Below are positions 1 to 64,000 of a DNA stretch of 64,000 nucleotides, piece after piece. This DNA is from Minisyncoccota bacterium (GTDB lineage: Bacteria; Patescibacteriota; Minisyncoccia; Phycocordibacterales; UBA9973): the NCBI GenBank assembly GCA_041650615.1, contig JBAZKU010000001.1, positions 23,385 to 87,384 on the forward strand, read 5' to 3'. The translations under genes and the position numbers were made by a program. The notes beneath the pieces are model-generated. The model ran no database searches. It saw only the letters and a program-made list of their open reading frames with translations, and was not told the DNA's origin. Each line of letters opens with the position of its first letter. Within the stretch, counting starts at the first letter, position 1.

Positions 1-255
1 GAAAGCTGGTGCATATCCAAACACTTGCTCGGGACCACTATACGACTGATGGAAGTAGGCACCAAATTGCAAGGGGATGGCAAGACAGAAGAAGCAAAAC
101 AAATGTTTAGTTTCGCCTATAAAATTTTTAACTTATTTTTTGGACTCAGGTTAAAAATTATCAGTATACCGGAGATTAAAGGCACCTTAGAAAAAGAGAA
201 GCCAATGACCTATGACGATATTATGAGCAAGCTTGTTGATTGTTGTAAAGAATAA
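1..255 (+). CDS. hypothetical protein, 5'-truncated by the window edge (frame is open from position 1)
   Basis: Open frame from nt 1 to the stop at 255; the listed ORF starts at TTG; no recognisable motif. Confidence 0.3.
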   Translation, partial: ESWCISKHLLGTTIRLMEVGTKLQGDGKTEEAKQMFSFAYKIFNLFFGLRLKIISIPEIKGTLEKEKPMTYDDIMSKLVDCCKE

Positions 256-260
256 ATTTT

Positions 261-349
261 ATGAATCCCGTTAGAAATAATATAAATATTGAAAACGAGG
301 TATGGAAGTCTAGTATTATTAATTAATATAAATTTCTAACGGGATGAAT
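261..349 (+). repeat. start-codon-abutting bipartite inverted repeat, copy 1 (ATGAAT-CCCGTTAGAAAT ..53 nt.. ATTTCTAACGGG-ATGAAT)
   Basis: 12-bp inverted arms; the distal arm ends at the ATG of the thioredoxin-fold gene; direct ATGAAT duplicated on both sides. Confidence 0.8.
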
Positions 350-718
350 CAAAAAAATATTTTCTTTTTAATAATCGGTCTTCTGGTTTTAGGAGCAATT
401 GCGACTGTAATAATTCAATTAGGGGAGAAATCGGCGGTCATTTCTACAAAATATGACGCCTTTGCTCAATGTCTTGCGTCAAAAAAATTAACGATGTATG
501 GAGCTGTTTGGTGTTCTCATTGTCAGGCAGAAAAGGCGCGTTTTGGGGATTCTTTTAAATATGTGCCTTATGTTGAATGTTCCGAAAATCCAGATTTATG
601 TGTCGCAAAAGGCATAGAAAGTATTCCTACCTGGGTAAACGAAAAAGGAGAAAAATATGTGGGGGAACAAGGCTTAGAAAAATTATCGGAAATAAGCGGT
701 TGTGAATTACCTAAATAG
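344..718 (+). CDS. membrane-anchored thioredoxin-fold protein (CxxC)
   Basis: N-terminal TM helix then a W-C-S-H-C redox motif (YGAVWCSHCQ), typical of thioredoxin/DsbA-like domains; start codon abuts the repeat arm ATTTCTAACGGG. Confidence 0.6.
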   Translation: MNQKNIFFLIIGLLVLGAIATVIIQLGEKSAVISTKYDAFAQCLASKKLTMYGAVWCSHCQAEKARFGDSFKYVPYVECSENPDLCVAKGIESIPTWVNEKGEKYVGEQGLEKLSEISGCELPK

Positions 719-720
719 AT

Positions 721-1266
721 CTAAAAAGATTTGAAAGATATATGTTCATGTGAACCGTACATTTTACGATAGAAATCCAAATCTGGATTTATGTTTTTTG
801 AATTAAATACAACTTGATCCATTCCTTCCCATAGTAAGAACCAAGCTGCCGGCTCTAAGAAAACAACCAAAAATGACAAGAGTAAATTTTCAGTAGGATC
901 TTTGAAGATAATAAACGTAGCAATTATCATACAAATAATTCCCACTAGTATCATAGATATGCCTAATTTTAATACTTTACGTTTTTCTTTCATTAATAAA
1001 TAATAGTGTCTCTTAAAGTGTGCTGATAATCTTTCTTGGATTACTGTCTCGTGAGATATCTCTCTCTTTTTTTCTTCTACATATAATGCGAGTTCAATTT
1101 TATCGTCCTTACTATCACTCGTTGCTCTTTTAATTTCATCAAGAAAGTCGACAGAAAGTGCCCTTTTTGAATATGGCCTAATATCAAAGTCTGAAAAGAT
1201 ATCATCATATTGTTCAAGTCTTATACTAATCTCTGAAATTTCTATTGAAGAAGCTTTATTTTCCAT
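721..1266 (-). CDS. hypothetical membrane protein (cytoplasmic N-domain plus 2 TM helices)
   Basis: ORF with two hydrophobic segments; no recognisable catalytic motif. Confidence 0.35.
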   Translation of the reverse strand: MENKASSIEISEISIRLEQYDDIFSDFDIRPYSKRALSVDFLDEIKRATSDSKDDKIELALYVEEKKREISHETVIQERLSAHFKRHYYLLMKEKRKVLKLGISMILVGIICMIIATFIIFKDPTENLLLSFLVVFLEPAAWFLLWEGMDQVVFNSKNINPDLDFYRKMYGSHEHISFKSF

Positions 1267-1387
1267 AAGGTTATATTACAATAATTATAAAAAAAATGAA
1301 AGTACTTGCATTAAAGTGTTTAATTGATTATATACTGCCTTTTAAGTATAATAATAAGTATTAAGATTTAAATTTGAGATAAATTAG

Positions 1388-1768
1388 ATGGATTCTAAAG
1401 AAGAAATAAAAGCTTGGCATGAAGTTAAAGTCAAAAATAGGTTTTTAAACGCATTCAGAGGTATGTATGTTTTTTATAAGACTTCAAAACATTTTTACAT
1501 ACTGATATTCAGCACAATAACGGTAGTATTTTTGGGATTTTATTTAAAAGTTTCAAGTTTAGAATGGATTGCCCTGATTTTCTCCATCGGCTTTGTGGTA
1601 GTCTCAGAAATATTCAATACGGCCATAGAAGTAGATATAGATCTGACATCTCCCGCATATCATCCATTTGCTCGTGATACGAAAGATCTGGCTGCAGCCG
1701 CTGTTGTTTTTTCCATATTTACTGCGGCCATTGTCGGGCTTATTGTTTTTCTGCCTAAAATTTTTTAA
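1388..1768 (+). CDS. dgkA: diacylglycerol kinase / undecaprenol kinase family (DgkA-like)
   Basis: About 125 aa, 3 TM helices, and EIFNTAIEVDIDL resembling the DgkA E-x-x-N-[ST]-A-[IL]-E signature. Confidence 0.55.
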   Translation: MDSKEEIKAWHEVKVKNRFLNAFRGMYVFYKTSKHFYILIFSTITVVFLGFYLKVSSLEWIALIFSIGFVVVSEIFNTAIEVDIDLTSPAYHPFARDTKDLAAAAVVFSIFTAAIVGLIVFLPKIF

Positions 1769-1771
1769 TGG

Positions 1772-2482
1772 ATGGATAAGGCAATTTTAAAAGAAATTAA
1801 TTTACACAAAGATCCTTTAAAAGCAAAATTGCTTGCTGGATATTTTAAGACAGGAAAAGGGCAATATGGTTTTGGTGACGTTTTCTTAGGACTTACTGTT
1901 CCACTTTCACGTTCTATTGCTTCAAAATACAAAAATATTTCACTTCAAGAAATCAATTTTCTAATAAAAAATAAAGCACACGAGGTTAGACTTATAGCCT
2001 TGTTTATTTTAATGTATAAATATAAAAATGGGCCACAAAATGAAAAGAAAAAAATTGTAAAATTTTACCTGAAGAATACAAAATTTATAAACAATTGGGA
2101 CTTAGTGGATTTATCAGCGCATAAGATACTCGGCGATTATCTTTGTAATTTTTCCCCATCACCTGGTGATGGGGAAACTCTGTTAAAATTGGCCCGTTCA
2201 AAGAATTTGTGGGAGCAAAGAATGGCCATAATTTCCACTTTTGCATTTATAAGTAAAGGGAACATGGAATGGAGCATAAAAATTGCCAAAATGTTTTTGG
2301 GTCATGATCATGATCTTATCCACAAGGCCTCGGGTTGGGTATTACGGGAAGTGGGGAAAAAAGATATGAAAACCTTGCGTAAATTTCTGGAAAAAAATAT
2401 TTCCTGCATGCCTCGCACTATGCTTCGTTATGCGATAGAAAAGTTTCCGGAAAAAATTCGTAAGGAATACCTTAAAAAATAA
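1772..2482 (+). CDS. DNA alkylation repair enzyme (AlkD/AlkC-like HEAT-repeat glycosylase family)
   Basis: N-terminal AKLLAGYFKTGKGQYGFGDVFLGLTVP matches the conserved start of DNA alkylation repair proteins; size about 235 aa. Confidence 0.55.
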   Translation: MDKAILKEINLHKDPLKAKLLAGYFKTGKGQYGFGDVFLGLTVPLSRSIASKYKNISLQEINFLIKNKAHEVRLIALFILMYKYKNGPQNEKKKIVKFYLKNTKFINNWDLVDLSAHKILGDYLCNFSPSPGDGETLLKLARSKNLWEQRMAIISTFAFISKGNMEWSIKIAKMFLGHDHDLIHKASGWVLREVGKKDMKTLRKFLEKNISCMPRTMLRYAIEKFPEKIRKEYLKK

Positions 2483-3091
2483 ATGTTAACTTTCACCCCA
2501 AAAGAAAAAGCCCTAATGCAAAAATTAAATACACCAGCTAAGGTGCAAGATTTTTTGAATGTACTCAGATTTAATTTTGAGGAAGAGGAAAAAACATTAA
2601 AATCTCCAGTTGTGATTCTAAGAACAAAAAGTGCGCATTGTATTGAAGGAGCTATTTTAGGTGCATATATACTTTCCTTACATGGTTTTCTGCCGCTTAT
2701 ATTGCATTTGCAGGCGACAAAAGAAGATTTTGACCATGTTATTTCTCCATTTAAAATTAACGGTCTCTGGGGTGCATTGTCCAAAACCAATCATGCGGTA
2801 TTACGATATCGTGAACCGATTTATAAAAATATCCGAGAATTGGCAATGTCTTATTTCCATGAATATTTTTTAGATAATGGTAGAAAAACCTTGCGAAGAT
2901 ATTCTAAACCCCTTAATTTAAATGTGTTTGAGAAAAGTTGGATATTGGAAGAGGGTGACTTATGGGGAATAGATGAAGAATTAGACAAAATAAAGCATTA
3001 CAATATCATCCCTAAATCTCACATTAAAAAACTCCGAAAAGCGGATAAAGTAGAAATAAAAGCCGGAAAAATTACAGAATATAAGAAATAG
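2483..3091 (+). CDS. hypothetical protein (possible Cys/His hydrolase-like)
   Basis: ORF immediately following the upstream gene; a conserved-looking Cys (SAHCIEGAILG); no firm family assignment. Confidence 0.3.
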   Translation: MLTFTPKEKALMQKLNTPAKVQDFLNVLRFNFEEEEKTLKSPVVILRTKSAHCIEGAILGAYILSLHGFLPLILHLQATKEDFDHVISPFKINGLWGALSKTNHAVLRYREPIYKNIRELAMSYFHEYFLDNGRKTLRRYSKPLNLNVFEKSWILEEGDLWGIDEELDKIKHYNIIPKSHIKKLRKADKVEIKAGKITEYKK

Positions 3092-3093
3092 GA

Positions 3094-4716
3094 TTAGAAA
3101 ATGCTAAAAATTTTCTCTAAAAATCTCACAAACCAGTTCCTTTTTGGAGTTTCGGTGTTTGTAGGGGGTTGGGAAAGATCAATAGCGTTTATGACTGCCG
3201 CAGCGTTTTGGTTTGCAAGGCTTTCTAGACTTGCTGTTTGTTTTATTTGTGTATCCTTTTTTGCTGTTTGTTTTGTTAACTTTTTTTCTATTTTAAGAGG
3301 GACTGGTTCCTCTTTTATTTTCTCAAATTTTTGCATTATTTGATTCCAAGTTTTTCCAGAAAGCGCCGTTACTGTATAAGCGGTTCCCCAAATTTTATTT
3401 TGTATAATGTCATCTCTTATTCCTCCATCAGGATCTTGATTGAAAGCCAAATAATCAAGGGGAGTATTTCCATTTCTTATCCAATCTTCTGGTTTTTCAT
3501 TCAACCCAAGTATGCCTTCCATCGCCCAAGCAGTAGAAGAAACATTATCCCAACCGCCATTGTCTTTTTGATTTTGTTTTAGAAACTCTTTAGCCTTTGC
3601 TAAGCTTTCTCCTATACCTGAGGTAGAAGAAAAAGCTGAAAGTGCTTCTATCCCGGCCCCAGTCATATCCACATTACTATCCCAAGAGCCGTCTTCTTTT
3701 TGTTTGCTTAAAATAAAAGCTATATCATCGGCTATCATTTTTTCGCTGGAAAGGAATCCGGCATTTTGTAAGACAATCAAAGCAAAAATATCGTCATTGT
3801 CTTCATTAATATCACCAAATTGCTTTCCATCAAAACTGTCAGTTATTTTTTTAATATAATTTTCACCGTTTGTATTATATGGATTGAGTCCTAGGGACAT
3901 CAAAGCCATCGCATGTCTTTCATAATCCGTCAAAAGCGTACCTGTATTTTTATTTTTAAATAAATACTCTATGAGCTTTATCTTTTGGTCTTGGTAATCT
4001 AAAGTTGTTGCCAGTGAAACAGCAATCCAGTCTGTATAAAGATTTTCATCGAAAGAACCATTTTCTTTTTGCTGTGAAATTATGAATTCAAAAGCCTTCT
4101 TTAAGTCAAAAATCGGTTTTATCGGATCCTTGACAATATATGATCCTCCCTTTTTACTACTTGCACTGCTTTCTTGCACTGGTGGAATTTCAGGTTCAGG
4201 TATCGGGTCAATCGGGTCAATGGGGTCTATAAAATTTAATAAAATTAAATCATTGGGTTGTAATTCATACTGATTTAAACCTGTAGTCCCATCAGTCCCA
4301 TTTAAAGACCAGCTCCAATAGTGATAGACGTCATTATTATCCTTATCTTTGGTCGTATAACCGGCTATATTATTTAAGGAATTTAAAAAAGCACCAGGAG
4401 CCCAACTCCAATTCCAATCGCTTGGAATTCCTGACTGTAAAATAGCGCAATAGGGTGTTGTTTTTAAATCCGAAGTGGCTGCATTATCATTATTACATGC
4501 ATTAACATTTATATCTTGATTAAATATTGAATCAGTTTTGTCAGTTATAGTTAAATGAATAGCAATCGGTTCTGGGGTAAGGGGAGTAATATCTTCGGTA
4601 ATTTCGGTAATTATCGGGGGATCTGTCACCCCAATTTCTTCTTCAGCGCGGACTATTCCAACGATTGAGGCTAATAAAATTAATACTATAAGCAGAATCT
4701 TTTTTATATTTTTCAT
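3094..4716 (-). CDS. secreted alpha/alpha-toroid repeat protein (prenyltransferase/squalene-cyclase-like Q-x-x-D-G-[GS]-[WF] repeats) with PIDPIDP linker
   Basis: Signal peptide MKNIKKILLIVLILLASIVGIVRA; four repeats QKENGSFD / QKEDGSWD / QKDNGGWD / QDPDGGIRD as in terpenoid-cyclase/prenyltransferase alpha6-alpha6 barrels; lies downstream of the DUF4430 gene in the same operon. Confidence 0.5.
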   Translation of the reverse strand: MKNIKKILLIVLILLASIVGIVRAEEEIGVTDPPIITEITEDITPLTPEPIAIHLTITDKTDSIFNQDINVNACNNDNAATSDLKTTPYCAILQSGIPSDWNWSWAPGAFLNSLNNIAGYTTKDKDNNDVYHYWSWSLNGTDGTTGLNQYELQPNDLILLNFIDPIDPIDPIPEPEIPPVQESSASSKKGGSYIVKDPIKPIFDLKKAFEFIISQQKENGSFDENLYTDWIAVSLATTLDYQDQKIKLIEYLFKNKNTGTLLTDYERHAMALMSLGLNPYNTNGENYIKKITDSFDGKQFGDINEDNDDIFALIVLQNAGFLSSEKMIADDIAFILSKQKEDGSWDSNVDMTGAGIEALSAFSSTSGIGESLAKAKEFLKQNQKDNGGWDNVSSTAWAMEGILGLNEKPEDWIRNGNTPLDYLAFNQDPDGGIRDDIIQNKIWGTAYTVTALSGKTWNQIMQKFEKIKEEPVPLKIEKKLTKQTAKKDTQIKQTASLESLANQNAAAVINAIDLSQPPTNTETPKRNWFVRFLEKIFSIF

Positions 4717-4734
4717 AATTGTTTAAGTTAATTT

Positions 4735-5181
4735 TTAATTCACGCTATCTTCATATTTCCAAATTACAATATCTCCCGGAATCATTTGATAATTTGAGAC
4801 TCCAATTGTTGCTTTTTTGTCATTTACATAATAAATCCAATTTTTGTCCCCGTTATTCTTTACTCCGTTTATCTCTTCAATAAATTTTCCCATCCCAGAA
4901 TAAACCTTGTCCTTAAAACTTATTTTCTTTTCCTTTTGCAGCTGTATCATGAAGTCATAGACATTTTCTTTCTCCGTTATTGATGTTTCCAACTTTTCCC
5001 CATTAATTTGGAGAAATGCTCGGTTTGTTTTTTCTATCTTAGTTGAAGAAAGAGAAGGAGGGGAAACAGAATTTGTACTCCAGCTAACATCTTTTGTAAA
5101 AACAAAAATTGAAAAGAAAAAAAGCGAGATAATAAAACCCAACCATATTATTTTTTTATTATTTTTCTTTATAGTTTCCAT
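4735..5181 (-). CDS. DUF4430 domain protein (transcobalamin/intrinsic-factor beta-domain-like), membrane-anchored
   Basis: N-terminal TM helix; C-terminal YSGMGKFIEEINGV...WIYYVND...GVSNYQMIPGDIVIWKY pattern typical of DUF4430; a cobalamin-riboswitch-like leader lies upstream. Confidence 0.5.
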   Translation of the reverse strand: METIKKNNKKIIWLGFIISLFFFSIFVFTKDVSWSTNSVSPPSLSSTKIEKTNRAFLQINGEKLETSITEKENVYDFMIQLQKEKKISFKDKVYSGMGKFIEEINGVKNNGDKNWIYYVNDKKATIGVSNYQMIPGDIVIWKYEDSVN

Positions 5182-5249
5182 CCCAGTACTAAAATTTTAT
5201 TAATAACTTTTATCTTTATGTCCCATAATCAAAAATTTAGTACGGGACA

Positions 5250-5440
5250 GGTAAAACGAAAAAAATTCTGCTCAAGCAGAATTTTGGGGCCTTCAAAAAG
5301 AAGAAGGGATATCCTGCTCGGGAAAATTAAAATGATTGATAATCGGACTTGTCTCTGACGATTATGTCAGAGCTTACCGTAGCGGCACTGTACTGGAATC
5401 TAACCAGTTTCCTCAATCATTTCTTACAATTTTTTAACGA
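5250..5440 (-). promoter_or_regulatory. candidate cobalamin (B12) riboswitch with intrinsic terminator, leader of the DUF4430/toroid operon
   Basis: The minus strand reads GGAAACTGGTTAGATTCCAGTACAGTGCCGCTACGGTAAG. This matches the cobalamin-riboswitch core GGGAA..GGTGaaAaTCC..CgGtCCCGCcACtGTaa. It is followed by the hairpin ATTCTGCTTGAGCAGAAT plus a T-run, then the start codon at 5181. Confidence 0.55.
5258..5284 (-). terminator. rho-independent terminator (expression platform of the riboswitch)
   Basis: 7-bp stem ATTCTGC/GCAGAAT followed by TTTTTTT on the minus strand. Confidence 0.5.
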
Positions 5441-5530
5441 ACCCCTTAATTTTATGCTTTCTTAATTATCTGTCAATTTTTACTGTGGATAAAGGAAATA
5501 TATTATTACAAAGAAAGGGTAAAAAATCAC

Positions 5531-5558
5531 TTGCCAAATAAAAAAATATGAATATAAT
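5531..5558 (+). promoter_or_regulatory. putative sigma70-type promoter for htrA (TTGCCA-N16-TATAAT)
   Basis: Hexamers seen by eye about 30 nt upstream of the ATG at 5589; AT-rich context makes this tentative. Confidence 0.3.
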
Positions 5559-5588
5559 TTTTTATTATTAGTAATTTTTTCAAGGCAT

Positions 5589-6902
5589 ATGCAAGAGTTA
5601 GATATCATAAAAATTATAAAAAAGACACTTTTAAATAAAAACTTTATTTATGTCTTTTTGATTAGTTTAGTTTCCTTAATTATTATTTTAGCTATTGTTT
5701 TTGGATTTGTTTGGCATTATCGTGCAAATGTTTTTGATTATTTTGCCAAAGAGTATTTACAAGAGGTACAAAATCCGAATAATGATTTAGGAAGTGACAG
5801 TAAATCAACCGCCGAAAAAATTATAGAAAAACAATCTATTTTTTCACAAGAATCTTTTGTGGTTAATGCCGTTAAAAAAACAAATCCAGCCGTTGTTTCT
5901 ATTATTATCAGCAAAAACGTTCCAAAATACGAAGCTTATATTGATCCGAACCAGCAACAAAATCCATTTGGTGATTTATTCCCCGATTTTTTCTTTAATA
6001 TTCCGCAATATCGCCAAAATGGCACGGAGAAAAAAGATATCGGTGGAGGTTCCGGATTTTTTGTATCAAGTGATGGGCTAATCGTTACCAATAAGCATGT
6101 TGTTGATCAAACAGGCGTTGAATATACGGTCTTTACAAATGACGGGAAAAAACATACGGCGAAGATAGTAGCCAAAGATCCGGTTTTAGATATCGCCCTT
6201 TTAAAAGTTGATGGTTCCAATTTCCCGTATTTAACACTAGGCAATTCCGATTCTCTACAGATTGGACAAAGTGTTATTGCTATAGGCAATGCCTTAGGAG
6301 AGTTTAGAAATACGGTTTCTGTTGGAGTAATTTCCGGCCTTGCTCGTTCCATAACAGCGGGGGACAGTCTTTCCGGTAGTATGGAAACCTTAGACCATGT
6401 CATTCAAACAGATGCAGCCATTAATCCTGGAAATTCAGGCGGGCCCTTGCTTGATTTGTCTGGAAATGTGGTTGGTGTCAATGTTGCCATAGCACAAGAT
6501 TCGCAAAATGTCGCTTTTGCTCTTCCAATAAATAGTGTTAAAAGTGCGGTTGAGTCCGTAAAAACCACCGGCAAAATAGTAAGACCATATTTGGGTATCA
6601 GATATGTTACTATAAACGCCGAAATGAAAGAAAAAAATAATTTATCAGTAGATTATGGCGTACTTGTCAAAGCGGGGCAAAATCAAAATGAACTGGCTGT
6701 TATCCCGGGTTCTCCAGCCGATAAAGCAGGAATAGTGGAAAATGACATAATTCTTGAAGTGAGTGGAGTGAAGTTAGATGATGAAACCTCTTTGGCTTCT
6801 CTTGTTAGAAAAAAAAATATTGGCGATATAATTACTTTAAAAATTCTCCATAAAGGGGCCGAAAAAACTGTTCAAGTAACCCTGGAAGCAGCCAAAGATT
6901 AA
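5589..6902 (+). CDS. htrA: HtrA/DegP-family serine protease with C-terminal PDZ domain
   Basis: N-terminal TM helix; catalytic-region motifs TNKHVV, DIALLK and GNSGGPL; PDZ-like GSPADKAGIVENDIILEVSG. Confidence 0.8.
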   Translation: MQELDIIKIIKKTLLNKNFIYVFLISLVSLIIILAIVFGFVWHYRANVFDYFAKEYLQEVQNPNNDLGSDSKSTAEKIIEKQSIFSQESFVVNAVKKTNPAVVSIIISKNVPKYEAYIDPNQQQNPFGDLFPDFFFNIPQYRQNGTEKKDIGGGSGFFVSSDGLIVTNKHVVDQTGVEYTVFTNDGKKHTAKIVAKDPVLDIALLKVDGSNFPYLTLGNSDSLQIGQSVIAIGNALGEFRNTVSVGVISGLARSITAGDSLSGSMETLDHVIQTDAAINPGNSGGPLLDLSGNVVGVNVAIAQDSQNVAFALPINSVKSAVESVKTTGKIVRPYLGIRYVTINAEMKEKNNLSVDYGVLVKAGQNQNELAVIPGSPADKAGIVENDIILEVSGVKLDDETSLASLVRKKNIGDIITLKILHKGAEKTVQVTLEAAKD

Positions 6903-6905
6903 ATC

Positions 6906-8066
6906 CTATCGTTGCTCCCTCACCACATCTTTAAGCCGTAGGGCAACAAAAAGTCCGGCAAATGATACTGTGCCTAATACAAAGAAGAGATATTCAAAAG
7001 ATGGAACAAGAAAAAGAACAAAAACAGCTGAAAGTGGAGCAATAATATAAGAAACAGAAGGAGCATTACGGAAAAAACTGATTTCGTCAGCATCCTTTTC
7101 ACTTACAATTTTAAAAAAGTAGCTTTCATTCATAGTTTCTATTGTAGCAGCACCCACGCGTGTGATAAAAAGCAATAAAGCCCATACCCAAAGTATGGAT
7201 TCTGAAATAAAAGGAATTGCTAAAACAGACGATGTCATAATTAAGAAGCCTGCAATAAGCATTTCTTTCTCCCCGATTTTGTCTGAGAATTTGCCTAAAG
7301 GAAAATTCAATATAACAAATGGAATGAGCATTATAGAAAAAATAATGCCTATTTTATCCCAACCGAAACCCATATATTCATGTAAATATATAGGCGTATA
7401 AATCACCATCCAAGAATAAAAAAAATGTAGAATGAAATTGCTCAAATATATCTTTGAAAGATGCCTATTTTTTATAAAAGATTTGATTGTTTTTAATATT
7501 GAACCCCTTTTATATTCCGGGTCTTTGAAATCACGCAAAAATAAAACAAAAATAGACATTACTAGAACCATGAATCCTGCACCTAAAAGATAAATTCCCA
7601 TAAAAGAACTTTTATTAATAATTGAACCGGAAATTAGTTGAGCAACAACCCAAGCAAAATTTATAACCATCAAAAAAAATCCTCGCAAGGCTCCCACAGA
7701 AGAATTTCTAGAAAAATCTTCAATAAAAATATCCAATGAAGCAATAATAAAGTAAATTGACAAGAAATAAAGAATAAAGGCGGGGATTATAATAAAAACG
7801 CTGTTTCCAAAGGCAAGTAAAATAAACGATAAGAACATTAACAAACAAGATAGGAGAATTGTTAAACGATTCCCCAGACGAGTCAGAATTTTAGGCATTC
7901 TTAATAAACCTCCAATAGTTACGATAGAAGCGGCTACGTAAATAATACCTACATAGTTTTTTCCAACGTAAGTTTCTAGAAAACTTGAATTTATATAAGA
8001 AACGAGGGCCATCGGTATGGAAAATAAAAAAGTAGCTAAATATATTATTTTTCTATTATGTTTCAT
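6906..8066 (-). CDS. MFS-type transporter (about 12 TM helices)
   Basis: Polytopic hydrophobic ORF. The start is taken as the ATG immediately after the ATCTCTAACGGG repeat arm (MKHNRK...); the six-frame track starts 18 nt upstream at 8084. Confidence 0.5.
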   Translation of the reverse strand: MKHNRKIIYLATFLFSIPMALVSYINSSFLETYVGKNYVGIIYVAASIVTIGGLLRMPKILTRLGNRLTILLSCLLMFLSFILLAFGNSVFIIIPAFILYFLSIYFIIASLDIFIEDFSRNSSVGALRGFFLMVINFAWVVAQLISGSIINKSSFMGIYLLGAGFMVLVMSIFVLFLRDFKDPEYKRGSILKTIKSFIKNRHLSKIYLSNFILHFFYSWMVIYTPIYLHEYMGFGWDKIGIIFSIMLIPFVILNFPLGKFSDKIGEKEMLIAGFLIMTSSVLAIPFISESILWVWALLLFITRVGAATIETMNESYFFKIVSEKDADEISFFRNAPSVSYIIAPLSAVFVLFLVPSFEYLFFVLGTVSFAGLFVALRLKDVVREQR

Positions 8067-8150
8067 CCCGTTAGAGATTTCCATGAATTATTATTAATAG
8101 TTAATTTTATTTTTTAAGTTTTTTCCGTTATCTCTAACGGGATTTCATCT
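8061..8150 (-). repeat. start-codon-abutting bipartite inverted repeat, copy 2 (minus orientation, serves the MFS gene)
   Basis: The minus strand reads ATGAAA-TCCCGTTAGAGAT, a 51-nt spacer, then ATCTCTAACGGG-ATGAAACAT. Confidence 0.8.
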
Positions 8151-8163
8151 CCATAATAATTTT

Positions 8164-10116
8164 TTATATGCTTAACACTACGGGGATAACCAAAGGCCTT
8201 TTGGCGGTTTTTTGATATAAGAATTTTGAAACTGTCTCACCTAAGTTGGCCTTAATATAATCCAGGTCTACAGGCATTCTCATTCTATCTTCCACTCCCT
8301 TTTTAATAATAATTCGTACTTGACGCAAGAGTTCTTGATTCTCTTTTAGATAGACGAATCCGCGTGATATCAAATCCGGAGATTTTTTTAACTTTCCGGT
8401 ATTTTGATCCACTAGCGCTATGATTACAAACATTCCATCTTGTGCAAGCATTTGTCGGTCTCTAATAACAACATCTTGTACATCGGAAATAGCAAGTCCG
8501 TCCACCATCATTAATCCGGACGGAGCTTTTTCTTTTCGCAAGGTTATTTTTTCTCCATCAGCGGAAATTTCAATGACCGAACCATTGTCCGGAACAACTA
8601 TATTTTTTTCAGACATACCGATTTCCATAGCAAGTTCTTTGTGAAGTTCCAAGTGATAATGATTGCCATGAATTGGAATAAAGAATTTCGGATGTGTTTT
8701 TTTATGAAGCCATCTTATGTCTTCTTTGTTGCCGTGACCGGTAGCATGAACAAAGTCTTCTCCTGCGGTACGGTAACTTATGATACGTACGCCCTGTCTT
8801 GATAAATTATCTTTTATTCGCTGAACTGCTCTTTCATTTCCGGGAACAATAGAAGCCGAAAGGATTATAGTGTCTCCTTTATTAAGCGAAAATTTGGTAT
8901 GTGATTTATTAGATGCCCGAGAAAGAGCTGCAAATTCTTCTCCTTGAGAACCGGTCATAAGTATCACAATTTTATTGGGTGGATAACTATTAACTTCTTC
9001 TATAGGGATAATGGTGCCTTTTTTGGGTTTGAAATATCCGGCTTCTATCGCTACTTCTATATTTGTTTTCATGGAACGTCCATCTATAGCGATTTTTTTA
9101 CCGAGAGATTCGGCAACCTTAACAACATGCACCAAGCGAGTTATGTGGGAAGCGAAAGCGGCAATAATTATACGTCCGTTTATTTTTTTTATTAAATTTT
9201 CAAGTCCCTGATGTACTTTTATTTCGGGCAGAGAAAATCCTTCATTTTCAATATTTGTGGAATCGGTCATTAGAAGAAGTATTTTTGCTTTATCAAAAAT
9301 GGAATATTCCTTTTCTTCCTCTGGGGTGACAACCCCGTCTATTTGGTCTAACTTATAGTCTCCCGGGGTAACAATCCAGCCATTTTTTGTTTCAACAATA
9401 ATACCCATTGAATCAGGAATAGTATGTGTGACGCCAAAAAATCGGACTTTTATCTTTCCACACACCACTGTTCCATCTTTTTCAACTATTTCCGTTTTCA
9501 TTGGTGGTAAATGTGGGAACTCTGCTTGGCGTTTTTTCATTAGAAGCACAGAAAGATTTCTGGAATATACTGTTGGGTTGCCGATACGCGAAAGAACAAT
9601 AGGCACCCCTCCAATATGGTCCAAATGTCCATGGGTTATAAAAAGCCCCCGTATCTTATCTTTATGTTCTTCAAGGTAAGTTGTGTTTGGAATAACATAA
9701 TCTACACCAGGCGTTTCTTCGTTAGAAAAATGCATACCCGCATCAATAACTATAATATCATTGCCAATTTCTATAGCGGTCATATTTTTTCCGATCTCTT
9801 CTACTCCACCAAGTGTAATAATACGAACTACTCCTTCAGAAAGGGGAGGGATTTTATTTTCATTTATATTTTCATATTTGCTTTTGTTGCCTAATGGACG
9901 ATTATGATTTCTCCCTTGCCCGTAATTTTTTTTAGAATATTGATAGGTGGAATTTTTTGTGGCCCTTTTTTTATTTTCCACAGATGTCGAATGTCCGGAA
10001 ACCGAACGTCCAACATCTGTTTTAGTAGGCTTTTTTTCTCCACTTACAACACTATGCAAAGCACTGCGAGTAGGTTCAATACTTATAGCACTGAAAGACA
10101 ATCTAGTTTTTTTCAT
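8164..10116 (-). CDS. rnj: ribonuclease J (metallo-beta-lactamase / beta-CASP RNase)
   Basis: ITHGHLDHIGG metallo-beta-lactamase motif, beta-CASP region and RNase J length; basic low-complexity N-terminal extension, so the true start may be internal. Confidence 0.75.
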   Translation of the reverse strand: MKKTRLSFSAISIEPTRSALHSVVSGEKKPTKTDVGRSVSGHSTSVENKKRATKNSTYQYSKKNYGQGRNHNRPLGNKSKYENINENKIPPLSEGVVRIITLGGVEEIGKNMTAIEIGNDIIVIDAGMHFSNEETPGVDYVIPNTTYLEEHKDKIRGLFITHGHLDHIGGVPIVLSRIGNPTVYSRNLSVLLMKKRQAEFPHLPPMKTEIVEKDGTVVCGKIKVRFFGVTHTIPDSMGIIVETKNGWIVTPGDYKLDQIDGVVTPEEEKEYSIFDKAKILLLMTDSTNIENEGFSLPEIKVHQGLENLIKKINGRIIIAAFASHITRLVHVVKVAESLGKKIAIDGRSMKTNIEVAIEAGYFKPKKGTIIPIEEVNSYPPNKIVILMTGSQGEEFAALSRASNKSHTKFSLNKGDTIILSASIVPGNERAVQRIKDNLSRQGVRIISYRTAGEDFVHATGHGNKEDIRWLHKKTHPKFFIPIHGNHYHLELHKELAMEIGMSEKNIVVPDNGSVIEISADGEKITLRKEKAPSGLMMVDGLAISDVQDVVIRDRQMLAQDGMFVIIALVDQNTGKLKKSPDLISRGFVYLKENQELLRQVRIIIKKGVEDRMRMPVDLDYIKANLGETVSKFLYQKTAKRPLVIPVVLSI

Positions 10117-10148
10117 TTTTTTTGTGTTTAATAATAAAAATAGTTTTT

Positions 10149-10187
10149 ACCCACACACTTATTTTTTTAAAAAATAAGTGTGTGGGT
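10149..10187 (-). terminator. perfect palindrome ACCCACACACTTATTTTTTT/AAAAAATAAGTGTGTGGGT, a terminator-like member of the CCCCCACACTTATTTT palindrome family
   Basis: 19-bp perfect inverted repeat immediately 3' of the solute-binding-protein gene. Confidence 0.5.
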
Positions 10188-11939
10188 TTATTTGGAAAAT
10201 ATTTTCCAAACATTATCTGTTTTAGTATACCATAAATATGAGTTTAGAAATCTATTTTCTGGTGCGACAATATAATTTATAGAAAAACCTTCCAAATTTT
10301 TTGGCACGACGTATATGAAATCAGGGCTATATAAAAAAACTACCGGCATGTCTTTTTTAATCTCACTTTCAAATTGAGCATACTTGGCAATTCTCGATTT
10401 TTCGTCAATCGTAATAAACGCACTTTCTAATATTTTATCCACTTTGGCATTAGTATACATTGCCACATTAAGACCTGGATCTTTTATTTGCGAGGAATGC
10501 CAAAAAGCAAATAGATCAGATTCATTATTTATAATCTCTCCAAAAAGCAAAGCATCATATTTGCGTGGACGAATAACACTTTGGTTTAAATTGCCAATCT
10601 CAAAAGTTTTAATATCAACTTTCATGCCAATTTCTTCCAGATCCTGTTTTATTAATTCTGCCGATTTTACAAGTTCAGGAGCATTTCCAGTCGAAATAGA
10701 AAATTCCAAATAGGTTATAGTCTTTTTCTTTTTTTTGTCGGTGATTGTTTTCTGTAAAAATCCGTCTGTTCCTTTCACCCAGCCATCTTTGCTCAAGATA
10801 TCTTGTGCTTTTTTAACTTTGTTTTCATGTGAAGTGTCATCTGCTTTTTCTAAATTTTGGTAATCAATCATGTTAGGAGGGATCGGGCTGTCAATCACAA
10901 TTCCATATCCGGAGAACACATTACGAATAATACTGCTTTTATTTATAGCAAGATCCATAGCTTTGATTATATTTTTATCAGTAAAAATTTGATTTTGACT
11001 TTGGTTAAAAAAGAGTCCGAACACTCGAGGAAGCGCCAAAGATTCTACTCGATAATTCCCCTCTTTTAATATTTGCGCATTTATAGGAGAGATAGAACTT
11101 ATTTTATCCACTTCTCCAATTCCTAGCGCTTTTATTAGATTTTCTTCACTTGAATAAAAGCGTAACGTCAATTTACTTAAATAGGGTTCGCCTAAAGCAA
11201 ATTCTGCAAAGGGTACTAAATCATAATAATCTATTGATCCGTCGGATTGTTTGCTTACTTTTTCGATCTTAAAAGGTCCTGATCCGATTGGTTGTGTGTT
11301 TACATTGTTTAACTCAATGGGTGTGGTATTCCACAAATATGCCGGCATTATGCCAAGTGTTGTGTTTTCTAAAAAAGACGCATAAGGCTGTTTTAATATA
11401 AACTTAACTGTTTTTTCATCTATTTTTTCCACACTTACGCTACTCCAATTTCCCCTTTTAGGACTTTTTATGACTGGATCCTTTATTTCATTTATAGTGA
11501 AGATTATATCATCAACAGTGATGGGGTTTTTATCATGAAAATATATATTGTCTTTTAAGGTAAAAGTATATATCAAACCATCTTTTGAAACATCGTATTT
11601 AAGAGCCAAGTCCGGGATAAGTGTGCCATCAGAATTTTTTCTCATTAGCCCGGAATAAATAAGCGATACTAAATCTTGGTCGGCATCAGAAAAGGCCAAT
11701 ACTGGATTTATAAAACGAGGAATACCGATAACTCCTTCCGTTATAGTCCCTCCTTTCATAGGCACGTTGACCATAAAAGATTTATTAATATCCTGAAGTA
11801 TTGTCAATGTGCTTATGCAAAGAATAGCTACAAAACATAAAAAAACAAAATACTCTCTTTTTGAGAAATTAGAGATAGCCTTCCTTATTTCGTTTTTTGA
11901 CGGCAATAAACTACGTATGCGACTGTAAAATTTTTCCAT
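10188..11939 (-). CDS. ABC transporter substrate-binding protein, family 5 (peptide/nickel type), membrane-anchored
   Basis: Size and the conserved YTFTLKDNIYFHD...ITVDD segment typical of SBP family 5; N-terminal TM anchor. Confidence 0.6.
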   Translation of the reverse strand: MEKFYSRIRSLLPSKNEIRKAISNFSKREYFVFLCFVAILCISTLTILQDINKSFMVNVPMKGGTITEGVIGIPRFINPVLAFSDADQDLVSLIYSGLMRKNSDGTLIPDLALKYDVSKDGLIYTFTLKDNIYFHDKNPITVDDIIFTINEIKDPVIKSPKRGNWSSVSVEKIDEKTVKFILKQPYASFLENTTLGIMPAYLWNTTPIELNNVNTQPIGSGPFKIEKVSKQSDGSIDYYDLVPFAEFALGEPYLSKLTLRFYSSEENLIKALGIGEVDKISSISPINAQILKEGNYRVESLALPRVFGLFFNQSQNQIFTDKNIIKAMDLAINKSSIIRNVFSGYGIVIDSPIPPNMIDYQNLEKADDTSHENKVKKAQDILSKDGWVKGTDGFLQKTITDKKKKKTITYLEFSISTGNAPELVKSAELIKQDLEEIGMKVDIKTFEIGNLNQSVIRPRKYDALLFGEIINNESDLFAFWHSSQIKDPGLNVAMYTNAKVDKILESAFITIDEKSRIAKYAQFESEIKKDMPVVFLYSPDFIYVVPKNLEGFSINYIVAPENRFLNSYLWYTKTDNVWKIFSK

Positions 11940-11972
11940 AAAACTAAAATTTAATGCAAAATGTAGATTTTA

Positions 11973-12215
11973 TTAGCTTCTTGCTTTTATAACAATAACA
12001 AGAATAGCAGATAAAGTAAAAAGAATTCCACAAGCAATGGATAAATAGAAAAGAAATCTTTCGAAACCTCGGCGGGTGTGGTGAAGAGTATCTCCATCGC
12101 TTCCCCCTAATGCGCCTCCTAGCCCTGCTCCTGATTGCTGGAGCAGTATCGCTGTTACTAAGACCACAGAAAGTATTATCTGCGCATAAGGCAGTATTGT
12201 AGCTACTAATTGCAT
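11973..12215 (-). CDS. secG: preprotein translocase subunit SecG
   Basis: About 80 aa, two TM helices and the Gly-rich LLQQSGAGLGGALGG segment characteristic of SecG. Confidence 0.6.
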   Translation of the reverse strand: MQLVATILPYAQIILSVVLVTAILLQQSGAGLGGALGGSDGDTLHHTRRGFERFLFYLSIACGILFTLSAILVIVIKARS

Positions 12216-12272
12216 ACAACTAGTATCTCATATTTTAACCCAAAATGCAATCCTTGAATTCTCAATTGCGTT

Positions 12273-13418
12273 GTGAATCATTTTTTCTATGATATTATAT
12301 TAAATATGTCACAACAAAAAATATCATCTTTAAGCAAAGAACTTCAAGCAAAAATATTTATGGGGGAAAGGGATTATAAATCTAACCCCAAAACACCTAT
12401 TACCAACTGGCTTGTTCACACTAAAAGACACTGCAACGGAGGCAAAACAGTAAATGCCGGACTTTGGCTGAAGAAACACACTGATAATGGAGGAAAAATA
12501 TTTTTAACTATGTCCGGGGCAGGCTCTTCTTTTCAACAGGGGATTATGATATCCGAGCTTATAAGAGCGGGGAAGATTGCCGCTATTTCTGTAACCGGAG
12601 CCAATTTGGAAGAAAGTCTTTATAGACTTGTTGCTAATAGCCATTATGCTTATATACCGGACTATGTTGAATTAACCAGAGCCGAAGAAAAAGAATTAGC
12701 TCGAGCCGGGCTTCGCAGAATCACGGATACATTCTTGCCGGAAGATGAATCAGTTAGAGTGGTTTTGCCGGAATTGGAAAAATTATGGCGTGAAGCGGAA
12801 GAAAAAAACAAACCTCTTTTGTGGCATGAATATTTCTTTCAACTTTTTGAAAGAAAAGCCATAGCTTTTGATCCGACAGCCAATCCGGAGGAGTGTTGGT
12901 TGTATCAAGCATGGTTGCATAAAGTTCCGGTTTTTGTTCCTGGGGTGGAAGATTCAACTATGGGAAATATTTTTACTCAAGCATCTTATAACGGCAATCA
13001 TCCAATATTGTCAAAATATAAATTAGAGAAACCCATAAGTCCGGAAATAATTCATCATTCATTTCGTTATATGCATGCTTTAGCCGAATGGTATATGGAT
13101 AACACTAAAGAAAAAGGATTAGCCTTTTTGCAATTGGGAGGAGGCATAGCCGCCGATTTTCCTATTTGTGTAGTTCCTCATATTAAAAAAGATTTTCTTT
13201 GGAAAGAAAGTGAAGAGATACAAGAAAAAGTAGTGCGTTCTTGGGCAGGATTTATTGAAATTCATTCTTCACCGATGAGTTTCGGTTCATACTCTGGAGC
13301 CGGTTTTAAAGAAAAAATAACTTGGGAAAAATTTGAAATTGATGCTTTTGGAGAGCAAATATTTGGTGATTACACAGAACATTTTCCAGACATCGCGGCT
13401 ATCATCTTGGGTAAATAA
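12273..13418 (+). CDS. deoxyhypusine synthase-like (DHS family) protein
   Basis: LTMSGAGSS, LGGGIAADFPI and overall about 380 aa resemble the DHS/homospermidine-synthase NAD-binding fold. Confidence 0.4.
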   Translation: MNHFFYDIILNMSQQKISSLSKELQAKIFMGERDYKSNPKTPITNWLVHTKRHCNGGKTVNAGLWLKKHTDNGGKIFLTMSGAGSSFQQGIMISELIRAGKIAAISVTGANLEESLYRLVANSHYAYIPDYVELTRAEEKELARAGLRRITDTFLPEDESVRVVLPELEKLWREAEEKNKPLLWHEYFFQLFERKAIAFDPTANPEECWLYQAWLHKVPVFVPGVEDSTMGNIFTQASYNGNHPILSKYKLEKPISPEIIHHSFRYMHALAEWYMDNTKEKGLAFLQLGGGIAADFPICVVPHIKKDFLWKESEEIQEKVVRSWAGFIEIHSSPMSFGSYSGAGFKEKITWEKFEIDAFGEQIFGDYTEHFPDIAAIILGK

Positions 13419-13451
13419 AACTGTTGCGTTAAAAAGAGTTTCTTGAATTAT

Positions 13452-13582
13452 ATGTATCCCGTTAGAGATTAATTAGTTTAATGGGAAAATTTAAATTAAA
13501 ATATTAAAAAAGTTTATTTAGTCAATAAATTATAAAAATAAGTACGAGAATCTAAAGATTCTCTATCTCTAACGGGATGTAT
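13452..13582 (+). repeat. start-codon-abutting bipartite inverted repeat, copy 3 (ATGTAT-CCCGTTAGAGAT ..95 nt.. ATCTCTAACGGG-ATGTAT)
   Basis: Distal arm ends at the ATG of the DUF167 gene; direct ATGTAT duplication. Confidence 0.8.
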
Positions 13583-13798
13583 ATAAGAGTCACAGTTACG
13601 ACAAAGGCAAAAAAAGAATCTTTTAAACAAAAATCAAAAGATTGTTTTGAAATCTCCGTCAAAGAAAAAGCCGAGCGGAATATGGCTAATACCCGTGTCT
13701 TAGAACTTGTGGCTATGTATTTAAAAGTTTCAAAAAATAAGGTCCGAATTGTAAATGGCCATCGGCATCCGAGCAAGCTCTTGGTGATAGATTTATAA
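13577..13798 (+). CDS. DUF167 (YggU/UPF0235) family small protein
   Basis: About 73 aa with V.V.AKP.AK...V..G.AN..L...LA..L.V....V.IV.G..S..K pattern; start codon abuts the ATCTCTAACGGG repeat arm. Confidence 0.5.
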   Translation: MYIRVTVTTKAKKESFKQKSKDCFEISVKEKAERNMANTRVLELVAMYLKVSKNKVRIVNGHRHPSKLLVIDL

Positions 13799-13807
13799 AA
13801 AGATTTT

Positions 13808-14476
13808 TTAGGCGAGATCGTTCCAGACAATAACTTTCCATTCATTTTTTTTAAACCAATGATGAGTGTAGGAGCAAATGGCCATACTGGCATTGTCTAT
13901 CGGATTAAAATAACTCAAATTATTATATTGCGAAGCAGTAAGGCTGTCTCCATAAAGCATGTAAGACACCACCATTTTTAGAAAAATTTTATGAGTGACC
14001 ATAATAATTCTTTTTTGCCTTCTTCTGCTAATATAAACTAATAATTTTTTTGCTCTTGCTTTTAGGTCGGAAAAATTTTCTTCATCAGAAACCCGTAAAT
14101 CGTCGGCATGATAACTATTATCAATGCGGTCAATGATTGCTCGAACTTCTCTTTCTTCTCCCGAATGGCCGATTATTTCAGAAGGATTTTTTCTTTCCAT
14201 CAAAAGATCGGAGTATTTAATTTTTAGATTAAGTTCCTTCGCAATTATTTCGGCCGTTTCTTTTGTGCGCTGATAAGGGCTTGAGATGATAATTTGAGGA
14301 CGCCCTTTATGTTTCGGGAATCTCATAGCTGTAGCTAAAGCCTGTGCTCTGCCTTTTTCAGTCAAAGACCCGTCTGGCCCTTGTCTTATGTTTTTAGCAT
14401 TAAGCACAGTTTCTCCGTGTCTTACGAAATATATTAACTTTGTTCCCATATGCATAATATTACCATAAATACTCAT
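13808..14476 (-). CDS. histidine phosphatase (phosphoglycerate-mutase-like) family protein
   Basis: LIYFVRHGET catalytic RHG motif near the N-terminus; the true start is probably an internal Met (MGTKL). Confidence 0.6.
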   Translation of the reverse strand: MSIYGNIMHMGTKLIYFVRHGETVLNAKNIRQGPDGSLTEKGRAQALATAMRFPKHKGRPQIIISSPYQRTKETAEIIAKELNLKIKYSDLLMERKNPSEIIGHSGEEREVRAIIDRIDNSYHADDLRVSDEENFSDLKARAKKLLVYISRRRQKRIIMVTHKIFLKMVVSYMLYGDSLTASQYNNLSYFNPIDNASMAICSYTHHWFKKNEWKVIVWNDLA

Positions 14477-14497
14477 AAATAAGGCTATTTTTTATGC

Positions 14498-14526
14498 TTG
14501 ACACTAAGTTTTGCTTAATATATACT
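14498..14526 (+). promoter_or_regulatory. putative rRNA promoter (TTGACA-N17-TATACT)
   Basis: Consensus-like -35 and -10 hexamers about 230 nt upstream of the 16S 5' end. Confidence 0.45.
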
Positions 14527-14758
14527 TCTCCCTGAGCGTCTAGTCCGTTTTGGATAGGACGTTTTTGTTTCAATCTTTGAAAAATGAATAGAAGTACAAG
14601 CCCCGCCACTGCGGGGCAGTGCAAGTTTGATATGTTTTTTTGAGTAATAATAATCAAAGAGCTAGGACACATGACAAAATGCAAAAACATTGCTGTTTTT
14701 TGTTTTGTTTCGTTCTAAACCCGTACACCTATTTATATAGGTGTAGGGTAAAACTTTT

Positions 14759-16295
<1,537 letters not shown>

Positions 16296-16550
16296 AATTC
16301 AATTTGAAAAATGTTCCAATTTTGATTTATCAAAATTGAGAATCCCGCCCTCGGCGGGATCTGACCTCGGAGAGGTTGAGCTTATTGAGTCGGTATTGTG
16401 TAGCTCAATTGACTACACAATAGTTTGTTTGAACTTAAAACAATCTGACAAGCGTGGAAAGACAGGCAAAACCTGCCTCGCATTGCTAGCAATAGCGACG
16501 CAAGGCGGGTAAAAAAGTTTAAAAGAACGAAACAAAACATAGAACAGCAA

Positions 16551-16580
16551 AAAAATACCTCGCGCAAGCGGGGTATTTTT
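16551..16580 (+). terminator. rho-independent terminator-like hairpin (AAAAATACC..GGGTATTTTT)
   Basis: Inverted repeat with flanking A and T runs between the 16S gene and ddl. Confidence 0.4.
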
Positions 16581-16594
16581 GTTATACTTTTTGC

Positions 16595-17650
16595 ATGTCG
16601 GAGAATAATACTAAAATCAAACTAGGAATACTTCGAGGCGGAGCAGGAAAACACTATGAATCTTCTTTGCGAAAAGGCGGAGATCTTATTTCGCATATTT
16701 TCAAAAATTTGTCTGATAAGTATAAAACAGTTGATATTTTGATTGACAAAAAAGGCGAATGGCATATTAATGGCGTACCCATAAATCCTGCGGATTTGGT
16801 ACGTAAAGTTGATATCGTTTGGAATACTACACATCCGAATGTTTCTTCTATCCTGCAAAATTTTTCTATTCCTCATATTAGCAATAGTATTTTTTCGTCC
16901 ACATTGGAAAATAGCCGAGAAATGTTAGAAGAACATATAAAAAGCATCGGAGTTCAGATGCCCAGATCCATAATCCTGCCTTTATATCAAAAAGATTTTG
17001 ATGGGACTAGAGAAAGATACGCTATTAAAAAAGCAAAAGAAATTTTTGAAAAATTTGGCTCGCCCTGGATTGTGAAATCTTTTACAAATAATTCCGATAT
17101 GGGTCCCATTAGAGGCCGCGAGGGCTCGCAGCGACCCTCTGCCTCTAACGGGATGGGCATACATCTGGCAAAAACTTTTGGAGAATTAGCGGGAGCGATA
17201 GAAGATGGAGTAATTCATGAAAAAAGTATTTTGATTGAAGAATTTATTTCAGGCAAAGTTGCTTCGGTGCATTCTGTCGTTGGTTTTCGCGGAGACCTGC
17301 CTGCGCAGGCAGGACAAATTTATACTTTTCCTCTGGGCAAACCTTTTGGCAACCCGCCTAGACTCCCGCCTAGACTTGGCGAGGCTGGCGGCGAGGCTGG
17401 TTTTTCTTCCAGTGAAAAAGAAAAATTGATTTCTCTGGCAAAAGATTTGCATAATCATATTGGAGCAAAACATTATTTAAAATCTGATTTTGTTTTAAAT
17501 TCCCGAGGCAAAATTTTTCTTTTAAATATAGAGTCTATTCCTGACTTAAAATCGGACTCGCATTTTTCCCAAGTCTGTGAATCTGTTGGCGCTAAGGCAC
17601 ATCACGTAGTTGAACATATTTTAGAAAGAGCGTTAAATAAGAGTATATAA
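16595..17650 (+). CDS. ddl: D-alanine--D-alanine ligase-like ATP-grasp enzyme with in-frame GC-rich insertions
   Basis: N-terminal IKLGILRGGAGKHYESSLRKG Ddl-like start and ATP-grasp length; about 45 extra residues include PPRLPPRLGEAGGEAG encoded by two tandem 24-nt repeat units. Confidence 0.6.
   Translation: MSENNTKIKLGILRGGAGKHYESSLRKGGDLISHIFKNLSDKYKTVDILIDKKGEWHINGVPINPADLVRKVDIVWNTTHPNVSSILQNFSIPHISNSIFSSTLENSREMLEEHIKSIGVQMPRSIILPLYQKDFDGTRERYAIKKAKEIFEKFGSPWIVKSFTNNSDMGPIRGREGSQRPSASNGMGIHLAKTFGELAGAIEDGVIHEKSILIEEFISGKVASVHSVVGFRGDLPAQAGQIYTFPLGKPFGNPPRLPPRLGEAGGEAGFSSSEKEKLISLAKDLHNHIGAKHYLKSDFVLNSRGKIFLLNIESIPDLKSDSHFSQVCESVGAKAHHVVEHILERALNKSI
17143..17155 (+). repeat. solo distal-arm-like motif CTCTAACGGGATG embedded in-frame inside ddl
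   Basis: 13-nt identity to the family's distal arm, next to a GC-rich hairpin GAGGGCTCGCAGCGACCCTC. Confidence 0.5.
17353..17400 (+). repeat. 2 tandem copies of the 24-nt GC-rich in-frame element (CCCGCCTAGACT)2(YGGCGAGGCTGG)2 inside ddl
   Basis: Same unit as in secA (20386-20409) and typA (50056-50079). Confidence 0.8.
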
Positions 17651-17652
17651 AA

Positions 17653-17723
17653 CGGGCCGTAGTATACCGGTAGTACACGCCCTTCGGGAGGGCGTAGACT
17701 GGGTTCGATTCCCAGCGGCCCGA
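17653..17723 (+). tRNA. tRNA-Pro (anticodon CGG)
   Basis: Acceptor stem CGGGCCG/CGGCCCG, anticodon stem CGCCC/GGGCG with loop TTCGGGA, T-arm CTGGG-TTCGATT-CCCAG; CCA is not encoded. Confidence 0.75.
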
Positions 17724-17892
17724 CATTTTGCTTTAATTCTCCCTTGTTGGTACAATTTACTTATAAAATTGTTTTTATCTGTAGCGGGTGATCGCACTCA
17801 CATAGGCACATATGTTGGAGTTTCGCCATCACCCGCTTCAAATGGAAACAATTTTTTTATTCTAAAACCATTTTTGATTTTCAAAAAGTTAT

Positions 17893-18027
17893 CCCCCACA
17901 CCTACTTTTGTATTATTCTGATTTTTCAATAAAATTACCAAAGTACTTTACATTTTCTCGTAAAAACTCTTTTTTAGGATTATTCTGTTAATAGAATTAA
18001 AAATTGATACAAAAGTAAGTGTGGGGG
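17893..18027. repeat. split member of the CCCCCACACTTATTTT palindrome family: arms 17893-17909 and 18011-18027 separated by a 101-nt AT-rich insert
   Basis: CCCCCACACCTACTTTT ... AAAAGTAAGTGTGGGGG; lies in the 600-bp noncoding region between tRNA-Pro and secA. Confidence 0.6.
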
Positions 18028-18191
18028 TTATCCACAGTTTTGCATAAAAACTTATTGTATTATCTTTTAATATGCGGGATAATTAAAGTGTTCCCGCAAT
18101 AATTATTTAAAAATATTTTTATTGTGTTTAAAAAAGATATTTTGAGGTCGTATTATTGCAAACTAAATTAAAAAATTAATTTAAAACTAAA

Positions 18192-18266
18192 ATGGCAAAG
18201 AAAAAGAAAAAGGCAGCAAAAAAGGGAAAGAAAAAGGCAGCAAAAAAGGGAAAGAAGCGAGCATAG
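18192..18266 (+). CDS. lysine-rich 24-aa small ORF (MAKKKKKAAKKGKKKAAKKGKKRA), speculative
   Basis: ATG..TAG ORF built from two tandem 27-nt repeats, followed by a hairpin and T-run terminator; no SD. Confidence 0.2.
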   Translation: MAKKKKKAAKKGKKKAAKKGKKRA

Positions 18267-18287
18267 TCTTTTCCTACTTCTAAAAGG

Positions 18288-18319
18288 TCTCCTCCGATTC
18301 AAGTCAGAGGGGATTTTTT
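18288..18319 (+). terminator. rho-independent terminator (TCTCCTC..GAGGGGA + TTTTTT)
   Basis: Stem-loop plus T-run downstream of the Lys-rich sORF. Confidence 0.45.
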
Positions 18320-18343
18320 AGTTTTTATGCTAATATACTAATT

Positions 18344-20908
18344 ATGAGTTTATATAGTAAAATATTTGGCGATACCAGTTCCAAATTTATCAAAAATACC
18401 AAAGGAATAGTAGCTGAAATAAACGCTTTAGAGGCTGAAATTTCAAAGTTGGCGAATGAAGATTTTCCAAAGAAAACGCAAGAATTTAAGGATAGACTGG
18501 CAAAAGGCGAGACCTTGGATGATATATTGCCGGAAGCTTTTGCCCTAGTTCGGGAAGCTGCCAAGAGAAATTTAAATGAGAGGCATTTTGATGTCCAATT
18601 GGTAGGAGGAATAGCGTTGCATCAAGGCAAAATCGCGGAAATGAAAACTGGTGAAGGAAAAACTTTAGTGGCTACCTTGCCACTTTATTTGAATGCGCTT
18701 ATGGGAAAGGGCGCGCATCTTGTGACTGTGAATGATTATCTAGCGCGCTTGGGCGCAGTCTTGATGGGTCAAGTTTATAATTTTTTAGGATTGACGGTCG
18801 GAGTTATTAATTCACAAAACGTTTCTTATTTATACGATTCAAAACATACTGAAGAAGATAAAGAACGCGACCGAGTCGGAGAATTTAAAATTGTTTATGA
18901 CTTTCTGAAACCGTGTTCACGCAAAGAAGCATATGGAGCGGATATAACTTATGGCACGAACCATGAATTTGGTTTTGATTATTTGCGAGACAATTTAGCC
19001 ACGTCTATAAATGATATTGTTCAACGAGGACATTTTTTCGCAATAGTGGACGAAGTGGATTCTATTTTAATAGATGAAGCGCGCACCCCGCTTATTATTT
19101 CTTCCGCTTCCGGAGATTCTGAAGATTTTTATGTTAAATTTTATCAAATTGCCAAGCAGTTAAAAAGAGATACCGATTATGAAGTGGACGAAAAATTAAA
19201 AGCGATAACGCTAACGGATGCGGGCATAAGTAAAGCGGAAAATTTGCTCGGGGTGGATAACATATATACCGAAAAAGGCATTAAATATGCGCATCATTTG
19301 GAAACGGCGGTTAAAGCACAGGCTATTTTTGAACGAGATAGGGATTATGTGGTAAAGGAAGGAGAAGTGATCATTGTGGATCCTTTTACTGGGCGTTTGC
19401 AGCCAGGCAGGCGTTGGAGTGAAGGAATTCATCAAGCAATTGAGGCGAAAGAAGGCGTAAAAATAGAAAAAGAAACTCGTTCTTCCGGATCCATCACTTT
19501 CCAAAATTATTTTAGGTTTTATAAAAAATTATCTGGTATGACAGGAACAGCCGAAACTTCTGCCGAAGAATTTTTGAAAGTTTATAATTTGGATGTAATG
19601 GTCATACCTACCAATCGTCCTGTAGTGAGAATTGACCACTCCGATTTAATTTTCCAAAGTGAAACTGGAAAATTTAAAGCTATCGCTAAAAAAATAAAAG
19701 AATTAAATGAAAAGGGTCAGCCGGTTTTGATTGGGACTATCTCCATTGAAAAAAATGAACTCCTGTCCGTTTATTTAAAACAAGAAGGTGTCCAGCATAC
19801 TATTTTGAATGCCAAGAATCATGAAAAGGAAGGAGAAATAATTGCCCAAGCAGGCAAGAGAGGCGCAGTGACCATTGCCACAAACATGGCTGGTCGCGGA
19901 ATTGATATTAAGCTTGGAGGTAATCCCTTAGTGCAAGAAGAATATGAATTTGTAAAAAGTGTTGGGGGTTTGTTTGTTCTTGGGACTGAAAGACATGAGG
20001 CGCGCAGAATAGACAACCAACTTCGAGGCCGTTCAGGCAGACAGGGAGACCCGGGGGAAACGCAATTTTATGTTTCTCTGGAAGATGATTTAATGCGCGT
20101 GTTCGGCTCGGAACGAATAAAAAATATGATGGGACGTTTTGGTATTCCGGAAGATCAGCCAATTGAGAACGGTTTTATAAACCGGTCGCTTGAAAATGCT
20201 CAAGCCAAAATAGAAGGTTTTCATTTTGATGCCAGAAAAAATACTCTTGAATATGATGATGTAATGAATCATCAGCGTCAGATTATTTATGAGAGACGCC
20301 AAAAAATGATGCTTTCCAATAAAGAAGAAGTTGAAGCTTTATTGAAACAAATTTTAGAGAATAGGGAAGAAAAAGAAAAGTTAGACCCGCTTAGACTCAG
20401 CGAGGCTAGAAAAATAATTGAAGAAAAGAGAGAAAAAATAGGAGACGTTAATTTTCTAGAAACTGTCCGCAGGATTGCTCTTTATACTACTGACACTCTT
20501 TGGATGGAACATCTGGAAGCGATGGACTATCTGCGTTCGTCGGTGAACTTGCGCGCTTATGGCCAGCGTGAGCCGATTGTGGAATATAAAAAAGAAGGGT
20601 TATTTATGTTCAAAGAAATGGAAGTAGCCTTTAAAGAGCAGGTTTTATCGCTTATTCAGACAATAAATACCGATATTCGCCCAAGAATAACCATAGAGGA
20701 TAATAGGCCAAAACAAACTTTAGTTACCAGCCATAATGAACCTGAAGAGTTTTCAGATACAAAGAAGGTTATAGAAAAAGAATTAAATATTGGCCGAAAT
20801 GATCCCTGTCCTTGTGGGGCAATTAATCCGGCTACCGGTGAAGTCTATAAATATAAAAAATGCGGTCTCATAAACGCTCCCCAGCATCGCAGGTCGTTGA
20901 TTAATTAA
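18344..20908 (+). CDS. secA: preprotein translocase ATPase SecA
   Basis: Full-length SecA: DEAD-motor motifs (MKTGEGKTLVATL, DEVDSILIDEARTPLIIS), C-terminal zinc finger CPCGAINPATGEVYKYKKCG; contains one in-frame 24-nt GC-rich unit (PLRLSEAR). Confidence 0.95.
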   Translation: MSLYSKIFGDTSSKFIKNTKGIVAEINALEAEISKLANEDFPKKTQEFKDRLAKGETLDDILPEAFALVREAAKRNLNERHFDVQLVGGIALHQGKIAEMKTGEGKTLVATLPLYLNALMGKGAHLVTVNDYLARLGAVLMGQVYNFLGLTVGVINSQNVSYLYDSKHTEEDKERDRVGEFKIVYDFLKPCSRKEAYGADITYGTNHEFGFDYLRDNLATSINDIVQRGHFFAIVDEVDSILIDEARTPLIISSASGDSEDFYVKFYQIAKQLKRDTDYEVDEKLKAITLTDAGISKAENLLGVDNIYTEKGIKYAHHLETAVKAQAIFERDRDYVVKEGEVIIVDPFTGRLQPGRRWSEGIHQAIEAKEGVKIEKETRSSGSITFQNYFRFYKKLSGMTGTAETSAEEFLKVYNLDVMVIPTNRPVVRIDHSDLIFQSETGKFKAIAKKIKELNEKGQPVLIGTISIEKNELLSVYLKQEGVQHTILNAKNHEKEGEIIAQAGKRGAVTIATNMAGRGIDIKLGGNPLVQEEYEFVKSVGGLFVLGTERHEARRIDNQLRGRSGRQGDPGETQFYVSLEDDLMRVFGSERIKNMMGRFGIPEDQPIENGFINRSLENAQAKIEGFHFDARKNTLEYDDVMNHQRQIIYERRQKMMLSNKEEVEALLKQILENREEKEKLDPLRLSEARKIIEEKREKIGDVNFLETVRRIALYTTDTLWMEHLEAMDYLRSSVNLRAYGQREPIVEYKKEGLFMFKEMEVAFKEQVLSLIQTINTDIRPRITIEDNRPKQTLVTSHNEPEEFSDTKKVIEKELNIGRNDPCPCGAINPATGEVYKYKKCGLINAPQHRRSLIN
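20386..20409 (+). repeat. 24-nt GC-rich in-frame element (CCCGCTTAGACTCAGCGAGGCTAG) inside secA
   Basis: Near-identical to the ddl and typA copies, in the same frame and orientation. Confidence 0.75.
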
Positions 20909-20931
20909 AAAACACCACAGAGTGTAAAGAC

Positions 20932-21396
20932 ATGAAAAGAATTCTAACACTTTGCATAATTCATCAACATCCAAGGATATTGCTCGGAATGAAAAAGCGA
21001 GGATTTGGAGAGGGGAGGTGGAATGGATTTGGTGGAAAGATTAAAGAAGGTGAGTCTATTGAAGAAGCGATGAGAAGAGAGATTAGAGAGGAATCGGGAA
21101 TTGAAGTTAAGGATCTAAGTAAAATTGGAATAATGGAATTTAAGCTTGAAAATAATAATGAAATTCAAGAAGTTCACCTTTTTAAAGCAAAAAATTTTAC
21201 CGGAGAATTGATAGAAAGCGAAGAAATGAAACCACAATGGTTTCACATTGATGAAATTCCCTTCAAAGATATGTGGCCGAATGATATATATTGGATGCCT
21301 CTATTTTTAAAAGGAAAAAAATTTAAGGGAAAATTTTCCTTAGGTAAATTTGATGCTGTTCTTGAGCAAGAATTAATAGAAGTTGATATAATATAA
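20932..21396 (+). CDS. NUDIX hydrolase
   Basis: Nudix box GGKIKEGESIEEAMRREIREESGI (GX5EX7REUXEEXGU). Confidence 0.8.
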   Translation: MKRILTLCIIHQHPRILLGMKKRGFGEGRWNGFGGKIKEGESIEEAMRREIREESGIEVKDLSKIGIMEFKLENNNEIQEVHLFKAKNFTGELIESEEMKPQWFHIDEIPFKDMWPNDIYWMPLFLKGKKFKGKFSLGKFDAVLEQELIEVDII

Positions 21397-21399
21397 TTT

Positions 21400-21648
21400 A
21401 TGAAAAAATTAGAAGTTGGGGCAGTTTATAAACATTATAAGGGGACAAAAGCGAAAGTTATCGGCGAGGCGTTTAATAGTGAAACACGGGAGCCGATGGT
21501 TATTTATATTCATTTGGAAGATGGTGTTATTTGGACCAGGCCAAAGAGAATGTTTTTGGAAAATGTGACAGTAAATGGAAAAAAAGTTGAAAGATTTAAA
21601 AAATTAAATCAAAAAATTCTAATAAAACCCGGAAAAAAGCAAGGATGA
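21400..21648 (+). CDS. DUF1653 family small protein
   Basis: YKHYKGTKAKVIGEAFNSETREPMVIYIHLEDGVIWTRP matches the DUF1653 pattern. Confidence 0.45.
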   Translation: MKKLEVGAVYKHYKGTKAKVIGEAFNSETREPMVIYIHLEDGVIWTRPKRMFLENVTVNGKKVERFKKLNQKILIKPGKKQG

Positions 21649-21670
21649 AAAAATAAGGTATTAGGGTATA

Positions 21671-22813
21671 ATGGCCAATATGGAACCACTGGCTTTTAAG
21701 ATTAGACCTAAAAATTTAAAGGAATTTATTGGACAGGAGCATTTAACGGGCAAAAATAAGCCTATTTCCGTGGCTATTGAGAAAAAACATCTTTTTTCTT
21801 TCATTTTTTGGGGTCCGCCGGGAGTTGGAAAAACAACCCTTGCCAAAATTTATGCCAAAGCATTAAATGCAGATTATCACGAACTTTCGGCAGTTTCGGC
21901 AGGAAAGGATGATATTCGTGAAATATTGGAATCGGAAGGAGCTTTGTTAGGCCCAAAAATTCTTTTTCTTGATGAGATACACAGATTTAACAAAGCGCAA
22001 CAGGATTTTCTTTTGCCGTTTGTAGAGAGTGGCAGACTTACTTTAATTGGGGCAACGACAGAAAATCCAAGTTTTGAAGTAATTCCAGCTCTTCTTTCTC
22101 GCATGCGGGTTTTTGTGATGAATGAACTTTCAGATGAAGAGATGAAAAAAATTGTCAAGCGTACCGGTTATAAAATAAAAAAGGATTCTCTAGATTGGCT
22201 TATCGGAATGTCCTCAGGTGATGCTAGACAAGCAATCGCCATGATTGAAAATACTATTTCTCTCTATAAAAATATTACTGTTGATAATTTAAAAAATACT
22301 CTCCAATCAAAATTTTTGCGTTATGACAAAAAAAGCGAAGAGCATTATAATACTATCAGTGCTTTTATAAAAAGTATGCGCGCTTCACAACCAGACGCGG
22401 CTTTGTATTATTTATCACGAATGTTGCAAGCGGGGGAAGATCCGAAATTTATTGCTCGCCGGATGGTAATATTTGCCAGTGAAGATATCGGCTTGGTGCA
22501 ACCGACTGCTTTAGTAGTGGCCAATGCGGTATTTCAGGCAGTGGATACAATTGGAATGCCGGAATGTGGAGAAAATCTGGCTCATGGGGTAGTCTATCTT
22601 ACTCAAGCCAAAAAAGATAGAAGCGCCTATAATGCATATCTGGAAGCGATGGAAGATGCAAAAAAATATGGAAATTTGCCAATCCCGATGAGTATTCGGA
22701 ATGCCCCCACGAAATTAATGAAAGATTTGGGTTATGGAAAAAATTATGAAAAATATACGAAAGAAAATTTGATGCCGGATAAATTAAAAAATAAAAAATA
22801 TTTTAAAAAATGA
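21671..22813 (+). CDS. rarA: replication-associated recombination protein A (RarA/MgsA AAA+ ATPase)
   Basis: Walker [20 protein letters not shown], and the C-terminal MgsA-C segment [20 protein letters not shown]. Confidence 0.85.
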
Positions 22814-24048
22814 AAACTTTAATTAAAAAACTAAAAACAATCTGGTGGAGAATCAAATCAATCGCAGCAATGCATTATTATGGTAATCCGTCCTCAAAGT
22901 TAAAAATTGTCGGAGTAACAGGCACTAATGGAAAAACTACGACAGCCACGCTTCTTTATAAAATAGCAACCGCTTTAGGCTATAAAGCAGGGCTTATCGG
23001 CACAGTGGAAAATATAATTGCAGGGGAAAAGAGAGGAGCTACGCATACTACACCCGATTCTATTTCTTTAACTAAACTTCTGAAGGAAATGGTAGAAAAA
23101 GGTTGCGAATATGTTTTTATGGAAGTTTCTTCACATGCTTTGGATCAAAAACGTGTTGCGGGAATAAATTTTATCGGCGGAATTTTTACAAATTTGACGC
23201 ATGATCATCTGGATTATCATAAAAACCTAGAAAATTATTTTCTGGCTAAAAAGAAATTTTTTGAAATACTTCCTAAAAATTCTTTTGCCCTTTCGAACAT
23301 TGATGATGAATATGGCGATGTTATTTTAGAAAATATCAAAGCGGAAAAATTCTTTTACGGTTTTGGAGAAGAAACAGAAATGATAGATTTTTACGGCAAA
23401 ATTTTAAAACTGAATTTCTCAGGGCTGGAGCTTGATTTTAATGGAGAAAAAATAAATTCAAAACTTTTGGGCAAATTTAACGCTTATAACCTGCTCGCTG
23501 TCTGGAGCGCTTCAAAGCTTATTGGTTTTGATATTAAAAAGGTAAATAAAATTTTAGAGAACATAGAACCTCCTCGAGGGAGATTTGAACACTTTTTATC
23601 TTCAGATGGTGTCCTTATCATCATAGATTATGCGCATACGCCGGATGCGCTGGAGAAAATTCTCTTGACGGTAAAAGAAATGAAACCTGAAAACGGAAGA
23701 ATAATTTCTGTTTTTGGTTGCGGGGGAAACCGCGATTCAACGAAGCGTTCCAAAATGGGAAAAATCGGAGCAAATTTATCCGATATTGCCATTTTTACAT
23801 CAGATAATCCTAGAAACGAAGATCCGAATAAAATTATTGAGCAAATGAAAGATAATTTGTCTCACGAGGAATCAAAAAAGGTAATAACCATTTCGAATCG
23901 TCGGTTAGCGATAGAGGAAGCAGTAGAGATGGCAAAAAATGGAGACATAATTCTTTGTGCCGGCAAAGGTCATGAAGAATATCAGGAAATCAAAGGTGTA
24001 AAGCATCATTTTAATGATATGGAAGAGTTTAAAAAAGTTTTAGATTAA
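22810..24048 (+). CDS. murE: UDP-N-acetylmuramoyl-tripeptide ligase MurE-like (short form)
   Basis: VTGTNGKTTT, HTTPDS, MEVSSHAL and TNLTHDHLDYH are Mur ligase motifs in MurE arrangement; N-terminal domain reduced. Confidence 0.7.
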   Translation: MKTLIKKLKTIWWRIKSIAAMHYYGNPSSKLKIVGVTGTNGKTTTATLLYKIATALGYKAGLIGTVENIIAGEKRGATHTTPDSISLTKLLKEMVEKGCEYVFMEVSSHALDQKRVAGINFIGGIFTNLTHDHLDYHKNLENYFLAKKKFFEILPKNSFALSNIDDEYGDVILENIKAEKFFYGFGEETEMIDFYGKILKLNFSGLELDFNGEKINSKLLGKFNAYNLLAVWSASKLIGFDIKKVNKILENIEPPRGRFEHFLSSDGVLIIIDYAHTPDALEKILLTVKEMKPENGRIISVFGCGGNRDSTKRSKMGKIGANLSDIAIFTSDNPRNEDPNKIIEQMKDNLSHEESKKVITISNRRLAIEEAVEMAKNGDIILCAGKGHEEYQEIKGVKHHFNDMEEFKKVLD

Positions 24049-25370
24049 TGCAAAACTATAAAGAACAATTCAAAGGGAAAAAGATTACAGTAATGGGACT
24101 GGGGATTTTGGGACGGGGATTGGGATATACCAAATTTTTGGCAGAATGTGGGGCAGATTTGATAGTGACAGACTTAAAGCCTTCGACTGCGCTTAGGTCG
24201 TCGCTTAATAAGCTCCGAACATTTAAGAACCCCGAAGGAAAGCGAGCTTCCTACGGGGCAAGTATTAAATTTGTGCTTAGTAAACATCGCCTTGAGGACT
24301 TTCGGGGTAGGGATATGGTAATTAAAGCTGCTGGTGTGCCGCTTGATTCTATTTATATAGAAGAAGCCCAAAAAAGTAATGTGCCGGTAGAAATGGATGT
24401 ATCGCTTTTTGTAAAATGTGCGCCGGAGGTAATGGTTATTGGAGTAACGGGTACAAGAGGGAAATCCATGGTTACGGCTCTTATTTACGAAATTCTAAAA
24501 CAAAATGAAAAGTTTTTGAATAAAAAAGTTTATATTGGTGGAAATGTTCGTGGAGTGGCTACTTTACCGCTACTTGCCAAAGTGAGAGCCGGAGATATTT
24601 TGATATGTGAACTTGATTCTTGGCAGTTGCAAGGTTTTGGTGATGCAAAGATTTCTCCGCATATCTCTGTATTCACCTCCTTTATGCCCGACCATATGAA
24701 TTATTATAAAAATGATATGAAAAAATATTTCAATGATAAAGCAAATATTTTTTCATATCAGAATAAAGAAGATGTTTTAATTATTCGTCCGGATATAAAA
24801 AAATTAATCCATAAAAATATAAAAAGCAAACTTATTGTAGTTAAACCCGATAATTTTCAGGAAGAAAATAAAGAATGTGCCATAGAGGTAGCAAAACTAT
24901 TTAAAATACCTAATTCAAAGATAAAACAAGCCATAAAGAATTTTAAAGGTTTAGAAGGGCGGTTGCAATATGTGAAAACCATAAGGGGAGTAAAAATATA
25001 CAATGACAATAATGCCACCACTCCGGAAGCCACAATGGCCGGGATAGAAGCATTAAAAGCGAAAAATATTGTGCTTATTTGTGGTGGGGCGGATAAAGGT
25101 TTAAATCTTGAAAATTTCGAAAAAACTATTAGTAGGTGTAAGGCAGTAGTATTAATTCCGGGTACAGGAACAGAGAAACTTACTAGTTTTAAGTTGAAAG
25201 TTGAAAGTCATAAAGTAAAAAGCTTAGATAATGCAATAAAAATTGCGTTAGGTCTTGCCTCACGCGGAGACATAATTCTTTTCTCTCCAGCTTTTGCCTC
25301 TTTTGGAATGTTTAATAATGAATACGAAAGAAATGATTTGTTTATGAAAATAATAAAAAAATTGAAATGA
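24048..25370 (+). CDS. murD: UDP-N-acetylmuramoylalanine--D-glutamate ligase MurD
   Basis: N-terminal Rossmann region GLGILGRGLG, central GVTGTRGKS and Mur ligase C-domain; GC-rich hairpin-rich in-frame segment at about 24170-24300. Confidence 0.7.
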   Translation: MQNYKEQFKGKKITVMGLGILGRGLGYTKFLAECGADLIVTDLKPSTALRSSLNKLRTFKNPEGKRASYGASIKFVLSKHRLEDFRGRDMVIKAAGVPLDSIYIEEAQKSNVPVEMDVSLFVKCAPEVMVIGVTGTRGKSMVTALIYEILKQNEKFLNKKVYIGGNVRGVATLPLLAKVRAGDILICELDSWQLQGFGDAKISPHISVFTSFMPDHMNYYKNDMKKYFNDKANIFSYQNKEDVLIIRPDIKKLIHKNIKSKLIVVKPDNFQEENKECAIEVAKLFKIPNSKIKQAIKNFKGLEGRLQYVKTIRGVKIYNDNNATTPEATMAGIEALKAKNIVLICGGADKGLNLENFEKTISRCKAVVLIPGTGTEKLTSFKLKVESHKVKSLDNAIKIALGLASRGDIILFSPAFASFGMFNNEYERNDLFMKIIKKLK

Positions 25371-25371
25371 A

Positions 25372-26652
25372 ATGGAATTAGATTTAACAAAAATTAAAAA
25401 GATATTTTTTATCGGAATCGGAGGCATTGGCATTTCGGCCTTAGCTAAAATGGCGCTTTCGCAGGGGATAGAAGTATCTGGGGTGAATGATGATGAAAGT
25501 CCCAAAACTCTTGACTCACTCCGCGCATCTGGTGCAGATATAAAAATGTCAAAGGTGGGCTTTGACATACCAGAGACTGATTTATATGTGTATAGTGATG
25601 CTTGGCTTTATAGAGGTCCGGAAATTATTGAAAATGCTAAAGAAACAGGCAAACCAGTTTTAAGTTATTTTGAAGCGCTTGGTATTTTCGCAAAAAAATA
25701 TAAAGTTATTGCAATTTCCGGCACTCATGGAAAAACTACTACCACTGCCATGATAGCGGAGATACTTACAGAAGCAGGACTAGACCCCACGGTTATTGTC
25801 GGCTCTTTTATTAAAAAATTTAACAGTAATTTCAGAAAAGGTAATGGTGAATATCTTGTAGTGGAAGCGGACGAATACAATAAACACTTTTTGAATTTTA
25901 ATCCATACATTACGGTTGTCACAAATATTGAGGTTGATCACTTAGACTGTTATAAAGATTTAGCTGATATACAAAATGCATTTGATAAACTTTTGTCGCA
26001 GAGTGAAAATAAAATTTTAGCCTCGCCAGTAGGCTCTGGGTCGATGGATTACACAAGATATTTGGCAAAAGTACCTAAGCTCTCTATTCTGGGAGAACAT
26101 AATAGGATGAACGCAGCGGCAGCATTGGCAGTAGCAGACCTTCTCCACATTAAAGAAGATGTTGCTCAAAAATCTCTAGCTCAATTTTCTGGTACTTGGC
26201 GCAGATTAGAAAAAAGAGGAGAGACAGAAAATAAAACTATTATATATGATGATTATGCCCATCATCCCACGGAAATAAAAGCAAGCCTGGAAGCTTTACG
26301 CGAGCTTTATCCAATTGGAGAGAAGAAAATTACAGTAATTTTTCAACCGCATCTATACAGTCGAACCAAGGCTTTATTCAACGATTTTGCCAAAAGTTTT
26401 AAAGGAGCCGATAACATATATCTGCTTCCTATCTTTTTTGCCAGAGAAACAAGAGATGAAAGCATTTCAAGTGAAAAACTAGCCCAGGCCATCTGCCTGG
26501 CTGGGGATAAAGCCAAAGCTTTTCCAGACTTTGAATCGGCAGAAAGCTTTATAAAAGGCTTAAATTTTGGAGAAAATGACGTATTTGTGACAATGGGAGC
26601 AGGGGAAGCATACAAAATAGCTGACAAAGTATTTAAATTACCCCTATTTTAG
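25372..26652 (+). CDS. murC: UDP-N-acetylmuramate--L-alanine ligase MurC
   Basis: IFFIGIGGIGISALA N-terminal motif and AISGTHGKTTTT central domain. Confidence 0.75.
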   Translation: MELDLTKIKKIFFIGIGGIGISALAKMALSQGIEVSGVNDDESPKTLDSLRASGADIKMSKVGFDIPETDLYVYSDAWLYRGPEIIENAKETGKPVLSYFEALGIFAKKYKVIAISGTHGKTTTTAMIAEILTEAGLDPTVIVGSFIKKFNSNFRKGNGEYLVVEADEYNKHFLNFNPYITVVTNIEVDHLDCYKDLADIQNAFDKLLSQSENKILASPVGSGSMDYTRYLAKVPKLSILGEHNRMNAAAALAVADLLHIKEDVAQKSLAQFSGTWRRLEKRGETENKTIIYDDYAHHPTEIKASLEALRELYPIGEKKITVIFQPHLYSRTKALFNDFAKSFKGADNIYLLPIFFARETRDESISSEKLAQAICLAGDKAKAFPDFESAESFIKGLNFGENDVFVTMGAGEAYKIADKVFKLPLF

Positions 26653-26828
26653 CCTTATTTGTCAATGGGCGTAGTATAAAATGCCCTTATTTTATAAGGT
26701 TTTTTGAGTTTGACATATAATAAAATCATTGTTTAACTATTGACATTTAATATGCAATATGCTAGTATATAAAGGTACCCTTATTAATAGGCTAAATAGC
26801 CTTTTAATAAAAGGTATTTCAGCAAAAG

Positions 26829-27494
26829 TTGAATAAACCTTCCGAGAGTTGGCGGAGCATAGACCGCCCTAATATGAATAAAAACAATTTAATACGGTTT
26901 GCTCAATCTCTTATGCTTTTGCCTTTTATGACTGGGACAACGGTGCCTTTAGGAAGTATCATAATTGACACCACAAAAGAGACTGTTCAGACTGTATTTA
27001 TACAAAAAGAGAATATTGAAGCTAATGGTATATTGGCCTTTAACCAGGTTGTAGACCAAAAAGCTGAAGACCAAAGAGCTAAAGCTAACGCTATTGATAG
27101 TTACTTTGAGTCGCGTGATATGCCACTTTCAGGTATGGGTATGAAGATGGTGATTGAGGCTGAAAAGAATGGTCTTGACTGGCGTCTTTTAGCAGCAATA
27201 GCTGTTCGAGAATCCACTGGAGGAAAATTTGACTGTAAAAAAGTTGAAAACAATCCTTTCGGTTGGGGTTCTTGTAAAATTGGTTTTGATTCCAATGAAG
27301 AAGCTATTGAAACTGTGGCTATGAATTTGGGAGGGAATAATCCAAATACTGAAAAGCATTACGACAATAAAACCACTAAACAAATTTTACGCGCTTATAA
27401 TCCGCCTTCTATAGTACCCCGTTATGCCGAACAAGTGATATCTATCATGAATGCTATTGGAGACGAAGATCTAATTACAGAAACCAGAGCATAA
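26829..27494 (+). CDS. putative peptidoglycan hydrolase (glucosaminidase / GH73-like)
   Basis: LLAAIAVRESTGG...NNPFGWG resembles the FlgJ/GH73 glucosaminidase active-site region; N-terminal region and start uncertain. Confidence 0.3.
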   Translation: MNKPSESWRSIDRPNMNKNNLIRFAQSLMLLPFMTGTTVPLGSIIIDTTKETVQTVFIQKENIEANGILAFNQVVDQKAEDQRAKANAIDSYFESRDMPLSGMGMKMVIEAEKNGLDWRLLAAIAVRESTGGKFDCKKVENNPFGWGSCKIGFDSNEEAIETVAMNLGGNNPNTEKHYDNKTTKQILRAYNPPSIVPRYAEQVISIMNAIGDEDLITETRA

Positions 27495-27496
27495 TT

Positions 27497-27526
27497 AAAA
27501 AACCCGACGAGTGTCGGGTTTTTTAA
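27497..27526 (+). terminator. rho-independent terminator (AAAAACCCGACGAGTGTCGGGTTTTTT), bidirectional
   Basis: GC stem with A-run and T-run between convergent genes. Confidence 0.6.
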
Positions 27527-27649
27527 TTTAGAAAAATCAGAAAACAAAATTTTTAAGGGGTTTCGAGCGCGACGGCGCGAGAACTTCAGGATTTTTTAAG
27601 CTTCAAAAAATCCGTACCGGCAAAAATTTTGTTTTTGATTTTTCTTCAT

Positions 27650-28765
27650 TTACTCAAGATATACCAATGTCATCTTGTGTTCTTTAGGTTCAAATAATGT
27701 AATTTGGAAATTGTAATTTTTACCAAGTTCTAGTTTTTCACGAAGTTTTGTTTCTCCGCCAAAAGTTGAATTATGCACGAGACCTGCTACGCCTTCCTTT
27801 ATAGAAACCAACGCGCCGTGTTTATTGTATTTAATTACGACACCTTTAATAATGTCACCTTTTTTCAATTTCCCTTCAAATTCTGTCCAAGGATTTTCCT
27901 TCAACGCTTTAATGGAAAGTGAAATTTTACCGTCTTTTATTTCAATTACTTTTGCGCGGACCTTATCATCTACTTTAAACATAGTGCGGGGATCTTCTAC
28001 GAGGCCCCAATCAAGTTCGGAAATATGCACAAGACCTTCCAATCCATCTTCAAGTTTTAAGAAAATTCCAAAATCCACAATTCCGGCAACCGTACAATCT
28101 ACTTCATCCCCCACATTATATTTGCTCAGAATTTCCTTTTTCTCTTCAGGATTATTATCTTTCTCGGAAAAGATTAATTTACCTTCCTTGGGAAGGGTGG
28201 AGATAATCATTACTGAAATTTTTTCGCCTACCAATTTCTTTAATTCTTTTAATATCTTGTCTTTATCCGAATCCAAAACGCGAGGATAATGGTCGGCTTT
28301 AAGTTGGGAAGCGGGCAAAAATCCTTGTATACCCTGCCATTCTAAGATTAATCCTCCCTTATTTGCATCTTTTATTTCCAGTTCTAGAACAGTTTTTGCT
28401 TTTATAGCTTTTTCGGCTTCGCTCCAAGTAAGCGCTTGTTTGGCTTCCTTGAGAGAAAGTTCCGTATATCCATTTTCATTTTCTACCTCAACGACTTTCG
28501 CCTTGATAATATCGCCGAGACTTATCTTTTTAATAATGTCTTTGGCATTGATAAATTCACGGCCGTAAATGATGCCTGTGCCAAAGGGCGATAAATCAAC
28601 AAAAACAGATGATTTTTCCACTAAAATTACCGGACCTTCAACCAGAGAATCAACCTCTGGCTTGCTTTTGCTTCGGTCAACGATAGATTTCAGCACTAAG
28701 TTCTCTTTAAAATTTTCTTCTACCTGCCCCGACTGGTCAAGGCGGGCTGTTTCTTCTTTCTTCAT
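27650..28765 (-). CDS. rpsA: 30S ribosomal protein S1 (4 S1 domains, short form)
   Basis: Four tandem S1 OB-fold repeats (GDIIKAKVVEVE.., GDEVDCTVAGIVDFGIFLKL.., GDIIKGVVIKYNKHGALVSI..). Confidence 0.75.
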   Translation of the reverse strand: MKKEETARLDQSGQVEENFKENLVLKSIVDRSKSKPEVDSLVEGPVILVEKSSVFVDLSPFGTGIIYGREFINAKDIIKKISLGDIIKAKVVEVENENGYTELSLKEAKQALTWSEAEKAIKAKTVLELEIKDANKGGLILEWQGIQGFLPASQLKADHYPRVLDSDKDKILKELKKLVGEKISVMIISTLPKEGKLIFSEKDNNPEEKKEILSKYNVGDEVDCTVAGIVDFGIFLKLEDGLEGLVHISELDWGLVEDPRTMFKVDDKVRAKVIEIKDGKISLSIKALKENPWTEFEGKLKKGDIIKGVVIKYNKHGALVSIKEGVAGLVHNSTFGGETKLREKLELGKNYNFQITLFEPKEHKMTLVYLE

Positions 28766-28906
28766 AATAATATCTTAAACAAAAAAATCCGCTAAGAAGC
28801 GGATATAAGGCTTAGGTTCTAATTTGACTTGTGTCTCCTTAGGGTTACCCTAAATCCTGCTTTTAATATATTAAAGTAATCTTACTATAATTATATAAAA
28901 AAGCAA

Positions 28907-28945
28907 GCCCCTACACTTATTTTTTTCAAAAATAAGTGTAGGGGC
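28907..28945. repeat. palindrome GCCCCTACACTTATTTTT-TTC-AAAAATAAGTGTAGGGGC, a member of the CCCCCACACTTATTTT family
   Basis: 18-bp perfect arms; lies between divergent gene starts (rpsA at 28765 and the 28959 gene), so it is not placed as a terminator. Confidence 0.7.
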
Positions 28946-28958
28946 AAGTATTTTCATT

Positions 28959-29639
28959 TTGTTTTTTGTTTCGTTTTTTGCTATACTATATATAATGATA
29001 ATCACTTATTTTGGTGAACAATTTTTTAAGATTGCCCAGGGGGATATGGTTCTTGCCTTCAATCCTGTCAGCAAAAGTGCCAAGTCTGACATAGGAGCGC
29101 ATTTCGGCGCGGACATAGCTTTTGTTACTACCAATTATCCTCTTTATAACGGAGTGGAACAACTTTCTCATGGCGAGCGTATGCCTTTTGTTATCAGTGG
29201 TCCTGGAGATTATGAAGTTAAGGAAGTTTTTATAAAAGGTATAATGTCCAATGCTTTGATTTCCGGTAAAAATTATATTAATACGATTTATTCATTTTCA
29301 TTGGATAATATTAATATCGCATTTTTAGGCGCATTGGGAGATCCTGAAATTTCAAAAGAAGCCCATGAAGCAATTGATAGTCCGGATATTCTTTTTATTC
29401 CGATTGGCGGAAAAAATTTATCTAAAGAAGTAAGCTTGCTTGATGCTAAAACGTCCGCCAAGCTTGCCTTGGAACTTGAACCGAAATTGATTATACCGAT
29501 GAGTTATGACGATAGTGCTTTAAAAATATTTTTGAAAGAAATTGGAGAAGACAGAGCTGAAGTGGTAGATAAATTAACCCTCAAGTTAAAAGATTTAGAT
29601 GGAAAGGAAGGGGAAGTGATTATATTAAAAGCTATTTAA
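28959..29639 (+). CDS. putative metal-dependent hydrolase (Lactamase_B_3-like fold)
   Basis: C-terminal DILFIPIGGKN...LIIPMSYDD resembles MBL-fold UPF proteins; weak. Confidence 0.3.
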   Translation: MFFVSFFAILYIMIITYFGEQFFKIAQGDMVLAFNPVSKSAKSDIGAHFGADIAFVTTNYPLYNGVEQLSHGERMPFVISGPGDYEVKEVFIKGIMSNALISGKNYINTIYSFSLDNINIAFLGALGDPEISKEAHEAIDSPDILFIPIGGKNLSKEVSLLDAKTSAKLALELEPKLIIPMSYDDSALKIFLKEIGEDRAEVVDKLTLKLKDLDGKEGEVIILKAI

Positions 29640-29655
29640 TTTTTTTTATAATTAT

Positions 29656-29898
29656 ATGAAAAAAATAATTCATCATTTAAGAAGACAGCCGGAGGAAGTT
29701 CGTAGACATGTTTTGCATATTACTATATTTGTAGTAGCCATTATTATGATAATGCTTTGGATTTTCAGTTTGGGGAGAAGTCTGTCAAATTCTGATACGC
29801 AAACAAAAATAAAACAGGACCTTCAGCCGTTTTCCATATTAAAAGATAATTTAGTCAGCGGATACAATAGTACTAAGAATACTAATTCCAGTAATTAA
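29656..29898 (+). CDS. small membrane protein, hypothetical
   Basis: 80 aa with a single TM helix. Confidence 0.3.
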   Translation: MKKIIHHLRRQPEEVRRHVLHITIFVVAIIMIMLWIFSLGRSLSNSDTQTKIKQDLQPFSILKDNLVSGYNSTKNTNSSN

Positions 29899-29974
29899 TA
29901 TATACTTGTCCTGTTATAAAATTAACTGGACAAAATTAAATCACAAAATCATTATTAAATAATTTTATAATAGG

Positions 29975-32431
29975 ATGGCAAAAAAAATTAACGAACCAAT
30001 TGAAACACGTACCGATGAAATACTGCCAGTGGATGTTGTGACAGAAATGAAAGATTCTTATTTGGCATATGCTATGTCCGTTATTACTGCGCGTGCCTTA
30101 CCGGATGTCAGAGACGGATTGAAACCTGTGCACCGCAGAATCTTGTTTGCTATGAATGAAATGGGGCTTACTTCCACTGCGCGTTTTAGAAAATCTTCCG
30201 CAGTAGTCGGAGATGTGCTCGGGAAATATCATCCGCATGGTGACATGGCTGTATATGATTCAATGGTTGGAATGGCCCAAGAATTCTCTTTTCGTTATCC
30301 TTTAATTTTAGGACAAGGAAATTTTGGTTCTATAGACGGAGATAATGCTGCTGCAATGCGTTACACGGAAGCCAAAATGTCTAAAATTTCAAACGAACTT
30401 TTACGCGATTTAGAAAAAGAAACGGTTGATTTCCGTCCTAACTATGACCAGACCCGTAAAGAGCCTGTAGTTTTTCCATCCGCAGTACCGGCGCTTCTTT
30501 TGAATGGCACGCTTGGTATTGCTGTCGGCATGGCGACAAATATACCTCCGCACAACTTGGCTGAAGTATTAGATGCAACAAAATATTTAATTGACAATGA
30601 AGATGCAAGCACTGAAGATTTGATGCAATTTATAAAAGGCCCCGATTTTCCTACCGGGGGTATAGCTTATAACTATCAAGATATGCTTCATGCATACGGG
30701 ACAGGGAGGGGTGGAGTTGTATGTCGCGGAGAAGCGGAAATAATAGAACAGAAAGGCGGAAATTTTCAAATCGTTATCACTTCAATTCCTTATCGTGTAA
30801 ACAAATCAAATTTAATAATGGCTATTGCCGAATTGGTACAGGAGAAAAAACTTGACGGAGTAAAAGGGCTTCGAGATGAATCAACTAAAGATATCAGAAT
30901 TGTCATAGATTTAAAAAACACGGCAGTTCCGGAAAAAGTTTTAAATTATATTTATAAAAATACTCAGCTTGAATCAAATTTCAATTTCAATATTGTGGCC
31001 TTGGTGGATGGCGTACCTCAAACTCTTTCTCTTAAATCAATTCTTTCTCTGTTTATTTCACACAGAAAAGAAGTTGTGAAAAGAAGAGGAATATATGATT
31101 TGCGCAAAGCGGAAGAACGAGAACATATCCTGCTTGGTTTGAAGAAAGCGCTTGATAAAATAGATCAAGTAATTAAGATTATCCGTGGGTCCAAAGACGG
31201 ACAAATTGCCAAATTTAATTTAATAAAAGAATTTAAATTTTCAGAATTGCAAGCAGTGGCCATACTTGAAATGAAATTGCAAAAATTGGCCGGGCTTGAA
31301 AGAAAAGCGGTGGAAAACGAGCTTGAGGAAAAACAGAAATTTATCAAAGAAACAAAGGATCTTTTGGCAAGTCCTAAGAAAATACTCGGAGTCATATCCG
31401 AAGAATTGAAAGAAACTCGGGAAAAGTATGCTGATGAGCGCAGAACAAAAATAATCAAAGGCGGAAATAAAGAAATTAATGATGAAGACTTGATACCGGA
31501 CAAAGAAACGATGCTTGTTTTTTCTGCCGGCGGATATGTTAAACGCACTGACCCATCTGAATATCGTTCACAAAAACGAGGGGGAGTCGGAGTGGTTGAT
31601 CTTGAAACCAAAGAAGAGGATTTTGTAACGATGCTTGTGTCAGGATCCACTCACAGCGATCTCTTATTCTTTACTAATTTAGGTAAAGCCTATCAGATGA
31701 AAATGTATGACATCCCGGAAGGTCGTCGTGCCACTCGGGGTAAATCAATCATGAATTTTCTGGCGCTCAATAACGACGAGAAAGTCACGTCTATTTTGCC
31801 GATGTTAAAAGATTTTGATAAAAATGGGTCTTCACTTATGCTGGTAACAAAAAATGGCACGGCTAAAAAAATGTCCAGCGCCAGCTTTAAAGATGTTCGC
31901 AGAAGTGGAATTATTTCCATTCGTTTAGATAAAGGGGACCAACTAGTTTCCGCATTATTGGTTGAAAAAGGGGATGAGGTAATGGTGGCCACTGGTGGCG
32001 GACAATCTATCAGGTTTAAAGAATCCGATATAAGGGAAATGGGTAGGACGGCCGGAGGCGTACGCGGAATAAAACTCGGAAAAGGCGATGAGGTTATTAG
32101 TGTAGATGTTGTAAAAAAAGACAATAAAGATGGCGCATTTTTGACCATGAGCGCGAATGGTTTTGGCAAAAAGACTTCCTTAAAAGAATATAAAGTTCAA
32201 AAAAGAGGAGGTTCCGGCATTAAAACTGCTAAAGTAACGCCTAAAACTGGCAGGCTTATAGTCGCCAGGGTGTTGACCGGAGGCGAAGAGGAATTGATAG
32301 CTATGTCTAAGAAAGGTCAAGTCATCAGAACGGCCCTGAAAGATATTTCATCTCTGGGTAGGCAAACTCAAGGTGTGACCATTATGCGTCTCCGCGCCGG
32401 GGATAGTATCGCTTCTCTCGTTTGCGCGTAA
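29975..32431 (+). CDS. gyrA: DNA gyrase subunit A
   Basis: [25 protein letters not shown], active-site Tyr region, and C-terminal beta-pinwheel repeats. Confidence 0.95.
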
Positions 32432-32448
32432 TAAAAATAAGAAATGCT

Positions 32449-32475
32449 ATATGTCAAAGAGTACCTTCGACATAT
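32449..32475. repeat. REP-like hairpin (variant ATATGTCAAAG-AGTACC-TTCGACATAT)
   Basis: Related to the two hairpins flanking the RAYT gene. Confidence 0.5.
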
Positions 32476-32503
32476 TGGTGTATCTTAATAGTAAAAATTA
32501 TTT

Positions 32504-33001
32504 ATGAAAAAAGCTCTAATAATAATTGATATCCAAAAAGGTTTTATAAATAAATTAACAAATAAAATTCCTTCTCGAATTAGGAGTTTTATTTTAAGGA
32601 ACAGAGGAAAATATAATTTGATTATTTTTACAAAATATATGAATCGTAAAAATAGCAATTTTGTTAAAAATTTAAATTGGAAAGGATTTATGGATGATAA
32701 ACAAACTGCCATAATTGATGAACTTAAAGAATTTATAAATAATAAAAATCTTTATAAAAAATATACCTATGGCAGTTTTGTTGATAATAAATTATTAAAG
32801 TATCTTAAAAGGAATAAAATTAAACAAGTTGATTTAGCCGGTATTGATACGGAAAATTGTGTACTTACTTTTGCCAGAGACGCTTTTGATAGGGGATTTA
32901 GGGTGGTAGTTTTTAAAAATCTTTCTGCAAGTCATTCCAATATTAAACTACATAAAGCAGCCTTAAAAATAATAGAAGAAAATATAGGTAATGTAATATA
33001 A
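32504..33001 (+). CDS. isochorismatase-family cysteine hydrolase
   Basis: ALIIIDIQKGF and VDLAGIDTENCVLTFARDA (catalytic Cys) pattern of isochorismatase/nicotinamidase family. Confidence 0.65.
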   Translation: MKKALIIIDIQKGFINKLTNKIPSRIRSFILRNRGKYNLIIFTKYMNRKNSNFVKNLNWKGFMDDKQTAIIDELKEFINNKNLYKKYTYGSFVDNKLLKYLKRNKIKQVDLAGIDTENCVLTFARDAFDRGFRVVVFKNLSASHSNIKLHKAALKIIEENIGNVI

Positions 33002-33026
33002 GATGTCAAAGTGTCTCTTTGACATC
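33002..33026. repeat. REP hairpin GATGTCAAAG-TGTCT-CTTTGACATC at the 3' end of the RAYT gene
   Basis: 9-10 bp perfect stem; near-identical copy at 33642-33664. Confidence 0.7.
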
Positions 33027-33632
33027 AAAATTTAGTGTTTCTTTTATAAAGCTATTTTGATTACCAAAAACTGAAATTAGTAGTTCTTTGTTAATTATTG
33101 GCAAGTTTCTATTAGAAGAAAAATCTTGATAGCTACTCCATTTGTAATCTTCGGGAGTTTTTACCAATCTATCTTTTACAGGATTCATATGAATATAAGC
33201 CGATGTCCACATGAGTTGAGGATTATTTTCCATAAGTACTGCCTTAAAACAATCTTGAAAAGTATGTCCGGCACTATCATATTTATTATTTATGTATTTA
33301 GAATAACTGGCACATACCTTTGAAATTAATTTTGAAATTGGAATATCTCCAACTTGTTCAATCAGTAAGTGAAAGTGATTTGGCATTAAACAGAATGTAT
33401 GCAATTTAAAATTATTTTTATTTATGTTAGTAATTCTAATTCTTGAATAGGGTATAGCAATTAATTTTTCTTTATTTAATTCTTCTTCGGTAAATCCCAA
33501 ACAAAGTCCAAGTCTAAAAAGAAAAGCCCTATAATCTTGTTCGTCAAAAAATATTTTTTTCTTGTTATTACCTCTGTTATAAATATGGGCAATTGATCCG
33601 CTATTGAATTTTTTATAGTCTCTATTATTCAT
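33006..33632 (-). CDS. REP-associated tyrosine transposase (RAYT; IS200/IS605 Y1-transposase-like)
   Basis: HuH motif CLMPNHFHLLIE and C-terminal NPVKDRLVKTPEDYKWSSY typical of RAYT; flanked by REP hairpins. Confidence 0.7.
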   Translation of the reverse strand: MNNRDYKKFNSGSIAHIYNRGNNKKKIFFDEQDYRAFLFRLGLCLGFTEEELNKEKLIAIPYSRIRITNINKNNFKLHTFCLMPNHFHLLIEQVGDIPISKLISKVCASYSKYINNKYDSAGHTFQDCFKAVLMENNPQLMWTSAYIHMNPVKDRLVKTPEDYKWSSYQDFSSNRNLPIINKELLISVFGNQNSFIKETLNFDVKETL

Positions 33633-33641
33633 TATTATATT

Positions 33642-33664
33642 ATGTCAAAGTGTCTCTTTGACAG
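33642..33664. repeat. REP hairpin ATGTCAAAG-TGTCT-CTTTGACAG just upstream of the RAYT start
   Basis: Near-identical to the 33002-33026 copy. Confidence 0.7.
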
Positions 33665-33722
33665 CAAGTACTTTTGTTGATAACTATCACACAAATATTA
33701 TTTTTTAAGCTATAATATAACC

Positions 33723-34259
33723 ATGTTCACCGACCCGGTAAAAAACTTAAAAGCCTTTGATTTAAGGGAAAATATGATTGTGGCGGATTTGGGCGCTGGT
33801 TCCGGCTTTTATACTATTCCTGCGGCAGGAATAGTTTCCAGGGGAAAAGTTTATGCCATTGAAATACAAAAAGATTTTTTAACAACAATCAAAAATAAGG
33901 CGGCAGAGGCTCATCTTAATAATCTGGAATGCTTCGTAGGGGATATTGAAAAAATAGGCGGGACAAAATTAAAAGACAATATAGTAGATGCCGTAATTGC
34001 TTCCAATATACTTTTTCAAGTGGAAGACAAAGATAAATTTATAGAAGAAGCAAAAAGAATATTGAAACCCAATGGCAAACTCCTTCTTATTGATTGGTCT
34101 GATAATTCGTCCGGTATCGGAGCCAGTTTTGATAAAATTATTCCTAAAAATAAGGCGCGGGAAATGTTTGAAAAGGAAGGTTTCATATGGCAGCGGGATA
34201 TTTCCGCTGGAGACCATCATTATGGTATGATTCTAGTAAAGGGAAATGAATCCCGTTAG
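33723..34259 (+). CDS. class I SAM-dependent methyltransferase
   Basis: Motif I VADLGAGSGFYT and motif post-I/II spacing; about 178 aa. Confidence 0.7.
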   Translation: MFTDPVKNLKAFDLRENMIVADLGAGSGFYTIPAAGIVSRGKVYAIEIQKDFLTTIKNKAAEAHLNNLECFVGDIEKIGGTKLKDNIVDAVIASNILFQVEDKDKFIEEAKRILKPNGKLLLIDWSDNSSGIGASFDKIIPKNKAREMFEKEGFIWQRDISAGDHHYGMILVKGNESR

Positions 34260-34379
34260 AGATTGCATGGTTAATAAATCAGATAATATATAAAAAATGA
34301 CTTTATGTCGAAAATTTTAATAAAAAGTAATATAACTACGGGAATGCAAAGCATTTCCTATCTCTAACGAGATGAAAGG
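34247..34379 (+). repeat. start-codon-abutting bipartite inverted repeat, copy 5 (ATGAAT-CCCGTTAGAGATT ..94 nt.. ATCTCTAACGAG-ATGAAA)
   Basis: The proximal arm overlaps the TAG stop of the methyltransferase gene; the distal arm ends at the ATG of the SBP gene. Confidence 0.75.
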
Positions 34380-35667
34380 AAATTTCCAAATTATAATTTT
34401 AATCGTATTCATTGTTGCTGCTATTTTAGGTGTTTTGGTTTTTTCGGGCGCAATACCTCTTGGAAGTGATGGAGGCGATACCGGAATACAGGGCACGGTT
34501 GTTTTGTGGGGCACAATAAAAGCGGGAATTATTAACACTTTGCTTGATGACTTTAATCGTGGCAATCCCACTTTTATCGTAAAATATGTGGAAAAATCTC
34601 CGGATACTTTTGATAACGATTTATTGGAAGCACTCGCTGCTGGAGTTGGTCCGGATATGTTTTTTATAACTGATGATTTGGTATTTAAATACAGTAATAA
34701 AATTTATACTATTCCATATGCAAGTTTCCCGGTTAATACTTTTAAAAATACTTTTGTCGGCGCGGGAGAAGTTTTTTTGACTTCAAAAGGAGTTTTAGCT
34801 TTCCCGATTACTGTTGACCCTATGATGATGTATTACAACAGAACCATTCTTGATGCGAATGGTGTTGCTTACCCTCCGGCATATTGGGATGAATTTGCCA
34901 ATTTTGTTTCGCTTTTGACTAAAAAGGACAGTAGAGGCGTGATTTTAAAAAGCACAGTGGCCATGGGGCAGTTTTCAAATGTTTTACACGCCAAAGATAT
35001 ATTATCCGCTCTTTTTATGCAGGCAGGAAATTCAATTGTAGCCGAGAAAAATGGGGTTTTTATATCTACCTTAAGCCAGAGCGATGGAAAATATGACTTG
35101 GGTTCTATCTTGGAATTTTATACGAATTTTGCCGACCCATTAAACAGTCTTTATTCTTGGAATAAATCTTTTTCCGATTCGCAAAATGCTTTCAGTGCGG
35201 AAGATTTGGCATTTTATTTTGGTTATGCGAGCGAATTGGAATCCTTGGTTAATAAAAATCCAAATCAAAATTTCTTGGTTACGTCTATGCCTCAGATTAG
35301 AAATAGCAATTTAAAATTAACTTCTGCCCGTACCACAGGCGTTGCCATCTCTTCCTTCTCTAAAAACTTTAATACTGCCTTTACGGCAGCAGGTCTTTTG
35401 TCCAGCGGGGATTTTGCTTCAGAGCTTGCTGCTTCTTTAGGAATTGCTCCGGCTCGCCGAGACTTGCTTAACGCTAAGCCAACGGATGCATATTTGCCAA
35501 CCTTTTATGCTTCGGCATTTTTTGCAAAAAGCTGGCTTGATCCATCGCCCCAGAATACCGATAATATTTTCCAAGGGATGGTTGAAAAAGTGCTTTCCGG
35601 CAGTATGTCCGTGACCCAAGCTGTGAGTGATGCCAGCGCCAAGCTTGGATTATTATTGGTTAAATAA
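34372..35667 (+). CDS. extracellular solute-binding protein (ABC SBP family 1-like), membrane-anchored
   Basis: N-terminal TM anchor, about 430 aa with SBP-like composition; start codon abuts the ATCTCTAACGAG repeat arm. Confidence 0.35.
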   Translation: MKGNFQIIILIVFIVAAILGVLVFSGAIPLGSDGGDTGIQGTVVLWGTIKAGIINTLLDDFNRGNPTFIVKYVEKSPDTFDNDLLEALAAGVGPDMFFITDDLVFKYSNKIYTIPYASFPVNTFKNTFVGAGEVFLTSKGVLAFPITVDPMMMYYNRTILDANGVAYPPAYWDEFANFVSLLTKKDSRGVILKSTVAMGQFSNVLHAKDILSALFMQAGNSIVAEKNGVFISTLSQSDGKYDLGSILEFYTNFADPLNSLYSWNKSFSDSQNAFSAEDLAFYFGYASELESLVNKNPNQNFLVTSMPQIRNSNLKLTSARTTGVAISSFSKNFNTAFTAAGLLSSGDFASELAASLGIAPARRDLLNAKPTDAYLPTFYASAFFAKSWLDPSPQNTDNIFQGMVEKVLSGSMSVTQAVSDASAKLGLLLVK

Positions 35668-35671
35668 ATTT

Positions 35672-36103
35672 ATGAAAAAAACTAATTTAAAATTATTTCT
35701 GATTGCTGCCTTTGTTTTAGTTGGATTTTTTTCATTATATTTTTTTAGTACAGAAGTCTTGGCGCAAGATACTAATTTGGTTCCTTGCGGAACAATACGT
35801 GATGCGAACAATAACATAACGAACCCCTGCGGTTTTAATGACATAATGACTTTAATAAATACGGTAGTAAAATTTATTTTTATTAATTTGGCTTTACCTA
35901 TCGCTGCTATAATGTTCGCCTATGCGGGATTTGAGCTTGTAACTTCGGGAGGGGAGACTTCCAAAAGAGAAAGAGCCAAGAGAATATTTATCAATGTAGC
36001 TATTGGTCTGATTGTAGTGGCGGCCGCTTTCCTTATAGTTCAGACAGTATTAAAAATAGCAGGATATGATACAGGTAATGGGTGGAATTGGTTTGGATTT
36101 TAA
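35672..36103 (+). CDS. VirB2/TrbC-like small pilin-like protein, paralog 1
   Basis: Signal peptide then hydrophobic helix, short charged loop (SGGETSKRERAKR), hydrophobic helix; start chosen at the internal Met (MKKTNLKL). Confidence 0.4.
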   Translation: MKKTNLKLFLIAAFVLVGFFSLYFFSTEVLAQDTNLVPCGTIRDANNNITNPCGFNDIMTLINTVVKFIFINLALPIAAIMFAYAGFELVTSGGETSKRERAKRIFINVAIGLIVVAAAFLIVQTVLKIAGYDTGNGWNWFGF

Positions 36104-36129
36104 GGTTATAAAGAATATAACCCTGTAGT

Positions 36130-36165
36130 AGAATTTTGGAAAAATTTCACTACGGGGTATAATAT
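36130..36165. repeat. inverted repeat ATAACCCTGTAGT..19 nt..ACTACGGGGTATAAT upstream of pilin-like paralog 2 (contains a TATAAT -10 box)
   Basis: 13-14-bp arms related to the CCCGTTAGA motif by a G/T swap; a second copy overlaps the stop of paralog 2 (36553-36590). Confidence 0.5.
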
Positions 36166-36169
36166 AAAC

Positions 36170-36568
36170 ATGAATTACATTAAGAAAAACTTGCCCAAAA
36201 TTATTTTAGTAACTTTTATATTAGCTTTACCGATTTTATCTTTAGCCCAAAATGGTACAAATCCTCCTCCCGCAGGTAATGGTACAAATCCCCCTGCTAC
36301 AGGTAACGTAAAAATTGTTAACCCTATACATTCAGAAACATTAACCGGGTTAATTAAGACTATTCTGGAAGGAGTAATCAAAATCGGTATGCCCATTATT
36401 GTTTTAGCTATTATTTATTCTGGTTTTCTTTTTGTCAGGGCGCAAGGCAATTCGGAAAAATTAAATGAAGCTAAGCGTACCCTGCTTTACACTTTAATCG
36501 GCGCAGCGATACTCCTGGGGTCGTGGGGTATTGCCTTGCTTATAACAAATACAGTCAAAGCCCTGTAG
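36170..36568 (+). CDS. VirB2/TrbC-like small pilin-like protein, paralog 2
   Basis: Signal peptide, NGTNPP repeat, two hydrophobic helices separated by AQGNSEKLNEAKR loop. Confidence 0.4.
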   Translation: MNYIKKNLPKIILVTFILALPILSLAQNGTNPPPAGNGTNPPATGNVKIVNPIHSETLTGLIKTILEGVIKIGMPIIVLAIIYSGFLFVRAQGNSEKLNEAKRTLLYTLIGAAILLGSWGIALLITNTVKAL

Positions 36569-36633
36569 TAGAGCATAGCTCACTACCGGGTATACATTAT
36601 TAAATAATATTTGTTGATTTTAAATAAAATTTT

Positions 36634-36924
36634 ATGTTATGCACTTTAGCAGCCAATCCTAAACTTCAAGACCTTTTAAGTTATATAAGCTGTATTATTA
36701 ATGGATCGGTGATCCCTGTTATTTTCGGCTTAGCTATAGTTATGTTTATTTGGGGAGTGGTTCAATACGTTATAAATAGCGATGAGGAAGCAAAAAAAGA
36801 GAAAGGCAAGCAATTTATGATTTGGGGCATTATCGGTTTGGCGGTAATGGTAGGTATTTGGGGACTAGTCAAGATAGTAGGGTCTACCTTTGGTATTGAG
36901 TATGTTATTCCACAATTAAATTAG
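36634..36924 (+). CDS. VirB2/TrbC-like small pilin-like protein, paralog 3
   Basis: Shared core VIPVIFGLAIVMFIWGVVQYVINSDEEAKKEKGKQFMIWGIIGLAVMVGIWGLV. Confidence 0.4.
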   Translation: MLCTLAANPKLQDLLSYISCIINGSVIPVIFGLAIVMFIWGVVQYVINSDEEAKKEKGKQFMIWGIIGLAVMVGIWGLVKIVGSTFGIEYVIPQLN

Positions 36925-36931
36925 TTGGCTT

Positions 36932-36970
36932 GCCCCCACACTTATTTTCCCTTAAAATAAGTGTGGGGGC
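36932..36970. repeat. palindrome GCCCCCACACTTATTTT-CCCTT-AAAATAAGTGTGGGGGC, a member of the CCCCCACACTTATTTT family
   Basis: 17-bp perfect arms between pilin-like paralogs 3 and 4; may act as a terminator here. Confidence 0.7.
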
Positions 36971-37056
36971 TTGCATTACTTATTTTGTTTTTTGTGATAT
37001 AATATGGGTATATTATTATTAGGTCGCTTTTATTATTAATATTATTATAAGAATTT

Positions 37057-37431
37057 ATGAAGAAAAAATTAGGTGTGTTGTCGGGTGCTGTTTTAAGTTT
37101 TATGCCACTTATGGCTTTAGCGCAAAATGCGACAGGTTGTGACAGTGTACAACTTGGAACAATCCAAAGTATAATTTGTAAAATCGGTAATATTTTGGAT
37201 ACTATTATCCCGGTTCTTGTTGTTTTAGGGGTAGTCTACTTTGTTTGGGGAGTTGTTACTTATGTCATTTCCAGTGATGAAGAAGCAAAGAAAACAGGCA
37301 GAATGAGAATGATTTACGGTATTATCGGTTTGGTAGTTATTGTTGCTATGTGGGGTCTTGTCGGTATTGTCACCAGAACCTTTGATTTGACTGGTTCTGC
37401 AAATGTCAGTATTCCGACGGTTCCTTTCTAA
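37057..37431 (+). CDS. VirB2/TrbC-like small pilin-like protein, paralog 4
   Basis: Signal peptide MKKKLGVLSGAVLSFMPLMALA and core VYFVWGVVTYVISSDEEAKKTGRMRMIYGIIGLVVIVAMWGLV. Confidence 0.4.
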   Translation: MKKKLGVLSGAVLSFMPLMALAQNATGCDSVQLGTIQSIICKIGNILDTIIPVLVVLGVVYFVWGVVTYVISSDEEAKKTGRMRMIYGIIGLVVIVAMWGLVGIVTRTFDLTGSANVSIPTVPF

Positions 37432-37450
37432 AACATAAAATATGTTCACG

Positions 37451-37525
37451 GATCCCGTTAAAAATTCACAAACGGGATTGTTGTTGGGTGTTTATTAGTT
37501 AATTTCAATTTCTAACGGGATGAAT
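37451..37525 (+). repeat. start-codon-abutting bipartite inverted repeat, copy 6, with an extra internal AACGGGAT arm
   Basis: GATCCCGTTAAAAATT..AAACGGGATTG..ATTTCTAACGGG-ATG of pilin-like paralog 5; the three complementary segments allow alternative pairings. Confidence 0.7.
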
Positions 37526-37849
37526 TTACTCTTTATAAATGTAGCTTATGCAAGTGAAAGTGTTGATGCTTTCATTTCAAATGTTAATAAGCTCATCATA
37601 AACCCGCTCATCATACTGCTTTTCGGTTTGGCGGTAGTGTATTTTCTGTATGGCGTGTTTCAATTTATTTCAAATTCGGCAAATGAAGAAGCAAAAACAA
37701 AAGGAAAGAGTCATATGATTTGGGGTATTATTGGAATTGTTGTAATGATGGGGGTATTCACAATTTTGAATATGATTATGAATACTTTCAATATAGAGGG
37801 AATAAATCCTGAACAGGGGACAGTACAATTGCCTGATTATAATCAGTAA
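37520..37849 (+). CDS. VirB2/TrbC-like small pilin-like protein, paralog 5
   Basis: Core VYFLYGVFQFISNSANEEAKTKGKSHMIWGIIGIVVMMGVFTIL; start codon abuts the ATTTCTAACGGG repeat arm. Confidence 0.4.
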   Translation: MNLLFINVAYASESVDAFISNVNKLIINPLIILLFGLAVVYFLYGVFQFISNSANEEAKTKGKSHMIWGIIGIVVMMGVFTILNMIMNTFNIEGINPEQGTVQLPDYNQ

Positions 37850-37931
37850 ATCTAGTTTGAATTTAAATAAAAGGTAATAAAAAAGGCGATTCATTTGAAT
37901 CGCCTTTTGCGTTGCGTCCTTTAGCGCAACG

Positions 37932-38336
37932 TTATTGCCACCAAGAAAATATAATTGTATCCTTTCCAAAAGGATAAACAAAATAATTTTCTGCTGGCAT
38001 TTTCCACCATTCTTTTATGTGTTCAGAATTTATTCCTGGTTTTTCATTACATATAAAGAATTTTGTGTTATCAGAAGAAAGAACATATTTCGCTTCACCT
38101 CCACCCAATATTCGGGTATAGGATTTTAGTGGATTTAGATATGCCTTTATGGGTTTATCCATTGTGGCAAATCCTTGTCCGCATTTTGGAAATTCAACTA
38201 TTGTTTCGGTGGTTTCTGTTAATGAACAATAATTGATACTTATTATTAAGAATAAGATAAGTATCAATATTACTATCGCTATAAATGCCCCCTTGTTTGA
38301 CAAAATTCCTCCCTGACGAAATCCTTGCTTATGCAT
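37932..38336 (-). CDS. small membrane-anchored protein, hypothetical (co-transcribed downstream of the SPFH gene)
   Basis: 4-nt overlap with the SPFH gene; one TM helix. Confidence 0.3.
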   Translation of the reverse strand: MHKQGFRQGGILSNKGAFIAIVILILILFLIISINYCSLTETTETIVEFPKCGQGFATMDKPIKAYLNPLKSYTRILGGGEAKYVLSSDNTKFFICNEKPGINSEHIKEWWKMPAENYFVYPFGKDTIIFSWWQ

Positions 38337-39345
38337 TTTTTCCCTCCTTCTTCATGATAGCACTAAGAAATCCTCCGAGAATCCCTGTTTCTCCCTGTAC
38401 GGACACAATACTTTTCTTTATTGTTGGATCCATAAGAAGATCAGCTTCATCCACTGCGGTTTGAGGTGAGACGCCGATATCATTTAAAAATTGCTTCGCA
38501 ACGGTGATTCTACTTTTTGCAGCTTTTCCTCTTGCTTCGGCTTGTTTTTCTTCTTCAAGAGCTGCTTCCGTTTCTGGTGTAAATGATACATTTCCTAAAT
38601 CAAATGTTTCTACGTCAATTCCGTAACGTTGCTCAATATCTGAACGACTGTCAGATAAAGCACTCTCGTTAGCTTTTATAACTCGGATTTCAGGCCAATG
38701 AAAGTTATAAAAATCAATTAGCTCATTGGCATTAATTGGTTTATCAAATTTACAATCTGGGTTTCCACAAAAAAACCAATTAGATTTTCCCCAATTAGAT
38801 TCATTAGGATCAGGGATTTCTGAACCTTGTTTGTGCATTATGTGAGGTGGTCTTGCAAGTCGCAAGACAGCATTTACGATATCCCCAAGAGCAGGTCGAC
38901 TTTCAATAAATACGGTATGTGGATGATTCCCCCCAATTCCTCCTATTCTTGCTTCAACGGCTTCAATCACACCAGCCAAGATTACTTCTTCACTGACTGT
39001 GACAAATACGTTTCGACCATAATCAGGATGTTTTGGATCAAGATGCACCACATCTGGATCGGGTCTGTATTGGAAAACGCCCTCGATTGCCAGTTTGTAA
39101 CCATCTTTTGTAGTGAAAGTGAACTTTATATCCTTTTTTACCAATTCCATTGAAACTTGTTCAAATGAACTTATAAATGGAATAACAAAATGAGGTCCTT
39201 CTCGTAATATTCCATTTTCCCCTCGGACTCGCGCTTTAAGTATACTCAAAACATAGAATGTATACTCGGGCACAAGCACTATAGCGTTTAATAATATTAT
39301 TATTATTACGATTACTATAATACTAATAATAATGATTGTTTCCAT
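38329..39345 (-). CDS. SPFH/band-7 (stomatin/prohibitin-like) domain membrane protein
   Basis: N-terminal TM helix followed by SPFH-like beta/alpha region (KDGYKLAIEGVFQYRPDPDVV) and C-terminal coiled-coil EEEKQAEARGKAAK. Confidence 0.55.
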   Translation of the reverse strand: METIIIISIIVIVIIIILLNAIVLVPEYTFYVLSILKARVRGENGILREGPHFVIPFISSFEQVSMELVKKDIKFTFTTKDGYKLAIEGVFQYRPDPDVVHLDPKHPDYGRNVFVTVSEEVILAGVIEAVEARIGGIGGNHPHTVFIESRPALGDIVNAVLRLARPPHIMHKQGSEIPDPNESNWGKSNWFFCGNPDCKFDKPINANELIDFYNFHWPEIRVIKANESALSDSRSDIEQRYGIDVETFDLGNVSFTPETEAALEEEKQAEARGKAAKSRITVAKQFLNDIGVSPQTAVDEADLLMDPTIKKSIVSVQGETGILGGFLSAIMKKEGKNA

Positions 39346-39475
39346 CTTATTTGCCCTCCTAAGGCTGTTTTTTTATTGAATTTTCAAAGAATTTATTATG
39401 CTAAAAGTATATCACATATAAACTAAAAAGTCAACCTTTTGGGTTGACTTTTTAGGGCTTAATTTAAGGTTCGTT

Positions 39476-40009
39476 TTAAGCGTGTTTCATTGGCTCTAAC
39501 ATATAATTTTCTTTAGAACGATGGACATATCTCCATAAAAAGATTATCGCTAAAACTAGTACTATGGCAATAATCCATTGAATTAAACCGGACGGCATAA
39601 AACTATCGGAGCCGAACAAGGCGTTAGCTGTGAGGTCGCCATAACTTTCATTAATATCACTGGCGGTTGCTACTTTAGCTGGGGTCGTAGTTTTTGCAAC
39701 AGTAGTATTGGTAGTCTTTTTGGCAACTGTAGTTTTTGTCGCAGTTGTGGTAGGAGCTATATAATTTCCTACGCAAGATTGACCATTAACTGTACTATAA
39801 CCTGTATTTCTTCCTTCACATCCTGGTATTACCACTGGACCATTATTAACTGGGTTAGAGATGTATTCTACAGGGTAAGTATAAGGGGTAAAGGTTACTC
39901 CGCTTTCAACTACACCACCGCGAGCAAAAGCCGGAGAAGCTAAAGAAAGTCCAAAAATAAAGGCTAAAATACCAAAAATCAATATTAAATTGTTGTTTAT
40001 TTTACTCAT
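39476..40009 (-). CDS. hypothetical surface protein with Thr-rich linker and C-terminal TM anchor
   Basis: Signal peptide, Thr/Lys-rich low-complexity region and C-terminal hydrophobic helix; start taken at the internal Met (MSKINNN). Confidence 0.3.
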   Translation of the reverse strand: MSKINNNLILIFGILAFIFGLSLASPAFARGGVVESGVTFTPYTYPVEYISNPVNNGPVVIPGCEGRNTGYSTVNGQSCVGNYIAPTTTATKTTVAKKTTNTTVAKTTTPAKVATASDINESYGDLTANALFGSDSFMPSGLIQWIIAIVLVLAIIFLWRYVHRSKENYMLEPMKHA

Positions 40010-40059
40010 ATAGGTATAGTATAGCACTTATCAATATAAAAGTCAAGTGCTTAAGGTTG

Positions 40060-40143
40060 TGCTGGGAGGGAGACTTGAACTCCCATGAGATTTCTCTCGC
40101 TTGCTCCTAAGGCAAGTGCGTCTGCCAATTTCGCCATCCCAGC
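40060..40143 (-). tRNA. tRNA-Leu (anticodon TAG), class II with long variable arm
   Basis: The reverse complement reads GCTGGGATGGCGAAATTGGCAGACGCACTTGCCTTAGGAGCAAG...GGGAGTTCAAGTCTCCCTCCCAGC. The anticodon loop is CTTAGGA. Confidence 0.75.
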
Positions 40144-40171
40144 TTATAAAAAAATTTTCAAACTAAACTTG

Positions 40172-40244
40172 TCCGCCCAGAGGGGATCGAACCCCCGACC
40201 TTATCCTTAAGAGGGATCTGCTCTACCAGCTGAGCTATGGGCGG
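40172..40244 (-). tRNA. tRNA-Lys (anticodon CTT)
   Basis: The reverse complement reads CCGCCCATAGCTCAGCTGGTAGAGCAGATCCCTCTTAAGGAT...GGGGGTTCGATCCCCTCTGGGCGG. The anticodon loop is CTCTTAA. Confidence 0.65.
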
Positions 40245-40321
40245 ATATTATTTTTCCCTTTAAATTTAACACAAAAATTTTTATTTTGAAAGTTTTTAAA
40301 AAAATGTTAGATTATATAAAC

Positions 40322-40393
40322 GGCCTGGTAGCCAAGTGGTAAGGCAGAGATCTGCAAAATCTCTATACGGCGGTTCAATTCCGCCCCAGGCCT
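40322..40393 (+). tRNA. tRNA-Cys (anticodon GCA)
   Basis: GGCCTGG acceptor, anticodon stem GAGAT/ATCTC with loop CTGCAAA, T-arm GGCGG-TTCAATT-CCGCC. Confidence 0.75.
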
Positions 40394-40408
40394 CATGGCA
40401 GAAATGCC

Positions 40409-40490
40409 AATGCCCGAGTGGATAAAAATCAAACTGCTTTGATTTTTATCCGAATAAAATGAGGAGGCCGACACTTGGGCATTGTTTTTT
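40409..40490 (+). other. branched stem-loop with T-run; its outer stem duplicates the 5' end of tRNA-Leu(TAA); contains a perfect 14-bp inner hairpin
   Basis: AATGCCCGAGTG pairs with CACTTGGGCATT; inner GGATAAAAATCAAA/TTTGATTTTTATCC; followed by GTTTTTT. Confidence 0.4.
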
Positions 40491-40524
40491 ATAAAATAAA
40501 AAATATGCAATATATTTTTTAAAA

Positions 40525-40607
40525 TGCCCGAGTGGCGGAACTGGTATACGCGCACGACTTAAAATCGTGTCTCGTAAGGGATGTGGGTTCGATTCCCACC
40601 TCGGGCA
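40525..40607 (+). tRNA. tRNA-Leu (anticodon TAA), class II
   Basis: GCCCGAG acceptor, anticodon stem CACGA/TCGTG with loop CTTAAAA, long variable arm, T-arm GTGGG-TTCGATT-CCCAC. Confidence 0.8.
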
Positions 40608-40612
40608 CAAAA

Positions 40613-40936
40613 TCATTTTTCTCTCAGCAATTCGTCAATTTTTTGCCTGTTTTTTTCTCCGCGATCTATTTCTATATCCACAAAAGGAATAATCTTTATT
40701 TTCATAATTTTTTTGAAATATTCGCGCAATTCTCCGCGTTTTCTTTTTACAAAGTCCAAAGCGCTAGCTTCTTTTTCGTCCGGCAGTACGGTTATAAAAA
40801 TAGTCGCACGTTTCAAATCAGGAGAGACGGTGCAAGAGGTGACCGTGATGAGGGAAGAATTATTGCTTTCACGTTCCAAAAATTGAGCCCCCAACTCTTT
40901 AAGAAGATTTGCCACCTTTTCATTTCTTTGAGCCAT
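40613..40936 (-). CDS. rbfA: ribosome-binding factor A
   Basis: RbfA KH-like pattern (QRNEKVANLLKELGAQFLERE...LITVTSCTVSPDLKRATIFITV) immediately downstream of infB; start taken at the internal Met to avoid overlap with infB. Confidence 0.6.
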   Translation of the reverse strand: MAQRNEKVANLLKELGAQFLERESNNSSLITVTSCTVSPDLKRATIFITVLPDEKEASALDFVKRKRGELREYFKKIMKIKIIPFVDIEIDRGEKNRQKIDELLREK

Positions 40937-40940
40937 AGTT

Positions 40941-42461
40941 TTACTTTTGGGTGATATTAAACGATTCAATAATATCTCCTTCCACAATTTCTATTTTAGA
41001 TTCAATCATCATGCCGAATTCTGCGCCTTCTTCCACTTCTTTAACTTTTGTTTTGGCTTTTTCCAGATTCACTATTCTTCCGCGTCCGATTTCAAATTCC
41101 CGGCGCAGGATTTTGACAATTTTGTCCAAAATTATACGCCCCTTCAAAACCTTGCCTCCCACTATCTGGCGTTCCTTGGTACGGCTGAAAACCTTAAGAA
41201 TTTTTACTCTGCCCGTCGTTTCTATTGTTTCAATTTTCGGTCTTCTTTTTTCCATTTCAGCTTCCAGCCACTCTGTCATTTTATAGATAATATCAAAAAA
41301 GGAAATAGAAATACCTCGTTTAAGGGCAAGTTCTGTAGCACTCTTGTCTATTTTTACATTAAAGCCAATGACCAAAACATTTTCCCCTCCGCTTATTGTT
41401 TTTATATCCGATTCCGAAATAGGACCTACGCCTTTTTGCATAATTCTAAATTCGGCGTTCTCATTTTGTATTTTTTTGATTTCCTTTTCAATGGCTTCTA
41501 TTGAACCTGAAATGTCAGCTTTTAAGATAATTGGAATTATTTTTTTATTTTCCGCTGCATCGCTTTGTACTACATTACGGATAGGTGTTTCTTTATTCAG
41601 CTTTAGAGAATTCATATATATATCCGCCCCTTTTTTATTTTTAAAAGACTTGAATTCCGCGCCTATTTTAGGCATCTTGCTAAAACCGATAAGACGTATC
41701 GGAGAGGAAAAAGTTGCTTCATTTATGTTTATGCCTTTGAAATTTTCCATAATATTCGTGGAACAAACACTATCTTCCACCACTACTGTCATTCCCCTTG
41801 AAAGAGTTCCGTTTTTTATGACAAGCGTCGCTTGAATTCCGCGCCTAGAATCAAGATTTGCCTCAAGGACAAAACCGGAAGCATTTTCATCCTTGTTCCC
41901 GCAAAAGTTTTCCATTTCGGCAATAATATTTATTAACGACAATAATTCATCCACCTTCGCGCCGGTTTTTGCCGAAATTTCAACAAAAGGAATTTTACCA
42001 CCGTAATTTTCAAGATAAATTTCATTTTCCGCCAATTCCGTTTTTGTTTTTTCAATATTTGCATTTGCTTTATCTATTTTATTTATGGCAACAATACACG
42101 GAATTTTATTTAAAACTATTGTTTTCCAAGCCTCAATAGTTTGAGGTTTCACTCCGTCTTCAGCGGAAACGATTAGAATGGCAATATCGGCAATCAGCGC
42201 GCCACGTTCGCGCATTTTTGAAAATGATTCATGCCCAGGCGTATCAATAAAGGTTATTTTTCCAGACCCGGATTTGTCTGGCGTAGGGGCTTCCACTTCG
42301 TAGGCGGAAATATTTTGAGTTATGCCTCCAACTTCTTTTTCAACTATATTTGTCTTTCTTATATAATCAAGAAGCGTAGATTTACCATGGTCTATATGAC
42401 CCATAATTACCACTACCGGTGGTCTGGCTATATTATTTTCTTTTATATTTGTTTTTTCCAT
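40941..42461 (-). CDS. infB: translation initiation factor IF-2 (short form, G domain plus C-terminal domains)
   Basis: G1 VVVIMGHIDHGKSTLLD, G3 DTPGH, G4 NKID, plus IF-2 C-terminal beta-barrel; conserved infB-rbfA order. Confidence 0.85.
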   Translation of the reverse strand: MEKTNIKENNIARPPVVVIMGHIDHGKSTLLDYIRKTNIVEKEVGGITQNISAYEVEAPTPDKSGSGKITFIDTPGHESFSKMRERGALIADIAILIVSAEDGVKPQTIEAWKTIVLNKIPCIVAINKIDKANANIEKTKTELAENEIYLENYGGKIPFVEISAKTGAKVDELLSLINIIAEMENFCGNKDENASGFVLEANLDSRRGIQATLVIKNGTLSRGMTVVVEDSVCSTNIMENFKGININEATFSSPIRLIGFSKMPKIGAEFKSFKNKKGADIYMNSLKLNKETPIRNVVQSDAAENKKIIPIILKADISGSIEAIEKEIKKIQNENAEFRIMQKGVGPISESDIKTISGGENVLVIGFNVKIDKSATELALKRGISISFFDIIYKMTEWLEAEMEKRRPKIETIETTGRVKILKVFSRTKERQIVGGKVLKGRIILDKIVKILRREFEIGRGRIVNLEKAKTKVKEVEEGAEFGMMIESKIEIVEGDIIESFNITQK

Positions 42462-42473
42462 ATTGTTTTACTT

Positions 42474-42929
42474 CTACACCTTAGCCTTATTCAACACTTC
42501 TTTTTCTTCGGTAGTAAGTTCGTACTCTGATTTTCCGTTTTTAACGGGTTTAGCAAAGATGCTCATTCTCTCACGAGAATAAAGGCTTGAAAATACCACA
42601 CCATCGCCGTCTTCATTCAACATTCCGACCGCAAAACTTTGATTGCTGCCTTGATCAGGAAAAGGATTGAAGCGGATTGTTTCAAGACCTCTTATGCTTT
42701 TCTTTAATTTTTTATTTACTTCAATGAGTTCTCTTTCAATTTTTTCTTTTGCGGATTTTAATTCTGAAATGTTTTCCTCTAGAACTAATATATTTTCTTC
42801 CAAATCCTTCGCTTTTTTGCCGGCAAAAAACTTCTTTAGGCGTTTTTCCGTCTTAATAATCCAAAAAGCGCTGATTAAAATAGTGATTCCGATAACAATA
42901 AAAAAAATAGCTTCAAGCTTTATATTCAT
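42474..42929 (-). CDS. DUF4446 family protein
   Basis: N-terminal TM helix, coiled-coil, then RFNPFPDQGSNQSFAVGMLNEDGDGVVFSSLYSRE pattern of DUF4446. Confidence 0.45.
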   Translation of the reverse strand: MNIKLEAIFFIVIGITILISAFWIIKTEKRLKKFFAGKKAKDLEENILVLEENISELKSAKEKIERELIEVNKKLKKSIRGLETIRFNPFPDQGSNQSFAVGMLNEDGDGVVFSSLYSRERMSIFAKPVKNGKSEYELTTEEKEVLNKAKV

Positions 42930-42953
42930 ACGTTTTCAATATATACTATTTTA

Positions 42954-44162
42954 ATGGCTAAATCAAATAAAAAAGTATATTTGGACTATGCGGCAGGAGT
43001 ATCAGCTAACCCAAGTTCCATACATGAAGAAGGCATTAAGGCAAAAAAAGAACTTCAAAATGCGCGTGCGGAAGTCGCCAATATTTTAGGAGCTCGGTCT
43101 TCCGAAATAATTTTTACAAACGGGGGAACGGAATCCAATAATCTTGCAATCCAAGGCACTGTTTTAGCCTGGCAGGGTAAAAATTTGCCACATATTATTA
43201 CCACTAATATAGAACATCCTTCAGTACTGGAAACTTTTAAAATGCTTAAAAAAAGAAAACTGGCAGAAATTTCCATAGTGCCAGTCGAAAAAAATGGAAC
43301 AGTAAATCCTAAGAAAATAAAAAAGGAAATAAAGAAAAATACGGTGCTCATATCTGTAATGTATGCAAATAATGAAATTGGCACAATTCAGCCTATTCGC
43401 GAAATCGCCAGAGAAATTAGGCATTACAAAAAAACTCACCAAAAAACTTTTTTGAATGGTCTGGCTGGGGTAGGGGACCCAGGGAACCGAGGACCTGAAA
43501 AAAAGATTTTTGGCGGGTTTTTGCTGCCTATTTTTCATACAGACGCTGTGCAAGCGGTGAATTATTTAGATCTCAATGTAGAAAAACTAGGAATAGACTT
43601 GCTTTCATTGTCCGGTTCAAAAATAGAAGGAGCGGGAAGGGTAGGAGTGCTTTATAAAAGAAAAGCTGTGCCGCTTGTGGCGATATTGGGTGGCGGAGAT
43701 CAAGAAATGGGACTGCGTCCAGGGACGGAAAATTTGCCGGAAATTTTGAAATTTTCCAAAGCCTTGAAATCGGCGCAGAAAATTAGAGGAAAAGAGGTAA
43801 AGCGTATAGTTGTACTTAGGGATTATTTTTTTAAAAAAATAATTTTACAAAAAAATATTATTATCAATGGCGATTTAAAAGATAGATTGCCTAACAATTT
43901 GAATATCTCATTTCCTAAAATTCCAAGTGATCTTCTAGTGATGGAACTTTCAGCGAAAGGAATAATGGCATCATCCAAAAGTGCCTGTAAAAGTTCGCAT
44001 AAAGAAGGTTCATATGTCATACAAGCTATACGCCCTGAATCAGATATTGAAATAGGCGGACTGCGTTTTTCTCTAGGCAGGCAAACCACCAAAGCTGACA
44101 TTGACTATACAATTAGGGTTTTATCCAAAATTTTGCAAAAACTAAAAAAGTGGTATAATTGA
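42954..44162 (+). CDS. cysteine desulfurase (class V aminotransferase, IscS/NifS-like)
   Basis: N-terminal YLDYAAGVSANP..., PLP-lysine region SLSGSKIEGAGRVGVL, active-site Cys region; GC-rich in-frame segment GLAGVGDPGNRGPEKK. Confidence 0.7.
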   Translation: MAKSNKKVYLDYAAGVSANPSSIHEEGIKAKKELQNARAEVANILGARSSEIIFTNGGTESNNLAIQGTVLAWQGKNLPHIITTNIEHPSVLETFKMLKKRKLAEISIVPVEKNGTVNPKKIKKEIKKNTVLISVMYANNEIGTIQPIREIAREIRHYKKTHQKTFLNGLAGVGDPGNRGPEKKIFGGFLLPIFHTDAVQAVNYLDLNVEKLGIDLLSLSGSKIEGAGRVGVLYKRKAVPLVAILGGGDQEMGLRPGTENLPEILKFSKALKSAQKIRGKEVKRIVVLRDYFFKKIILQKNIIINGDLKDRLPNNLNISFPKIPSDLLVMELSAKGIMASSKSACKSSHKEGSYVIQAIRPESDIEIGGLRFSLGRQTTKADIDYTIRVLSKILQKLKKWYN

Positions 44163-44165
44163 GGC

Positions 44166-44936
44166 ATGGATATCAAAGATTTAAATAAACCGCAACTTAT
44201 AATGGTTGCATTATTACTTTCCTTTGTCACTTCAATCGCGACAGGTATTACGACAGTGACTCTAATGCAGCAAGCGCCTTCATCCGTGACTGTGCCTATC
44301 AATCGTATTGTTAGGCAGACAGTTGAGAAAATAGTGCCAGTCGAAGGGAAGAGCCAGACAGTTATCATTAAAGAAGAAGATTTAGTAGTAGATGCTATTG
44401 CAAAAAATAAATCAGCAATTTTTTCCGTAACCAAAGAAATAAAAGATTCATATGGTGCAATTACTGAAATTTCTTCCGGGCAAGGATTTGGGGCCACTGC
44501 TGACGGTATTATTGTCGCTGATGGTTCATCTGTGTTTGAGAATGGCACTTATTATGTAAAAAATGACAGTGGAAAATTTAATGCAACCTTCATCTCTTTG
44601 GATAAGAATGGATTTGCTTTCCTTAGGATAGGAACACCGCTCAATGTGGAAGATAAAGCTGCTTTCACTGTACCCGCTTTTGGGGATTTGAGTAAAATGA
44701 AAGAAGGACAGAAAATTTTAGTTTTAGGTAATACAATATCTTCTTTTATTTTTGATGGAAATAAGGATATAAAAATCAGTAATGCAAAATCAAATGGGGG
44801 CGGGCTGGTGCTTGATTTGGACGGAGAAGTATTAGGAATTGTTCTTTCTGGCGATACCATATCTTTCAGTCCGATTGATTCAATTGCAGAAGCTCTAAAA
44901 GCGATAACTCCAACGACTGGAACCGCAACACCATAA
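44166..44936 (+). CDS. trypsin-like (HtrA-like) domain protein, probably catalytically inactive
   Basis: SNGGGLVLDLDGEVLGIVLSG aligns to the GNSGGPLLDLSGNVVGV serine-loop of the htrA gene at 5589, but the nucleophile Ser position is Gly; N-terminal TM helix. Confidence 0.35.
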   Translation: MDIKDLNKPQLIMVALLLSFVTSIATGITTVTLMQQAPSSVTVPINRIVRQTVEKIVPVEGKSQTVIIKEEDLVVDAIAKNKSAIFSVTKEIKDSYGAITEISSGQGFGATADGIIVADGSSVFENGTYYVKNDSGKFNATFISLDKNGFAFLRIGTPLNVEDKAAFTVPAFGDLSKMKEGQKILVLGNTISSFIFDGNKDIKISNAKSNGGGLVLDLDGEVLGIVLSGDTISFSPIDSIAEALKAITPTTGTATP

Positions 44937-44997
44937 AATAAACTTAAAAGTTTTGGATTTACATTTTATAAACTTTTAACTTTATAACTTATTATAT

Positions 44998-47685
44998 ATG
45001 CCACCACTTCATAAATTTACAACTAAATCAAAAGATGCAATCAAAAAAGCTCATGAGCTTGCCATTGAACGCGGACAAAACCACGTCTCTTCTTTACACC
45101 TGCTTGCTGCTTTATTATTGCAAGAAGAAAGTATGGTAAGTTCTATTTTGGATAAATTGGAAATAGATACTGTTTTTTTAACTGATTCTATTTTAGAAGC
45201 AATTGAATCACCGGAATCTAATAGCACTCTTTCTCCGGCATACCAAATTTATCTCAATCCTGATTTGGCGCAGGTCATAGAGCATTCGGTAAAGCTGGCA
45301 GAATATATGAAAGATGATTTTGTTTCAACCGAGCATCTTTTTATTGCCATGCTGGAAGTGGCCGGAGAAGCGCGCGAGATTTTGGCACGATTCAGAATTC
45401 TAAAAGATCCGGTGATGAAAGTGTTGGAAGAACTTCGCAGTCAGAATATTACCGATGTGACAGAACCAAAAAGATTCAGATTGCTTTTGAAATATACTCG
45501 TAATTTAACCAAACTGGCCAAAGAGGATAAATTAGATCCGGTTATCGGACGAGACAATGAAATAATGCGCATCATTCAAATACTCTCTCGCCGAACTAAA
45601 AATAACCCGATTTTAATAGGGGAAGCTGGCACGGGCAAAACAGCGGTAGTGGAAGGTCTGGCGGAGCGTATTGCAAAAAATAATGTTCCTGAATCTCTGA
45701 AAGATAAAGAGCTTGTTTCTCTTGATCTGGGCTCGCTTATAGCCGGTACAAAATATCGCGGGGAATTTGAAGAAAGGTTAAAAGGTATAATGAAAGAAAT
45801 AGAAAGAGCTGACGGAAAAGTAATTCTTTTTATTGATGAAATTCATACAATTGTCGGAGCCGGGGGTTCGGAAGGAACAATGGATGCTTCAAATATGCTA
45901 AAGCCCGCGCTTTCTCGCGGAGAATTGCGGGCCATAGGCGCAACTACTCTTAAAGAATATCAAAAACACATTGAAAAGGATCCGGCTCTAGCTCGTCGTT
46001 TTCAGCCTGTTTATATTGATGAACCTAGTGTGGAAGATGCTATCGCAATACTTCGCGGACTTAAAGAAAGGTATGAATTATTCCACGGTATTCGCATTAC
46101 CGACGATAGTATAATCGCGGCCGTAAACCTTTCTACTCGTTATGTAACAAATAGATTTTTGCCGGATAAAGCGGTTGACCTTATAGATGAAGCTTCTTCT
46201 TCTTTGAAGATTTCTCTTGAGAACAAACCTCCTGTTTTGGAGGATGCTCATAGAAGAATAATGCGTTTGGAAATTGAAAAAGAAGCACTCAAAAAAGAAA
46301 TTGAAAATGACTCGAAAAAAAGCAAAATTACCAAGAATAGAATAAAAGAAATAGATAAAGAGATAGCCAATTTGCACGAAAAAACAAAAGAGCTTGAGTT
46401 AAAATGGCAGAATGAAAAAGAAACTGTGATTGAGATTCGTTCAATTAAAAAAGAACTTGATGTAATGCGTCTTCAGGCTGAAGATGCGGAAATGAAATCA
46501 GATTTGTCTCGCGCTGCGGAAATACGTTATGGCAAAATACCTGTCTTAAAAAAAGATTTGGAGGTAAAACTTTCGCGCTTGCAAAAACTTCAAAAGTCGC
46601 GAAGGATTTTGAAAGAAGAAGTTACTGCGGAAGATATTGCCGAAGTAGTGGCGCGTTGGACCGGCATTCCGCTTACTAAAATGCTTGAAGAAGACCGTGT
46701 AAAATTGCAAAGGATGGAAGAAGAATTAAAAAAGAGAGTAATGGGTCAAGATGAAGCTATTAAGCGTGTCAGTGACGTGATTCGTCGTTCACGCGCGGGA
46801 ATAGGGGACCCGGACAGGCCAAATGGTTCATTTATATTCTTGGGTCCAACAGGAGTTGGCAAGACGGAGCTCACCAAAGCCCTAGCCCAATTTATGTTCA
46901 ATGACGATAGCGCGCTTATCAGAGTGGATATGTCTGAATATATGGAAAAGCACTCGGTATCAAAACTTATCGGCTCACCTCCGGGATATGTAGGTTATGA
47001 CGAAGCAGGACAGCTTACCGAATCTGTCCGACACCGCCCGTTTTCTGTAATCCTTTTTGACGAGATTGAAAAAGCTCATCCGGAAGTTTTTAATATGTTG
47101 CTTCAAGTTATTGACGAAGGAAGATTAACCGATGGCAAGGGGAGAGTGGTTAATTTTAAAAATTCCATTATTATTCTCACTTCCAATATCGGTTCGCAAT
47201 TCATAGAAAAAATGGAATCAATTGGATTTTCTAATAATTCCGACAAGCAAGATTACAGTAATATGAAAGAAAAAGTACTAGAAGCGATGAAGGATCATTT
47301 CCGTCCGGAATTTATCAATCGCCTGGATGAAATTATTGTTTTTGATATTCTTTCAGAAGAAGCCATAAAAGAAATAGTTAATTTGAGAATGAAAGTGGTA
47401 AAAGAAAGACTGGTTGCCAAAGATATTGATTTTAAGATTTCCGATGAGGCGCTCTCATACTTGGCAAAAGAAGGATATAATCCGCATTATGGCGCAAGAC
47501 CGCTTAATCGCTTAATTCAAAATAAGATTTTAAATCCAGTTGCTTCATATATTATCTCCAATGATATGAAGAAAGGGGATACGGTTTTTGTTTCAGTAAA
47601 AAATAATGAACTGCTTATTGAAACTAAAAAAACAAAAATAAAAAGCCCGATTCGCATGCGTTCCAGTTCTACAACCAAAGCGTAA
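44998..47685 (+). CDS. clpB: ATP-dependent chaperone ClpB
   Basis: Clp N-domain, two AAA+ modules ([18 protein letters not shown]), long middle coiled-coil domain, and sensor-2 region. Confidence 0.9.
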
Positions 47686-47692
47686 AAAATAA

Positions 47693-47723
47693 AAAAACCG
47701 TCTTTGAAACAGACGGTTTTTTG
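47693..47723 (+). terminator. rho-independent terminator (AAAAACCGTCTTTGAAACAGACGGTTTTTT)
   Basis: GC-containing stem plus T-run after clpB. Confidence 0.65.
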
Positions 47724-47742
47724 TTGTTTGGAAAAACAGCTT

Positions 47743-48138
47743 TTACCCTACAGGATACCATTTCTTGGATTCCTTTTTGGGAGGCAGAAAACGAATGATT
47801 AATAAAGATATAACTATATTATAAGTAGCTGTTAATCCCAATATTATCAAGAAAAACATTTTGTATATGTTACCAGCGATTGGAAATTCTTTCGGAATAA
47901 AGAATGAAGTTAACATTGCGGATAAAAGGCCTATTGTAGCAATAAATATCTGTTCATTTCTTTCCATTATGTCTCCAATGGATGGGATTCCAATAGATAT
48001 TACATTTAAAATGGTTATGAAAATGAACAAGATTGGGTTATTCAGAGAAAAAACTACAAATATAGGGTCCACAGTATTACAGCTAGCCAATCCCAAGGAA
48101 AGTAGGATGATGTTAAGGCATAGTAAAAAGTATCTCAT
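47743..48138 (-). CDS. hypothetical 4-TM membrane protein
   Basis: Hydrophobic ORF; 4-nt overlap with the upstream ACP-like gene. Confidence 0.3.
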   Translation of the reverse strand: MRYFLLCLNIILLSLGLASCNTVDPIFVVFSLNNPILFIFITILNVISIGIPSIGDIMERNEQIFIATIGLLSAMLTSFFIPKEFPIAGNIYKMFFLIILGLTATYNIVISLLIIRFLPPKKESKKWYPVG

Positions 48139-48407
48139 TTTTTATCTCCTTCTTTAGATAATTTTTTTTCTATAAGGTTAACAATATCTTGAATAGTGCT
48201 CCCCCCTCCCACTTCTTCGTCTGATATTTTTATACCAAAAGCTGCTTCGATTTCCATCACAATTTCGACAAGGTCGAGCGAATCAGCGCCCAAATCCATT
48301 ATAGGAATAGCGCTAAGAGTTATTTCGCTTTCAGCCCGATTTAATTTTTTAATAAGAATTATAGTAATTCTTTTCAAAATTTCTGACTGTTTCATTAGTT
48401 CCTCCAA
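48135..48407 (-). CDS. acyl carrier protein-like (phosphopantetheine attachment D-S-L motif)
   Basis: LGADSLDLVEIVMEIEAAFGI matches the ACP 4'-phosphopantetheine site. Confidence 0.6.
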   Translation of the reverse strand: MEELMKQSEILKRITIILIKKLNRAESEITLSAIPIMDLGADSLDLVEIVMEIEAAFGIKISDEEVGGGSTIQDIVNLIEKKLSKEGDKK

Positions 48408-48488
48408 TATTTAGTTTTCAAAATTATTTTTTTTAAAATAAATACAAATTTAATTACCAAAAGAATACCATTTTATATGGTACGAGTC

Positions 48489-48502
48489 AATGTGCGCCGG
48501 GT
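48489..48502. repeat. 14-nt direct duplicate (TGCGCCGGGTAGGA) of the tRNA-Tyr 3' end, 155 bp from the tRNA
   Basis: Identical to 48658-48671; att-site-like scar. Confidence 0.6.
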
Positions 48503-48621
48503 AGGAATTTCTCGCCCTACGGTCGCGGGTGCTTTTCTATCTCGCTACGCTCGCAAAGAAAAGCCTTTCGAACCCTACACGGAAGCAAAGCAGTTTGCTT
48601 CCTCTCGGCGAGACATAAATT

Positions 48622-48650
48622 AAAAAGCTTGAGCAGAAGCTCAGCTTTTT
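48622..48650 (-). terminator. bidirectional rho-independent terminator (AAAAAGCTTGAGCAGAAGCTCAGCTTTTT) 3' of tRNA-Tyr
   Basis: Stem-loop with flanking A-run and T-run. Confidence 0.55.
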
Positions 48651-48657
48651 AATTTTG

Positions 48658-48740
48658 TGCGCCGGGTAGGATTCGAACCTACGTAGCCCGAAGGCGACAG
48701 ATTTACAGTCTGTTGTAATTGACCACTCTACCACCGACGC
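48658..48740 (-). tRNA. tRNA-Tyr (anticodon GTA), class II
   Basis: The reverse complement reads GCGTCGGTGGTAGAGTGGTCAATTACAACAGACTGTAAATCTGT..CGCCTTCGGGCTACGTAGGTTCGAATCCTACCCGGCGCA. The anticodon loop is CTGTAAA. Confidence 0.75.
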
Positions 48741-48893
48741 ATTCATACAAAATAACACAAAATAACTTTTTTTGCATCTTTAGGATAATTACAACTTTTG
48801 ATGTAATTGACAAAACTACTATAATTTGTTATTTTTAGCTCCAATAACTAGATCTTTTAAAATTGAAATTTTCACTTTTGGAGGAATGAAAAA

Positions 48894-49310
48894 ATGAAAA
48901 AATTTCTATGTGGTTTTGTTTTGTCTGCTGTTTTTATATTGATATTGTGTACTTTGGGTGCAATAGCCGGTGGAAATTCTTCATTTTCCGCAAAGCATTC
49001 CTTAGAACAGCTGGGAGAATATTTTTTGTTTCTCGTCATGAGTTTGGCTTTTCTTGGCTTATATTTTACTTTTCTTGACAATGAATTAAAAAGCAAGTTA
49101 AAAGAAAAGGGGGAATTAAAAATAATTGTTTCTGGTTATATTTCCGTGCTCTTTCTTCTTCTTTTTTTAATAGGAGAGCATCCCATAAGGACAAATAAAT
49201 ATATTTTGATAATTATTACTATCATAGGTATATATAATTTTATAGTATCTTCAATTCTTTTGATTTCAAAAAAGTTTCCCCGGAGGACTCTTTCAGAAAA
49301 TGGTACTTAA
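48894..49310 (+). CDS. hypothetical 4-TM membrane protein
   Basis: Hydrophobic ORF followed by a terminator. Confidence 0.3.
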   Translation: MKKFLCGFVLSAVFILILCTLGAIAGGNSSFSAKHSLEQLGEYFLFLVMSLAFLGLYFTFLDNELKSKLKEKGELKIIVSGYISVLFLLLFLIGEHPIRTNKYILIIITIIGIYNFIVSSILLISKKFPRRTLSENGT

Positions 49311-49330
49311 TATGTTCATAATAAGCTTCC

Positions 49331-49358
49331 AAAGCCGACACTAAGTCGGCTTTTTATT
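49331..49358 (+). terminator. rho-independent terminator (AAAGCCGACACTAAGTCGGCTTTTT)
   Basis: Stem plus T-run. Confidence 0.6.
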
Positions 49359-49410
49359 TTTTTTGTTATTTTAAGAAAAGTATGCTATTATTTTATTTAG
49401 AAAATTAATA

Positions 49411-49517
49411 AACGAAGTGAATATAATTTTCTTAACCCTGTTAAATAATTTTTGCTTCGCAAAAATTGCCTAAAGGCATTTAACAGGGTGATGATTTTTA
49501 TAATCACTTCGTTTTTT
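49411..49517. repeat. about 107-nt nested imperfect palindrome immediately upstream of typA
   Basis: AAACGAAGTGA..TCACTTCGTTT outer arms, ACCCTGTTAAAT..ATTTAACAGGGT inner arms, central TTTTGCTTCGCAAAAA palindrome. Confidence 0.5.
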
Positions 49518-49528
49518 AAAAATCAATC

Positions 49529-51382
49529 ATGGAAATTAGAAATATTGCAATTATCGCTCATGTAGACCATGGCAAGACGACACTGACGGATGCCTTGATG
49601 AAACAAAATGGGGGACTTCAAGACGAAGGAATATCAATGGACTCAAATGCTCTGGAAAAAGAGCGTGGTATTACTATTTACTCCAAAAATACTTCTATCA
49701 CTTACAAAGGGACCAAGATAAACATTGTAGACACTCCTGGCCACGCTGATTTTGGTTCGGAAGTGGAACGAGTATTGCGCGCTGTTGATTCTGTGCTTTT
49801 ATTGGTAGATGCGGTAGAAGGACCAATGCCCCAAACTAGATTTGTCTTAAAGAAGTCTTTAGAATTAGGTATTAAGCCTATAGTTGTTATAAATAAAATA
49901 GACAAACCGGCTTCCGACCCGCATCGAGTGCATGAAGAAATTTTAGATTTATTTTTTGAATTAGGAGCAAGCGAGGAACAGGCAAATTTTGAAACAGTTT
50001 ACGCGATAGGACGCGAGGGAAAAGCTTTTAAGCACTTAGGAGATAAAAGTAAAGACCCGCCTAGACTCGGCGAGGCTGGTTTATCTCCGCTTTTGGATTT
50101 GATATTAAAATTCGTGCCTTCAGCTTCTTTAAATAAAAGTGGAAAAATGTCCGCGCAAGTTTTCAATTTGGGGTATGACAATTTTTTAGGCCGTCTGGCT
50201 ATTGCCCGAATTTATTCTGGGAAAATTTCTTCTCCCTCTCAAGTTTTTATAAAAGGAGAAACAGGAAGCCGAACCGGAAAGATAACAAAACTTTTTACTT
50301 TTGAAGGAATAAATAGAAAAGAAGTTTCTGCGGCAACAGCTGGCGATATTATTCTTTTAGCTGGGATACCGGATATTTATATTGGTGAAACTATTTGTGA
50401 AGATGAAAGCGTGGAACAATTGCCTCATATAGCAATTGATGAACCTACTTTGTCGCTTAATTTTTTAGTAAATGATTCTCCATTTGCCGGCCACGAAGGG
50501 AAGTTTATTACCTCTAGGCAGATAAAAGAAAGATTAGAAAAAGAACTTGAAATAAATGTCGGGTTGAAAGTTGATTTTTCTCCAGATCAAGGAGACAAAA
50601 TGGGTCCAAGTTTTTTCAAAATTTACGGAAGAGGAGAATTACATATTGCCATTCTTTTGGAAAACATGCGCAGAGAAGGATTTGAAATGCAAGTTTCTCA
50701 GCCGGAAGTTATTATCAAAGAAAAAGGCGGTGTTAAAACGGAGCCCTACGAAGAATTAGTAATTGACGTGCCGATGGAATTTTCCGGAACAGTTATAGAA
50801 AAAATTAATAAACGAAAAGGAATAATGAAAGATATGATGGAGAAAGAAGGCATTGGTAGAATTATTTTTGACATACCAACGCGGGGGCTTTTGGGGTATC
50901 GGGGAGAATTTATCATAGATACGAAAGGGGAAGGCATAATGTCTTCGCGAGTTACAGGTTTTAGAGAATATGCGGGAGAAATAAAAAAACGCGAATATGG
51001 TTCCATGGTCTCTATAGTCTCTGGCAAGGCAGTAGCTTTTTCCCTTGCAAATTTGCAGCAACGTGGTATAATGTATATTGAGCACGGCACGGAAGTGTAT
51101 GAAGGGATGGTTATCGGCAATGTCTTAAAAGGAGACGATATGTCGGTAAATCCCACTAAAGGGAAACAGCTTACCAATATGCGTGCATCCGGGACCGATG
51201 AAGCTATTTACTTAAATCCGGCCTTTGTTTTAAGCATTGAACGGGGGTTGGAGGTGATGAATGGCGATGAATATTTGGAAATTACTCCAAAGTCGGTGAG
51301 AATTCGTAAAAAGTATCTGACTGAACTTGATCGAGTAAAAGCAGAGAGAAAAAAAATTAAAAAAGAAGTTAATTTACCTTGA
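49529..51382 (+). CDS. typA: translational GTPase TypA/BipA
   Basis: IRNIAIIAHVDHGKTTL, DTPGHADF, NKID; EF-G-like domain order without domain IV; contains one in-frame 24-nt GC-rich unit (PPRLGEAG). Confidence 0.9.
   Translation: MEIRNIAIIAHVDHGKTTLTDALMKQNGGLQDEGISMDSNALEKERGITIYSKNTSITYKGTKINIVDTPGHADFGSEVERVLRAVDSVLLLVDAVEGPMPQTRFVLKKSLELGIKPIVVINKIDKPASDPHRVHEEILDLFFELGASEEQANFETVYAIGREGKAFKHLGDKSKDPPRLGEAGLSPLLDLILKFVPSASLNKSGKMSAQVFNLGYDNFLGRLAIARIYSGKISSPSQVFIKGETGSRTGKITKLFTFEGINRKEVSAATAGDIILLAGIPDIYIGETICEDESVEQLPHIAIDEPTLSLNFLVNDSPFAGHEGKFITSRQIKERLEKELEINVGLKVDFSPDQGDKMGPSFFKIYGRGELHIAILLENMRREGFEMQVSQPEVIIKEKGGVKTEPYEELVIDVPMEFSGTVIEKINKRKGIMKDMMEKEGIGRIIFDIPTRGLLGYRGEFIIDTKGEGIMSSRVTGFREYAGEIKKREYGSMVSIVSGKAVAFSLANLQQRGIMYIEHGTEVYEGMVIGNVLKGDDMSVNPTKGKQLTNMRASGTDEAIYLNPAFVLSIERGLEVMNGDEYLEITPKSVRIRKKYLTELDRVKAERKKIKKEVNLP
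50056..50079 (+). repeat. 24-nt GC-rich in-frame element CCCGCCTAGACTCGGCGAGGCTGG inside typA
   Basis: Same unit, frame and orientation as the ddl and secA copies. Confidence 0.8.
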
Positions 51383-51476
51383 ATGAAGACAGCCTAGTTG
51401 ACATTAAGTTAACGCAGGTGTATTATATAAATTGTAAATCTTTAATACTTAATTTAAAAAATATATTATAAAAATT

Positions 51477-52505
51477 ATGCCAACAATATCTTTCAAACCG
51501 AAGCAAATCACTAAAAAAATAACCTCCCATCTTCAAGAACGCACGCGCGATGTCATCATGAATCGCTTTGGCTTAACTGCTGATGCTGAAAGAAAAACCC
51601 TTGAAGAAATCGGCAAAAAGTACAATATTACTAGAGAGCGCGTTCGTCAAATTGAAGACGCTGCTTTGATATTGATCAAGAAGTCTCCTATTTATAAAGA
51701 ACAGCAAATTGTTTTTGACGAACTCAAAAGCTTGATGCACTCTTTAGGTTCCATTGTGGCTGAGCACGATTTGTTATCTCATATTTCGAAAGATAAAAAT
51801 ATTCAAAATCACATTCATTTTTATTTAGAGTTGGGAGATTTTTTCAAAAAGCATCGCGAAGACAACCATTTTAAAACTCGTTGGAGTGTAGATGATGAGA
51901 TGGCAGAAAAAGTGCATGATTCTCTTAAAAAACTTTATGCAAGTTTGAATGACGAAGATCTTATTCTAGAAGCGGAAATGATTAAAAAGTTCCTTGACCA
52001 AATGAAAGACATATCAGAACAATATAGAAACGATGAAATAACTAAAAGATGGCTTTCTATGTCTAAGACTATTTCCAAAAATCCGCTGGGCGAATGGGGC
52101 AAGACAAGCTCGCCAAATGTTCATACTCGCGGAGTAAAAGATTATGCTTTCTTGGTTATGAGAAAACACGGTTCACCGATGCATTTCAGGGAAGTAGCAG
52201 ATGCTATTTCCAAAACTTTCAATCGAAAGACGCACTACGCGACTTGTCATAATGAACTCATAAAAGACCCTCGCTTTGTTCTTGTCGGTCGCGGTCTTTA
52301 TGCTTTGGCTGAGTGGGGATACAAAACGGGTATTGCCAGAGAAGTTATACGAGATATTTTAAAAAGAGAAGGTCCGCTTTCTAAAGACGGTGTGGTAGAA
52401 AAAGTAATGAAAGAAAGATATTTCAAAAAAAATACTATTTTGGTCAATCTGGTAAATCCAAAGTATTTCAAAAAGAATAAAAACGGGCTTTATACCTTGG
52501 TTTAA
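51477..52505 (+). CDS. sigma-70 region-4-like HTH domain protein with large C-terminal domain of unknown function
   Basis: TLEEIGKKYNITRERVRQIEDAAL matches the sigma70 region 4.2 HTH; no region 2; the remainder is unassigned. Confidence 0.4.
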   Translation: MPTISFKPKQITKKITSHLQERTRDVIMNRFGLTADAERKTLEEIGKKYNITRERVRQIEDAALILIKKSPIYKEQQIVFDELKSLMHSLGSIVAEHDLLSHISKDKNIQNHIHFYLELGDFFKKHREDNHFKTRWSVDDEMAEKVHDSLKKLYASLNDEDLILEAEMIKKFLDQMKDISEQYRNDEITKRWLSMSKTISKNPLGEWGKTSSPNVHTRGVKDYAFLVMRKHGSPMHFREVADAISKTFNRKTHYATCHNELIKDPRFVLVGRGLYALAEWGYKTGIAREVIRDILKREGPLSKDGVVEKVMKERYFKKNTILVNLVNPKYFKKNKNGLYTLV

Positions 52506-52516
52506 ATATAACTGCA

Positions 52517-52558
52517 CACAAGTCAGACATGTGGGAACTCCCACATGTCTGACTTGTG
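52517..52558 (+). terminator. perfect 20-bp-stem hairpin (CACAAGTCAGACATGTGGGA-AC-TCCCACATGTCTGACTTGTG)
   Basis: Unusually long perfect inverted repeat after the 51477 gene; weak T-run (GGTTTT). Confidence 0.45.
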
Positions 52559-52722
52559 GTTTTAGGGTTCAATAATTCGTTTACTTTACTTGTTTTTTAT
52601 ATTAAAATATAAGTAATGATTGAGGATTTTACAAAGGTAGTCAAAGAGCTAGGAGTGTTTTTACTTATAGTTGCATTCGCGCTTCTTAGCTATTTCACTT
52701 TTAAATTTGATGTTGTAGCTCT

Positions 52723-54054
52723 TTGGGTTTACAAGATATTTCTTTTTGGAGTTTTGCCGATAGGGCTCACAATGTTCTTGGCTATACCGCGCATCAATTT
52801 TGGTTGCATTATGTGCAAGCAAGATTCATCTCTGGTATTGAATGGGTGCTTCTGGAAATTATTCCGCCGCGCGATGTCTTACGTTCTCCGAAAGCAATGG
52901 AGCTTTTTATAACCAACGCCCTCTATCATTTTAGTTGTAAAGGAGGACTTGAGACATATCAGCAAGGAGCAGTATGGTTTTGGTTTTCTCTGGAATTGGT
53001 ATCTATTGAAGGACAAGTGCACTTTTATATACATACCCCCTCGCGTATCAAAGGATTAATTGAGACTCAAATGTATGCGCAATTTCCCCAAGCGCAAGTA
53101 AAGATTGTGGAAGATTACACTTTGGCAGTTGATAAAATTACTCCCGATAGTACTTGGAACTTATGGGGTTGTGAATTTAAATTAACAAGACCCGACTCAT
53201 TCCCAATTAGAACTTATGTGGATTTTGGATTGGACAAAGATCCAAAGGAAGAATATAAAGTGGATCCTATTTCTCCAGTAGTGGAACTTTTTGGTTCTAT
53301 AGGCAAAGGAGAACAAATGTGGATGCAAATTGTTGTTACCCCTTCCAAGAAAAAATACCGCACTATGGAGAAAGGTCCCTCTCTTATACGTTTAGTAGAT
53401 AATATGTTGAAAGATGGCCTACTTTCTTGGTATGAATATCATGACTGGGTAAAAGAAGGAGAAATAACCATAAGAAGATCTTTGGCAGAATTTACACGTT
53501 ATCATGAAAGAAAAGGGATGTCTCCTGCAAAAGAAATTCGTGCTCCAGATTTCTTGAAGCCCATGATGGAAGGAGCTGCAAGGAAAATGTTAAAGGTTGG
53601 TTTTGATACTGGTATCAGAATATGCTATGTGGCAAAAAAAGAAGCGTTTAATATGAGTAATAGAAGAAATATTCGTCTTATTTTTCGCCAATATGCTATG
53701 CCTTTCGTAAATGAACTTACCCGCATAAATTCAACTCAGGCGGATGCTTTCGGCGGTAATATTATTTCTACCTTTTTCCCGCTTTCCAAGAAAAAGATTA
53801 TGCGTTTAGCGAACAGAATGCTCAATGAATATCGGGAGAGAGAATTTTTTCATCCGCCAATGCGTCACAAAATAGTATTGCCGTGGCCACTCTCTCCGGT
53901 TATTTTTCCGAACTTTTTTCATCATCATATCAATGTTTTAAACAGCGAAGAATTGGCAACCTTATGGCATTTCCCTGGTCAGATATTGAAAGTTCCTACT
54001 TTGGAACGTATAGAATCAAAAGAAGCCTCTCCACCTACCAATTTGCCGACATAA
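52723..54054 (+). CDS. hypothetical protein (possible N-terminal membrane anchor encoded in another frame at 52616-52912)
   Basis: Long ORF with no recognisable motif; overlapped by a 98-aa 2-TM ORF in a different frame. Confidence 0.35.
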   Translation: MGLQDISFWSFADRAHNVLGYTAHQFWLHYVQARFISGIEWVLLEIIPPRDVLRSPKAMELFITNALYHFSCKGGLETYQQGAVWFWFSLELVSIEGQVHFYIHTPSRIKGLIETQMYAQFPQAQVKIVEDYTLAVDKITPDSTWNLWGCEFKLTRPDSFPIRTYVDFGLDKDPKEEYKVDPISPVVELFGSIGKGEQMWMQIVVTPSKKKYRTMEKGPSLIRLVDNMLKDGLLSWYEYHDWVKEGEITIRRSLAEFTRYHERKGMSPAKEIRAPDFLKPMMEGAARKMLKVGFDTGIRICYVAKKEAFNMSNRRNIRLIFRQYAMPFVNELTRINSTQADAFGGNIISTFFPLSKKKIMRLANRMLNEYREREFFHPPMRHKIVLPWPLSPVIFPNFFHHHINVLNSEELATLWHFPGQILKVPTLERIESKEASPPTNLPT

Positions 54055-54167
54055 TTTACTACTCGTCCCGTACTAAATTTTTGAGTAAAAATTGTTATTA
54101 TTTAATATAATTAGAAAGAAAAAATAAATGATACTTATTAGTAAGAATTTAAAATTTTAGTACTGGG

Positions 54168-55115
54168 ATGGAAAATTTACCTTCATTGAATAATACCCCC
54201 GGTTTTTTTGATAGTAATTCTTTAAAACAAATTTTTTCAAAAAATAAGTTTGTTTTTTATATAGTTGGCATAATTATTATTCTAATACTTGTCTACTTTT
54301 TTCTTTTTAGCGCGCCGGGCGATTTTCCAGCCGGAACCATAGTAAACATAAAAGAAGGTTTAAGTTTGAGATATGTTTCTAGATATTTAAAAGAAAATCA
54401 TATAATTCGTTCAAGGGTTGCTTTTGAGACTTTTGCCATAATTTTCGGAGGTGAAAAGCATATAGTGTCAGGAGATTATTTATTTGAAAATAAAACACCC
54501 GTTTTGGAAATTGCCAGGCGAATATCCAAAGGTGAATGGGACTTGGCGCCGGTCAAAGTGACCATTCCGGAGGGTTTTGATATATCCGATATTTCAAAAG
54601 CCTTTGCTTTAAAACTGACAAATTTTGATGAAGTTAAGTTTTTATTGGAAGCGACAAAAAAAGAAGGCTATCTTTTTCCGGACACTTATTTTTTTCTGAC
54701 TACGGATAATGAGGAAGATGTATTGCAATCCATGAGTGATAATTTTGAGAAAAAAATAACACCAATTCTGCCTCAAATAATATCATCCGGCAAAACCGAA
54801 AAGGAAATTATAACTATGGCTTCCATAATTGAAAAAGAATCAAAGGGAGATGTTGATAGGGAATTTATTTCCGGAATTTTATGGAAAAGAATTATTATGG
54901 ATATACCTCTTCAAGTAGATGCTGACCTTAATACCTACAAAACAAAAGGATTGCCTAAAAATCCGATTTGCAACCCTGGTCTAAAATCCATAGAAGCTGC
55001 CATCTATCCAAAAAGTTCTCCCTATCTTTATTATTTGCATGACAAAGATGGCAATATTCATTATGCTAAAACTTTTGCCGAACATTTAGTAAATAAACAA
55101 AAGTATTTAAGATGA
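54168..55115 (+). CDS. mltG: endolytic murein transglycosylase MltG (YceG family)
   Basis: N-terminal TM helix and the catalytic EGYLFPDTYFF motif. Confidence 0.8.
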   Translation: MENLPSLNNTPGFFDSNSLKQIFSKNKFVFYIVGIIIILILVYFFLFSAPGDFPAGTIVNIKEGLSLRYVSRYLKENHIIRSRVAFETFAIIFGGEKHIVSGDYLFENKTPVLEIARRISKGEWDLAPVKVTIPEGFDISDISKAFALKLTNFDEVKFLLEATKKEGYLFPDTYFFLTTDNEEDVLQSMSDNFEKKITPILPQIISSGKTEKEIITMASIIEKESKGDVDREFISGILWKRIIMDIPLQVDADLNTYKTKGLPKNPICNPGLKSIEAAIYPKSSPYLYYLHDKDGNIHYAKTFAEHLVNKQKYLR

Positions 55116-55639
55116 GAAACCACAATTTAGCTTTTATAGATATAGAAACCACCGGACTGGATGTGATAAAGCATGAAATTATTGAAATTGGCTGTGTAAT
55201 AACGACACCGAAGCTTAAAATTATTGAAAAATTTGAATTAAAAATAAAACCGGAACGAATAGAAGATGCTGACCCCATATCTCTCAAGATTATTCATTAT
55301 GATCCTCTTAATTGGAAAGATGCTCAAATCCTAGAAGAAGCTATGAAAATTTTTTCTAAAAAAGTCAAAGACTGTATTATGGTTGGGCACAATGTATCTT
55401 TTGATTCGGGATTTTTAGAACATGCTTTTTCAAAAACTGAATCTAAAAATCTTATGCATTATCATAAACTGGACACAGTTTCTATCACTTGGGCTAAATT
55501 GCACAGAAAAGCAAGTATCAGGCATTTTTCTTTACGGGAATTATGCAAACTTTTTGATATAAAAAATGAACATCCCCATAGCGCCTTGTCGGACGCCTAT
55601 GCCACCTTTGAGCTTTACAAAAAGCTTATGAAGGTGTAA
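55112..55639 (+). CDS. DEDDh 3'-5' exonuclease (DnaQ-like)
   Basis: Exo I FIDIETTGLD, Exo II VGHNVSFD, Exo III HSALSDAYAT. Confidence 0.75.
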   Translation: MRNHNLAFIDIETTGLDVIKHEIIEIGCVITTPKLKIIEKFELKIKPERIEDADPISLKIIHYDPLNWKDAQILEEAMKIFSKKVKDCIMVGHNVSFDSGFLEHAFSKTESKNLMHYHKLDTVSITWAKLHRKASIRHFSLRELCKLFDIKNEHPHSALSDAYATFELYKKLMKV

Positions 55640-55711
55640 AATAAGTGGGTTCATAAGTTAGAGTTATGAACCGTTAAAGGGTGTGAGGCAAGTCGACTTT
55701 TTTAGTACGGC

Positions 55712-57016
55712 TTGCCTTTTTTATTTACAAACGCAAATAATATAGCTATTATGGCAATAATGCCAAAAGAGTTAAAAAATAAAAAAATAGTATTTGTCGG
55801 TTTATCAGGCGGTGTTGATAGCGCTGTTTCGGCAGCGTTGCTTAAAAAACAGGGATATGAAGTTGTTGGGGTTTTTATACGCACTTGGCATCCGGGATTT
55901 CTGGAATGTAACGAAGAAGAAGAACGTCTTGATGCGATGCGGGTAGCGGCGCATTTAGATATTCCATTTTTAACTTTTGATTTGGAAAAAATATATAAAA
56001 AAGAAGTTGCCGATTATATGATAAAAGAATACAGAGCCGGTAGAACGCCTAATCCGGATGTAATGTGTAACAAAGAAGTCAAATTTGGCGCATTTCTAAA
56101 AAAAGCAATTTCCATGGGAGCAGATTTTGTAGCGACGGGACATTATGCGAGCATTTCTGCAGAAGAATGTTTTTATGAGATTCCGGAGGCGCGTAGCTTG
56201 GGGCAGTCAAGGGTTTATCCCTTGACGGCGCAGCGCCGAGGACAAAGCAAGAATGCCGCCGGAGCATTCTTGCGTGCTCAGAAAAATATTTTTCTGCAGA
56301 AGGGGATTGATCCAACAAAAGACCAAAGTTATTTTCTTTGGACTTTAAAACAAGAACAACTAAAGAAAATTTTATTTTCCATCGGCCACTTGAAAAAAAC
56401 CGAAGTTCGCAAACTGGCAAAGAAATTTAATTTGCCGGTGGCAGAAAAAAAAGACAGCCAAGGCATTTGCTTTTTGGGCGCGGTGGATTTAAAAGAATTT
56501 TTAAAACACTACATTAAAGAAAAAAAGGGGAAAGTTTTAAATGAGAAAGGGGAGGAAATAGGATATCACGATGGAGTGTTTTTTCATACCTTAGGGGAAC
56601 GTCATGGTTTTACTATTACTAAAAAAAGCCCGAGTGACGGTCCATACTATATAGTAGGTAAAAATGTAAAGAAGAATATACTTTATGTATCACAGAATAT
56701 AAAGCAGATGCTTTTTCACGGCTCGCACTCGAACCTGAATGTGGTTCACGAACCTAATATTGCGTATGCCGAAAAAAGCACTGCTTTATATTCTGTAAAG
56801 ATTAAAAACACAAATTGGATTTCCGAAATTCCTAAACTAGGGAAACAATATACTACTCAAATTCGTTATCATAGTGAATTTTTGCCGTGTAAAATTAAAA
56901 TCATCAATAAGACAAAAGCTGAAATACTATTTAAGAAGCCCGTTTTAGTCGCTTCCGAGCAATCTTGCGTTATATATGATGGAAATATTTGTCTAGGAGG
57001 AGGAATTGTTATATGA
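55712..57016 (+). CDS. mnmA: tRNA-specific 2-thiouridylase MnmA with about 30-aa GC-rich in-frame insert
   Basis: PP-loop VFVGLSGGVDSAV, CNKEVKFGAFL, GHYA...KDQSYFLW; the insert is at about 56170-56300; the N-terminal start is uncertain. Confidence 0.75.
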   Translation: MPFLFTNANNIAIMAIMPKELKNKKIVFVGLSGGVDSAVSAALLKKQGYEVVGVFIRTWHPGFLECNEEEERLDAMRVAAHLDIPFLTFDLEKIYKKEVADYMIKEYRAGRTPNPDVMCNKEVKFGAFLKKAISMGADFVATGHYASISAEECFYEIPEARSLGQSRVYPLTAQRRGQSKNAAGAFLRAQKNIFLQKGIDPTKDQSYFLWTLKQEQLKKILFSIGHLKKTEVRKLAKKFNLPVAEKKDSQGICFLGAVDLKEFLKHYIKEKKGKVLNEKGEEIGYHDGVFFHTLGERHGFTITKKSPSDGPYYIVGKNVKKNILYVSQNIKQMLFHGSHSNLNVVHEPNIAYAEKSTALYSVKIKNTNWISEIPKLGKQYTTQIRYHSEFLPCKIKIINKTKAEILFKKPVLVASEQSCVIYDGNICLGGGIVI

Positions 57017-57023
57017 TATATAC

Positions 57024-57111
57024 ATGGATCCCGTTAGAAATAGGAAATCTTTAGATTTCCGTCTAGCTAACCAGATTCATAATTATTAGCTTAATTTCTA
57101 ACGGGATGGAA
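57024..57111 (+). repeat. start-codon-abutting bipartite inverted repeat, copy 7 (ATGGAT-CCCGTTAGAAAT ..53 nt.. ATTTCTAACGGG-ATGGAA)
   Basis: Distal arm ends at the ATG of the MgtC-family gene; direct ATGGA duplication. Confidence 0.8.
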
Positions 57112-57585
57112 CAATTTTTTACACAAAATGGGGACATTATTTTAAAATTAATTATTGCAGTTGTACTAGGTATGTTTATCGGAGCTGAACGTACCTTAGT
57201 GCATAAAGAAGCTGGAATGAGAACCCATGCTCTTGTTGCTATGGGTGCGGCTCTTTTTATAATTATTTCTGAGGCTATAGCTCTCCAATATATCAACATA
57301 GAAAGTTTTGATCCCACTCGAATAGCTTCTCAAGTTATTGTCGGTATAGGATTTTTGGGCGCTGGTTCTATTATTTTTTCCGGTTCTCGTTTGAGAGGTC
57401 TTACTACAGCCGGAGGACTTTGGGTTACGGCAGGCATAGGTATGGCTTGCGGTTTTGGACTTTTTAATTTGGCCATTATTTCTAGTGTTTTAGTCCTTTT
57501 CATTTTTATTGTCTTGAATATTTTTGAAAAGCCAATTATAAAAATTTCTGATGAGAATTTAAGCAAAGAAAAACACAACAGTTAA
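57106..57585 (+). CDS. MgtC/SapB family membrane protein
   Basis: LIIAVVLGMFIGAERTLVHKEAGMRTHALVAMGAALF matches the MgtC family N-terminal signature; start codon abuts the ATTTCTAACGGG repeat arm. Confidence 0.6.
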   Translation: MEQFFTQNGDIILKLIIAVVLGMFIGAERTLVHKEAGMRTHALVAMGAALFIIISEAIALQYINIESFDPTRIASQVIVGIGFLGAGSIIFSGSRLRGLTTAGGLWVTAGIGMACGFGLFNLAIISSVLVLFIFIVLNIFEKPIIKISDENLSKEKHNS

Positions 57586-57590
57586 CTTAT

Positions 57591-59273
57591 ATGGAATCCA
57601 GTGAAATTAGATCAAGATTTTTAAAATTTTTTGAGGCCCGTGGGCATAAAATAATACCATCTTCTTCTTTAATTCCCGAAAATGATCCTTCGGTTCTTTT
57701 TACCACTGCCGGGATGCAACAATTTAAAAAATATTACACCAATCCAAAAGAGGCGGAAAAAGATTTTGGCAGTTTGAATGTGGTTACTGTTCAAAAATGC
57801 GTGCGTACCGGAGATATTGATGAAGTTGGCGATTCTTCACACCTGACATTTTTTGAAATGTTGGGTAATTTTTCTTTTGGCGGATATGGCAGGCGCGAAG
57901 CGATAGGGTACGCCTATGATTTTATTGTTAAAGAACTTGGTTTGGAAATTTCTTATGTGACAGTTTATAAAGGAAGCAAGAATGTCCCAAAAGATGAGGA
58001 ATCAGAAAAAATTTGGGAAGAAATTGGAATTAAAAATATTAAAGAAGAAGGGGAAGATGTGTTTTGGGGTCCGACAGGGGATTCCGGTCCTTGTGGTCCG
58101 ACCACAGAAATATATTGCAAAAATGCAAACGGTGAAGATGTTGAAACTTGGAACATTGTTTTTAATGAATATTTTTGCGATGGTTCTCGCGAAAAGCTGG
58201 ATAAAGGCGAAGCGGCCCTTAAAAAATTAGATATATTGGGTGTTGATACGGGGATGGGACTTGAACGCTTAGTTTCCATCGTGCAAAGAAAGAAAAATGT
58301 TTATGACACTGATTTATTTAATAACGAAAAAACTAAAGAAGAACGCATTGTGGCAGACCATGTTAAATCAGCCCTTTTTGTGATTTCGGACGGAGTAATT
58401 CCTTCAAATACTGGTCGTGGCTATGTATTAAGAAGATTAATTCGTCGTGCGGTAAGATTTTCAAAAGAATCATTAAATAATAAAATTAGTGAAATTAAAA
58501 ATATATATAAGGGTATTTATAATTTAGATGATAAAGAGATAATCAAGGAAGAGGAAGAGAAGTTTAAAAAAACATTAGATGATGGTTTAAGAATAATAGA
58601 TAAGACTGTAAATAAATCAGATATCAGTCTCTCAGCTAAATTCTTTTTCGATTTATATCAGACACACGGGTTTCCTTTTGAACTAGCAATTGAAGAAATT
58701 AATAAAAGAAGAAAACTATCCCTACCTAATGATATAAAAGATCATTTTAATAAATTGTTTGAAGAACACCAAAAGCTTTCACAAACTGCTTCCGCCGGAA
58801 TGTTTAAGGGCGGGTTGGCAGGTACAGGAGAAATGGAAATAAAATACCATACGGCGACGCATTTATTAAATGCGGCGTTGCGGATTGTCCTTGGTAATCA
58901 CGTTATTCAGAAGGGAAGCAATATTAATACGGAACGATTGCGTTTTGATTTTTCTCATCCGCAAAAAATGACCGAAGAAGAAAAGAAAAAAGTGGAAGAA
59001 ATAGTAAATGACAAAATTGCTGAAAAATTACCCGTTAGTTTTGTGGAAATGCCTAAAGTTGAGGCGGAAAAAATTGCCCTTCATTCTTTTAATGAAAAAT
59101 ATGGCGATATAGTAAAAGTTTACTTCATAGGAGATGAAAAAACGGGTTATTTTAGCAGAGAATTTTGTGGAGGTCCGCATGTGAAAAATACTTCTGAATT
59201 GGGTCATTTTAAAATTCAAAAAGAGGAAGCAGTTTCAGCCGGGGTCAGACGGATAAAAGCCATACTTGAATAG
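57591..59273 (+). CDS. alaS: alanine--tRNA ligase (short form: catalytic domain plus HxxxH editing region, no C-terminal extension)
   Basis: N-terminal IRSRFLKFFEARGHKIIPSSSLIPENDPSVLFTTAGMQQFK and HTATHLLNAALR editing-domain motif. Confidence 0.75.
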   Translation: MESSEIRSRFLKFFEARGHKIIPSSSLIPENDPSVLFTTAGMQQFKKYYTNPKEAEKDFGSLNVVTVQKCVRTGDIDEVGDSSHLTFFEMLGNFSFGGYGRREAIGYAYDFIVKELGLEISYVTVYKGSKNVPKDEESEKIWEEIGIKNIKEEGEDVFWGPTGDSGPCGPTTEIYCKNANGEDVETWNIVFNEYFCDGSREKLDKGEAALKKLDILGVDTGMGLERLVSIVQRKKNVYDTDLFNNEKTKEERIVADHVKSALFVISDGVIPSNTGRGYVLRRLIRRAVRFSKESLNNKISEIKNIYKGIYNLDDKEIIKEEEEKFKKTLDDGLRIIDKTVNKSDISLSAKFFFDLYQTHGFPFELAIEEINKRRKLSLPNDIKDHFNKLFEEHQKLSQTASAGMFKGGLAGTGEMEIKYHTATHLLNAALRIVLGNHVIQKGSNINTERLRFDFSHPQKMTEEEKKKVEEIVNDKIAEKLPVSFVEMPKVEAEKIALHSFNEKYGDIVKVYFIGDEKTGYFSREFCGGPHVKNTSELGHFKIQKEEAVSAGVRRIKAILE

Positions 59274-59288
59274 TTTTTATGGTATAAT

Positions 59289-60470
59289 TTGCACATGAGA
59301 GTCTTTTCTAAGCAAAAAGAAGAAAAGGAAACAGTATTGGTTTTTGATATAGGATCTTCTTCTGTCGGAGGTGCGCTTTTTGAAACGCAAAAATCAGGAA
59401 TTCCCAAAATAATTTTTTCTATTCGTGAACCAATAATCCTGGAAGAGAAAATTGATACTGACAGATTTTTATTCTTAACCTTAAAATCGCTTGATATAGT
59501 AACCGAAAAAATATGCAAAAGGGGCGCAGGAAAACCATCCAGAATTTTCTGTGTTCTTTCATCGCCTTGGTATGCTTCTCAAACCAGAATTATTAAATTT
59601 GAAAAAAATACGCCTTTTTTATTCAGCCCAAAACTTGCCGACGACTTGATCAAAAAAGAAATAAATCTTTTTGAAGAAGAACATTTGGCTAAATTTTCAC
59701 AAACTGATAGCAAAATTCGTCCGATTGAATTTAAAAACATAAAAACTACATTAAATGGCTATGTGACCTCTGATCCTTTCAATAAAAAAGTTAAAAGACT
59801 TGAGATGATTATTTTTATTTCAATGAGCGGGGAGAAAATATTGGGGAAAATAGAAGATATAATATTTAAGCATTTTCATTCCAAAGATATAAAATTTTTT
59901 TCTTTCGCTATGGCATCTTTTGCTGTGGCCCGGGGCATGTTTGTTAAACAAGAGGATTTTCTTTTAGTTGATATTAGCGGGGAAGTAACAGATATTTCCA
60001 TAATAAAGAAAGATATCCTTAGTAATTCTATTTCATATCCCTTAGGTCCGAATTTTATAATACGTAAGGTGGCAAAAAGCCTAAATTGCACCTTAAGTGA
60101 AGCAAAATCTTTTATTTCCCTTTATAAAGATGAACATGCAATAATGTCCGTCAAGAAAAAACTTGAGCCGATTATGGAGAAATTAAAAAAGGAATGGCTG
60201 GCTGGATTTCAAGAATCTTTAGTCAATCTTTCAAATGATATTTCTGTTCCTTCAACTATTTTTGTAACAGTAGACCAGGAATTAGCCGATTTCTTTGGAG
60301 ATATTATTAAAACTGACCGATTTAGCCAATTCACTTTGACTGAATCTGAATTTAAAATTATTTTTTTAGGCGCAGAGATGTTCCATAATATTACAGCTTT
60401 TAAAAATAACGTAAATCGTGACCCATTTCTTATGATTGAATCCATTTTCATTAATCGTTTTATTTGTTAA
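59289..60470 (+). CDS. hypothetical protein, possible actin-like ATPase fold (FtsA/PilM-like)
   Basis: N-terminal VLVFDIGSSSVGGALFE resembles the phosphate-1 motif of the actin/ASKHA fold; weak. Confidence 0.25.
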   Translation: MHMRVFSKQKEEKETVLVFDIGSSSVGGALFETQKSGIPKIIFSIREPIILEEKIDTDRFLFLTLKSLDIVTEKICKRGAGKPSRIFCVLSSPWYASQTRIIKFEKNTPFLFSPKLADDLIKKEINLFEEEHLAKFSQTDSKIRPIEFKNIKTTLNGYVTSDPFNKKVKRLEMIIFISMSGEKILGKIEDIIFKHFHSKDIKFFSFAMASFAVARGMFVKQEDFLLVDISGEVTDISIIKKDILSNSISYPLGPNFIIRKVAKSLNCTLSEAKSFISLYKDEHAIMSVKKKLEPIMEKLKKEWLAGFQESLVNLSNDISVPSTIFVTVDQELADFFGDIIKTDRFSQFTLTESEFKIIFLGAEMFHNITAFKNNVNRDPFLMIESIFINRFIC

Positions 60471-60479
60471 AATATAATT

Positions 60480-61766
60480 ATGCCAAGAAATTTACTTCAA
60501 GACATGGTAAAGGTAAAAAATCCTAGACCTACGTTTATAAAGGGGAGAGAGAGACCTGTTCGCAATACTTTTGATGTAACTAGCTTAGGCGAGAAAGAAA
60601 AAGTTCCCAGTGAAAAAAAGCCAAGTAATAAAGGGCCTAAATATAGGATTTATTTTGTTGCCTTAATCTCTGTTGTATTTCTTCTTTTTGCTCTCTCTTT
60701 TTTATTTTCCAAGGCAAAAATTACTATTATTCCCGAAGTAAAAGAAATACCTTTGAGTAATGAAAATCTATCCGCCGTTAAAGACTTAAGTACGCAAGAT
60801 TTGTCTTTTGATCTAGTAATGATTCCGGGGGAAGAAAATAAGACGATTCAAGGAGGGGAAGTGAAAGAGGTAGCAATTGCAGCTACGGGTACAGTAATGA
60901 TTTACAATGCCTATAGTTCTTCTCCGCAGAATCTTGATATAGATACCCGTTTAGAAGGTTCAAATGGAAAAATTTATAAAACAAATAAAAAAATAACCGT
61001 ACCGGGTATGGTAAAAGACAAGCCTGGAAGTGTTGAAGTTGGTATTTACGGAGCGGGGCCCGGAGAAGAATATAATAGCGCTCCGCTTGATTTTAAAATT
61101 TTTGGTTTCAAGGGGACACCTAAATATTCTAAATTTTACGGCAGGTCAAAAGGAGAAATAACCGGCGGATTTACGGGAAAATCTCCGGTTGTGTCCGAGT
61201 TAGATAAAACAATTGCGGCAAGTGAACTTAAAACAACCCTTCAAGCTAATTTATTAAAAAAAGTAACAAGCCAAATTCCGGATGGATTTGTTTTATTCAA
61301 AAATGCCGTATTTACCAATATTGATGAAAAAAATGTTAACTCTACTCTTAATGAAGATAATACGGTTTTAGTAAGTATAAAGGGTACACTTTATGGATTT
61401 ATTTTTGATGAAAAAAAACTGACAAAAAAAATAGCCCAGGATATTATTGATAAATATGACGGAAGCGAAGTTTATATACCAAATATTCAAGATTTAACTT
61501 TCTCCTTGGCTGATAAAGATAACATTTCTTTTGCGGATGTAAAAAGCATAAACTTCAGTTTATCAGGCACTCCTAAAATTGTTTGGAAAGTGGATGAAGC
61601 GAAATTTATTTCTGATCTCTTAGGTAAAAGGAAAACCGATTTCAATCAGGTTCTGGCGCAATATCCAAGCATTGATACCGCGCAACTGGTAATTCGTCCT
61701 TTTTGGAAAGCTTCTTTTCCTGACAAAAACAGCGGTTTCGAAATCATCGTAGATTATCCGAAATAA
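60480..61766 (+). CDS. hypothetical membrane-anchored protein
   Basis: Single TM helix near residue 55; no recognisable domain. Confidence 0.3.
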   Translation: MPRNLLQDMVKVKNPRPTFIKGRERPVRNTFDVTSLGEKEKVPSEKKPSNKGPKYRIYFVALISVVFLLFALSFLFSKAKITIIPEVKEIPLSNENLSAVKDLSTQDLSFDLVMIPGEENKTIQGGEVKEVAIAATGTVMIYNAYSSSPQNLDIDTRLEGSNGKIYKTNKKITVPGMVKDKPGSVEVGIYGAGPGEEYNSAPLDFKIFGFKGTPKYSKFYGRSKGEITGGFTGKSPVVSELDKTIAASELKTTLQANLLKKVTSQIPDGFVLFKNAVFTNIDEKNVNSTLNEDNTVLVSIKGTLYGFIFDEKKLTKKIAQDIIDKYDGSEVYIPNIQDLTFSLADKDNISFADVKSINFSLSGTPKIVWKVDEAKFISDLLGKRKTDFNQVLAQYPSIDTAQLVIRPFWKASFPDKNSGFEIIVDYPK

Positions 61767-61833
61767 ATTTATAGATTTATTAACGTTAAAATATTGACCT
61801 ATAGTTATAAATTTAGTATGATGAGTTATCTCA

Positions 61834-62100
61834 ATGAGTGACCCAAAAAACGAAAAAATATTAATGGCAAGGGGAGTGGTGACCGAATCACTACCCTCTA
61901 CTTTGTTTAGGGTAAAAATACCTGTCCGCAATGCTTCGCAAAGCGATACAGGCGGGGAAGATAAAGAAGAAGAAAAAGAAATTTTGGCATATCTTTCGGG
62001 GAAAATGCGCATGCATCGGATTAAAGTTTTAATCGGGGATTCGGTGGAAGTCGTACTGGATTCCTATGGTGGAAAAGGAAGAATAGTAAAAAGGTTGTAA
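61834..62100 (+). CDS. infA: translation initiation factor IF-1 with internal insert
   Basis: MARGVVTESLPSTLFRVKIPV...YLSGKMRMHRIKVLIGDSVEV S1-like IF-1 core; acidic insert DTGGEDKEEEKE. Confidence 0.65.
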   Translation: MSDPKNEKILMARGVVTESLPSTLFRVKIPVRNASQSDTGGEDKEEEKEILAYLSGKMRMHRIKVLIGDSVEVVLDSYGGKGRIVKRL

Positions 62101-62220
62101 TTTTTTTAAGGATGGTGTATCATATTAATTACGGTTTATAAAAAGTTAAAAACACTGAAAAATAAGGGTTTTTCCCTTGTTTTTGTCTTGTTTTGATAAA
62201 GTTTGCCCCGTTTTTATTCT

Positions 62221-62331
62221 ATGCGAGTCAGATCAACCATAAAAAAAATATGTGATAACTGTAAAATGGTAAAACGCCAAAGACATTTGCGCGTTATTTG
62301 TTCTAATCCGAAACATAAGCAAAAACAATAA
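62221..62331 (+). CDS. rpmJ: 50S ribosomal protein L36
   Basis: 36-aa ORF not in the supplied track: [36 protein letters not shown] with the C-x2-C-x12-C-x4-H zinc ribbon. Confidence 0.8.
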
Positions 62332-62333
62332 TT

Positions 62334-62714
62334 ATGAGAATTCTTGGAATAACAGTACCAGACGAAAAAAGACTCGAGATTGGTTTGACAGTCCTATTTG
62401 GTGTTGGTATTTCGACTGCCAGAAAAATTTTAAAACAAGTCAGTATAGATGTCGGGAAAAAGGCAAAAGATCTCACGCCTGACGAGGAAAATAAAATTCG
62501 CACTATAATTGAAAGTATGAAAATTGAAGGGAACTTAAAAAGAGAAATTGCCGGCAATATAAAAAGATTAAAAGACATAAAAACTTACCGAGGTATCAGA
62601 CATATGAAAAGATTACCAGTCAGGGGGCAGCGAACAAAAAGTAATTCCAGGACTGTCAGAGGCAATGTAAGAAAAACAATGGCATCAGGTAAGAGAAAAG
62701 AAAGTAAGACATAA
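62334..62714 (+). CDS. rpsM: 30S ribosomal protein S13
   Basis: MRILGITVPDEKRLEIGLTVLFGVGISTARKIL N-terminal S13 signature. Confidence 0.85.
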   Translation: MRILGITVPDEKRLEIGLTVLFGVGISTARKILKQVSIDVGKKAKDLTPDEENKIRTIIESMKIEGNLKREIAGNIKRLKDIKTYRGIRHMKRLPVRGQRTKSNSRTVRGNVRKTMASGKRKESKT

Positions 62715-62725
62715 TAATTAAAAAA

Positions 62726-63199
62726 ATGGCAAAGACAAAACTTACAACTAAACCAGCTGAAGAAGTAAAAACAGAAATTACTCCAAAACTTGCCTCGACA
62801 GTAGGCGGAGAGGGAGAAGTGAAGGCGGCTGTCATAAAAACACCTAGGAAAAAAATAACCTCTGGAATTTTATTTGTTGATGCGACTTTTAATAATACCA
62901 AAGTTCTTTTTGGAGATAAATTAGGAAATACATTATTTTGGTCAAGTGCAGGAACGCTTGGTTTCAGAGGAGCAAAAAAGGGGACTCCCTTTGCCGCTTC
63001 CAAGGTGGGTGATTTAATTGGTGATAAAGCAGTTGCGCTTGGAGTAAAAGATTCAGGCGTAGTAGTACGAGGTGTCGGATCCGGACGTGAACCAGCTATT
63101 AGAGCATTTATGGCTCATGGTATAGAGATAACTTCCATTAAAGATGCTACCCCAGTGCCTCACAACGGACCAAAAGCCAAAAAGCCAAGACGAGTATAA
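62726..63199 (+). CDS. rpsK: 30S ribosomal protein S11
   Basis: ATFNNTKVLFGDKLGN...AGTLGFRGAKKGTPFAA S11 core with N-terminal extension. Confidence 0.85.
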   Translation: MAKTKLTTKPAEEVKTEITPKLASTVGGEGEVKAAVIKTPRKKITSGILFVDATFNNTKVLFGDKLGNTLFWSSAGTLGFRGAKKGTPFAASKVGDLIGDKAVALGVKDSGVVVRGVGSGREPAIRAFMAHGIEITSIKDATPVPHNGPKAKKPRRV

Positions 63200-63214
63200 T
63201 TTTTACATAACAAT

Positions 63215-63820
63215 ATGATATCAAAACCAAAATTTAAAATAGGAAGAAGATTAGGGGCCGGGGTATACGACAAATGTCAAACTCCCAAGTTTTCAGCCTC
63301 TTCGGGAAAATTTGCAGGTCCTGGCGCGCGTCGTCCAAAAGCTTTATCTGAATACGGAACGCAACTTATTGAAAAGCAAAAAATTCGTTTTTCTTATGGA
63401 ATTACAGAACGTCAGCTTGCAAATTATGTTAAAAAAGCTTCTCATATTAAGGGTGCAGGCACTGCTGAGAAATTTTACGAAGAGCTTGAATCTCGCTTGG
63501 ATAATGTAATTTATAGAATGGGGCTTGCTCCAAGCAGACGGGCCGCCAGACAAATGGTTTCTCACGGGCATTTCGTTGTAAATAATCATAGAGTTACTAT
63601 TCCTTCCTATGAAGTACAGCCCAAAGATGTCATAAAAATTCGTGAAGGATCTAAGGTTAAGAAAATTTTTTACAATTTGGCTGAGAGAATTAAAGATTAC
63701 AATCCGCCGTCTTGGCTTTCTTTTGATGCAAGTAAGATGGAAGGAAATATTTTAGCTAAGCCCAAAAATACCGAGACTTTCCTTGATTTGAATGCTGTTC
63801 TGGAATTTTACAGCCGTTAA
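63215..63820 (+). CDS. rpsD: 30S ribosomal protein S4
   Basis: S4 N-terminal region and S4 RNA-binding domain (RLDNVIYRMGLAPSRRAARQMVSHGHFVVNNHRV). Confidence 0.85.
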   Translation: MISKPKFKIGRRLGAGVYDKCQTPKFSASSGKFAGPGARRPKALSEYGTQLIEKQKIRFSYGITERQLANYVKKASHIKGAGTAEKFYEELESRLDNVIYRMGLAPSRRAARQMVSHGHFVVNNHRVTIPSYEVQPKDVIKIREGSKVKKIFYNLAERIKDYNPPSWLSFDASKMEGNILAKPKNTETFLDLNAVLEFYSR

Positions 63821-63891
63821 CATTATCAATTTATTATCCGCCGTCGGCGGGACGAGTATTATTAAGTTTAAAAGTAACTTTTTATAAAATT

Positions 63892-64000
63892 ATGCCTGAA
63901 TATAAAATAATTATGCCTTCTAAACCTCGTGCTGTTTTAGAAGAAGAAAATAAAGGGATATTTGAAATAGACGGTTTGTATCCCGGATACGGCCATACTT
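63892..64000 (+). CDS. rpoA: DNA-directed RNA polymerase alpha subunit, 3'-truncated at the window edge
   Basis: MPEYKIIMPSKPRAVLEEENKGIFEIDGLYPGYGHT aligns with the RpoA N-terminus (..KPR.V.IE......A...L.PLERGFGHT). Confidence 0.6.
   Translation, partial: MPEYKIIMPSKPRAVLEEENKGIFEIDGLYPGYGHT

Follow-up and report, generated by a model that had tools for sequence, protein, structure and literature searches.

Why should a set of paired inverted arms in a bacterial genome end exactly at the start codons of unrelated genes? The question is raised by a stretch of 64,000 nucleotides from a Minisyncoccota bacterium (GCA_041650615.1 JBAZKU010000001.1:23385-87384), which was analysed at its full length and is called the window below. 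A preliminary description had listed seven such loci and favoured either a promoter-carrying invertible segment or an RNA structure that sequesters the start codon. We consider that the copies very probably belong to a superfamily of non-autonomous, MITE-like cut-and-paste DNA transposons.

Copies in the window and anatomy of the element

The arm CCCGTTAGARAT, searched with at most one mismatch across the whole window, gave 12 matches against 0.55 expected from 100 shuffles, none of which reached 12. These matches form six inverted pairs, at the places where six complete copies had been described (Table 1). As also described, the distal arm adjoins the downstream ATG on the coding strand: in 6/6 pairs a real gene opens with an ATG whose A directly follows the gene-side arm, with Pfam matches to Thioredoxin, MFS_1, DUF167, SBP_bac_1, T4SS_pilin and MgtC, respectively; the DUF167 profile alignment begins at protein residue 2. 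The recount by pattern search upheld the pairs and corrected the arms to a 13-nt repeat. The supposed solo distal arm in ddl is in fact a complete short copy with both arms, inserted as 18 codons in frame, which brings the density to 7 copies per 64 kb.

Table 1 Copies of the element in the window and the predicted promoter at copy 6. Positions are counted from the first nucleotide of the window.
Feature	Position	Strand	Length and form	Arms	Duplication	Gene and other features
Copy 1	266..344	+	79 nt	267-278 / 332-343	TGAA, 262-265 and 345-348	Thioredoxin-like; interior 279-331; terminal T 266; terminal A 344 = A of ATG
Copy 2	8066..8142	-	77 nt	8067-8078 / 8130-8141	TTTCA (gene strand TGAAA), 5 bp, 8061-8065 and 8143-8147	MFS, minus strand; start codon 8066-8064
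Copy 3	13457..13577	+	121 nt, long form	13458-13469 / 13565-13576	TGTA, 13453-13456 and 13578-13581	DUF167; inner hairpin GAGAATCTAAAGATTCTC adjoins gene-side arm
Copy 4	34251..34372	+	122 nt, long form	34252-34263 / 34360-34371, one mismatch	TGAA, 34247-34250 and 34373-34376	Solute-binding protein; inner hairpin GGGAATGCAAAGCATTTCC adjoins gene-side arm; upstream methyltransferase ORF now stops at TAG within left arm (34257-34259)
Copy 5	37453..37520	+	68 nt, short form	37454-37465 (one mismatch) / 37508-37519	None (CGGA vs TGAA)	T4SS-pilin-like; third internal segment AAACGGGAT, 37470-37478
Copy 6	57029..57106	+	78 nt, short form	57030-57041 / 57094-57105	TGGA, 57025-57028 and 57107-57110	mgtC; inner hairpin GGAAATCTTTAGATTTCC adjoins distal arm
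Copy 7	17104..17153	+	50 nt, short GC-rich form	CCCATTAGAGGC 17105-17116 / GCCTCTAACGGG 17141-17152	TGGG, 17100-17103 and 17154-17157	Within ddl
Promoter-like (predicted)	56989..57029	+	TTGTCT-17 nt-TATGAT			Left duplicated ATGGAT (57024-57029) six nt further on

The terminal inverted repeats of 13 nt have the form Y-CCCGTTAGARAT … ATYTCTAACGGG-R. The extra pair outside CCC/GGG is complementary in 120/124 elements (T/A 61, C/G 59, non-complementary 4). Adjoining this pair is a 4-bp duplication (TGNN), perfect in 76/124 elements against 10.5 expected with shuffled partners; about 40% of the elements lack a perfect duplication, and a subset of these have a conserved GGACYTGT left flank in its place. 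A target-site duplication had been proposed, and rightly so; its length is not the 5-6 nt then given (4 bp as a rule, 5 bp at copy 2), and copy 5 has none. The repeats are perfect at 13/13 positions in 81/94 gene-side elements, partly by ascertainment, as exact arms were searched for. Whole elements measure 50-140 nt, with a non-coding interior of about 25-140 nt. At two arm positions, and in TACG variants, changes occur in both arms together, which fits co-evolution with a transposase and, equally, a hairpin requirement. In 29 elements an asymmetric internal motif, the third segment, has one and the same orientation with respect to the gene, and in 4 it is reversed; such a polarity calls for either insertion in a fixed orientation or functional selection. 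Tandem and nested copies have one 4-bp repeat in common.

The layout of the ddl copy is ATGGGT-CCCATTAGAGGC-24 nt-GCCTCTAACGGG-ATGGGC, with a repeat period of 54 nt, or 18 codons, in frame. It adds 18 residues, GPIRGREGSQRPSASNGM, at the internal Met of the conserved MGIHLAK motif. The insertion is patchily distributed, being carried by the window, P0003 and P0005 and missing from 11 orthologues, the closest among them; compared with the L203 copy it is 96% identical, the genes themselves only 74%.

Mobility and distribution

The comparison of orthologous loci proposed in the preliminary description yielded empty sites at most of 74 loci encoding the solute-binding protein. The empty site of L172 (AAAGCA-ATGAAGG) and the filled site of L171 (AAAGCA-ATGAA-T(CCCG..CGGG)A-TGAA-GGC) confirm the 4-bp duplication, and at least four subtypes, including the arm variants CCCGTACGAAAT and CCCGAACGAAAT, are found at one start codon in different lineages. 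Three 138-nt copies in L159 are 100% identical and occupy three start codons within 5 kb; copy 6 is 96% identical to a copy in another genome (L084) that lies at an unrelated gene, with unrelated flanks. Judged from these sequences, the copies are mobile and some have moved recently.

The proposed search of other genomes found exact arm pairs in at least 119 genome stretches, labelled as Patescibacteria (75), Planctomycetota (14), 'Deltaproteobacteria' (8) and Omnitrophota (6), among others; one of the contigs measures 1.24 Mb, only 3 viral stretches have the pair, and a plasmid search gave no matches. The ends are found in many bacterial phyla, Patescibacteria, Planctomycetota, Desulfobacterota and Omnitrophota among them. 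The interiors are unrelated within the window, as had been stated; this does not hold as an argument against MITEs, since subfamilies with conserved interiors occur in other genomes.

An inverton, in which the arms would be recombinase sites and the interior a flipping promoter that switches surface genes on and off, had been suggested by the AT-rich segment between inverted repeats directly 5' of genes, with promoter-like hexamers facing some genes and pointing away from others. The mixture of directions is real, with such hexamers facing either way inside the copies; over 1-14000, the largest region scanned, they are at shuffle level (63 vs 56.9). Every related pair or group compared shares one orientation (copy 4 and L191; copy 6 and L084; copy 5, L124 and L134; L165, L166 and L171; L180, L182 and L189; the three L159 copies). 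The interiors measure 42-101 bp, and we know of no described invertible segment as short as this. With, in addition, 4-bp duplications and empty orthologous sites, the fixed polarity of the internal motif, a ddl copy translated in frame and a window whose 25 most frequent Pfam families include no recombinase, phase variation by inversion is extremely improbable.

The arms also carry GTTAGA and TCTAAC, the hexamers of the attC R' / R'' core, and integron attC sites are likewise imperfect inverted repeats (57-141 bp) with a variable middle. Recombination sites of this kind, or operator pairs for a conserved DNA-binding protein, enclosing ordinary intergenic DNA, would account for the attC-like total of 66-125 bp and for arms that change together. 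The hexamers are, however, in the order GTTAGA...TCTAAC, the reverse of attC RYYYAAC...GTTRRRY; the copies lie dispersed among genes of housekeeping function (gyrA, secA, alaS, mur, ribosomal proteins) rather than in cassette arrays, and the window's 25 most frequent Pfam families include no integrase. Each unit is either there or missing as a whole, together with its interior, and is flanked by duplications; identical whole units stand at different genes, and the spacing between arms is unphased. Both forms of this explanation are very improbable.

REP/REPIN sequences mobilized by a RAYT transposase lack a target duplication and carry a conserved GTAG/CGTC tag and a genus-specific sequence; the elements here do not fit this description, having a 4-bp duplication, no such tag and the same ends across phyla.

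The transposon reading is carried by terminal inverted repeats, a fixed-length duplication and small, non-coding, multi-copy units that are present or absent at orthologous sites, as in MITEs. Neither an autonomous copy nor a transposase turned up in the window (25 most frequent Pfam families) or in 20 kb of extra flank; widely spaced arm pairs, looked for over about 1.9 Mb of loci, did not yield an autonomous copy either, nor did plasmid or viral contigs yield an autonomous relative. A putative DDE-type transposase acting in trans is suggested because the staggered cut is 4-bp.

Target preference and closest known systems

The preferred target is R/T-R-A-R (slash, insertion point), most often A/TGAA or A/TGGA. 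The 85 sites that were reconstructed have mostly A (70) or G (13) at position -1; within the duplication, T (83) stands at position 1, G (68) or A (17) at position 2, A (64) or G (16) at position 3 and A (72) or G (13) at position 4; flanking positions carry no information. The start-codon-anchored geometry reported for the window extends to other genomes: an ORF of at least 60 codons begins at the base after an arm in 65/123 exact-arm elements.

As read directly from the sequences, the cut falls after the first base of ATG, with duplication of TGNN. The left TGNN copy thereby preserves the old start codon and, at ATGA gene overlaps, also the TGA stop of the upstream gene; the last base of the element, always a purine, precedes the right-hand TG and forms with it a fresh ATG or GTG that keeps the original frame. 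Because the start codon is rebuilt in frame, insertions there would be nearly harmless, as would in-frame insertions in tolerant loops such as that of Ddl, and very compact genomes would therefore tolerate the elements; where the same pentamer lies inside a gene, an insertion would be lost.

ATGRA sites in the window number 30 at start codons versus 13 in intergenic DNA, and in this 91%-coding genome start codons would account for about 70% of the ATGRA sites at which insertion is tolerated, so that the start-codon-anchored geometry would be largely explained. With ATG alone as target, start codons would make up only about 34% of tolerated sites. Part of the enrichment may be left over after target preference and selection.

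Bacterial and plant MITEs (Neisseria Correia elements, MITEAba12, Stowaway, Tourist) are likewise short, non-coding and multi-copy, with terminal inverted repeats, a fixed-length duplication, presence or absence at orthologous sites and subfamilies that have common ends and differing interiors; in the plant Stowaway and Tourist superfamilies, many families have only the terminal repeats in common. The elements described here differ from these in rebuilding the start codon and, at ATGA overlaps, also the stop codon, and in having identical 13-nt ends across very distant phyla with no known parent element.

IS1380, a prokaryotic relative of the piggyBac superfamily, makes a duplication of 4-5 bp, and terminal repeats in this superfamily start with CC(C). 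In a study in which IS1380 served as outgroup, piggyBac is described with a 4-bp TTAA duplication, with variants such as TAAA, TCAA and TATG, and with repeats beginning in CCC (PMC10813416). A tentative resemblance to our elements lies in a 4-bp (occasionally 5-bp) duplication of T-N-A-A/R form, here T-R-A-R, and in terminal repeats that are short and have a conserved CCC close to their tip; the clean loss of elements is compatible with seamless excision. Differences are the variable Y/R pair between duplication and CCC, the target TGAA/TAAA in place of TTAA, and a DDD transposase that was not found in the loci searched.

Rickettsia palindromic elements are mobile, can sit in frame within genes and are then translated, as is the ddl copy; their sequences are unrelated to those found here, where an intragenic copy is the exception and insertion at the first codons of a gene the rule. 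Paramecium internal eliminated sequences, removed from the DNA, and Magnusiomyces mitochondrial 'byp' elements, skipped by the ribosome, are also short, with conserved ends, duplicated flanks and unrelated interiors, and are tolerated as the reading of the gene is restored; in our elements the duplication itself restores the gene at insertion.

Start-codon copies as possible 5' leaders

A Shine-Dalgarno-like motif is present in only 4/57 genes and -10-like hexamers peak 6 nt 5' of start codons, which is suggestive of a host without Shine-Dalgarno sites that may be partly leaderless. Among element-bearing genes, a -10-like box lies exactly 6 nt 5' of the left start-codon copy in 13/66 (background about 1) and 5-8 nt 5' of it in 19/66. 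At copy 6, the consensus match and the distance-6 peak mark a likely, predicted original leaderless mgtC promoter that would now feed into the element (Table 1). The element would become a 5' leader because the left start-codon copy retains its -10 box: transcription from the old promoter would start at the left ATG, and the leader would open with a short reading frame.

It is possible, though rather unlikely, that the element, whatever its origin, now serves as a modular 5' leader, an addition to the transposon explanation and not a replacement of it. Transcripts would begin at the retained left AUG, on which ribosomes would load as on a leaderless mRNA; they would read the left arm as Pro-Val-Arg-Asn/Asp, melt the 13-14-bp stem hiding the real start codon, terminate at the right-arm TAA (4 nt 5' of the start) or at an overlapping AUGA, and re-initiate. 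The internal TA(A/G)CGGGAT segment would be an alternative partner of the left arm. Besides the promoter spacing and the character of the host, this is consistent with short reading frames that end at most 4 nt from the real start codon (17/66) or cross at least 75% of the leader (27/66 vs 12.5 expected with shuffled interiors), and with the polarity of the third segment. On the other side, the interior is stop-free in the left-AUG frame in 20/66 elements compared with 5-16 in the other five frames, a weak effect; old orthologous copies decay (indels in the arms; start codon lost in L134), and the element is absent from most orthologous genes, which work without it.

Folding of the leader, also proposed earlier, predicts a stem that takes in the first two bases (A and U) of the start codon, with z-scores of -3.5 to -7.4 in 5/6 copies, which likewise favours the modular-leader reading. 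The start-codon-sequestering RNA structure of the preliminary description is not supported beyond this predicted stem; a G.U-over-A.C bias on the sense strand is absent (4 vs 6), which also counts against the modular leader. No covariance-model match to a cis-regulatory RNA described in Rfam was obtained, either at the gathering threshold at any copy in the window and five loci or at E<=1 over 34150-37600.

We consider it distinctly unlikely that the elements are a seamless piggyBac/IS1380-like prokaryotic lineage that truly homes to start codons and ATGA junctions. Such a lineage would have spread across Patescibacteria, Planctomycetota, Desulfobacterota and Omnitrophota and been adopted as a portable 5' leader in leaderless, Shine-Dalgarno-free hosts, where translation of the 5'-terminal short frame would open the start-codon hairpin and so couple or gate about one gene in ten. 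In the transposon superfamily that we favour, target and element end together rebuild the start codon, a feature in which these elements differ from the MITEs considered above.

Anatomy, distribution and mobility of the element

The window contains 12 matches to the arm CCCGTTAGARAT with at most one mismatch, where 0.55 would be expected (0 of 100 shuffles reached 12); they pair off into six inverted repeats, all where the preliminary description had placed them. In 6 of 6 pairs the nucleotide that follows the distal, gene-side arm is the A of the ATG start codon of a real gene, as had been claimed; the downstream products were assigned by Pfam to a thioredoxin fold, an MFS transporter, DUF167, a solute-binding protein, a T4SS-pilin-like protein and MgtC, respectively, and the DUF167 profile alignment (copy 3) begins at residue 2. 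The density is one element per 9 kb; the window represents a housekeeping region (gyrA, secA, alaS, mur ligases, ribosomal proteins) of a Patescibacteria genome (Paceibacteria/Nomurabacteria-like) of 35% G+C.

A paired-arm scan of one genome per species gave at least 119 stretches with a pair. Among the 124 elements listed, an extra base pair lies outside CCC/GGG (T/A in 61, C/G in 59, non-complementary in only 4) and is adjoined by a 4-bp direct repeat, perfect in 76 against 10.5 expected from randomly paired left and right flanks; the unit reads N-[TGNN]-Y-CCCGTTAGARAT...ATYTCTAACGGG-R-[TGNN]. Elements with a C/G terminal pair read ATGAAC on the left and GTGAA on the right, which rules out a duplication of 5 or 6 bp and makes the right-hand start codon the last base of the element plus the duplicated TG. 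The target-site duplication proposed earlier is therefore retained, with its length corrected from 5–6 nt to 4 bp; the repeat is 5 bp at copy 2 and lacking at copy 5. The interiors are unrelated within the window, as described before; across genomes they form subfamilies: a 'delta' form (TCCAGCGGGGCATTAAACCCCG...), a form with nested repeats (CGCGGACGCG...), and forms in which a hairpin, AGG-stem-loop-stem-CCGT, adjoins one arm. In combining conserved ends with unrelated interiors, the elements are reminiscent of ciliate internal eliminated sequences and, among plant transposons, of Stowaway and Tourist.

Several variants were observed (see table). The hairpin of the long forms abuts either arm, its stem varying in sequence with pairing kept, and together with the TATTTCT of the arm it resembles an outward-facing terminator. 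A subset of elements without target duplication, from unrelated lineages, has a conserved left flank, (G)GACYTGT, with a -10-like box about 6 nt further upstream. The arms of a minimal derivative on a viral contig are only 3 nt apart (CCCGTTAGAAAT-CCA-ATTTCTAACGGG). No helical phasing of the arm spacing was found.

Empty orthologous sites, which the preliminary description had proposed to look for, were found among 80 metagenomic loci fetched for orthologues of the copy 4 solute-binding protein. The start-codon region was read in 74 of these, and most sites are empty, the stop codon of an upstream methyltransferase gene abutting or overlapping the ATGAAAGG start. The empty locus L172 reads AAAGCA-ATGAAGG and the filled locus L171 reads AAAGCA-ATGAA-T[CCCG...CGGG]A-TGAA-GGC, the difference being exactly a 4-bp duplication and a unit with 13-nt ends; at the ATGA overlap, the left copy retains the TGA stop of the upstream gene and the right copy retains the start. 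At least four distinct subtypes are represented among the nine filled loci: short; long (L191, the orthologue of window copy 4); composite; and forms whose arms are the compensated variants CCCGTACGAAAT and CCCGAACGAAAT. Three 138-nt copies, 100% identical, occupy three different start codons within 5 kb in another comparison locus (L159); an element of another Nomurabacteria genome shares 96% identity with copy 6, the flanks being unrelated; tandem and nested copies have a single 4-bp repeat in common. The elements are mobile, and they constitute a real, active and widespread superfamily of miniature transposons, MITE-like in their terminal repeats, fixed duplication, size, copy number and insertion polymorphism.

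The sole defining feature of a MITE that was not found is an autonomous partner. Arm pairs up to 3.5 kb apart are all pairings across separate small elements (the 1.6-kb pair of L143 consists of two elements with 1-nt arm indels and pilin genes between them). Pfam on all 65 ORFs of the window, searched for a transposase, returned only housekeeping families among the 25 most frequent; 20 kb of extra flank held neither a further copy nor a transposase; plasmid BLAST with two subfamilies gave no match; and the arm pair is present in only 3 viral stretches. Literature searches (arm sequences; MITEs in CPR or at start codons) returned no description of the element, only unrelated primer matches.

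In mechanism the element most resembles piggyBac and its prokaryotic relative IS1380, by a 4-bp duplication of the T-N-A-A type, a CCC near the tip and apparently clean loss; unlike in these, one variable base pair sits between the duplication and the CCC. For piggyBac, the TTAA duplication with its variants and the CCC motifs have been described, with IS1380 serving as outgroup (PMC10813416). Given this base pair, and no transposase having been found in the sequences searched, the link is a lead rather than membership. An attC site was rejected, the core hexamers being in reverse order with no cassette array, as was a REPIN, since the element has a duplication and crosses phyla.

Positions of the ddl copy, of element variants and of neighbouring features (L-numbers, comparison loci from other genomes and metagenomes)
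Feature	Window	Comparison loci
Copy inside ddl	17104-17153 (+)	
Two in-frame mini-insertions in ddl	17290-17320; 17345-17400	
Long-form hairpin, examples	13546-13563; 34341-34359; 57043-57060	L079; L044; L034
Elements with (G)GACYTGT flank		L119 229-240; L023 10-21; L021 675-686; L025 3674-3685 (minus); L124 8385-8396; L134 9195-9206
Minimal derivative		L121 3955-3995
-10-like hexamers, examples	36154-36172; 33707-33725; 44150-44168	
Inverted repeats with ~42-nt arms	49405-49519	L123; L124; L134; L160; L168; L170
Hairpin family GCCCCCACACTTATTTT / AAAATAAGTGTGGGGGC	10149-10187; 28895-28957; 36932-36970; 17890-18030	
T4SS-pilin-like genes	~35.6-37.9 kb	L143 5752-6961
16S rRNA gene	14756-16304	
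Cobalamin riboswitch	5289-5463 (minus)	

Target sequence and position at start codons

The supposed solo distal arm in ddl proved to be a seventh complete copy with two arms, ATGGGT-CCCATTAGAGGC-24 nt-GCCTCTAACGGG-ATGGGC. Its repeat period of 54 nt equals 18 codons, in frame, and in the alignment of Ddl orthologues the peptide GPIRGREGSQRPSASNGM is seen as an insertion at the Met residue of MGIHLAK, a conserved motif. The insertion is present in the window and in the orthologues P0003 and P0005 and absent from 11 others; the closest Ddl relative (84% identical over ungapped columns) is without it. Between the window and comparison locus L203 the insertion is 96% identical in DNA, the genes 74% and the left flank 67%. 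Patchy occurrence and an identity above that of the host gene indicate that, in separate lineages, one short subfamily either inserted at this internal ATG or was cleanly lost from it time and again. In its behaviour the ddl copy resembles a Rickettsia palindromic element. Judged from these sequences, the element recognises a target sequence, not the start codon as such. Two further GC-rich, partly palindromic mini-insertions in ddl, DLPAQAG and PPRLPPRLGEAGGEAG, are patchy among the orthologues, as is the 18-codon element.

In 85 reconstructed pre-insertion sites, position -1 is A (70) or G (13) and the duplicated positions are T (83), G/A (68/17), A/G (64/16) and A/G (72/13); information is confined to these five bases, with none outside. 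Patescibacteria usually carry the element at ATGAA or ATGGA; in Desulfobacterota, Planctomycetota and Omnitrophota the site is often GTAAA, which coincides with a stop codon or precedes a Shine-Dalgarno site. In 65 of the 123 exact-arm elements listed, the base next to an arm is the first of an ORF of 60 codons or more, and start codons hold most elements in an unselected sample of relatives too. In a simple null model for the window, which is 91% coding, 30 ATGRA start codons against 13 intergenic ATGRA sites make start codons about 70% of the sites that tolerate insertion. A five-base target, a gene-restoring duplication and selection against intragenic insertions thus together account for most of the start-codon geometry; with ATG alone as target, start codons would be only 34% of tolerated sites, so further targeting or selection may be involved. 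Any association with envelope proteins would probably be a consequence of the target, since ATGAA is translated as Met-Lys/Asn, a typical beginning of signal peptides. At T4SS-pilin-like start codons, elements recur in relatives; five such small genes are clustered in the window.

Switch, structured RNA or leader

The preliminary description had considered an inverton, with sigma70-like hexamers in the interiors as ON/OFF signals. Such hexamers do occur, in both directions inside the copies, and their number over 1-14000, the largest region scanned, is not above chance (63 against 56.9 in shuffles), which gives a promoter in the interior no support. An internal motif, TA(A/G)CGGGAT, is a partial copy of the gene-side arm lying near the far arm; its fixed polarity (29 against 4) and the same orientation of all related copies compared argue against inversion, as do the very short interiors, the duplications, the empty sites and the in-frame translation of the ddl copy; the element is judged not to be an inverton. 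Of the start-codon-sequestering RNA also considered, the stem is indeed predicted to form; arm mismatches on the sense strand show no preference for G.U (4 G.U, 6 A.C, 4 other), and no Rfam family matches a copy, whether at the gathering threshold in the window and five loci or at E<=1 over 34150-37600, for which reason a described RNA family was rejected.

A Shine-Dalgarno-like motif precedes only 4 of 57 window genes, and -10-like hexamers are sharply concentrated at a distance of 6 nt ahead of start codons (at 5–8 nt in 13 of 60 genes), which suggests that leaderless transcripts are widespread in the host. In element-bearing genes of all loci, the hexamers show the same peak ahead of the left copy of the start codon (13 at distance 6 nt; 19 of 66 at 5–8 nt; background about 1), often with an extended TG; upstream of copy 6 the order is TTGTCT-17-TATGAT-6-ATGGAT. 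We infer that transcription would now begin at the left ATG, with the element as 5' leader. Read from this ATG, the arm always encodes Pro-Val-Arg-Asn/Asp, and the open frame has three endings: the right-arm TAA 4 nt before the start, an overlapping ATGA, or in-frame fusion with the gene. Such frames end within 4 nt of the start in 17 of 66 cases and cross at least 75% of the leader in 27 of 66, against 12.5 with shuffled interiors. The left-ATG frame is open in 20 cases against 5–16 for the other five frames; this excess is weak, as is the case for a reading frame kept open, and translational coupling through it is therefore put forward as a hypothesis. A regulatory role of the element as leader is possible and unproven.

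Surroundings and implications

A second mobile-looking inverted-repeat family, with ~42-nt arms, has a core (ACCCTGTTAAAT / ATTTAACAGGGT) resembling the arms of the start-codon element; in L123, L124 and L134 it occupies an intergenic site upstream of the same solute-binding-protein gene. The GCCCCCACACTTATTTT / AAAATAAGTGTGGGGGC hairpins between genes look like bidirectional terminators or a REP-like repeat. The 16S rRNA gene is solitary and unlinked, followed by ddl and not by 23S; a cobalamin riboswitch is also present.

Target, 4-bp duplication and terminal purine jointly restore the start codon downstream as well as the stop codon of an overlapping upstream gene, which illustrates how a selfish element can persist at high density in bacterial genomes that are among the smallest and most densely packed with genes. 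Leaderless genes would be turned by it into genes with a structured leader, and gene-start annotation is altered, the left ATG being a decoy. Essential enzymes, Ddl being one, can gain peptides from the element, and the same ends in very distant phyla would point to a transposase common to them.

Follow-up and report, generated by a model that had tools for sequence, protein, structure and literature searches.

Introduction

The Ssn nucleases, GIY-YIG enzymes of roughly 94 aa, bind single-stranded DNA at hairpin repeats, which flank the nuclease gene and are also dispersed through the genome (PMC11893778). The arrangement NTS-ssnA-NTS has been likened to an insertion sequence by its authors (Chenal et al., Nat Commun 2025, PMC11893778). 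Ssn, with its Ssn-related motif (SRM), is the closest known system to the palindromic family that we describe here, starting from a 64-kb stretch of DNA (the window).

GIY-YIG enzymes hydrolyse DNA without covalent intermediates. In homing, the endonuclease gene is copied into one cognate allele, with neither inverted arms nor duplications. Correia elements (CREE) of Neisseria are about 100-155 bp long and duplicate TA. To our knowledge, HUH/Y1 transposition (IS200/IS605) generates no target-site duplications.

Results

The original prediction placed four copies of a palindrome in the window, and we found all four at those positions: c1 at 10149-10187 with perfect 19-nt arms, c2 as two arms separated by 101 nt (17893-17909 and 18011-18027), c3 at 28907-28945 and c4 at 36932-36970. 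A repeat finder extended the c2 arms to 24 nt (92% complementary). Allowing 2 mismatches at most, we found 14 matches to the arm pattern CCCNACACNTANTTTT in the window, compared to 2.94 +/- 1.63 in shuffled sequences (14 or more in 0 of 100 shuffles); the matches beyond the four copies are within coding sequence and look like chance. Folded as single-stranded DNA, the window hairpins showed energies of -18.4 to -19.9 kcal/mol (z = -7.9 to -9.9).

A 4-bp direct repeat, missed in the original prediction, is present on both sides of each of the four copies: TTTA at 10146-10149 and 10187-10190 (c1), TTAT at 17889-17892 and 18028-18031 (c2), CAAG at 28904-28907 and 28945-28948 (c3), and CTTG at 36929-36932 and 36970-36973 (c4). 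Including the repeats, the sites span 10146..10190 (element CCCACACACTTATTTTTTTAAAAAATAAGTGTGTGGG, 10150-10186), 17889..18031 (the long form), 28904..28948 (element CCCCTACAC...GTGTAGGGG, 28908-28944) and 36929..36973 (element CCCCCACACTTATTTTCCCTTAAAATAAGTGTGGGGG, 36933-36969). The short form of the element is 37 bp, or 45 bp counting the repeats.

The gene context first described for c1-c4 matches the annotation. c1 is located between the stop of an SBP_bac_5 gene and the start of an RNase J gene, both on the minus strand, and the stop codon of the SBP gene (10188-10190) sits inside the right repeat of c1. c2 is located between tRNA-Pro and SecA, and its right TTAT opens a conserved TTATCCACA (DnaA-box sequence). 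The divergent genes on either side of c3 are rpsA (27650-28765, minus strand) and a metallo-beta-lactamase gene (28959-29639, plus strand), and c4 is flanked by T4SS_pilin genes, one on each side. The window copies are all intergenic (4/4), and most copies examined outside the window also appear to be so, based on naive ORF calls.

These hairpins have stable, GC-clamped stems, c1 and c4 are preceded by genes, and a terminator scan flagged c1 and c3; these features would fit the suggestion that some copies are co-opted as terminators. However, the terminator signal of c1 is confined to the strand opposite the genes beside it, and c4 was flagged on neither strand. c3 separates divergent genes, none of about 36 copies lies between convergent genes (naive ORF calls), and no U-tract was found on the relevant strand of the hairpins. 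A terminator role is poorly supported, and any influence on transcription of the neighbouring genes would be secondary. It is very improbable that the copies are ordinary intrinsic terminators or regulatory hairpins with an incidental likeness in sequence, because the 17-nt arm sequence is kept across class-level lineages of Patescibacteria and the copies show insertion polymorphism with duplications. Context, conservation and insertion polymorphism rule out plain terminators as the primary explanation.

Orthologous sites were compared for presence of the element. c1 recurs with identical flanks in L047, in which RNase J shows 78% protein identity. The long form of c2 is also found in L060 (4308-4440, with 99 nt between the arms) but is missing from L133 and L151, where the alignment picks up exactly at TTATCCACAG. 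The window itself contains an unfilled target site at 18158..18175, GCAAAC-TAAA-TTAAAAAA; in the alignment, this site is empty in L151 and filled in L060 (4167-4201) and L133 (1803-1856), where the copy, upstream of SecA, reads AAAC TAAA-element-TAAA. The c3 site is filled in L005/L089, L036/L048/L151, L044, L095 and L107 and empty in L190, L191 (reading AAGCAAGTATTTTT) and L192, and c3-bearing and c3-free genomes are interspersed in the GyrA tree. Among the c3 orthologues that were aligned (six to seven), the 12-nt core ACACTTATTTTT shows no variation. The GC clamp, made up of the outermost five bases of an arm, differs between c3 copies, with matching changes in the two arms (CCCGC, CCCCC and CCAGC). 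c4 is present in the same-species contigs L187-L189, while the alignment showed a clean empty site, GGCTTGCAT(TAC), in L190 and L191. The presence/absence patterns disagree with the SecA and GyrA trees. At otherwise collinear sites, the unit gained or lost is the element plus one 4-bp repeat. The empty sites, showing gain and loss as a unit, bear out the view of a dispersed palindromic element as opposed to plain terminators.

The family occurs in Saccharibacteria, Paceibacteria, Nomurabacteria, Giovannonibacteria and others, with about one match to the strict search pattern per representative genome. The GC clamp lies outside that pattern and therefore confirms the family independently. Identical 4-mers adjoin 30 of 47 elements with unique flanks, and 8/47 match at three of four positions, whereas control 4-mers displaced by 4 nt matched in 0/47. 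When orthologues were collapsed into 40 independent loci, perfect 4-bp duplications were found at 30 of them (TATA, 14; TTTA/TAAA, 8; CAAG/CTTG, 5; TTAT/ATAA, 2; TTAA, 1). Pair counts gave 99.1% pairing for the 17-bp stem, whereas 21-22 of 34 elements show no pairing at the inner two positions of the flanks; the flanks are therefore duplications and not an extension of the stem. These results established that the 4 bp duplicated on insertion come from a target of partial symmetry, YWWR, typical targets being G-TATA-C, C-TTTA-C and G-CTTG-C. Loop length grades from about 250 through about 100 and 20-50 to 0-5 nt. We found no identical loops at two loci of one CPR genome, so the loops give no sign that the short form as such proliferates.

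In its full-length form of approximately 290-300 bp, the element consists of a nuclease ORF between two inverted arms of 17-22 nt that open with CCC(C/G)CACAC, with the start and stop codons within or beside the arms. The ORF encodes a single-domain GIY-YIG protein of 84-86 aa; at L111:6338-6623, an 85-aa ORF between arms matches PF01541 at E = 6e-15. Its 279 homologues are mostly 84-90 aa long, and every taxon-named one among them is from Patescibacteria. CCC(C/G)CACAC arms bracket the ORF in 7/7 independent loci examined, all homologues of a single ORF family in a search begun from one locus; three of the 7 show TAAA-type repeats. The gene is found at differing loci between genomes (between pilin genes, in the infB/rbfA gap and after aspS). 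One orthologous site is occupied in L181 by the ORF-bearing form and in L193 by a hairpin without the ORF, in both cases between the same TAAA flanks; a single site can carry either form. A 4-bp duplication is missing from some ORF-bearing copies (L185 has none, and the flanks of L171 and L186 have only AT in common), which counts against the mobile-element reading.

The loop had been said to be able to carry cargo. This holds for the relatives, with the GIY-YIG nuclease ORF as the specific cargo, but no remnant of that ORF was detected in the interior of c2. The 101-nt insert of c2, previously regarded as unrelated sequence, is conserved in L060. That the c2 interior is not recognisably ORF-derived, and that the 64-kb window contains no GIY-YIG gene or remnant, count against a cassette origin.

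An AlphaFold2 model of the nuclease (pLDDT 90.9) is closest to UPF0213 (YhbQ), At-HIGLE and Slx1 (query-normalised TM-scores of 0.57-0.72), with marginal sequence similarity to these proteins (E about 3e-4). Proteins of this clade act on branched or cruciform-like DNA, consistent with recognition of hairpins, but they are host repair enzymes without associated repeats. Weak NCBIfam matches to the N-terminus of a group I intron endonuclease family recall homing endonuclease genes of the I-TevI/Seg type, likewise selfish genes encoding a GIY-YIG nuclease. Unlike these, the nuclease here has no DNA-binding domain (85 aa versus about 245 aa), and the element is found at many unrelated sites.

By its inverted arms, 4-bp duplication and clean empty sites, the element bears the usual signature of a MITE, and its YWWR-type target may recall those of the IS5 group. 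The arms might be terminal inverted repeats of a DDE insertion sequence with a 4-bp-duplicating transposase (IS5-, IS701- or IS1380-like), the GIY-YIG ORF being a passenger or an unrelated nested gene. We consider this improbable. The GIY-YIG gene is the sole ORF found between arms at the 7 loci, and L001-L160, a sample biased to short forms, contained no transposase enclosed by arms 0.7-3 kb apart. The arms are perfectly complementary in at least 7 clamp variants, beyond the needs of DDE recognition, and a 37-bp duplex would be too stiff for its ends to be joined in a paired-end transposase complex. MITEs and Correia elements share with our element terminal inverted repeats, target duplication, intergenic siting and possible effects on transcription of neighbours. 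The proposed likeness to CREE is apt for a small inverted-repeat element with a duplication and ends there: the element is far shorter, no parent DDE insertion sequence was found for it, and its only coding form carries the GIY-YIG gene.

A RAYT-like Y1 gene is present in the window at 33006-33632 (NCBIfam REP_Tyr_transpos, 62 bits, under the cut-off of 80; PF01797, E = 8e-11), and the hairpins, intergenic and of REP-like size, might be REPs spread by its product. However, this gene is bracketed by a hairpin of another family, ATGTCAAAG-N5-CTTTGACAT, at 33003-33025 and 33642-33664; the same pairing recurs in L107 and L190, and in L083 the hairpins around a distant Y1 gene are different again. 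L190 has kept the Y1 gene and its own hairpins, yet its c3 and c4 sites are empty. Furthermore, the arms of our family bracket GIY-YIG and not Y1 genes, and target-site duplications are foreign to HUH/Y1 transposition. The supposed link between RAYT and the palindromes fails on these grounds; a REP/RAYT system is largely refuted and seems to us extremely unlikely. Identity with REPs was rejected on the 4-bp duplications, which REPs do not make. What the two systems have in common is short GC-clamped extragenic palindromes, compensatory variation preserving the stem, and a nuclease gene that has its own repeats on both sides; they differ in enzyme class (Y1 HUH versus GIY-YIG), and the RAYT-like gene of the window belongs with the other hairpin family.

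Discussion

The palindromes of the window probably derive from a compact mobile element, widespread across Patescibacteria, whose full-length form is the GIY-YIG cassette; they would be its non-autonomous copies, lacking the ORF. Because the same arms bracket the ORF, and because of the L181/L193 site, the window copies are regarded as ORF-less derivatives of the ~0.3-kb cassette. The element is neither a plain terminator nor a REP/RAYT element.

The resemblance to Ssn lies in a small single-domain GIY-YIG protein (84-86 aa versus about 94 aa), hairpin-forming sequences that bound the gene, and ORF-less hairpins dispersed mostly between genes. Unlike in Ssn, the ORF is nested in one hairpin, so that each flank is a single arm and not a whole hairpin, and the element is symmetric, without an oriented CGTC-type tag. 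A search of the window for the SRM gave 0 matches, and target-site duplications and empty sites, as found here, are unreported for SRM. The copy number is low, and the hosts are Patescibacteria, a clade unmentioned in PMC11893778.

The match in protein type and in the layout of a gene with dispersed hairpins, the intergenic siting of the copies, and the conservation of c1 and c3 at orthologous sites with an invariant core would also fit a host system domesticated along the lines of Ssn/NTS. The hairpins would then serve as marks recognised by a chromosomal GIY-YIG single-strand nuclease, whose task might, for example, be to process or restrict single-stranded DNA that enters the cell or is being replicated, and host-level selection would keep the hairpins; the hosts of the element are naturally DNA-scavenging bacteria. 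We regard such a system as unlikely: the strict pattern is matched about once per representative genome, compared to hundreds of NTS in Neisseria, copies are often gained and lost, with target duplications, the site of the nuclease gene varies between genomes as for a mobile gene, and the SRM is absent.

For the mobile element that we favour, we infer the following mode of movement. By analogy to the Ssn nucleases and the Slx1/HIGLE/UPF0213 clade, the nuclease may recognise the folded arms, as a single-strand hairpin or a cruciform, and may cut at the hairpin base. Because GIY-YIG enzymes are hydrolytic, joining at the 4-bp staggered break would need host ligase or repair. The window copies may have lost the ORF in place, or they may have been mobilised in trans. 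Complementarity of the arms could be kept in ways that may be combined: only symmetric variants may be recognised and spread, template switching in replication may correct imperfect palindromes, or differing variants may insert repeatedly at the same hot-spot target.

Since a hydrolytic nuclease alone is incapable of strand transfer, the nuclease could instead be carried along as a passenger or have a role in the host. The invariant core of c3 and the retention of c1 in L047 could mean that these copies are kept by host-level selection and do not persist selfishly.

Four intergenic palindromes flanked by 4-bp direct repeats

All four palindromes were present at the coordinates originally predicted, and the genes beside them matched their first description. 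Including the repeats described below, they occupy 10146-10190 (c1), 17889-18031 (c2), 28904-28948 (c3) and 36929-36973 (c4). The window is AT-rich (about 35% GC), and the arm motif had 14 matches in it against 2.9 +/- 1.6 expected from dinucleotide-preserving shuffles; matches other than c1-c4 lay within coding sequence and look like chance. The window holds four intergenic copies. Folded as single-stranded DNA, the short copies had energies of -18 to -20 kcal/mol (z about -8 to -10). A known RNA family was ruled out: in an Rfam scan of the window at gathering thresholds, the palindromes had no match, the only hits being a cobalamin riboswitch, six tRNAs and 16S rRNA.

Overlooked at first reading, a direct 4-bp repeat stands on both sides of every copy: TTTA/TTTA at c1, TTAT/TTAT at c2, CAAG/CAAG at c3 and CTTG/CTTG at c4. 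The element has a size of 37 bp, arms of 17-19 nt and a variable 4-bp duplication of the form YWWR. Correia elements (CREE) are 100-155 bp long, with 26-bp inverted repeats and a TA duplication; the palindromes differ from them in size (37 bp), arm length (17 nt) and their variable 4-bp YWWR duplications.

Several conserved features lie near c2 and c3. A perfect DnaA-box sequence, TTATCCACA (18028-18036), adjoins c2, its TTAT being the duplicated 4-mer; it is unchanged in all four relatives, with the element present or absent. Right after tRNA-Pro, a stretch of about 90 nt (17765-17855) containing the inverted repeat GCGGGTGATCGC...GCCATCACCCGC is nearly identical in the related loci L060 and L151 despite diverged intergenic surroundings; it had no Rfam match at the gathering threshold and may be a small structured RNA. 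Upstream of secA, a 24-codon lysine-rich mini-ORF (18192-18266; MAKKKKKAAKKGKKKAAKKGKKRA), which has promoter-like and terminator-like signals of its own, is conserved in L060, L133 and L151, with a varying number of K/A/G repeats. A Fur-box-like sequence, AATGATAATCAC (28996-29010), overlaps the promoter region of the metallo-beta-lactamase-fold gene at 28959 and is conserved in L005, L036, L190 and L191.

Arm pairing and target-site duplications in Patescibacteria

Two collections, the first with a single genome for each species and the second of metagenome contigs, were scanned in turn with the pattern ACACYTAYTTTT-N(0-12 or 0-30)-AAAARTARGTGT, which holds the inner arm core only. These scans, able to detect short forms only (loops <=30 nt), yielded 42 and 118 loci. 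About fifty matches carried a CCC(C/G/A)(C/T/A) clamp (the five outermost arm bases) on both sides, although the clamp was absent from the search pattern; those from named genomes belonged to Patescibacteria of several classes (Saccharibacteria, Paceibacteria, Nomurabacteria). Across 34 elements, the 17-bp stem was 99.1% paired, with arms essentially always complementary and five stem positions varying on both sides in step. An operator of a dimeric dsDNA-binding regulator (NrdR-box-like ACAC...GTGT, parS or CIRCE-type) was dropped as a reading because the half-site spacing varies from 0 to 30 nt, up to 101, and the arms co-vary perfectly.

Identical adjacent 4-mers were found in 30 of 47 elements with unique flanks; when displaced 4-mers were compared instead, they were identical in 0 of 47. 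With orthologues collapsed, 4-bp duplications were perfect in 30 of 40 independent loci, by type TATA (14), TTTA/TAAA (8), CAAG/CTTG (5), TTAT/ATAA (2) and TTAA (1). Among the loci examined, no TTTA...TAAA flank pair was seen. The flanking 4-mers are direct repeats rather than an extension of the stem. Their outer bases are mutually complementary (YWWR), often with G...C at the positions just outside; to judge from these flanks, the target is probably partly symmetric, G-TATA-C, C-TTTA-C or G-CTTG-C. A 5-bp duplication would suit c2, c3, c4 and some TATA-type copies but fails for c1 and the TTTA-type copies, and 4 bp was therefore taken as the consistent length.

The same 12-nt inner stem, ACACCTATTTTT, also occurs with other outer clamps, in GGGGTC... 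and (A/G)GGGACAG... hairpin families of other phyla. These core-sharing families fall into two groups of loci, one with L050, L055, L057, L076, L085, L112, L114, L122, L129, L135 and L141, the other with L006, L019, L028, L032, L064, L090, L096, L102, L109 and L153. The (A/G)GGGACAG... family has four copies in one Omnitrophota MAG, and a single genome has the same element at two loci, L006 and L019. A common origin of these families with the palindromes was considered; neither 4-bp duplications nor, in the short flanks available, a GIY-YIG gene was found in them.

Filled and empty sites

At the c4 site, the window reads GGCTTG, the element and CTTGCATTAC, whereas L190 and L191 read GGCTTGCAT(TAC) and are empty. 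At the c3 site, the window and L107 read GCAAG, the element and CAAGTATTTT; L191 is empty (GCAAGTATTTTT), as are L190 and L192. In the empty c3 and c4 sites, the 4-mer is present once. The situation is reversed upstream of SecA, where L060 and L133 are filled (AAAC-TAAA, the element, TAAA) but no copy stands in L151 or the window (18158-18175). The long form at c2 is common to the window and L060 and is missing in L133 and L151, in which the TTAT of TTATCCACAG is exactly where the alignment picks up again. For c1, L086 was examined as an empty site; the region was not collinear and was unusable. The presence patterns disagree with the SecA and GyrA trees (the window, with c3, is closest to L190, which lacks it), and gain or loss has therefore happened repeatedly.

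Orthologues of c3 showed four symmetric clamp variants, CCCCT, CCAGC, CCCGC and CCCCC. These could result from compensatory change in place, from template switching during replication, which is established as a way of correcting imperfect palindromes, or from independent insertion of different variants into one hot-spot target.

Insertion polymorphism also bears on the possibility, raised originally as the refuting alternative, that the palindromes are plain intrinsic terminators, which would be expected to have a GC-rich stem with a U-tract behind it on the transcribed strand, at the 3' end of a gene. A terminator scan flagged c1 on the plus strand only, whereas both its genes are on the minus strand; c4 was unflagged, and c3 lies between divergent gene starts. 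Convergent contexts were absent among the copies, a result to be taken with caution as it comes from naive ORF calls; because such calls gave several spurious cases of copies 'inside ORFs' in higher-GC contigs, the absence of convergent contexts was the only part of the gene-orientation census used. As the primary explanation, termination was rejected.

The original prediction had also proposed a REP- or CREE-like element, possibly linked to a RAYT-like transposase such as that of the Y1 gene at 33006-33632 (-), whose product scored 62 bits against NCBIfam REP_Tyr_transpos, below the cut-off. The Y1 gene is bracketed by hairpins of another kind, ATGTCAAAG-N5-CTTTGACAT, in the window, L107 and L190, and in L190 the gene and its hairpins are present while the c3 and c4 sites are empty. 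Moreover, the single-strand HUH mechanism of REP/RAYT systems makes no target-site duplication, whereas the palindromes have perfect duplications at three quarters of independent loci. The link between the palindromes and the Y1 gene was thus rejected.

Other repeats in the window

The ATGTCAAAG-N5-CTTTGACAT hairpins form a third family, with copies at 25546-25568, 32451-32473, 33003-33025 and 33642-33664, the last two bracketing the Y1 gene. L107 and L190 have the same layout with compensatory changes in the stem; in L083, a distant Y1 gene is bracketed by a different pair, GTCAACC..GGTTGAC, and L191 and L192 have neither the Y1 gene nor its hairpins at that place. Together, the Y1 gene and these hairpins have the look of a true Patescibacteria system of the REP/RAYT type.

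Another inverted-repeat family, the second, is represented six times, at 265-345, 8065-8143, 13456-13578, 34250-34373, 37452-37521 and 57028-57107. Its arms, (AT)CCCGTTAGA(A/G)AT and AT(T/C)TCTAACGGG(AT), are separated by 40-95 nt. The three copies that were read completely have direct ATGNAT repeats on both sides, and in these the downstream ORF has its ATG directly next to the right arm, e.g. at 34372, 37520 and 57106. At the site orthologous to 57028-57107, L039 has a CCCCCACAC-family hairpin in place of the second-family copy. Two long perfect palindromes were also seen, CACAAGTCAGACATGTGGGA/TCCCACATGTCTGACTTGTG with 20-nt arms (52517-52558) and CTAAAAAGTCAACC..GGTTGACTTTTTAG (39423-39455), the core of the latter resembling the hairpins that flank the L083 Y1 gene. 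Elsewhere, the window has a complete, solitary 16S rRNA gene (14756-16304) with a Ddl-like gene after it and no 23S gene, and the cobalamin riboswitch (5289-5463, minus strand) is just over threshold (34.8 bits vs 31.5).

A GIY-YIG nuclease gene between the arms

ORF-bearing forms were sought by looking for longer arm pairs. At L111:6338-6623, the 252 nt between the arms correspond to exactly one 85-aa ORF, whose ATG and TAA stop lie inside the arms and whose product is a GIY-YIG domain (PF01541, E = 6e-15). This ORF has 279 homologues, mostly of 84-90 aa, and all those with a taxon name are from Patescibacteria. Inverted CCC(C/G)CACAC arms bracketed the ORF in all seven independent members with DNA read. 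The arm-bounded ORFs encode 84-86 aa, with PF01541 spanning residues 1-71; the sole other Pfam match was a weak, overlapping one to T5orf172. Residues Y3, Y5, G18, R26, H30 and E62, of catalytic type, are invariant or nearly so. The AlphaFold2 model has a GIY-YIG fold (pLDDT 90.9) and is closest to UPF0213, At-HIGLE and Slx1, nucleases whose substrate is branched DNA, with I-TevI only after these. Sequence and fold searches of the PDB likewise matched UPF0213, HIGLE and Slx1.

Flanks of the ORF-bearing copies were TAAA/TAAA at L163 and L181 and TTAA/TAAA at L111; L171 and L186 had only AT in common, and L185 had no shared flank repeat. L181 shares its arms (CCCGCACACTTACTTTTTTAT) with short hairpins. 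In the relative L193, with an adjacent protein 84% identical, the L181 site is occupied by a partly decayed hairpin that lacks the ORF and stands between the same TAAA repeats. A third relative has a different inverted repeat there, CCCGGTAGTAGATTTTGGTGA ... TCACCCAAATTCACTACGGGG (L194:3240-3330), which may be a strongly diverged family member, or else the site may be a hot spot. In L111, and likewise in L181, copies with and without the ORF occur within 1.3 kb. Arm spacings form a series of 0-30, 33, 99-101 and 252-268 nt, which makes the window palindromes ORF-less representatives of a nuclease-cassette family. The 64-kb window itself, the interior of c2 included, showed neither a GIY-YIG gene nor a remnant of one: with a 110-homologue profile HMM run against the six-frame translation of the window, the possibility that the 101-nt interior of c2 is a decayed nuclease ORF was rejected for lack of signal.

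Two DnaA-box-like sequences, TGTGGATAA, occur near the L181 element (about L181:2090-2130). Small GIY-YIG ORFs of a different subfamily stand beside tRNA genes at L118:1480-1900 (also in L001) and L186:2100-2560, the one in L118 having a duplicated tRNA 5' half on one side and the intact tRNA gene on the other, which suggests that related nuclease genes have a separate insertion mode.

Discussion

Taken from its published description, the Ssn family is the nearest described system. Ssn proteins are GIY-YIG enzymes of about 94 aa that bind hairpin repeats (NTS/SRM) in ssDNA only and cut beside them; the repeats flank the ssn gene and are scattered through the genome, a layout that Chenal et al. 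(2025) remark resembles an insertion sequence (PMC11893778). They reported no duplications or empty sites, did not mention Patescibacteria, and left open whether small GIY-YIG nucleases with their hairpins are mobile elements or host tools (PMC11893778). The palindrome family is likewise a nuclease-plus-hairpin unit of the Ssn-like kind, with a single-domain GIY-YIG protein (84-86 aa, against about 90-100 aa) and dispersed, mostly intergenic ORF-less hairpins. It differs in that, in the loci read, each flank of the ORF is one arm of a large hairpin, not a complete hairpin. The SRM motif (HGTCWY N0-2 YYVSBRH N0-5 WNVSBRG N0-2 RNCYNB) had 0 matches on both strands of the window, the PDB sequence and fold searches with the ORF protein returned no Ssn entry, and tblastn of the nuclease consensus against plasmids, seeking an Ssn-family sequence, gave no match. 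Distinctive of the palindrome family are the ORF nested in a single hairpin, the target-site duplications, the turnover documented by filled and empty sites and Patescibacteria as the host clade. Our literature searches turned up neither a prokaryotic GIY-YIG gene described as having both inverted arms and target duplications nor an account of palindromic repeats in Patescibacteria.

On the reading we favour, the nuclease would recognise the arms when folded into a hairpin or cruciform, the folding setting both element ends side by side, and cut there; host functions would then finish the joining at a 4-bp staggered break. GIY-YIG enzymes hydrolyse DNA, and strand transfer is beyond them alone. 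It is further possible, albeit rather unlikely, that the ~0.3-kb unit of two inverted arms and an 85-aa GIY-YIG gene is an autonomous DNA transposon, with the 37-bp palindromes as its miniature derivatives. Its sole protein would then be a nuclease specific for the hairpin or cruciform structure of the folded element. Alternatively, the palindromes might be classical MITEs of a DDE insertion sequence. Terminal inverted repeats (17-19 nt) with a fixed 4-bp duplication agree with such an origin, which stays a candidate because the collection scans could find only short forms. On the other hand, the loci examined held no transposase-coding parent with the same ends, their only coding form being the GIY-YIG one, and a duplex of only 37 bp should be too short to form the paired-end complex. 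The hairpins may also have been domesticated for a host role like that of Ssn, with which the invariant core at retained sites is compatible.

To the observations of Chenal et al. (2025), the palindrome family adds target-site duplications, clean empty sites and one site with ORF-bearing and ORF-less forms, and an 85-residue protein with a 37-nt substrate now allows a direct test of the choice between mobile element and host tool. As insertion polymorphisms, these hairpins are unsuitable for annotation as terminators or use as conserved regulatory motifs. Patescibacteria have streamlined genomes of ~1 Mb that are usually called repeat-poor, yet a single 64-kb window holds at least three hairpin-repeat families. 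If the ~0.3-kb unit is an autonomous transposon, no smaller autonomous mobile element would be known; it would also be the first DNA transposon class driven by a GIY-YIG enzyme, and would give direct comparative evidence for the mobility of Ssn-like gene-plus-hairpin units. If the nuclease drives the movement, DNA transposons would gain a new mechanistic class, and the lower size limit of autonomous elements would be set by this one.

Follow-up and report, generated by a model that had tools for sequence, protein, structure and literature searches.

How does a GC-rich sequence of 24 bp come to lie in frame within three conserved genes of an AT-rich bacterial genome? The question is raised by a 64,000-nucleotide stretch of a Minisyncoccota contig (hereafter the window), in which ddl, secA and typA carry CCCGCCTAGACTCGGCGAGGCTGG or a close variant of it (17353-17400, 20386-20409 and 50056-50079). 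The evidence described below makes it probable that the unit is a mobile DNA element of the hairpin type that is non-autonomous, very small (24 bp, or exactly 8 codons), GC-rich and an imperfect palindrome.

The element and its host genes

The window is AT-rich, as the preliminary description of this DNA had it (G+C, 35.7%), and contains four units per 64 kb, all of them genic. A search for the 24-mer, which has CCCG at its 5' end and CTGG at its 3' end, was performed allowing up to 3 mismatches. Matches were found at 50056-50079 (0 mismatches), 17365-17388 (1) and 20386-20409 (3), all on the + strand, and 100 shuffles searched at the same mismatch limit gave 0 matches. The GC-rich unit first reported in frame in ddl, secA and typA is thus present at every position claimed for it. 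The features are:

16595..17650, + strand: host gene ddl, a D-Ala-D-Ala ligase-like ATP-grasp protein (Pfam PF07478)
17353..17364, + strand: outer ddl copy, left half CCCGCCTAGACT (half-unit match; single copy in L127, empty in L128)
17365..17388, + strand: inner ddl copy, T13 variant, at the centre of the outer copy (1 mismatch)
17389..17400, + strand: outer ddl copy, right half CGGCGAGGCTGG (half-unit match; L127/L128 comparison)
18344..20908, + strand: host gene secA (Pfam SecA domains; PDB matches)
20386..20409, + strand: subfamily copy CCCGCTTAGACTCAGCGAGGCTAG in secA (3 mismatches; adds DPLRLSEA)
49529..51382, + strand: host gene typA/bipA (Pfam; BipA structures match at E = 1e-175)
50056..50079, + strand: canonical 24-bp element in typA (exact match; read as PPRLGEAG)

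The encoded peptides are PPRLPPRLGEAGGEAG for the ddl block, (D)PLRLSEA(R) for the secA unit and PPRLGEAG for the typA unit. Within ddl, the half-unit CCCGCCTAGACT starts at 17353 and again at 17365, and YGGCGAGGCTGG at 17377 and 17389. Because the half-units of this 48-nt block run in the order A-A-B-B, the block is nested rather than tandem: an inner copy carrying T13 sits inside the centre of a canonical outer copy. The original reading as two tandem units was therefore wrong about their arrangement.

Insertion into empty sites

The unit is absent in 118 of the 120 nearest homologues of TypA, in about 112 of 120 for Ddl, and in at least 117 of 120 for SecA, the secA insert itself being unique in that set; the proposed lineage-specific, in-frame insertion is borne out. 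In the alignment with E. coli BipA, the typA unit faces an 8-residue gap. Empty sites were found for all three genes: in L122 and L126 for typA, in L127 for secA (EKL|EKII), and in L128 for ddl. The ddl site forms a series, from empty (L128) to a single uninterrupted copy (L127), to the nested double copy of the window, to a decayed copy (L129). When filled and empty DNA are compared at typA, ddl and secA, every case is a clean 24-bp gain; the element enters as a precise block without target-site duplication. Judged from these sequence comparisons, the ddl, secA and typA copies are real and recent insertions.

After insertion, the copies decay through GC-to-AT transitions. At orthologous sites, the L129 copy has accumulated 7 transitions and those of L124, L125 and L156 differ too; the decayed copies at the typA and ddl sites are still in frame and coding. 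Homologue structure matches and AlphaFold models place the units in coil segments of the host proteins, consistent with the loop positions first suggested, the models being poor overall (pLDDT 51 and 59) and suitable for local statements only.

Distribution and reading frames

Further copies of the 24-mer are spread over at least 118 contigs, which belong to at least 91 assemblies. The hosts are mostly Patescibacteria of many classes, with a few putatively from other lineages, and the carriers include one single-cell genome (L076). Copy number per genome is low and the copies are dispersed on large contigs. The same insertion came up again in contigs from independent samples and assemblers, 4 for P0034 and 7 for P0124. 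Some taxonomic labels are clearly wrong; for example, L018 carries the label "Bathyarchaeia" although its sequence is that of Moranbacteria L065. Hosts labelled non-CPR show only moderate protein similarity to CPR loci.

The sequence is identical in 89 of 100 unique copies, a near-invariance that was measured on copies retrieved by a near-exact pattern and is subject to ascertainment. The T13 variant of the inner ddl copy is found in 6 of 100 copies elsewhere, and the secA variant CCCGCTTAGACTCAGCGAGGCTAG recurs identically in L002, L139, L144, L145, L152 and L155. Most centre-length variants have lengths that are multiples of three.

About 60% of the copies (62/103) lie within ORFs of at least 150 codons. 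These genic copies use four stop-free frames, on both strands, 24, 21, 10 and 7 times, and only about 2 candidate or doubtful cases among the 103 copies fall in a frame with a stop. The common frame and orientation noted earlier is accordingly a property of the three window sites only. That nearly all genic copies occupy stop-free frames suggests that the element is translated, not removed.

Carriage by phages was rejected, with 0 matches in 2.9 million viral contigs; no Rfam or other known RNA family covers the intergenic copies, and a literature search for the 24-mer sequence, its peptides or the concept returned nothing. An origin from a conserved RNA (a tRNA or rRNA fragment) gave no match and is probably excluded. 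A hairpin in the 16S rRNA gene, CCCCCGCCTTAG...TTAAGGCGGGGG at 15888-15952, had been regarded as a related seed. The hairpin exists; the link to the element is unsupported, as each relative examined has its own, different sequence in the expanded helix 40, and the similarity amounts to about 9 bases, confined to this genome.

Nesting, recurrent sites and the hairpin

The element favours landing beside, or at the exact centre of, itself or related GC palindromes. Among 121 contexts, 10 were tandem and in 21 the copy sat at the centre of such a palindrome, compared with 0.3% at random positions. A strict search for perfect stems flanking the copies, less informative than this motif-based test, found little (5% vs 1%). 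The flanks of the retrieved copies define no target motif beyond a weak preference for R at position -1 and for Y at position +25 (Y-G-R | Y).

Separate lineages have been struck repeatedly at one and the same nucleotide position within a gene. Such recurrence was found at orthologous sites in three gene families, where the element differs at 1, 0 and 0 of 24 positions against flank differences of 35-42% (each P <= 4e-5), and the carriers are not mutual closest relatives. Same-site recurrence could partly reflect survival in permissive loops alone.

The 24-mer is predicted to fold into a 6-bp bulged stem (pairs 1-20, 2-19, 3-17, 4-16, 5-15 and 6-14), no more stable than that of shuffled sequence (z = -0.6). 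In the secA subfamily, positions 6 and 14 change jointly from C-G to T-A. The 26 matches with position-6 variants in a metagenome scan have mixed pairing (T6-G14, 12; T6-A14, 8; A6-G14, 6), and stem covariation is only suggestive.

A model for insertion

The small mobile hairpin would move in trans, through a sequence- and structure-specific enzyme that recognizes the hairpin, and its consensus would stay constant across hosts because the enzyme requires that hairpin. Since insertion is seamless, our best guess for the mover is a single-strand HUH/Y1-type or other recombinase-like activity. Genic copies would be transcribed and then translated as eight flexible residues (PPRLGEAG, PASPSLGG, xRLDSARLx or xSLAESRRx, depending on the frame) in loops that tolerate extra residues; they would survive because a 24-bp insert leaves the downstream codons in register and stops occur in just two of the six frames.

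A mobilizing gene was not found near the copies, the clustered ORFs of these neighbourhoods giving no enriched family. A larger parent element, sought in all loci as two 12-nt arms with a long cargo, was rejected, as only centre variants of 27-48 nt were recovered. Orientation relative to local GC skew, a weak proxy for replication, is unbiased (50:55), which does not fit a single-strand mechanism at the replication fork like that of IS200/IS605. In a more ambitious form of the model, one near-invariant 24-bp sequence is repeatedly written into specific positions of conserved genes throughout the Patescibacteria radiation, and occasionally in other phyla, by horizontally shared, sequence-specific machinery without target duplication. 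This extension is tentative and we rather doubt it.

Alternative explanations

The 24-mer might be a REP-like hairpin moved by a genome-encoded Y1/HUH RAYT, such as the product of the gene at 33006-33632. Its size, imperfect hairpin and seamless insertion all fit, the window protein matches Y1_Tnp (Pfam E = 8e-11), a Y1 gene is present too in the relative with the typA copy, and Y1-like genes occur in 5 of about 144 copy-holding loci. However, the NCBIfam REP_Tyr_transpos score of the window protein, 62 bits, is below the cut-off of 80, and the Y1 genes of the window, L119 and L143 are each flanked by an unrelated hairpin of their own (TGTCAAAG-TGTCT-CTTTGACA, CGTTAGG-TCTTG-CCTAACG, or GGACATC-CGATGTCC); the link to these genes was rejected as unproven for this last reason. 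The 24-mer also lacks a GTAG or CGTC tag, 60% of its copies are genic, there are few per genome, strand bias is absent, and one sequence is common to very distant hosts whereas REPs are species-specific. We thus consider the RAYT explanation unlikely. Selection rather than mobility could also maintain the sequence, as a functional DNA or RNA motif (for example a site bound by a conserved protein, or a DNA-uptake or segregation signal). Such a motif would be in keeping with near-invariance over phyla-level distances and with an element whose conservation at orthologous sites greatly exceeds that of the coding DNA around it, but the unit arises as a 24-bp gain and not by substitution, is absent from most close relatives, and has decayed at the very sites where it is found intact in others. 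Common tandem and nested copies, few and dispersed copies per genome, and intergenic copies outside any Rfam family further reduce this explanation to a slim chance.

The proteins would lack the eight residues altogether if the unit were an intervening sequence that is cut out of the transcript, in the manner of mini-introns, or that translation skips. There is a precedent in Magnusiomyces mitochondria, whose AT-rich genomes have genes with GC-rich hairpin inserts that are bypassed ("byp" elements). Frame and stops would be irrelevant to an element that is removed, so the restriction to open frames (62 open vs about 2 doubtful) counts against removal, as do centre variants that mostly keep multiples of three and decayed copies that stay in frame and coding; we regard removal or bypass as highly improbable. 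An assembly, binning or library artefact is less credible still. All sources are metagenome assemblies, some with labels that are clearly wrong, but the same insertions come from independent samples and assemblers and the element is present in a single-cell genome; in addition, the DNA on either side of it continues unbroken and in frame, and decayed copies exist.

Relation to known palindromic elements

The 24-bp element is best read as analogous to the Rickettsia palindromic elements (RPEs), REPs and the GC clusters of yeast mitochondria, and as a member of none of them. RPEs are likewise palindromic repeats in frame within ORFs, essential genes included, that are translated and tolerated on protein surfaces. 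They are about 100-150 bp long (30-50 residues) and diverged between copies; to our knowledge they are confined to Rickettsia, and we know of no autonomous partner. The present unit differs in being 24 bp long, near-invariant, probably dissimilar in sequence, and spread over many Patescibacteria classes and a few other lineages. The comparison with RPEs made in the preliminary description is fair as an analogy; membership in the family is excluded by the 24-bp length alone. REPs and REPINs are similar as GC-rich imperfect hairpins of 20-40 nt that insert seamlessly and are clustered or mosaic with other palindromes. REPs lie outside genes, number in the hundreds, are species-specific, have a GTAG or CGTC tag and are found on either side of their RAYT gene, whereas the 24-mer is mostly genic, untagged, and does not flank the Y1 genes of the window, L119 or L143.

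Yeast mitochondrial GC clusters and fungal double-hairpin elements are short GC-rich palindromes that have invaded an AT-rich genome. They lie between genes, within rRNA and in frame in a protein gene (var1), with presence/absence polymorphism and nesting; we know of no activity that mobilizes them. The likeness to the present element would lie in the GC-rich palindromes in an AT-rich genome, the presence/absence polymorphism, the nesting and the in-frame position in a protein gene; those elements are organellar, 30-60 bp long, of several unrelated sequence classes and often accompanied by short flanking repeats, whereas this element is bacterial and 24 bp long. PATEs, derived from IS200/IS605, are also hairpin-based and insert precisely without target-site duplication, and they excise precisely as well. 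The hairpins at their two ends differ from each other, their insertion point lies 3' of a fixed tetra- or pentanucleotide, and they show a replication-strand bias; in contrast, the element described here has a single hairpin, a weak R|Y preference and no strand bias. MITEs of DDE origin have target-site duplications flanking their TIRs, and none is seen at the typA, ddl and secA sites. DUS and USS sequences are very high in copy number and arise by substitution, unlike the four units per 64 kb and the 24-bp gains observed here. Introns and bypass elements are insensitive to frame and stops, whereas the genic 24-mers, as read from their sequence, appear to keep to stop-free frames.

Implications

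If the mobile-element reading is true, streamlined CPR genomes carry an active mobile element eight codons long that edits essential proteins (SecA, TypA and Ddl, with candidates such as UvrC and GrpE elsewhere) without inactivating them. Its presence or absence would provide a datable marker of recent gene exchange between uncultured lineages, and its copies a natural experiment on the insertion tolerance of protein loops. Insertion that is seamless, site-recurrent and hairpin-centred would point to an undescribed DNA insertion activity. For annotation, short GC-rich "low-complexity" stretches of CPR proteins can be mobile DNA. Should the more tentative reading of repeated writing also prove true, no smaller active mobile element would be known, and this one would diversify the protein loops of minimal genomes.

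Copies of the element in the window

The window was searched for the GC-rich palindromic 24-mer CCCGCCTAGACTCGGCGAGGCTGG, allowing up to 3 mismatches, with 100 dinucleotide-preserving shuffles as the control. Three matches were found, and none in the shuffles.

Copies of the 24-mer in the window
17365-17388, +, inner copy in ddl, 1 mismatch
20386-20409, +, copy in secA, 3 mismatches
50056-50079, +, copy in typA, exact match

The host ORFs encode a Ddl-like ATP-grasp protein, SecA and TypA/BipA, and the units are translated as PPRLPPRLGEAGGEAG (ddl), DPLRLSEA (secA) and PPRLGEAG (typA). The preliminary description of a 24-nt GC-rich unit shared by three genes in AT-rich surroundings is thus borne out (window G+C, 35.7%). 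Its "two tandem units" in ddl are actually a nested pair: when the 12-nt halves were searched separately, block 17353-17400 had the order left-left-right-right, with a T13 variant interrupting a canonical copy precisely at its T12/C13 junction.

The 24-mer folds into a short bulged hairpin (pairs 1-20, 2-19, 3-17, 4-16, 5-15 and 6-14) with no excess stability over shuffled sequence. The copy in secA is one of a recurrent subfamily, T6, A14, A23, whose pair 6-14 is T-A instead of C-G. In a metagenome scan aimed at non-C6 variants, 26 stretches in all were found: T6+G14 in 12, T6+A14 in 8 and A6+G14 in 6. Because the pairing is mixed, covariation at this pair is suggestive, not proven.

Insertion into ddl, secA and typA

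Ortholog alignments agree with the proposal that the units are in-frame additions rather than ancestral residues, since most of the nearest TypA, Ddl and SecA homologues lack them. Solved BipA sequences, including that of E. coli, have an exact 8-residue gap facing PPRLGEAG. A comparison with the 120 nearest TypA homologues (85-93% identity) showed the unit solely in the query and the homologue P0034, which fall in separate similarity clusters, the closest relatives of each being without it. The closest Ddl homologue (81% identity) lacks the ddl unit; another, P0124, has one copy at the same site as the window ddl, and a few others have degenerate versions. Of the 120 nearest SecA homologues, the query alone has the SecA insert. 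When the DNA of empty, filled and decayed sites is aligned, all three genes show a clean 24-bp gain and no target-site duplication.

Empty and filled sites (slash, junction; [24], element; L-numbers, loci from other genomes)
ddl: empty GGCAAT/TTC (L128); filled GGCAA-[24]-TTTTTC
secA: empty CTG/GAAAAAATA (L127); filled TTAGA-[24]-AAAAATA
typA: empty GAC/CTT (L122, L126); filled AGA-[24]-TTTATC

The ddl site forms a series: empty in L128, a single canonical copy in L127, the nested double in the window, and a copy degraded by 7 transitions in L129. As judged from these alignments, the ddl, secA and typA units are recent insertions.

Behavior inside genes

Of 103 24-nt copies, 62 lie within open frames of 150 codons or more, and all four stop-free frames are used: PASPSLGG (24), PPRLGEAG (21), RLDSARL (10) and SLAESRR (7). 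The common frame and orientation noted earlier therefore describe the window's three sites, where such agreement has a chance probability of about 1/16, but not the wider set. Avoidance of the internal TAG does extend beyond the window, with only about 2 doubtful cases in which the TAG frame interrupts a gene. Evidently the element is translated and undergoes neither splicing nor bypass. In TypA and Ddl the inserts are coil segments with pLDDT <50 directly before a helix (in models that are otherwise poor), and the SecA insert is in a length-variable segment that has no alignment to solved SecA structures.

Distribution among genomes

Copies are not confined to the three genes. One scan of a species-representative genome collection, with a near-exact pattern allowing a variable center, found the 24-mer in at least 118 contigs from 91 assemblies among the matches listed. 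Among these the carriers are mostly Patescibacteria of many classes, including Paceibacteria, Moran-, Falkow-, Giovannoni-, Levy-, Gottesman-, Ryan- and Liptonbacteria and Saccharibacteria; one is a single-cell genome. In unique contexts 89 of 100 copies are identical to the consensus, an invariance due in part to the near-exact search pattern; intermediate copies were very few in the ~1 Mb of fetched DNA. A search of 2.9 million viral contigs found no copy.

Some carriers are labeled Gammaproteobacteria, Bdellovibrionales, Ignavibacteriales or Bathyarchaeia. At least one such label is a binning error, since the "Bathyarchaeia" locus L018 is identical to the Moranbacteria contig L065; the remaining non-CPR-labeled carriers have moderate protein similarity to CPR loci. 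The 2.9-Mb chromosome L023, and L013 and L057, in which a copy lies in an Ignavibacteriales-labeled secreted glycoside hydrolase, suggest a few true non-CPR hosts. The TypA homologue P0032 is 88% identical to the window's CPR TypA, yet is labeled Burkholderiales. From this and the L018-L065 identity, public taxonomic labels for these sequences are unreliable.

Target sites and probable mobility

Among 121 unique contexts, the copy abuts another copy head-to-tail in 10 and sits in the center of a related GC palindrome in 21 (e.g., CCCGCTTCG...CGAGGCGAG and CCCGCCTCGATT/CGGCGAAGCGGG); random positions have such contexts at a rate of 0.3%. The sole flank preferences are for a purine at -1, seen in 83%, and for a pyrimidine at +25, seen in 92%. 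Two lineages each have the element at the orthologous site of typA, of ddl and of the glycoside hydrolase. Between the two it differs by 1, 0 and 0 of 24 bases respectively, against 35-42% divergence across the 180 nt around it (P ≤ 4e-5 each); the flanks were compared without gaps, and their divergence may be somewhat overestimated. The same junctions in L124, L125, L129 and L156 hold decayed or different inserts of 21-27 nt. The pattern is most simply read as preferred sites being hit repeatedly and recently, with AT-ward decay afterwards.

A DDE-type MITE is excluded by the seamless insertion, which would be compatible with HUH or recombinase chemistry. The window has a Y1/IS200-like transposase gene bracketed by its own hairpin, TGTCAAAGTGTCTCTTTGACA.

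Y1 transposase gene and its hairpins
33006-33632, -, Y1/IS200-like gene, 208 aa, RAYT-like, scoring below the RAYT cut-off
33004-33024 and 33643-33663, direct repeats of a perfect hairpin, TGTCAAAG-TGTCT-CTTTGACA, one on either side of the gene; no other copies in the window

In L119 and L143 as well, the Y1 genes have unrelated hairpins of their own on both sides. The genes near the copies show no enriched family, no long-cargo parent element was found, and copy orientation shows no bias relative to GC skew.

Other short inserts and palindromes

A second in-frame GC-rich insert in ddl (17098-17151, 54 nt), unrelated to the 24-mer, is read as MGPIRGREGSQRPSASNG, a peptide near-identical in ~17 of the 120 nearest Ddl homologues. 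Flanked by the target-duplication-like direct repeat ATGGG...ATGGG, it appears to be another mini-element family. A 93-nt GC-rich stretch of mnmA (55712-57016) at 56182-56274 is composed of two or more hairpins, GTCAAGGG..CCCTTGAC and AAGAATGC..GCATTCTT. The segment in which it lies has neither its length nor its sequence in common between three close relatives, and probably acts as a hot spot where other mini-inserts land. The element-bearing SecA segment holds other recurrent short inserts in relatives (L129 secA, ~8827-11403, and several SecA homologues): a 27-nt GC element 9 nt upstream, read as ASPVGLWPR and resembling the reverse complement of the 24-mer, and the peptide family RNAFSI(A/V)DAGGE. 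Near the 5' end of ORF 27650-28765, the 24-nt GC palindrome CCCGCCTTGACCAGTCGGGGCAGG (28723-28746, -) matches the element with 6 mismatches; it may be a remote member of the family, lying in a further gene.

The intergenic 43-nt palindromes CCCNCACACTTATTTTT...AAAATAAGTGTGNGGG (10147-10189, 28905-28947 and 36930-36972) look like shared terminator hairpins. A cobalamin riboswitch at 5289-5463 (-), scoring 34.8 bits, slightly over the Rfam gathering score of 31.5, is unusual in so reduced a genome. Intergenic regions of Patescibacteria MAG223 (L003, L019, L020, L031, L037, L072, L079, L092) are mosaics of varied short GC-rich hairpin modules, e.g., GTCACCCCCGCGAAAGCGGGGGTC and TTTATCCCGTCGGATGACGGGAC, in a layout reminiscent of BIME-like arrays; the 24-mer occurs there within GCCAGCCAGAGG[24]CTGGC.

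The 16S rRNA hairpin at 15888-15952 (~65 nt, GC stem, AT-rich interior), proposed as a relative of the element, stands in place of helix 40. In the relatives L127, L129 and L068 helix 40 is likewise expanded at this position, but the sequences are unrelated, so the hairpin's 9-base resemblance to the element is no evidence for shared origin.

Relation to known systems

The element resembles Rickettsia RPEs in being in-frame and translated, REPs in size, hairpin and mosaics, and yeast mitochondrial GC clusters as GC palindromes invading an AT-rich genome. The yeast clusters are GC palindromes in an AT-rich genome, a protein gene included. Membership in the RPE and REP families was rejected on their defining tests, and the element is probably no GC cluster of the yeast kind either; the RPE parallel drawn initially thus holds for function but not for family. 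A literature search for the sequence, its peptides and the concept found nothing. The 24-mer is a real, widespread mini-element and probably an active one, which would enter preferred sites again and again, the inserted copies later decaying towards AT.
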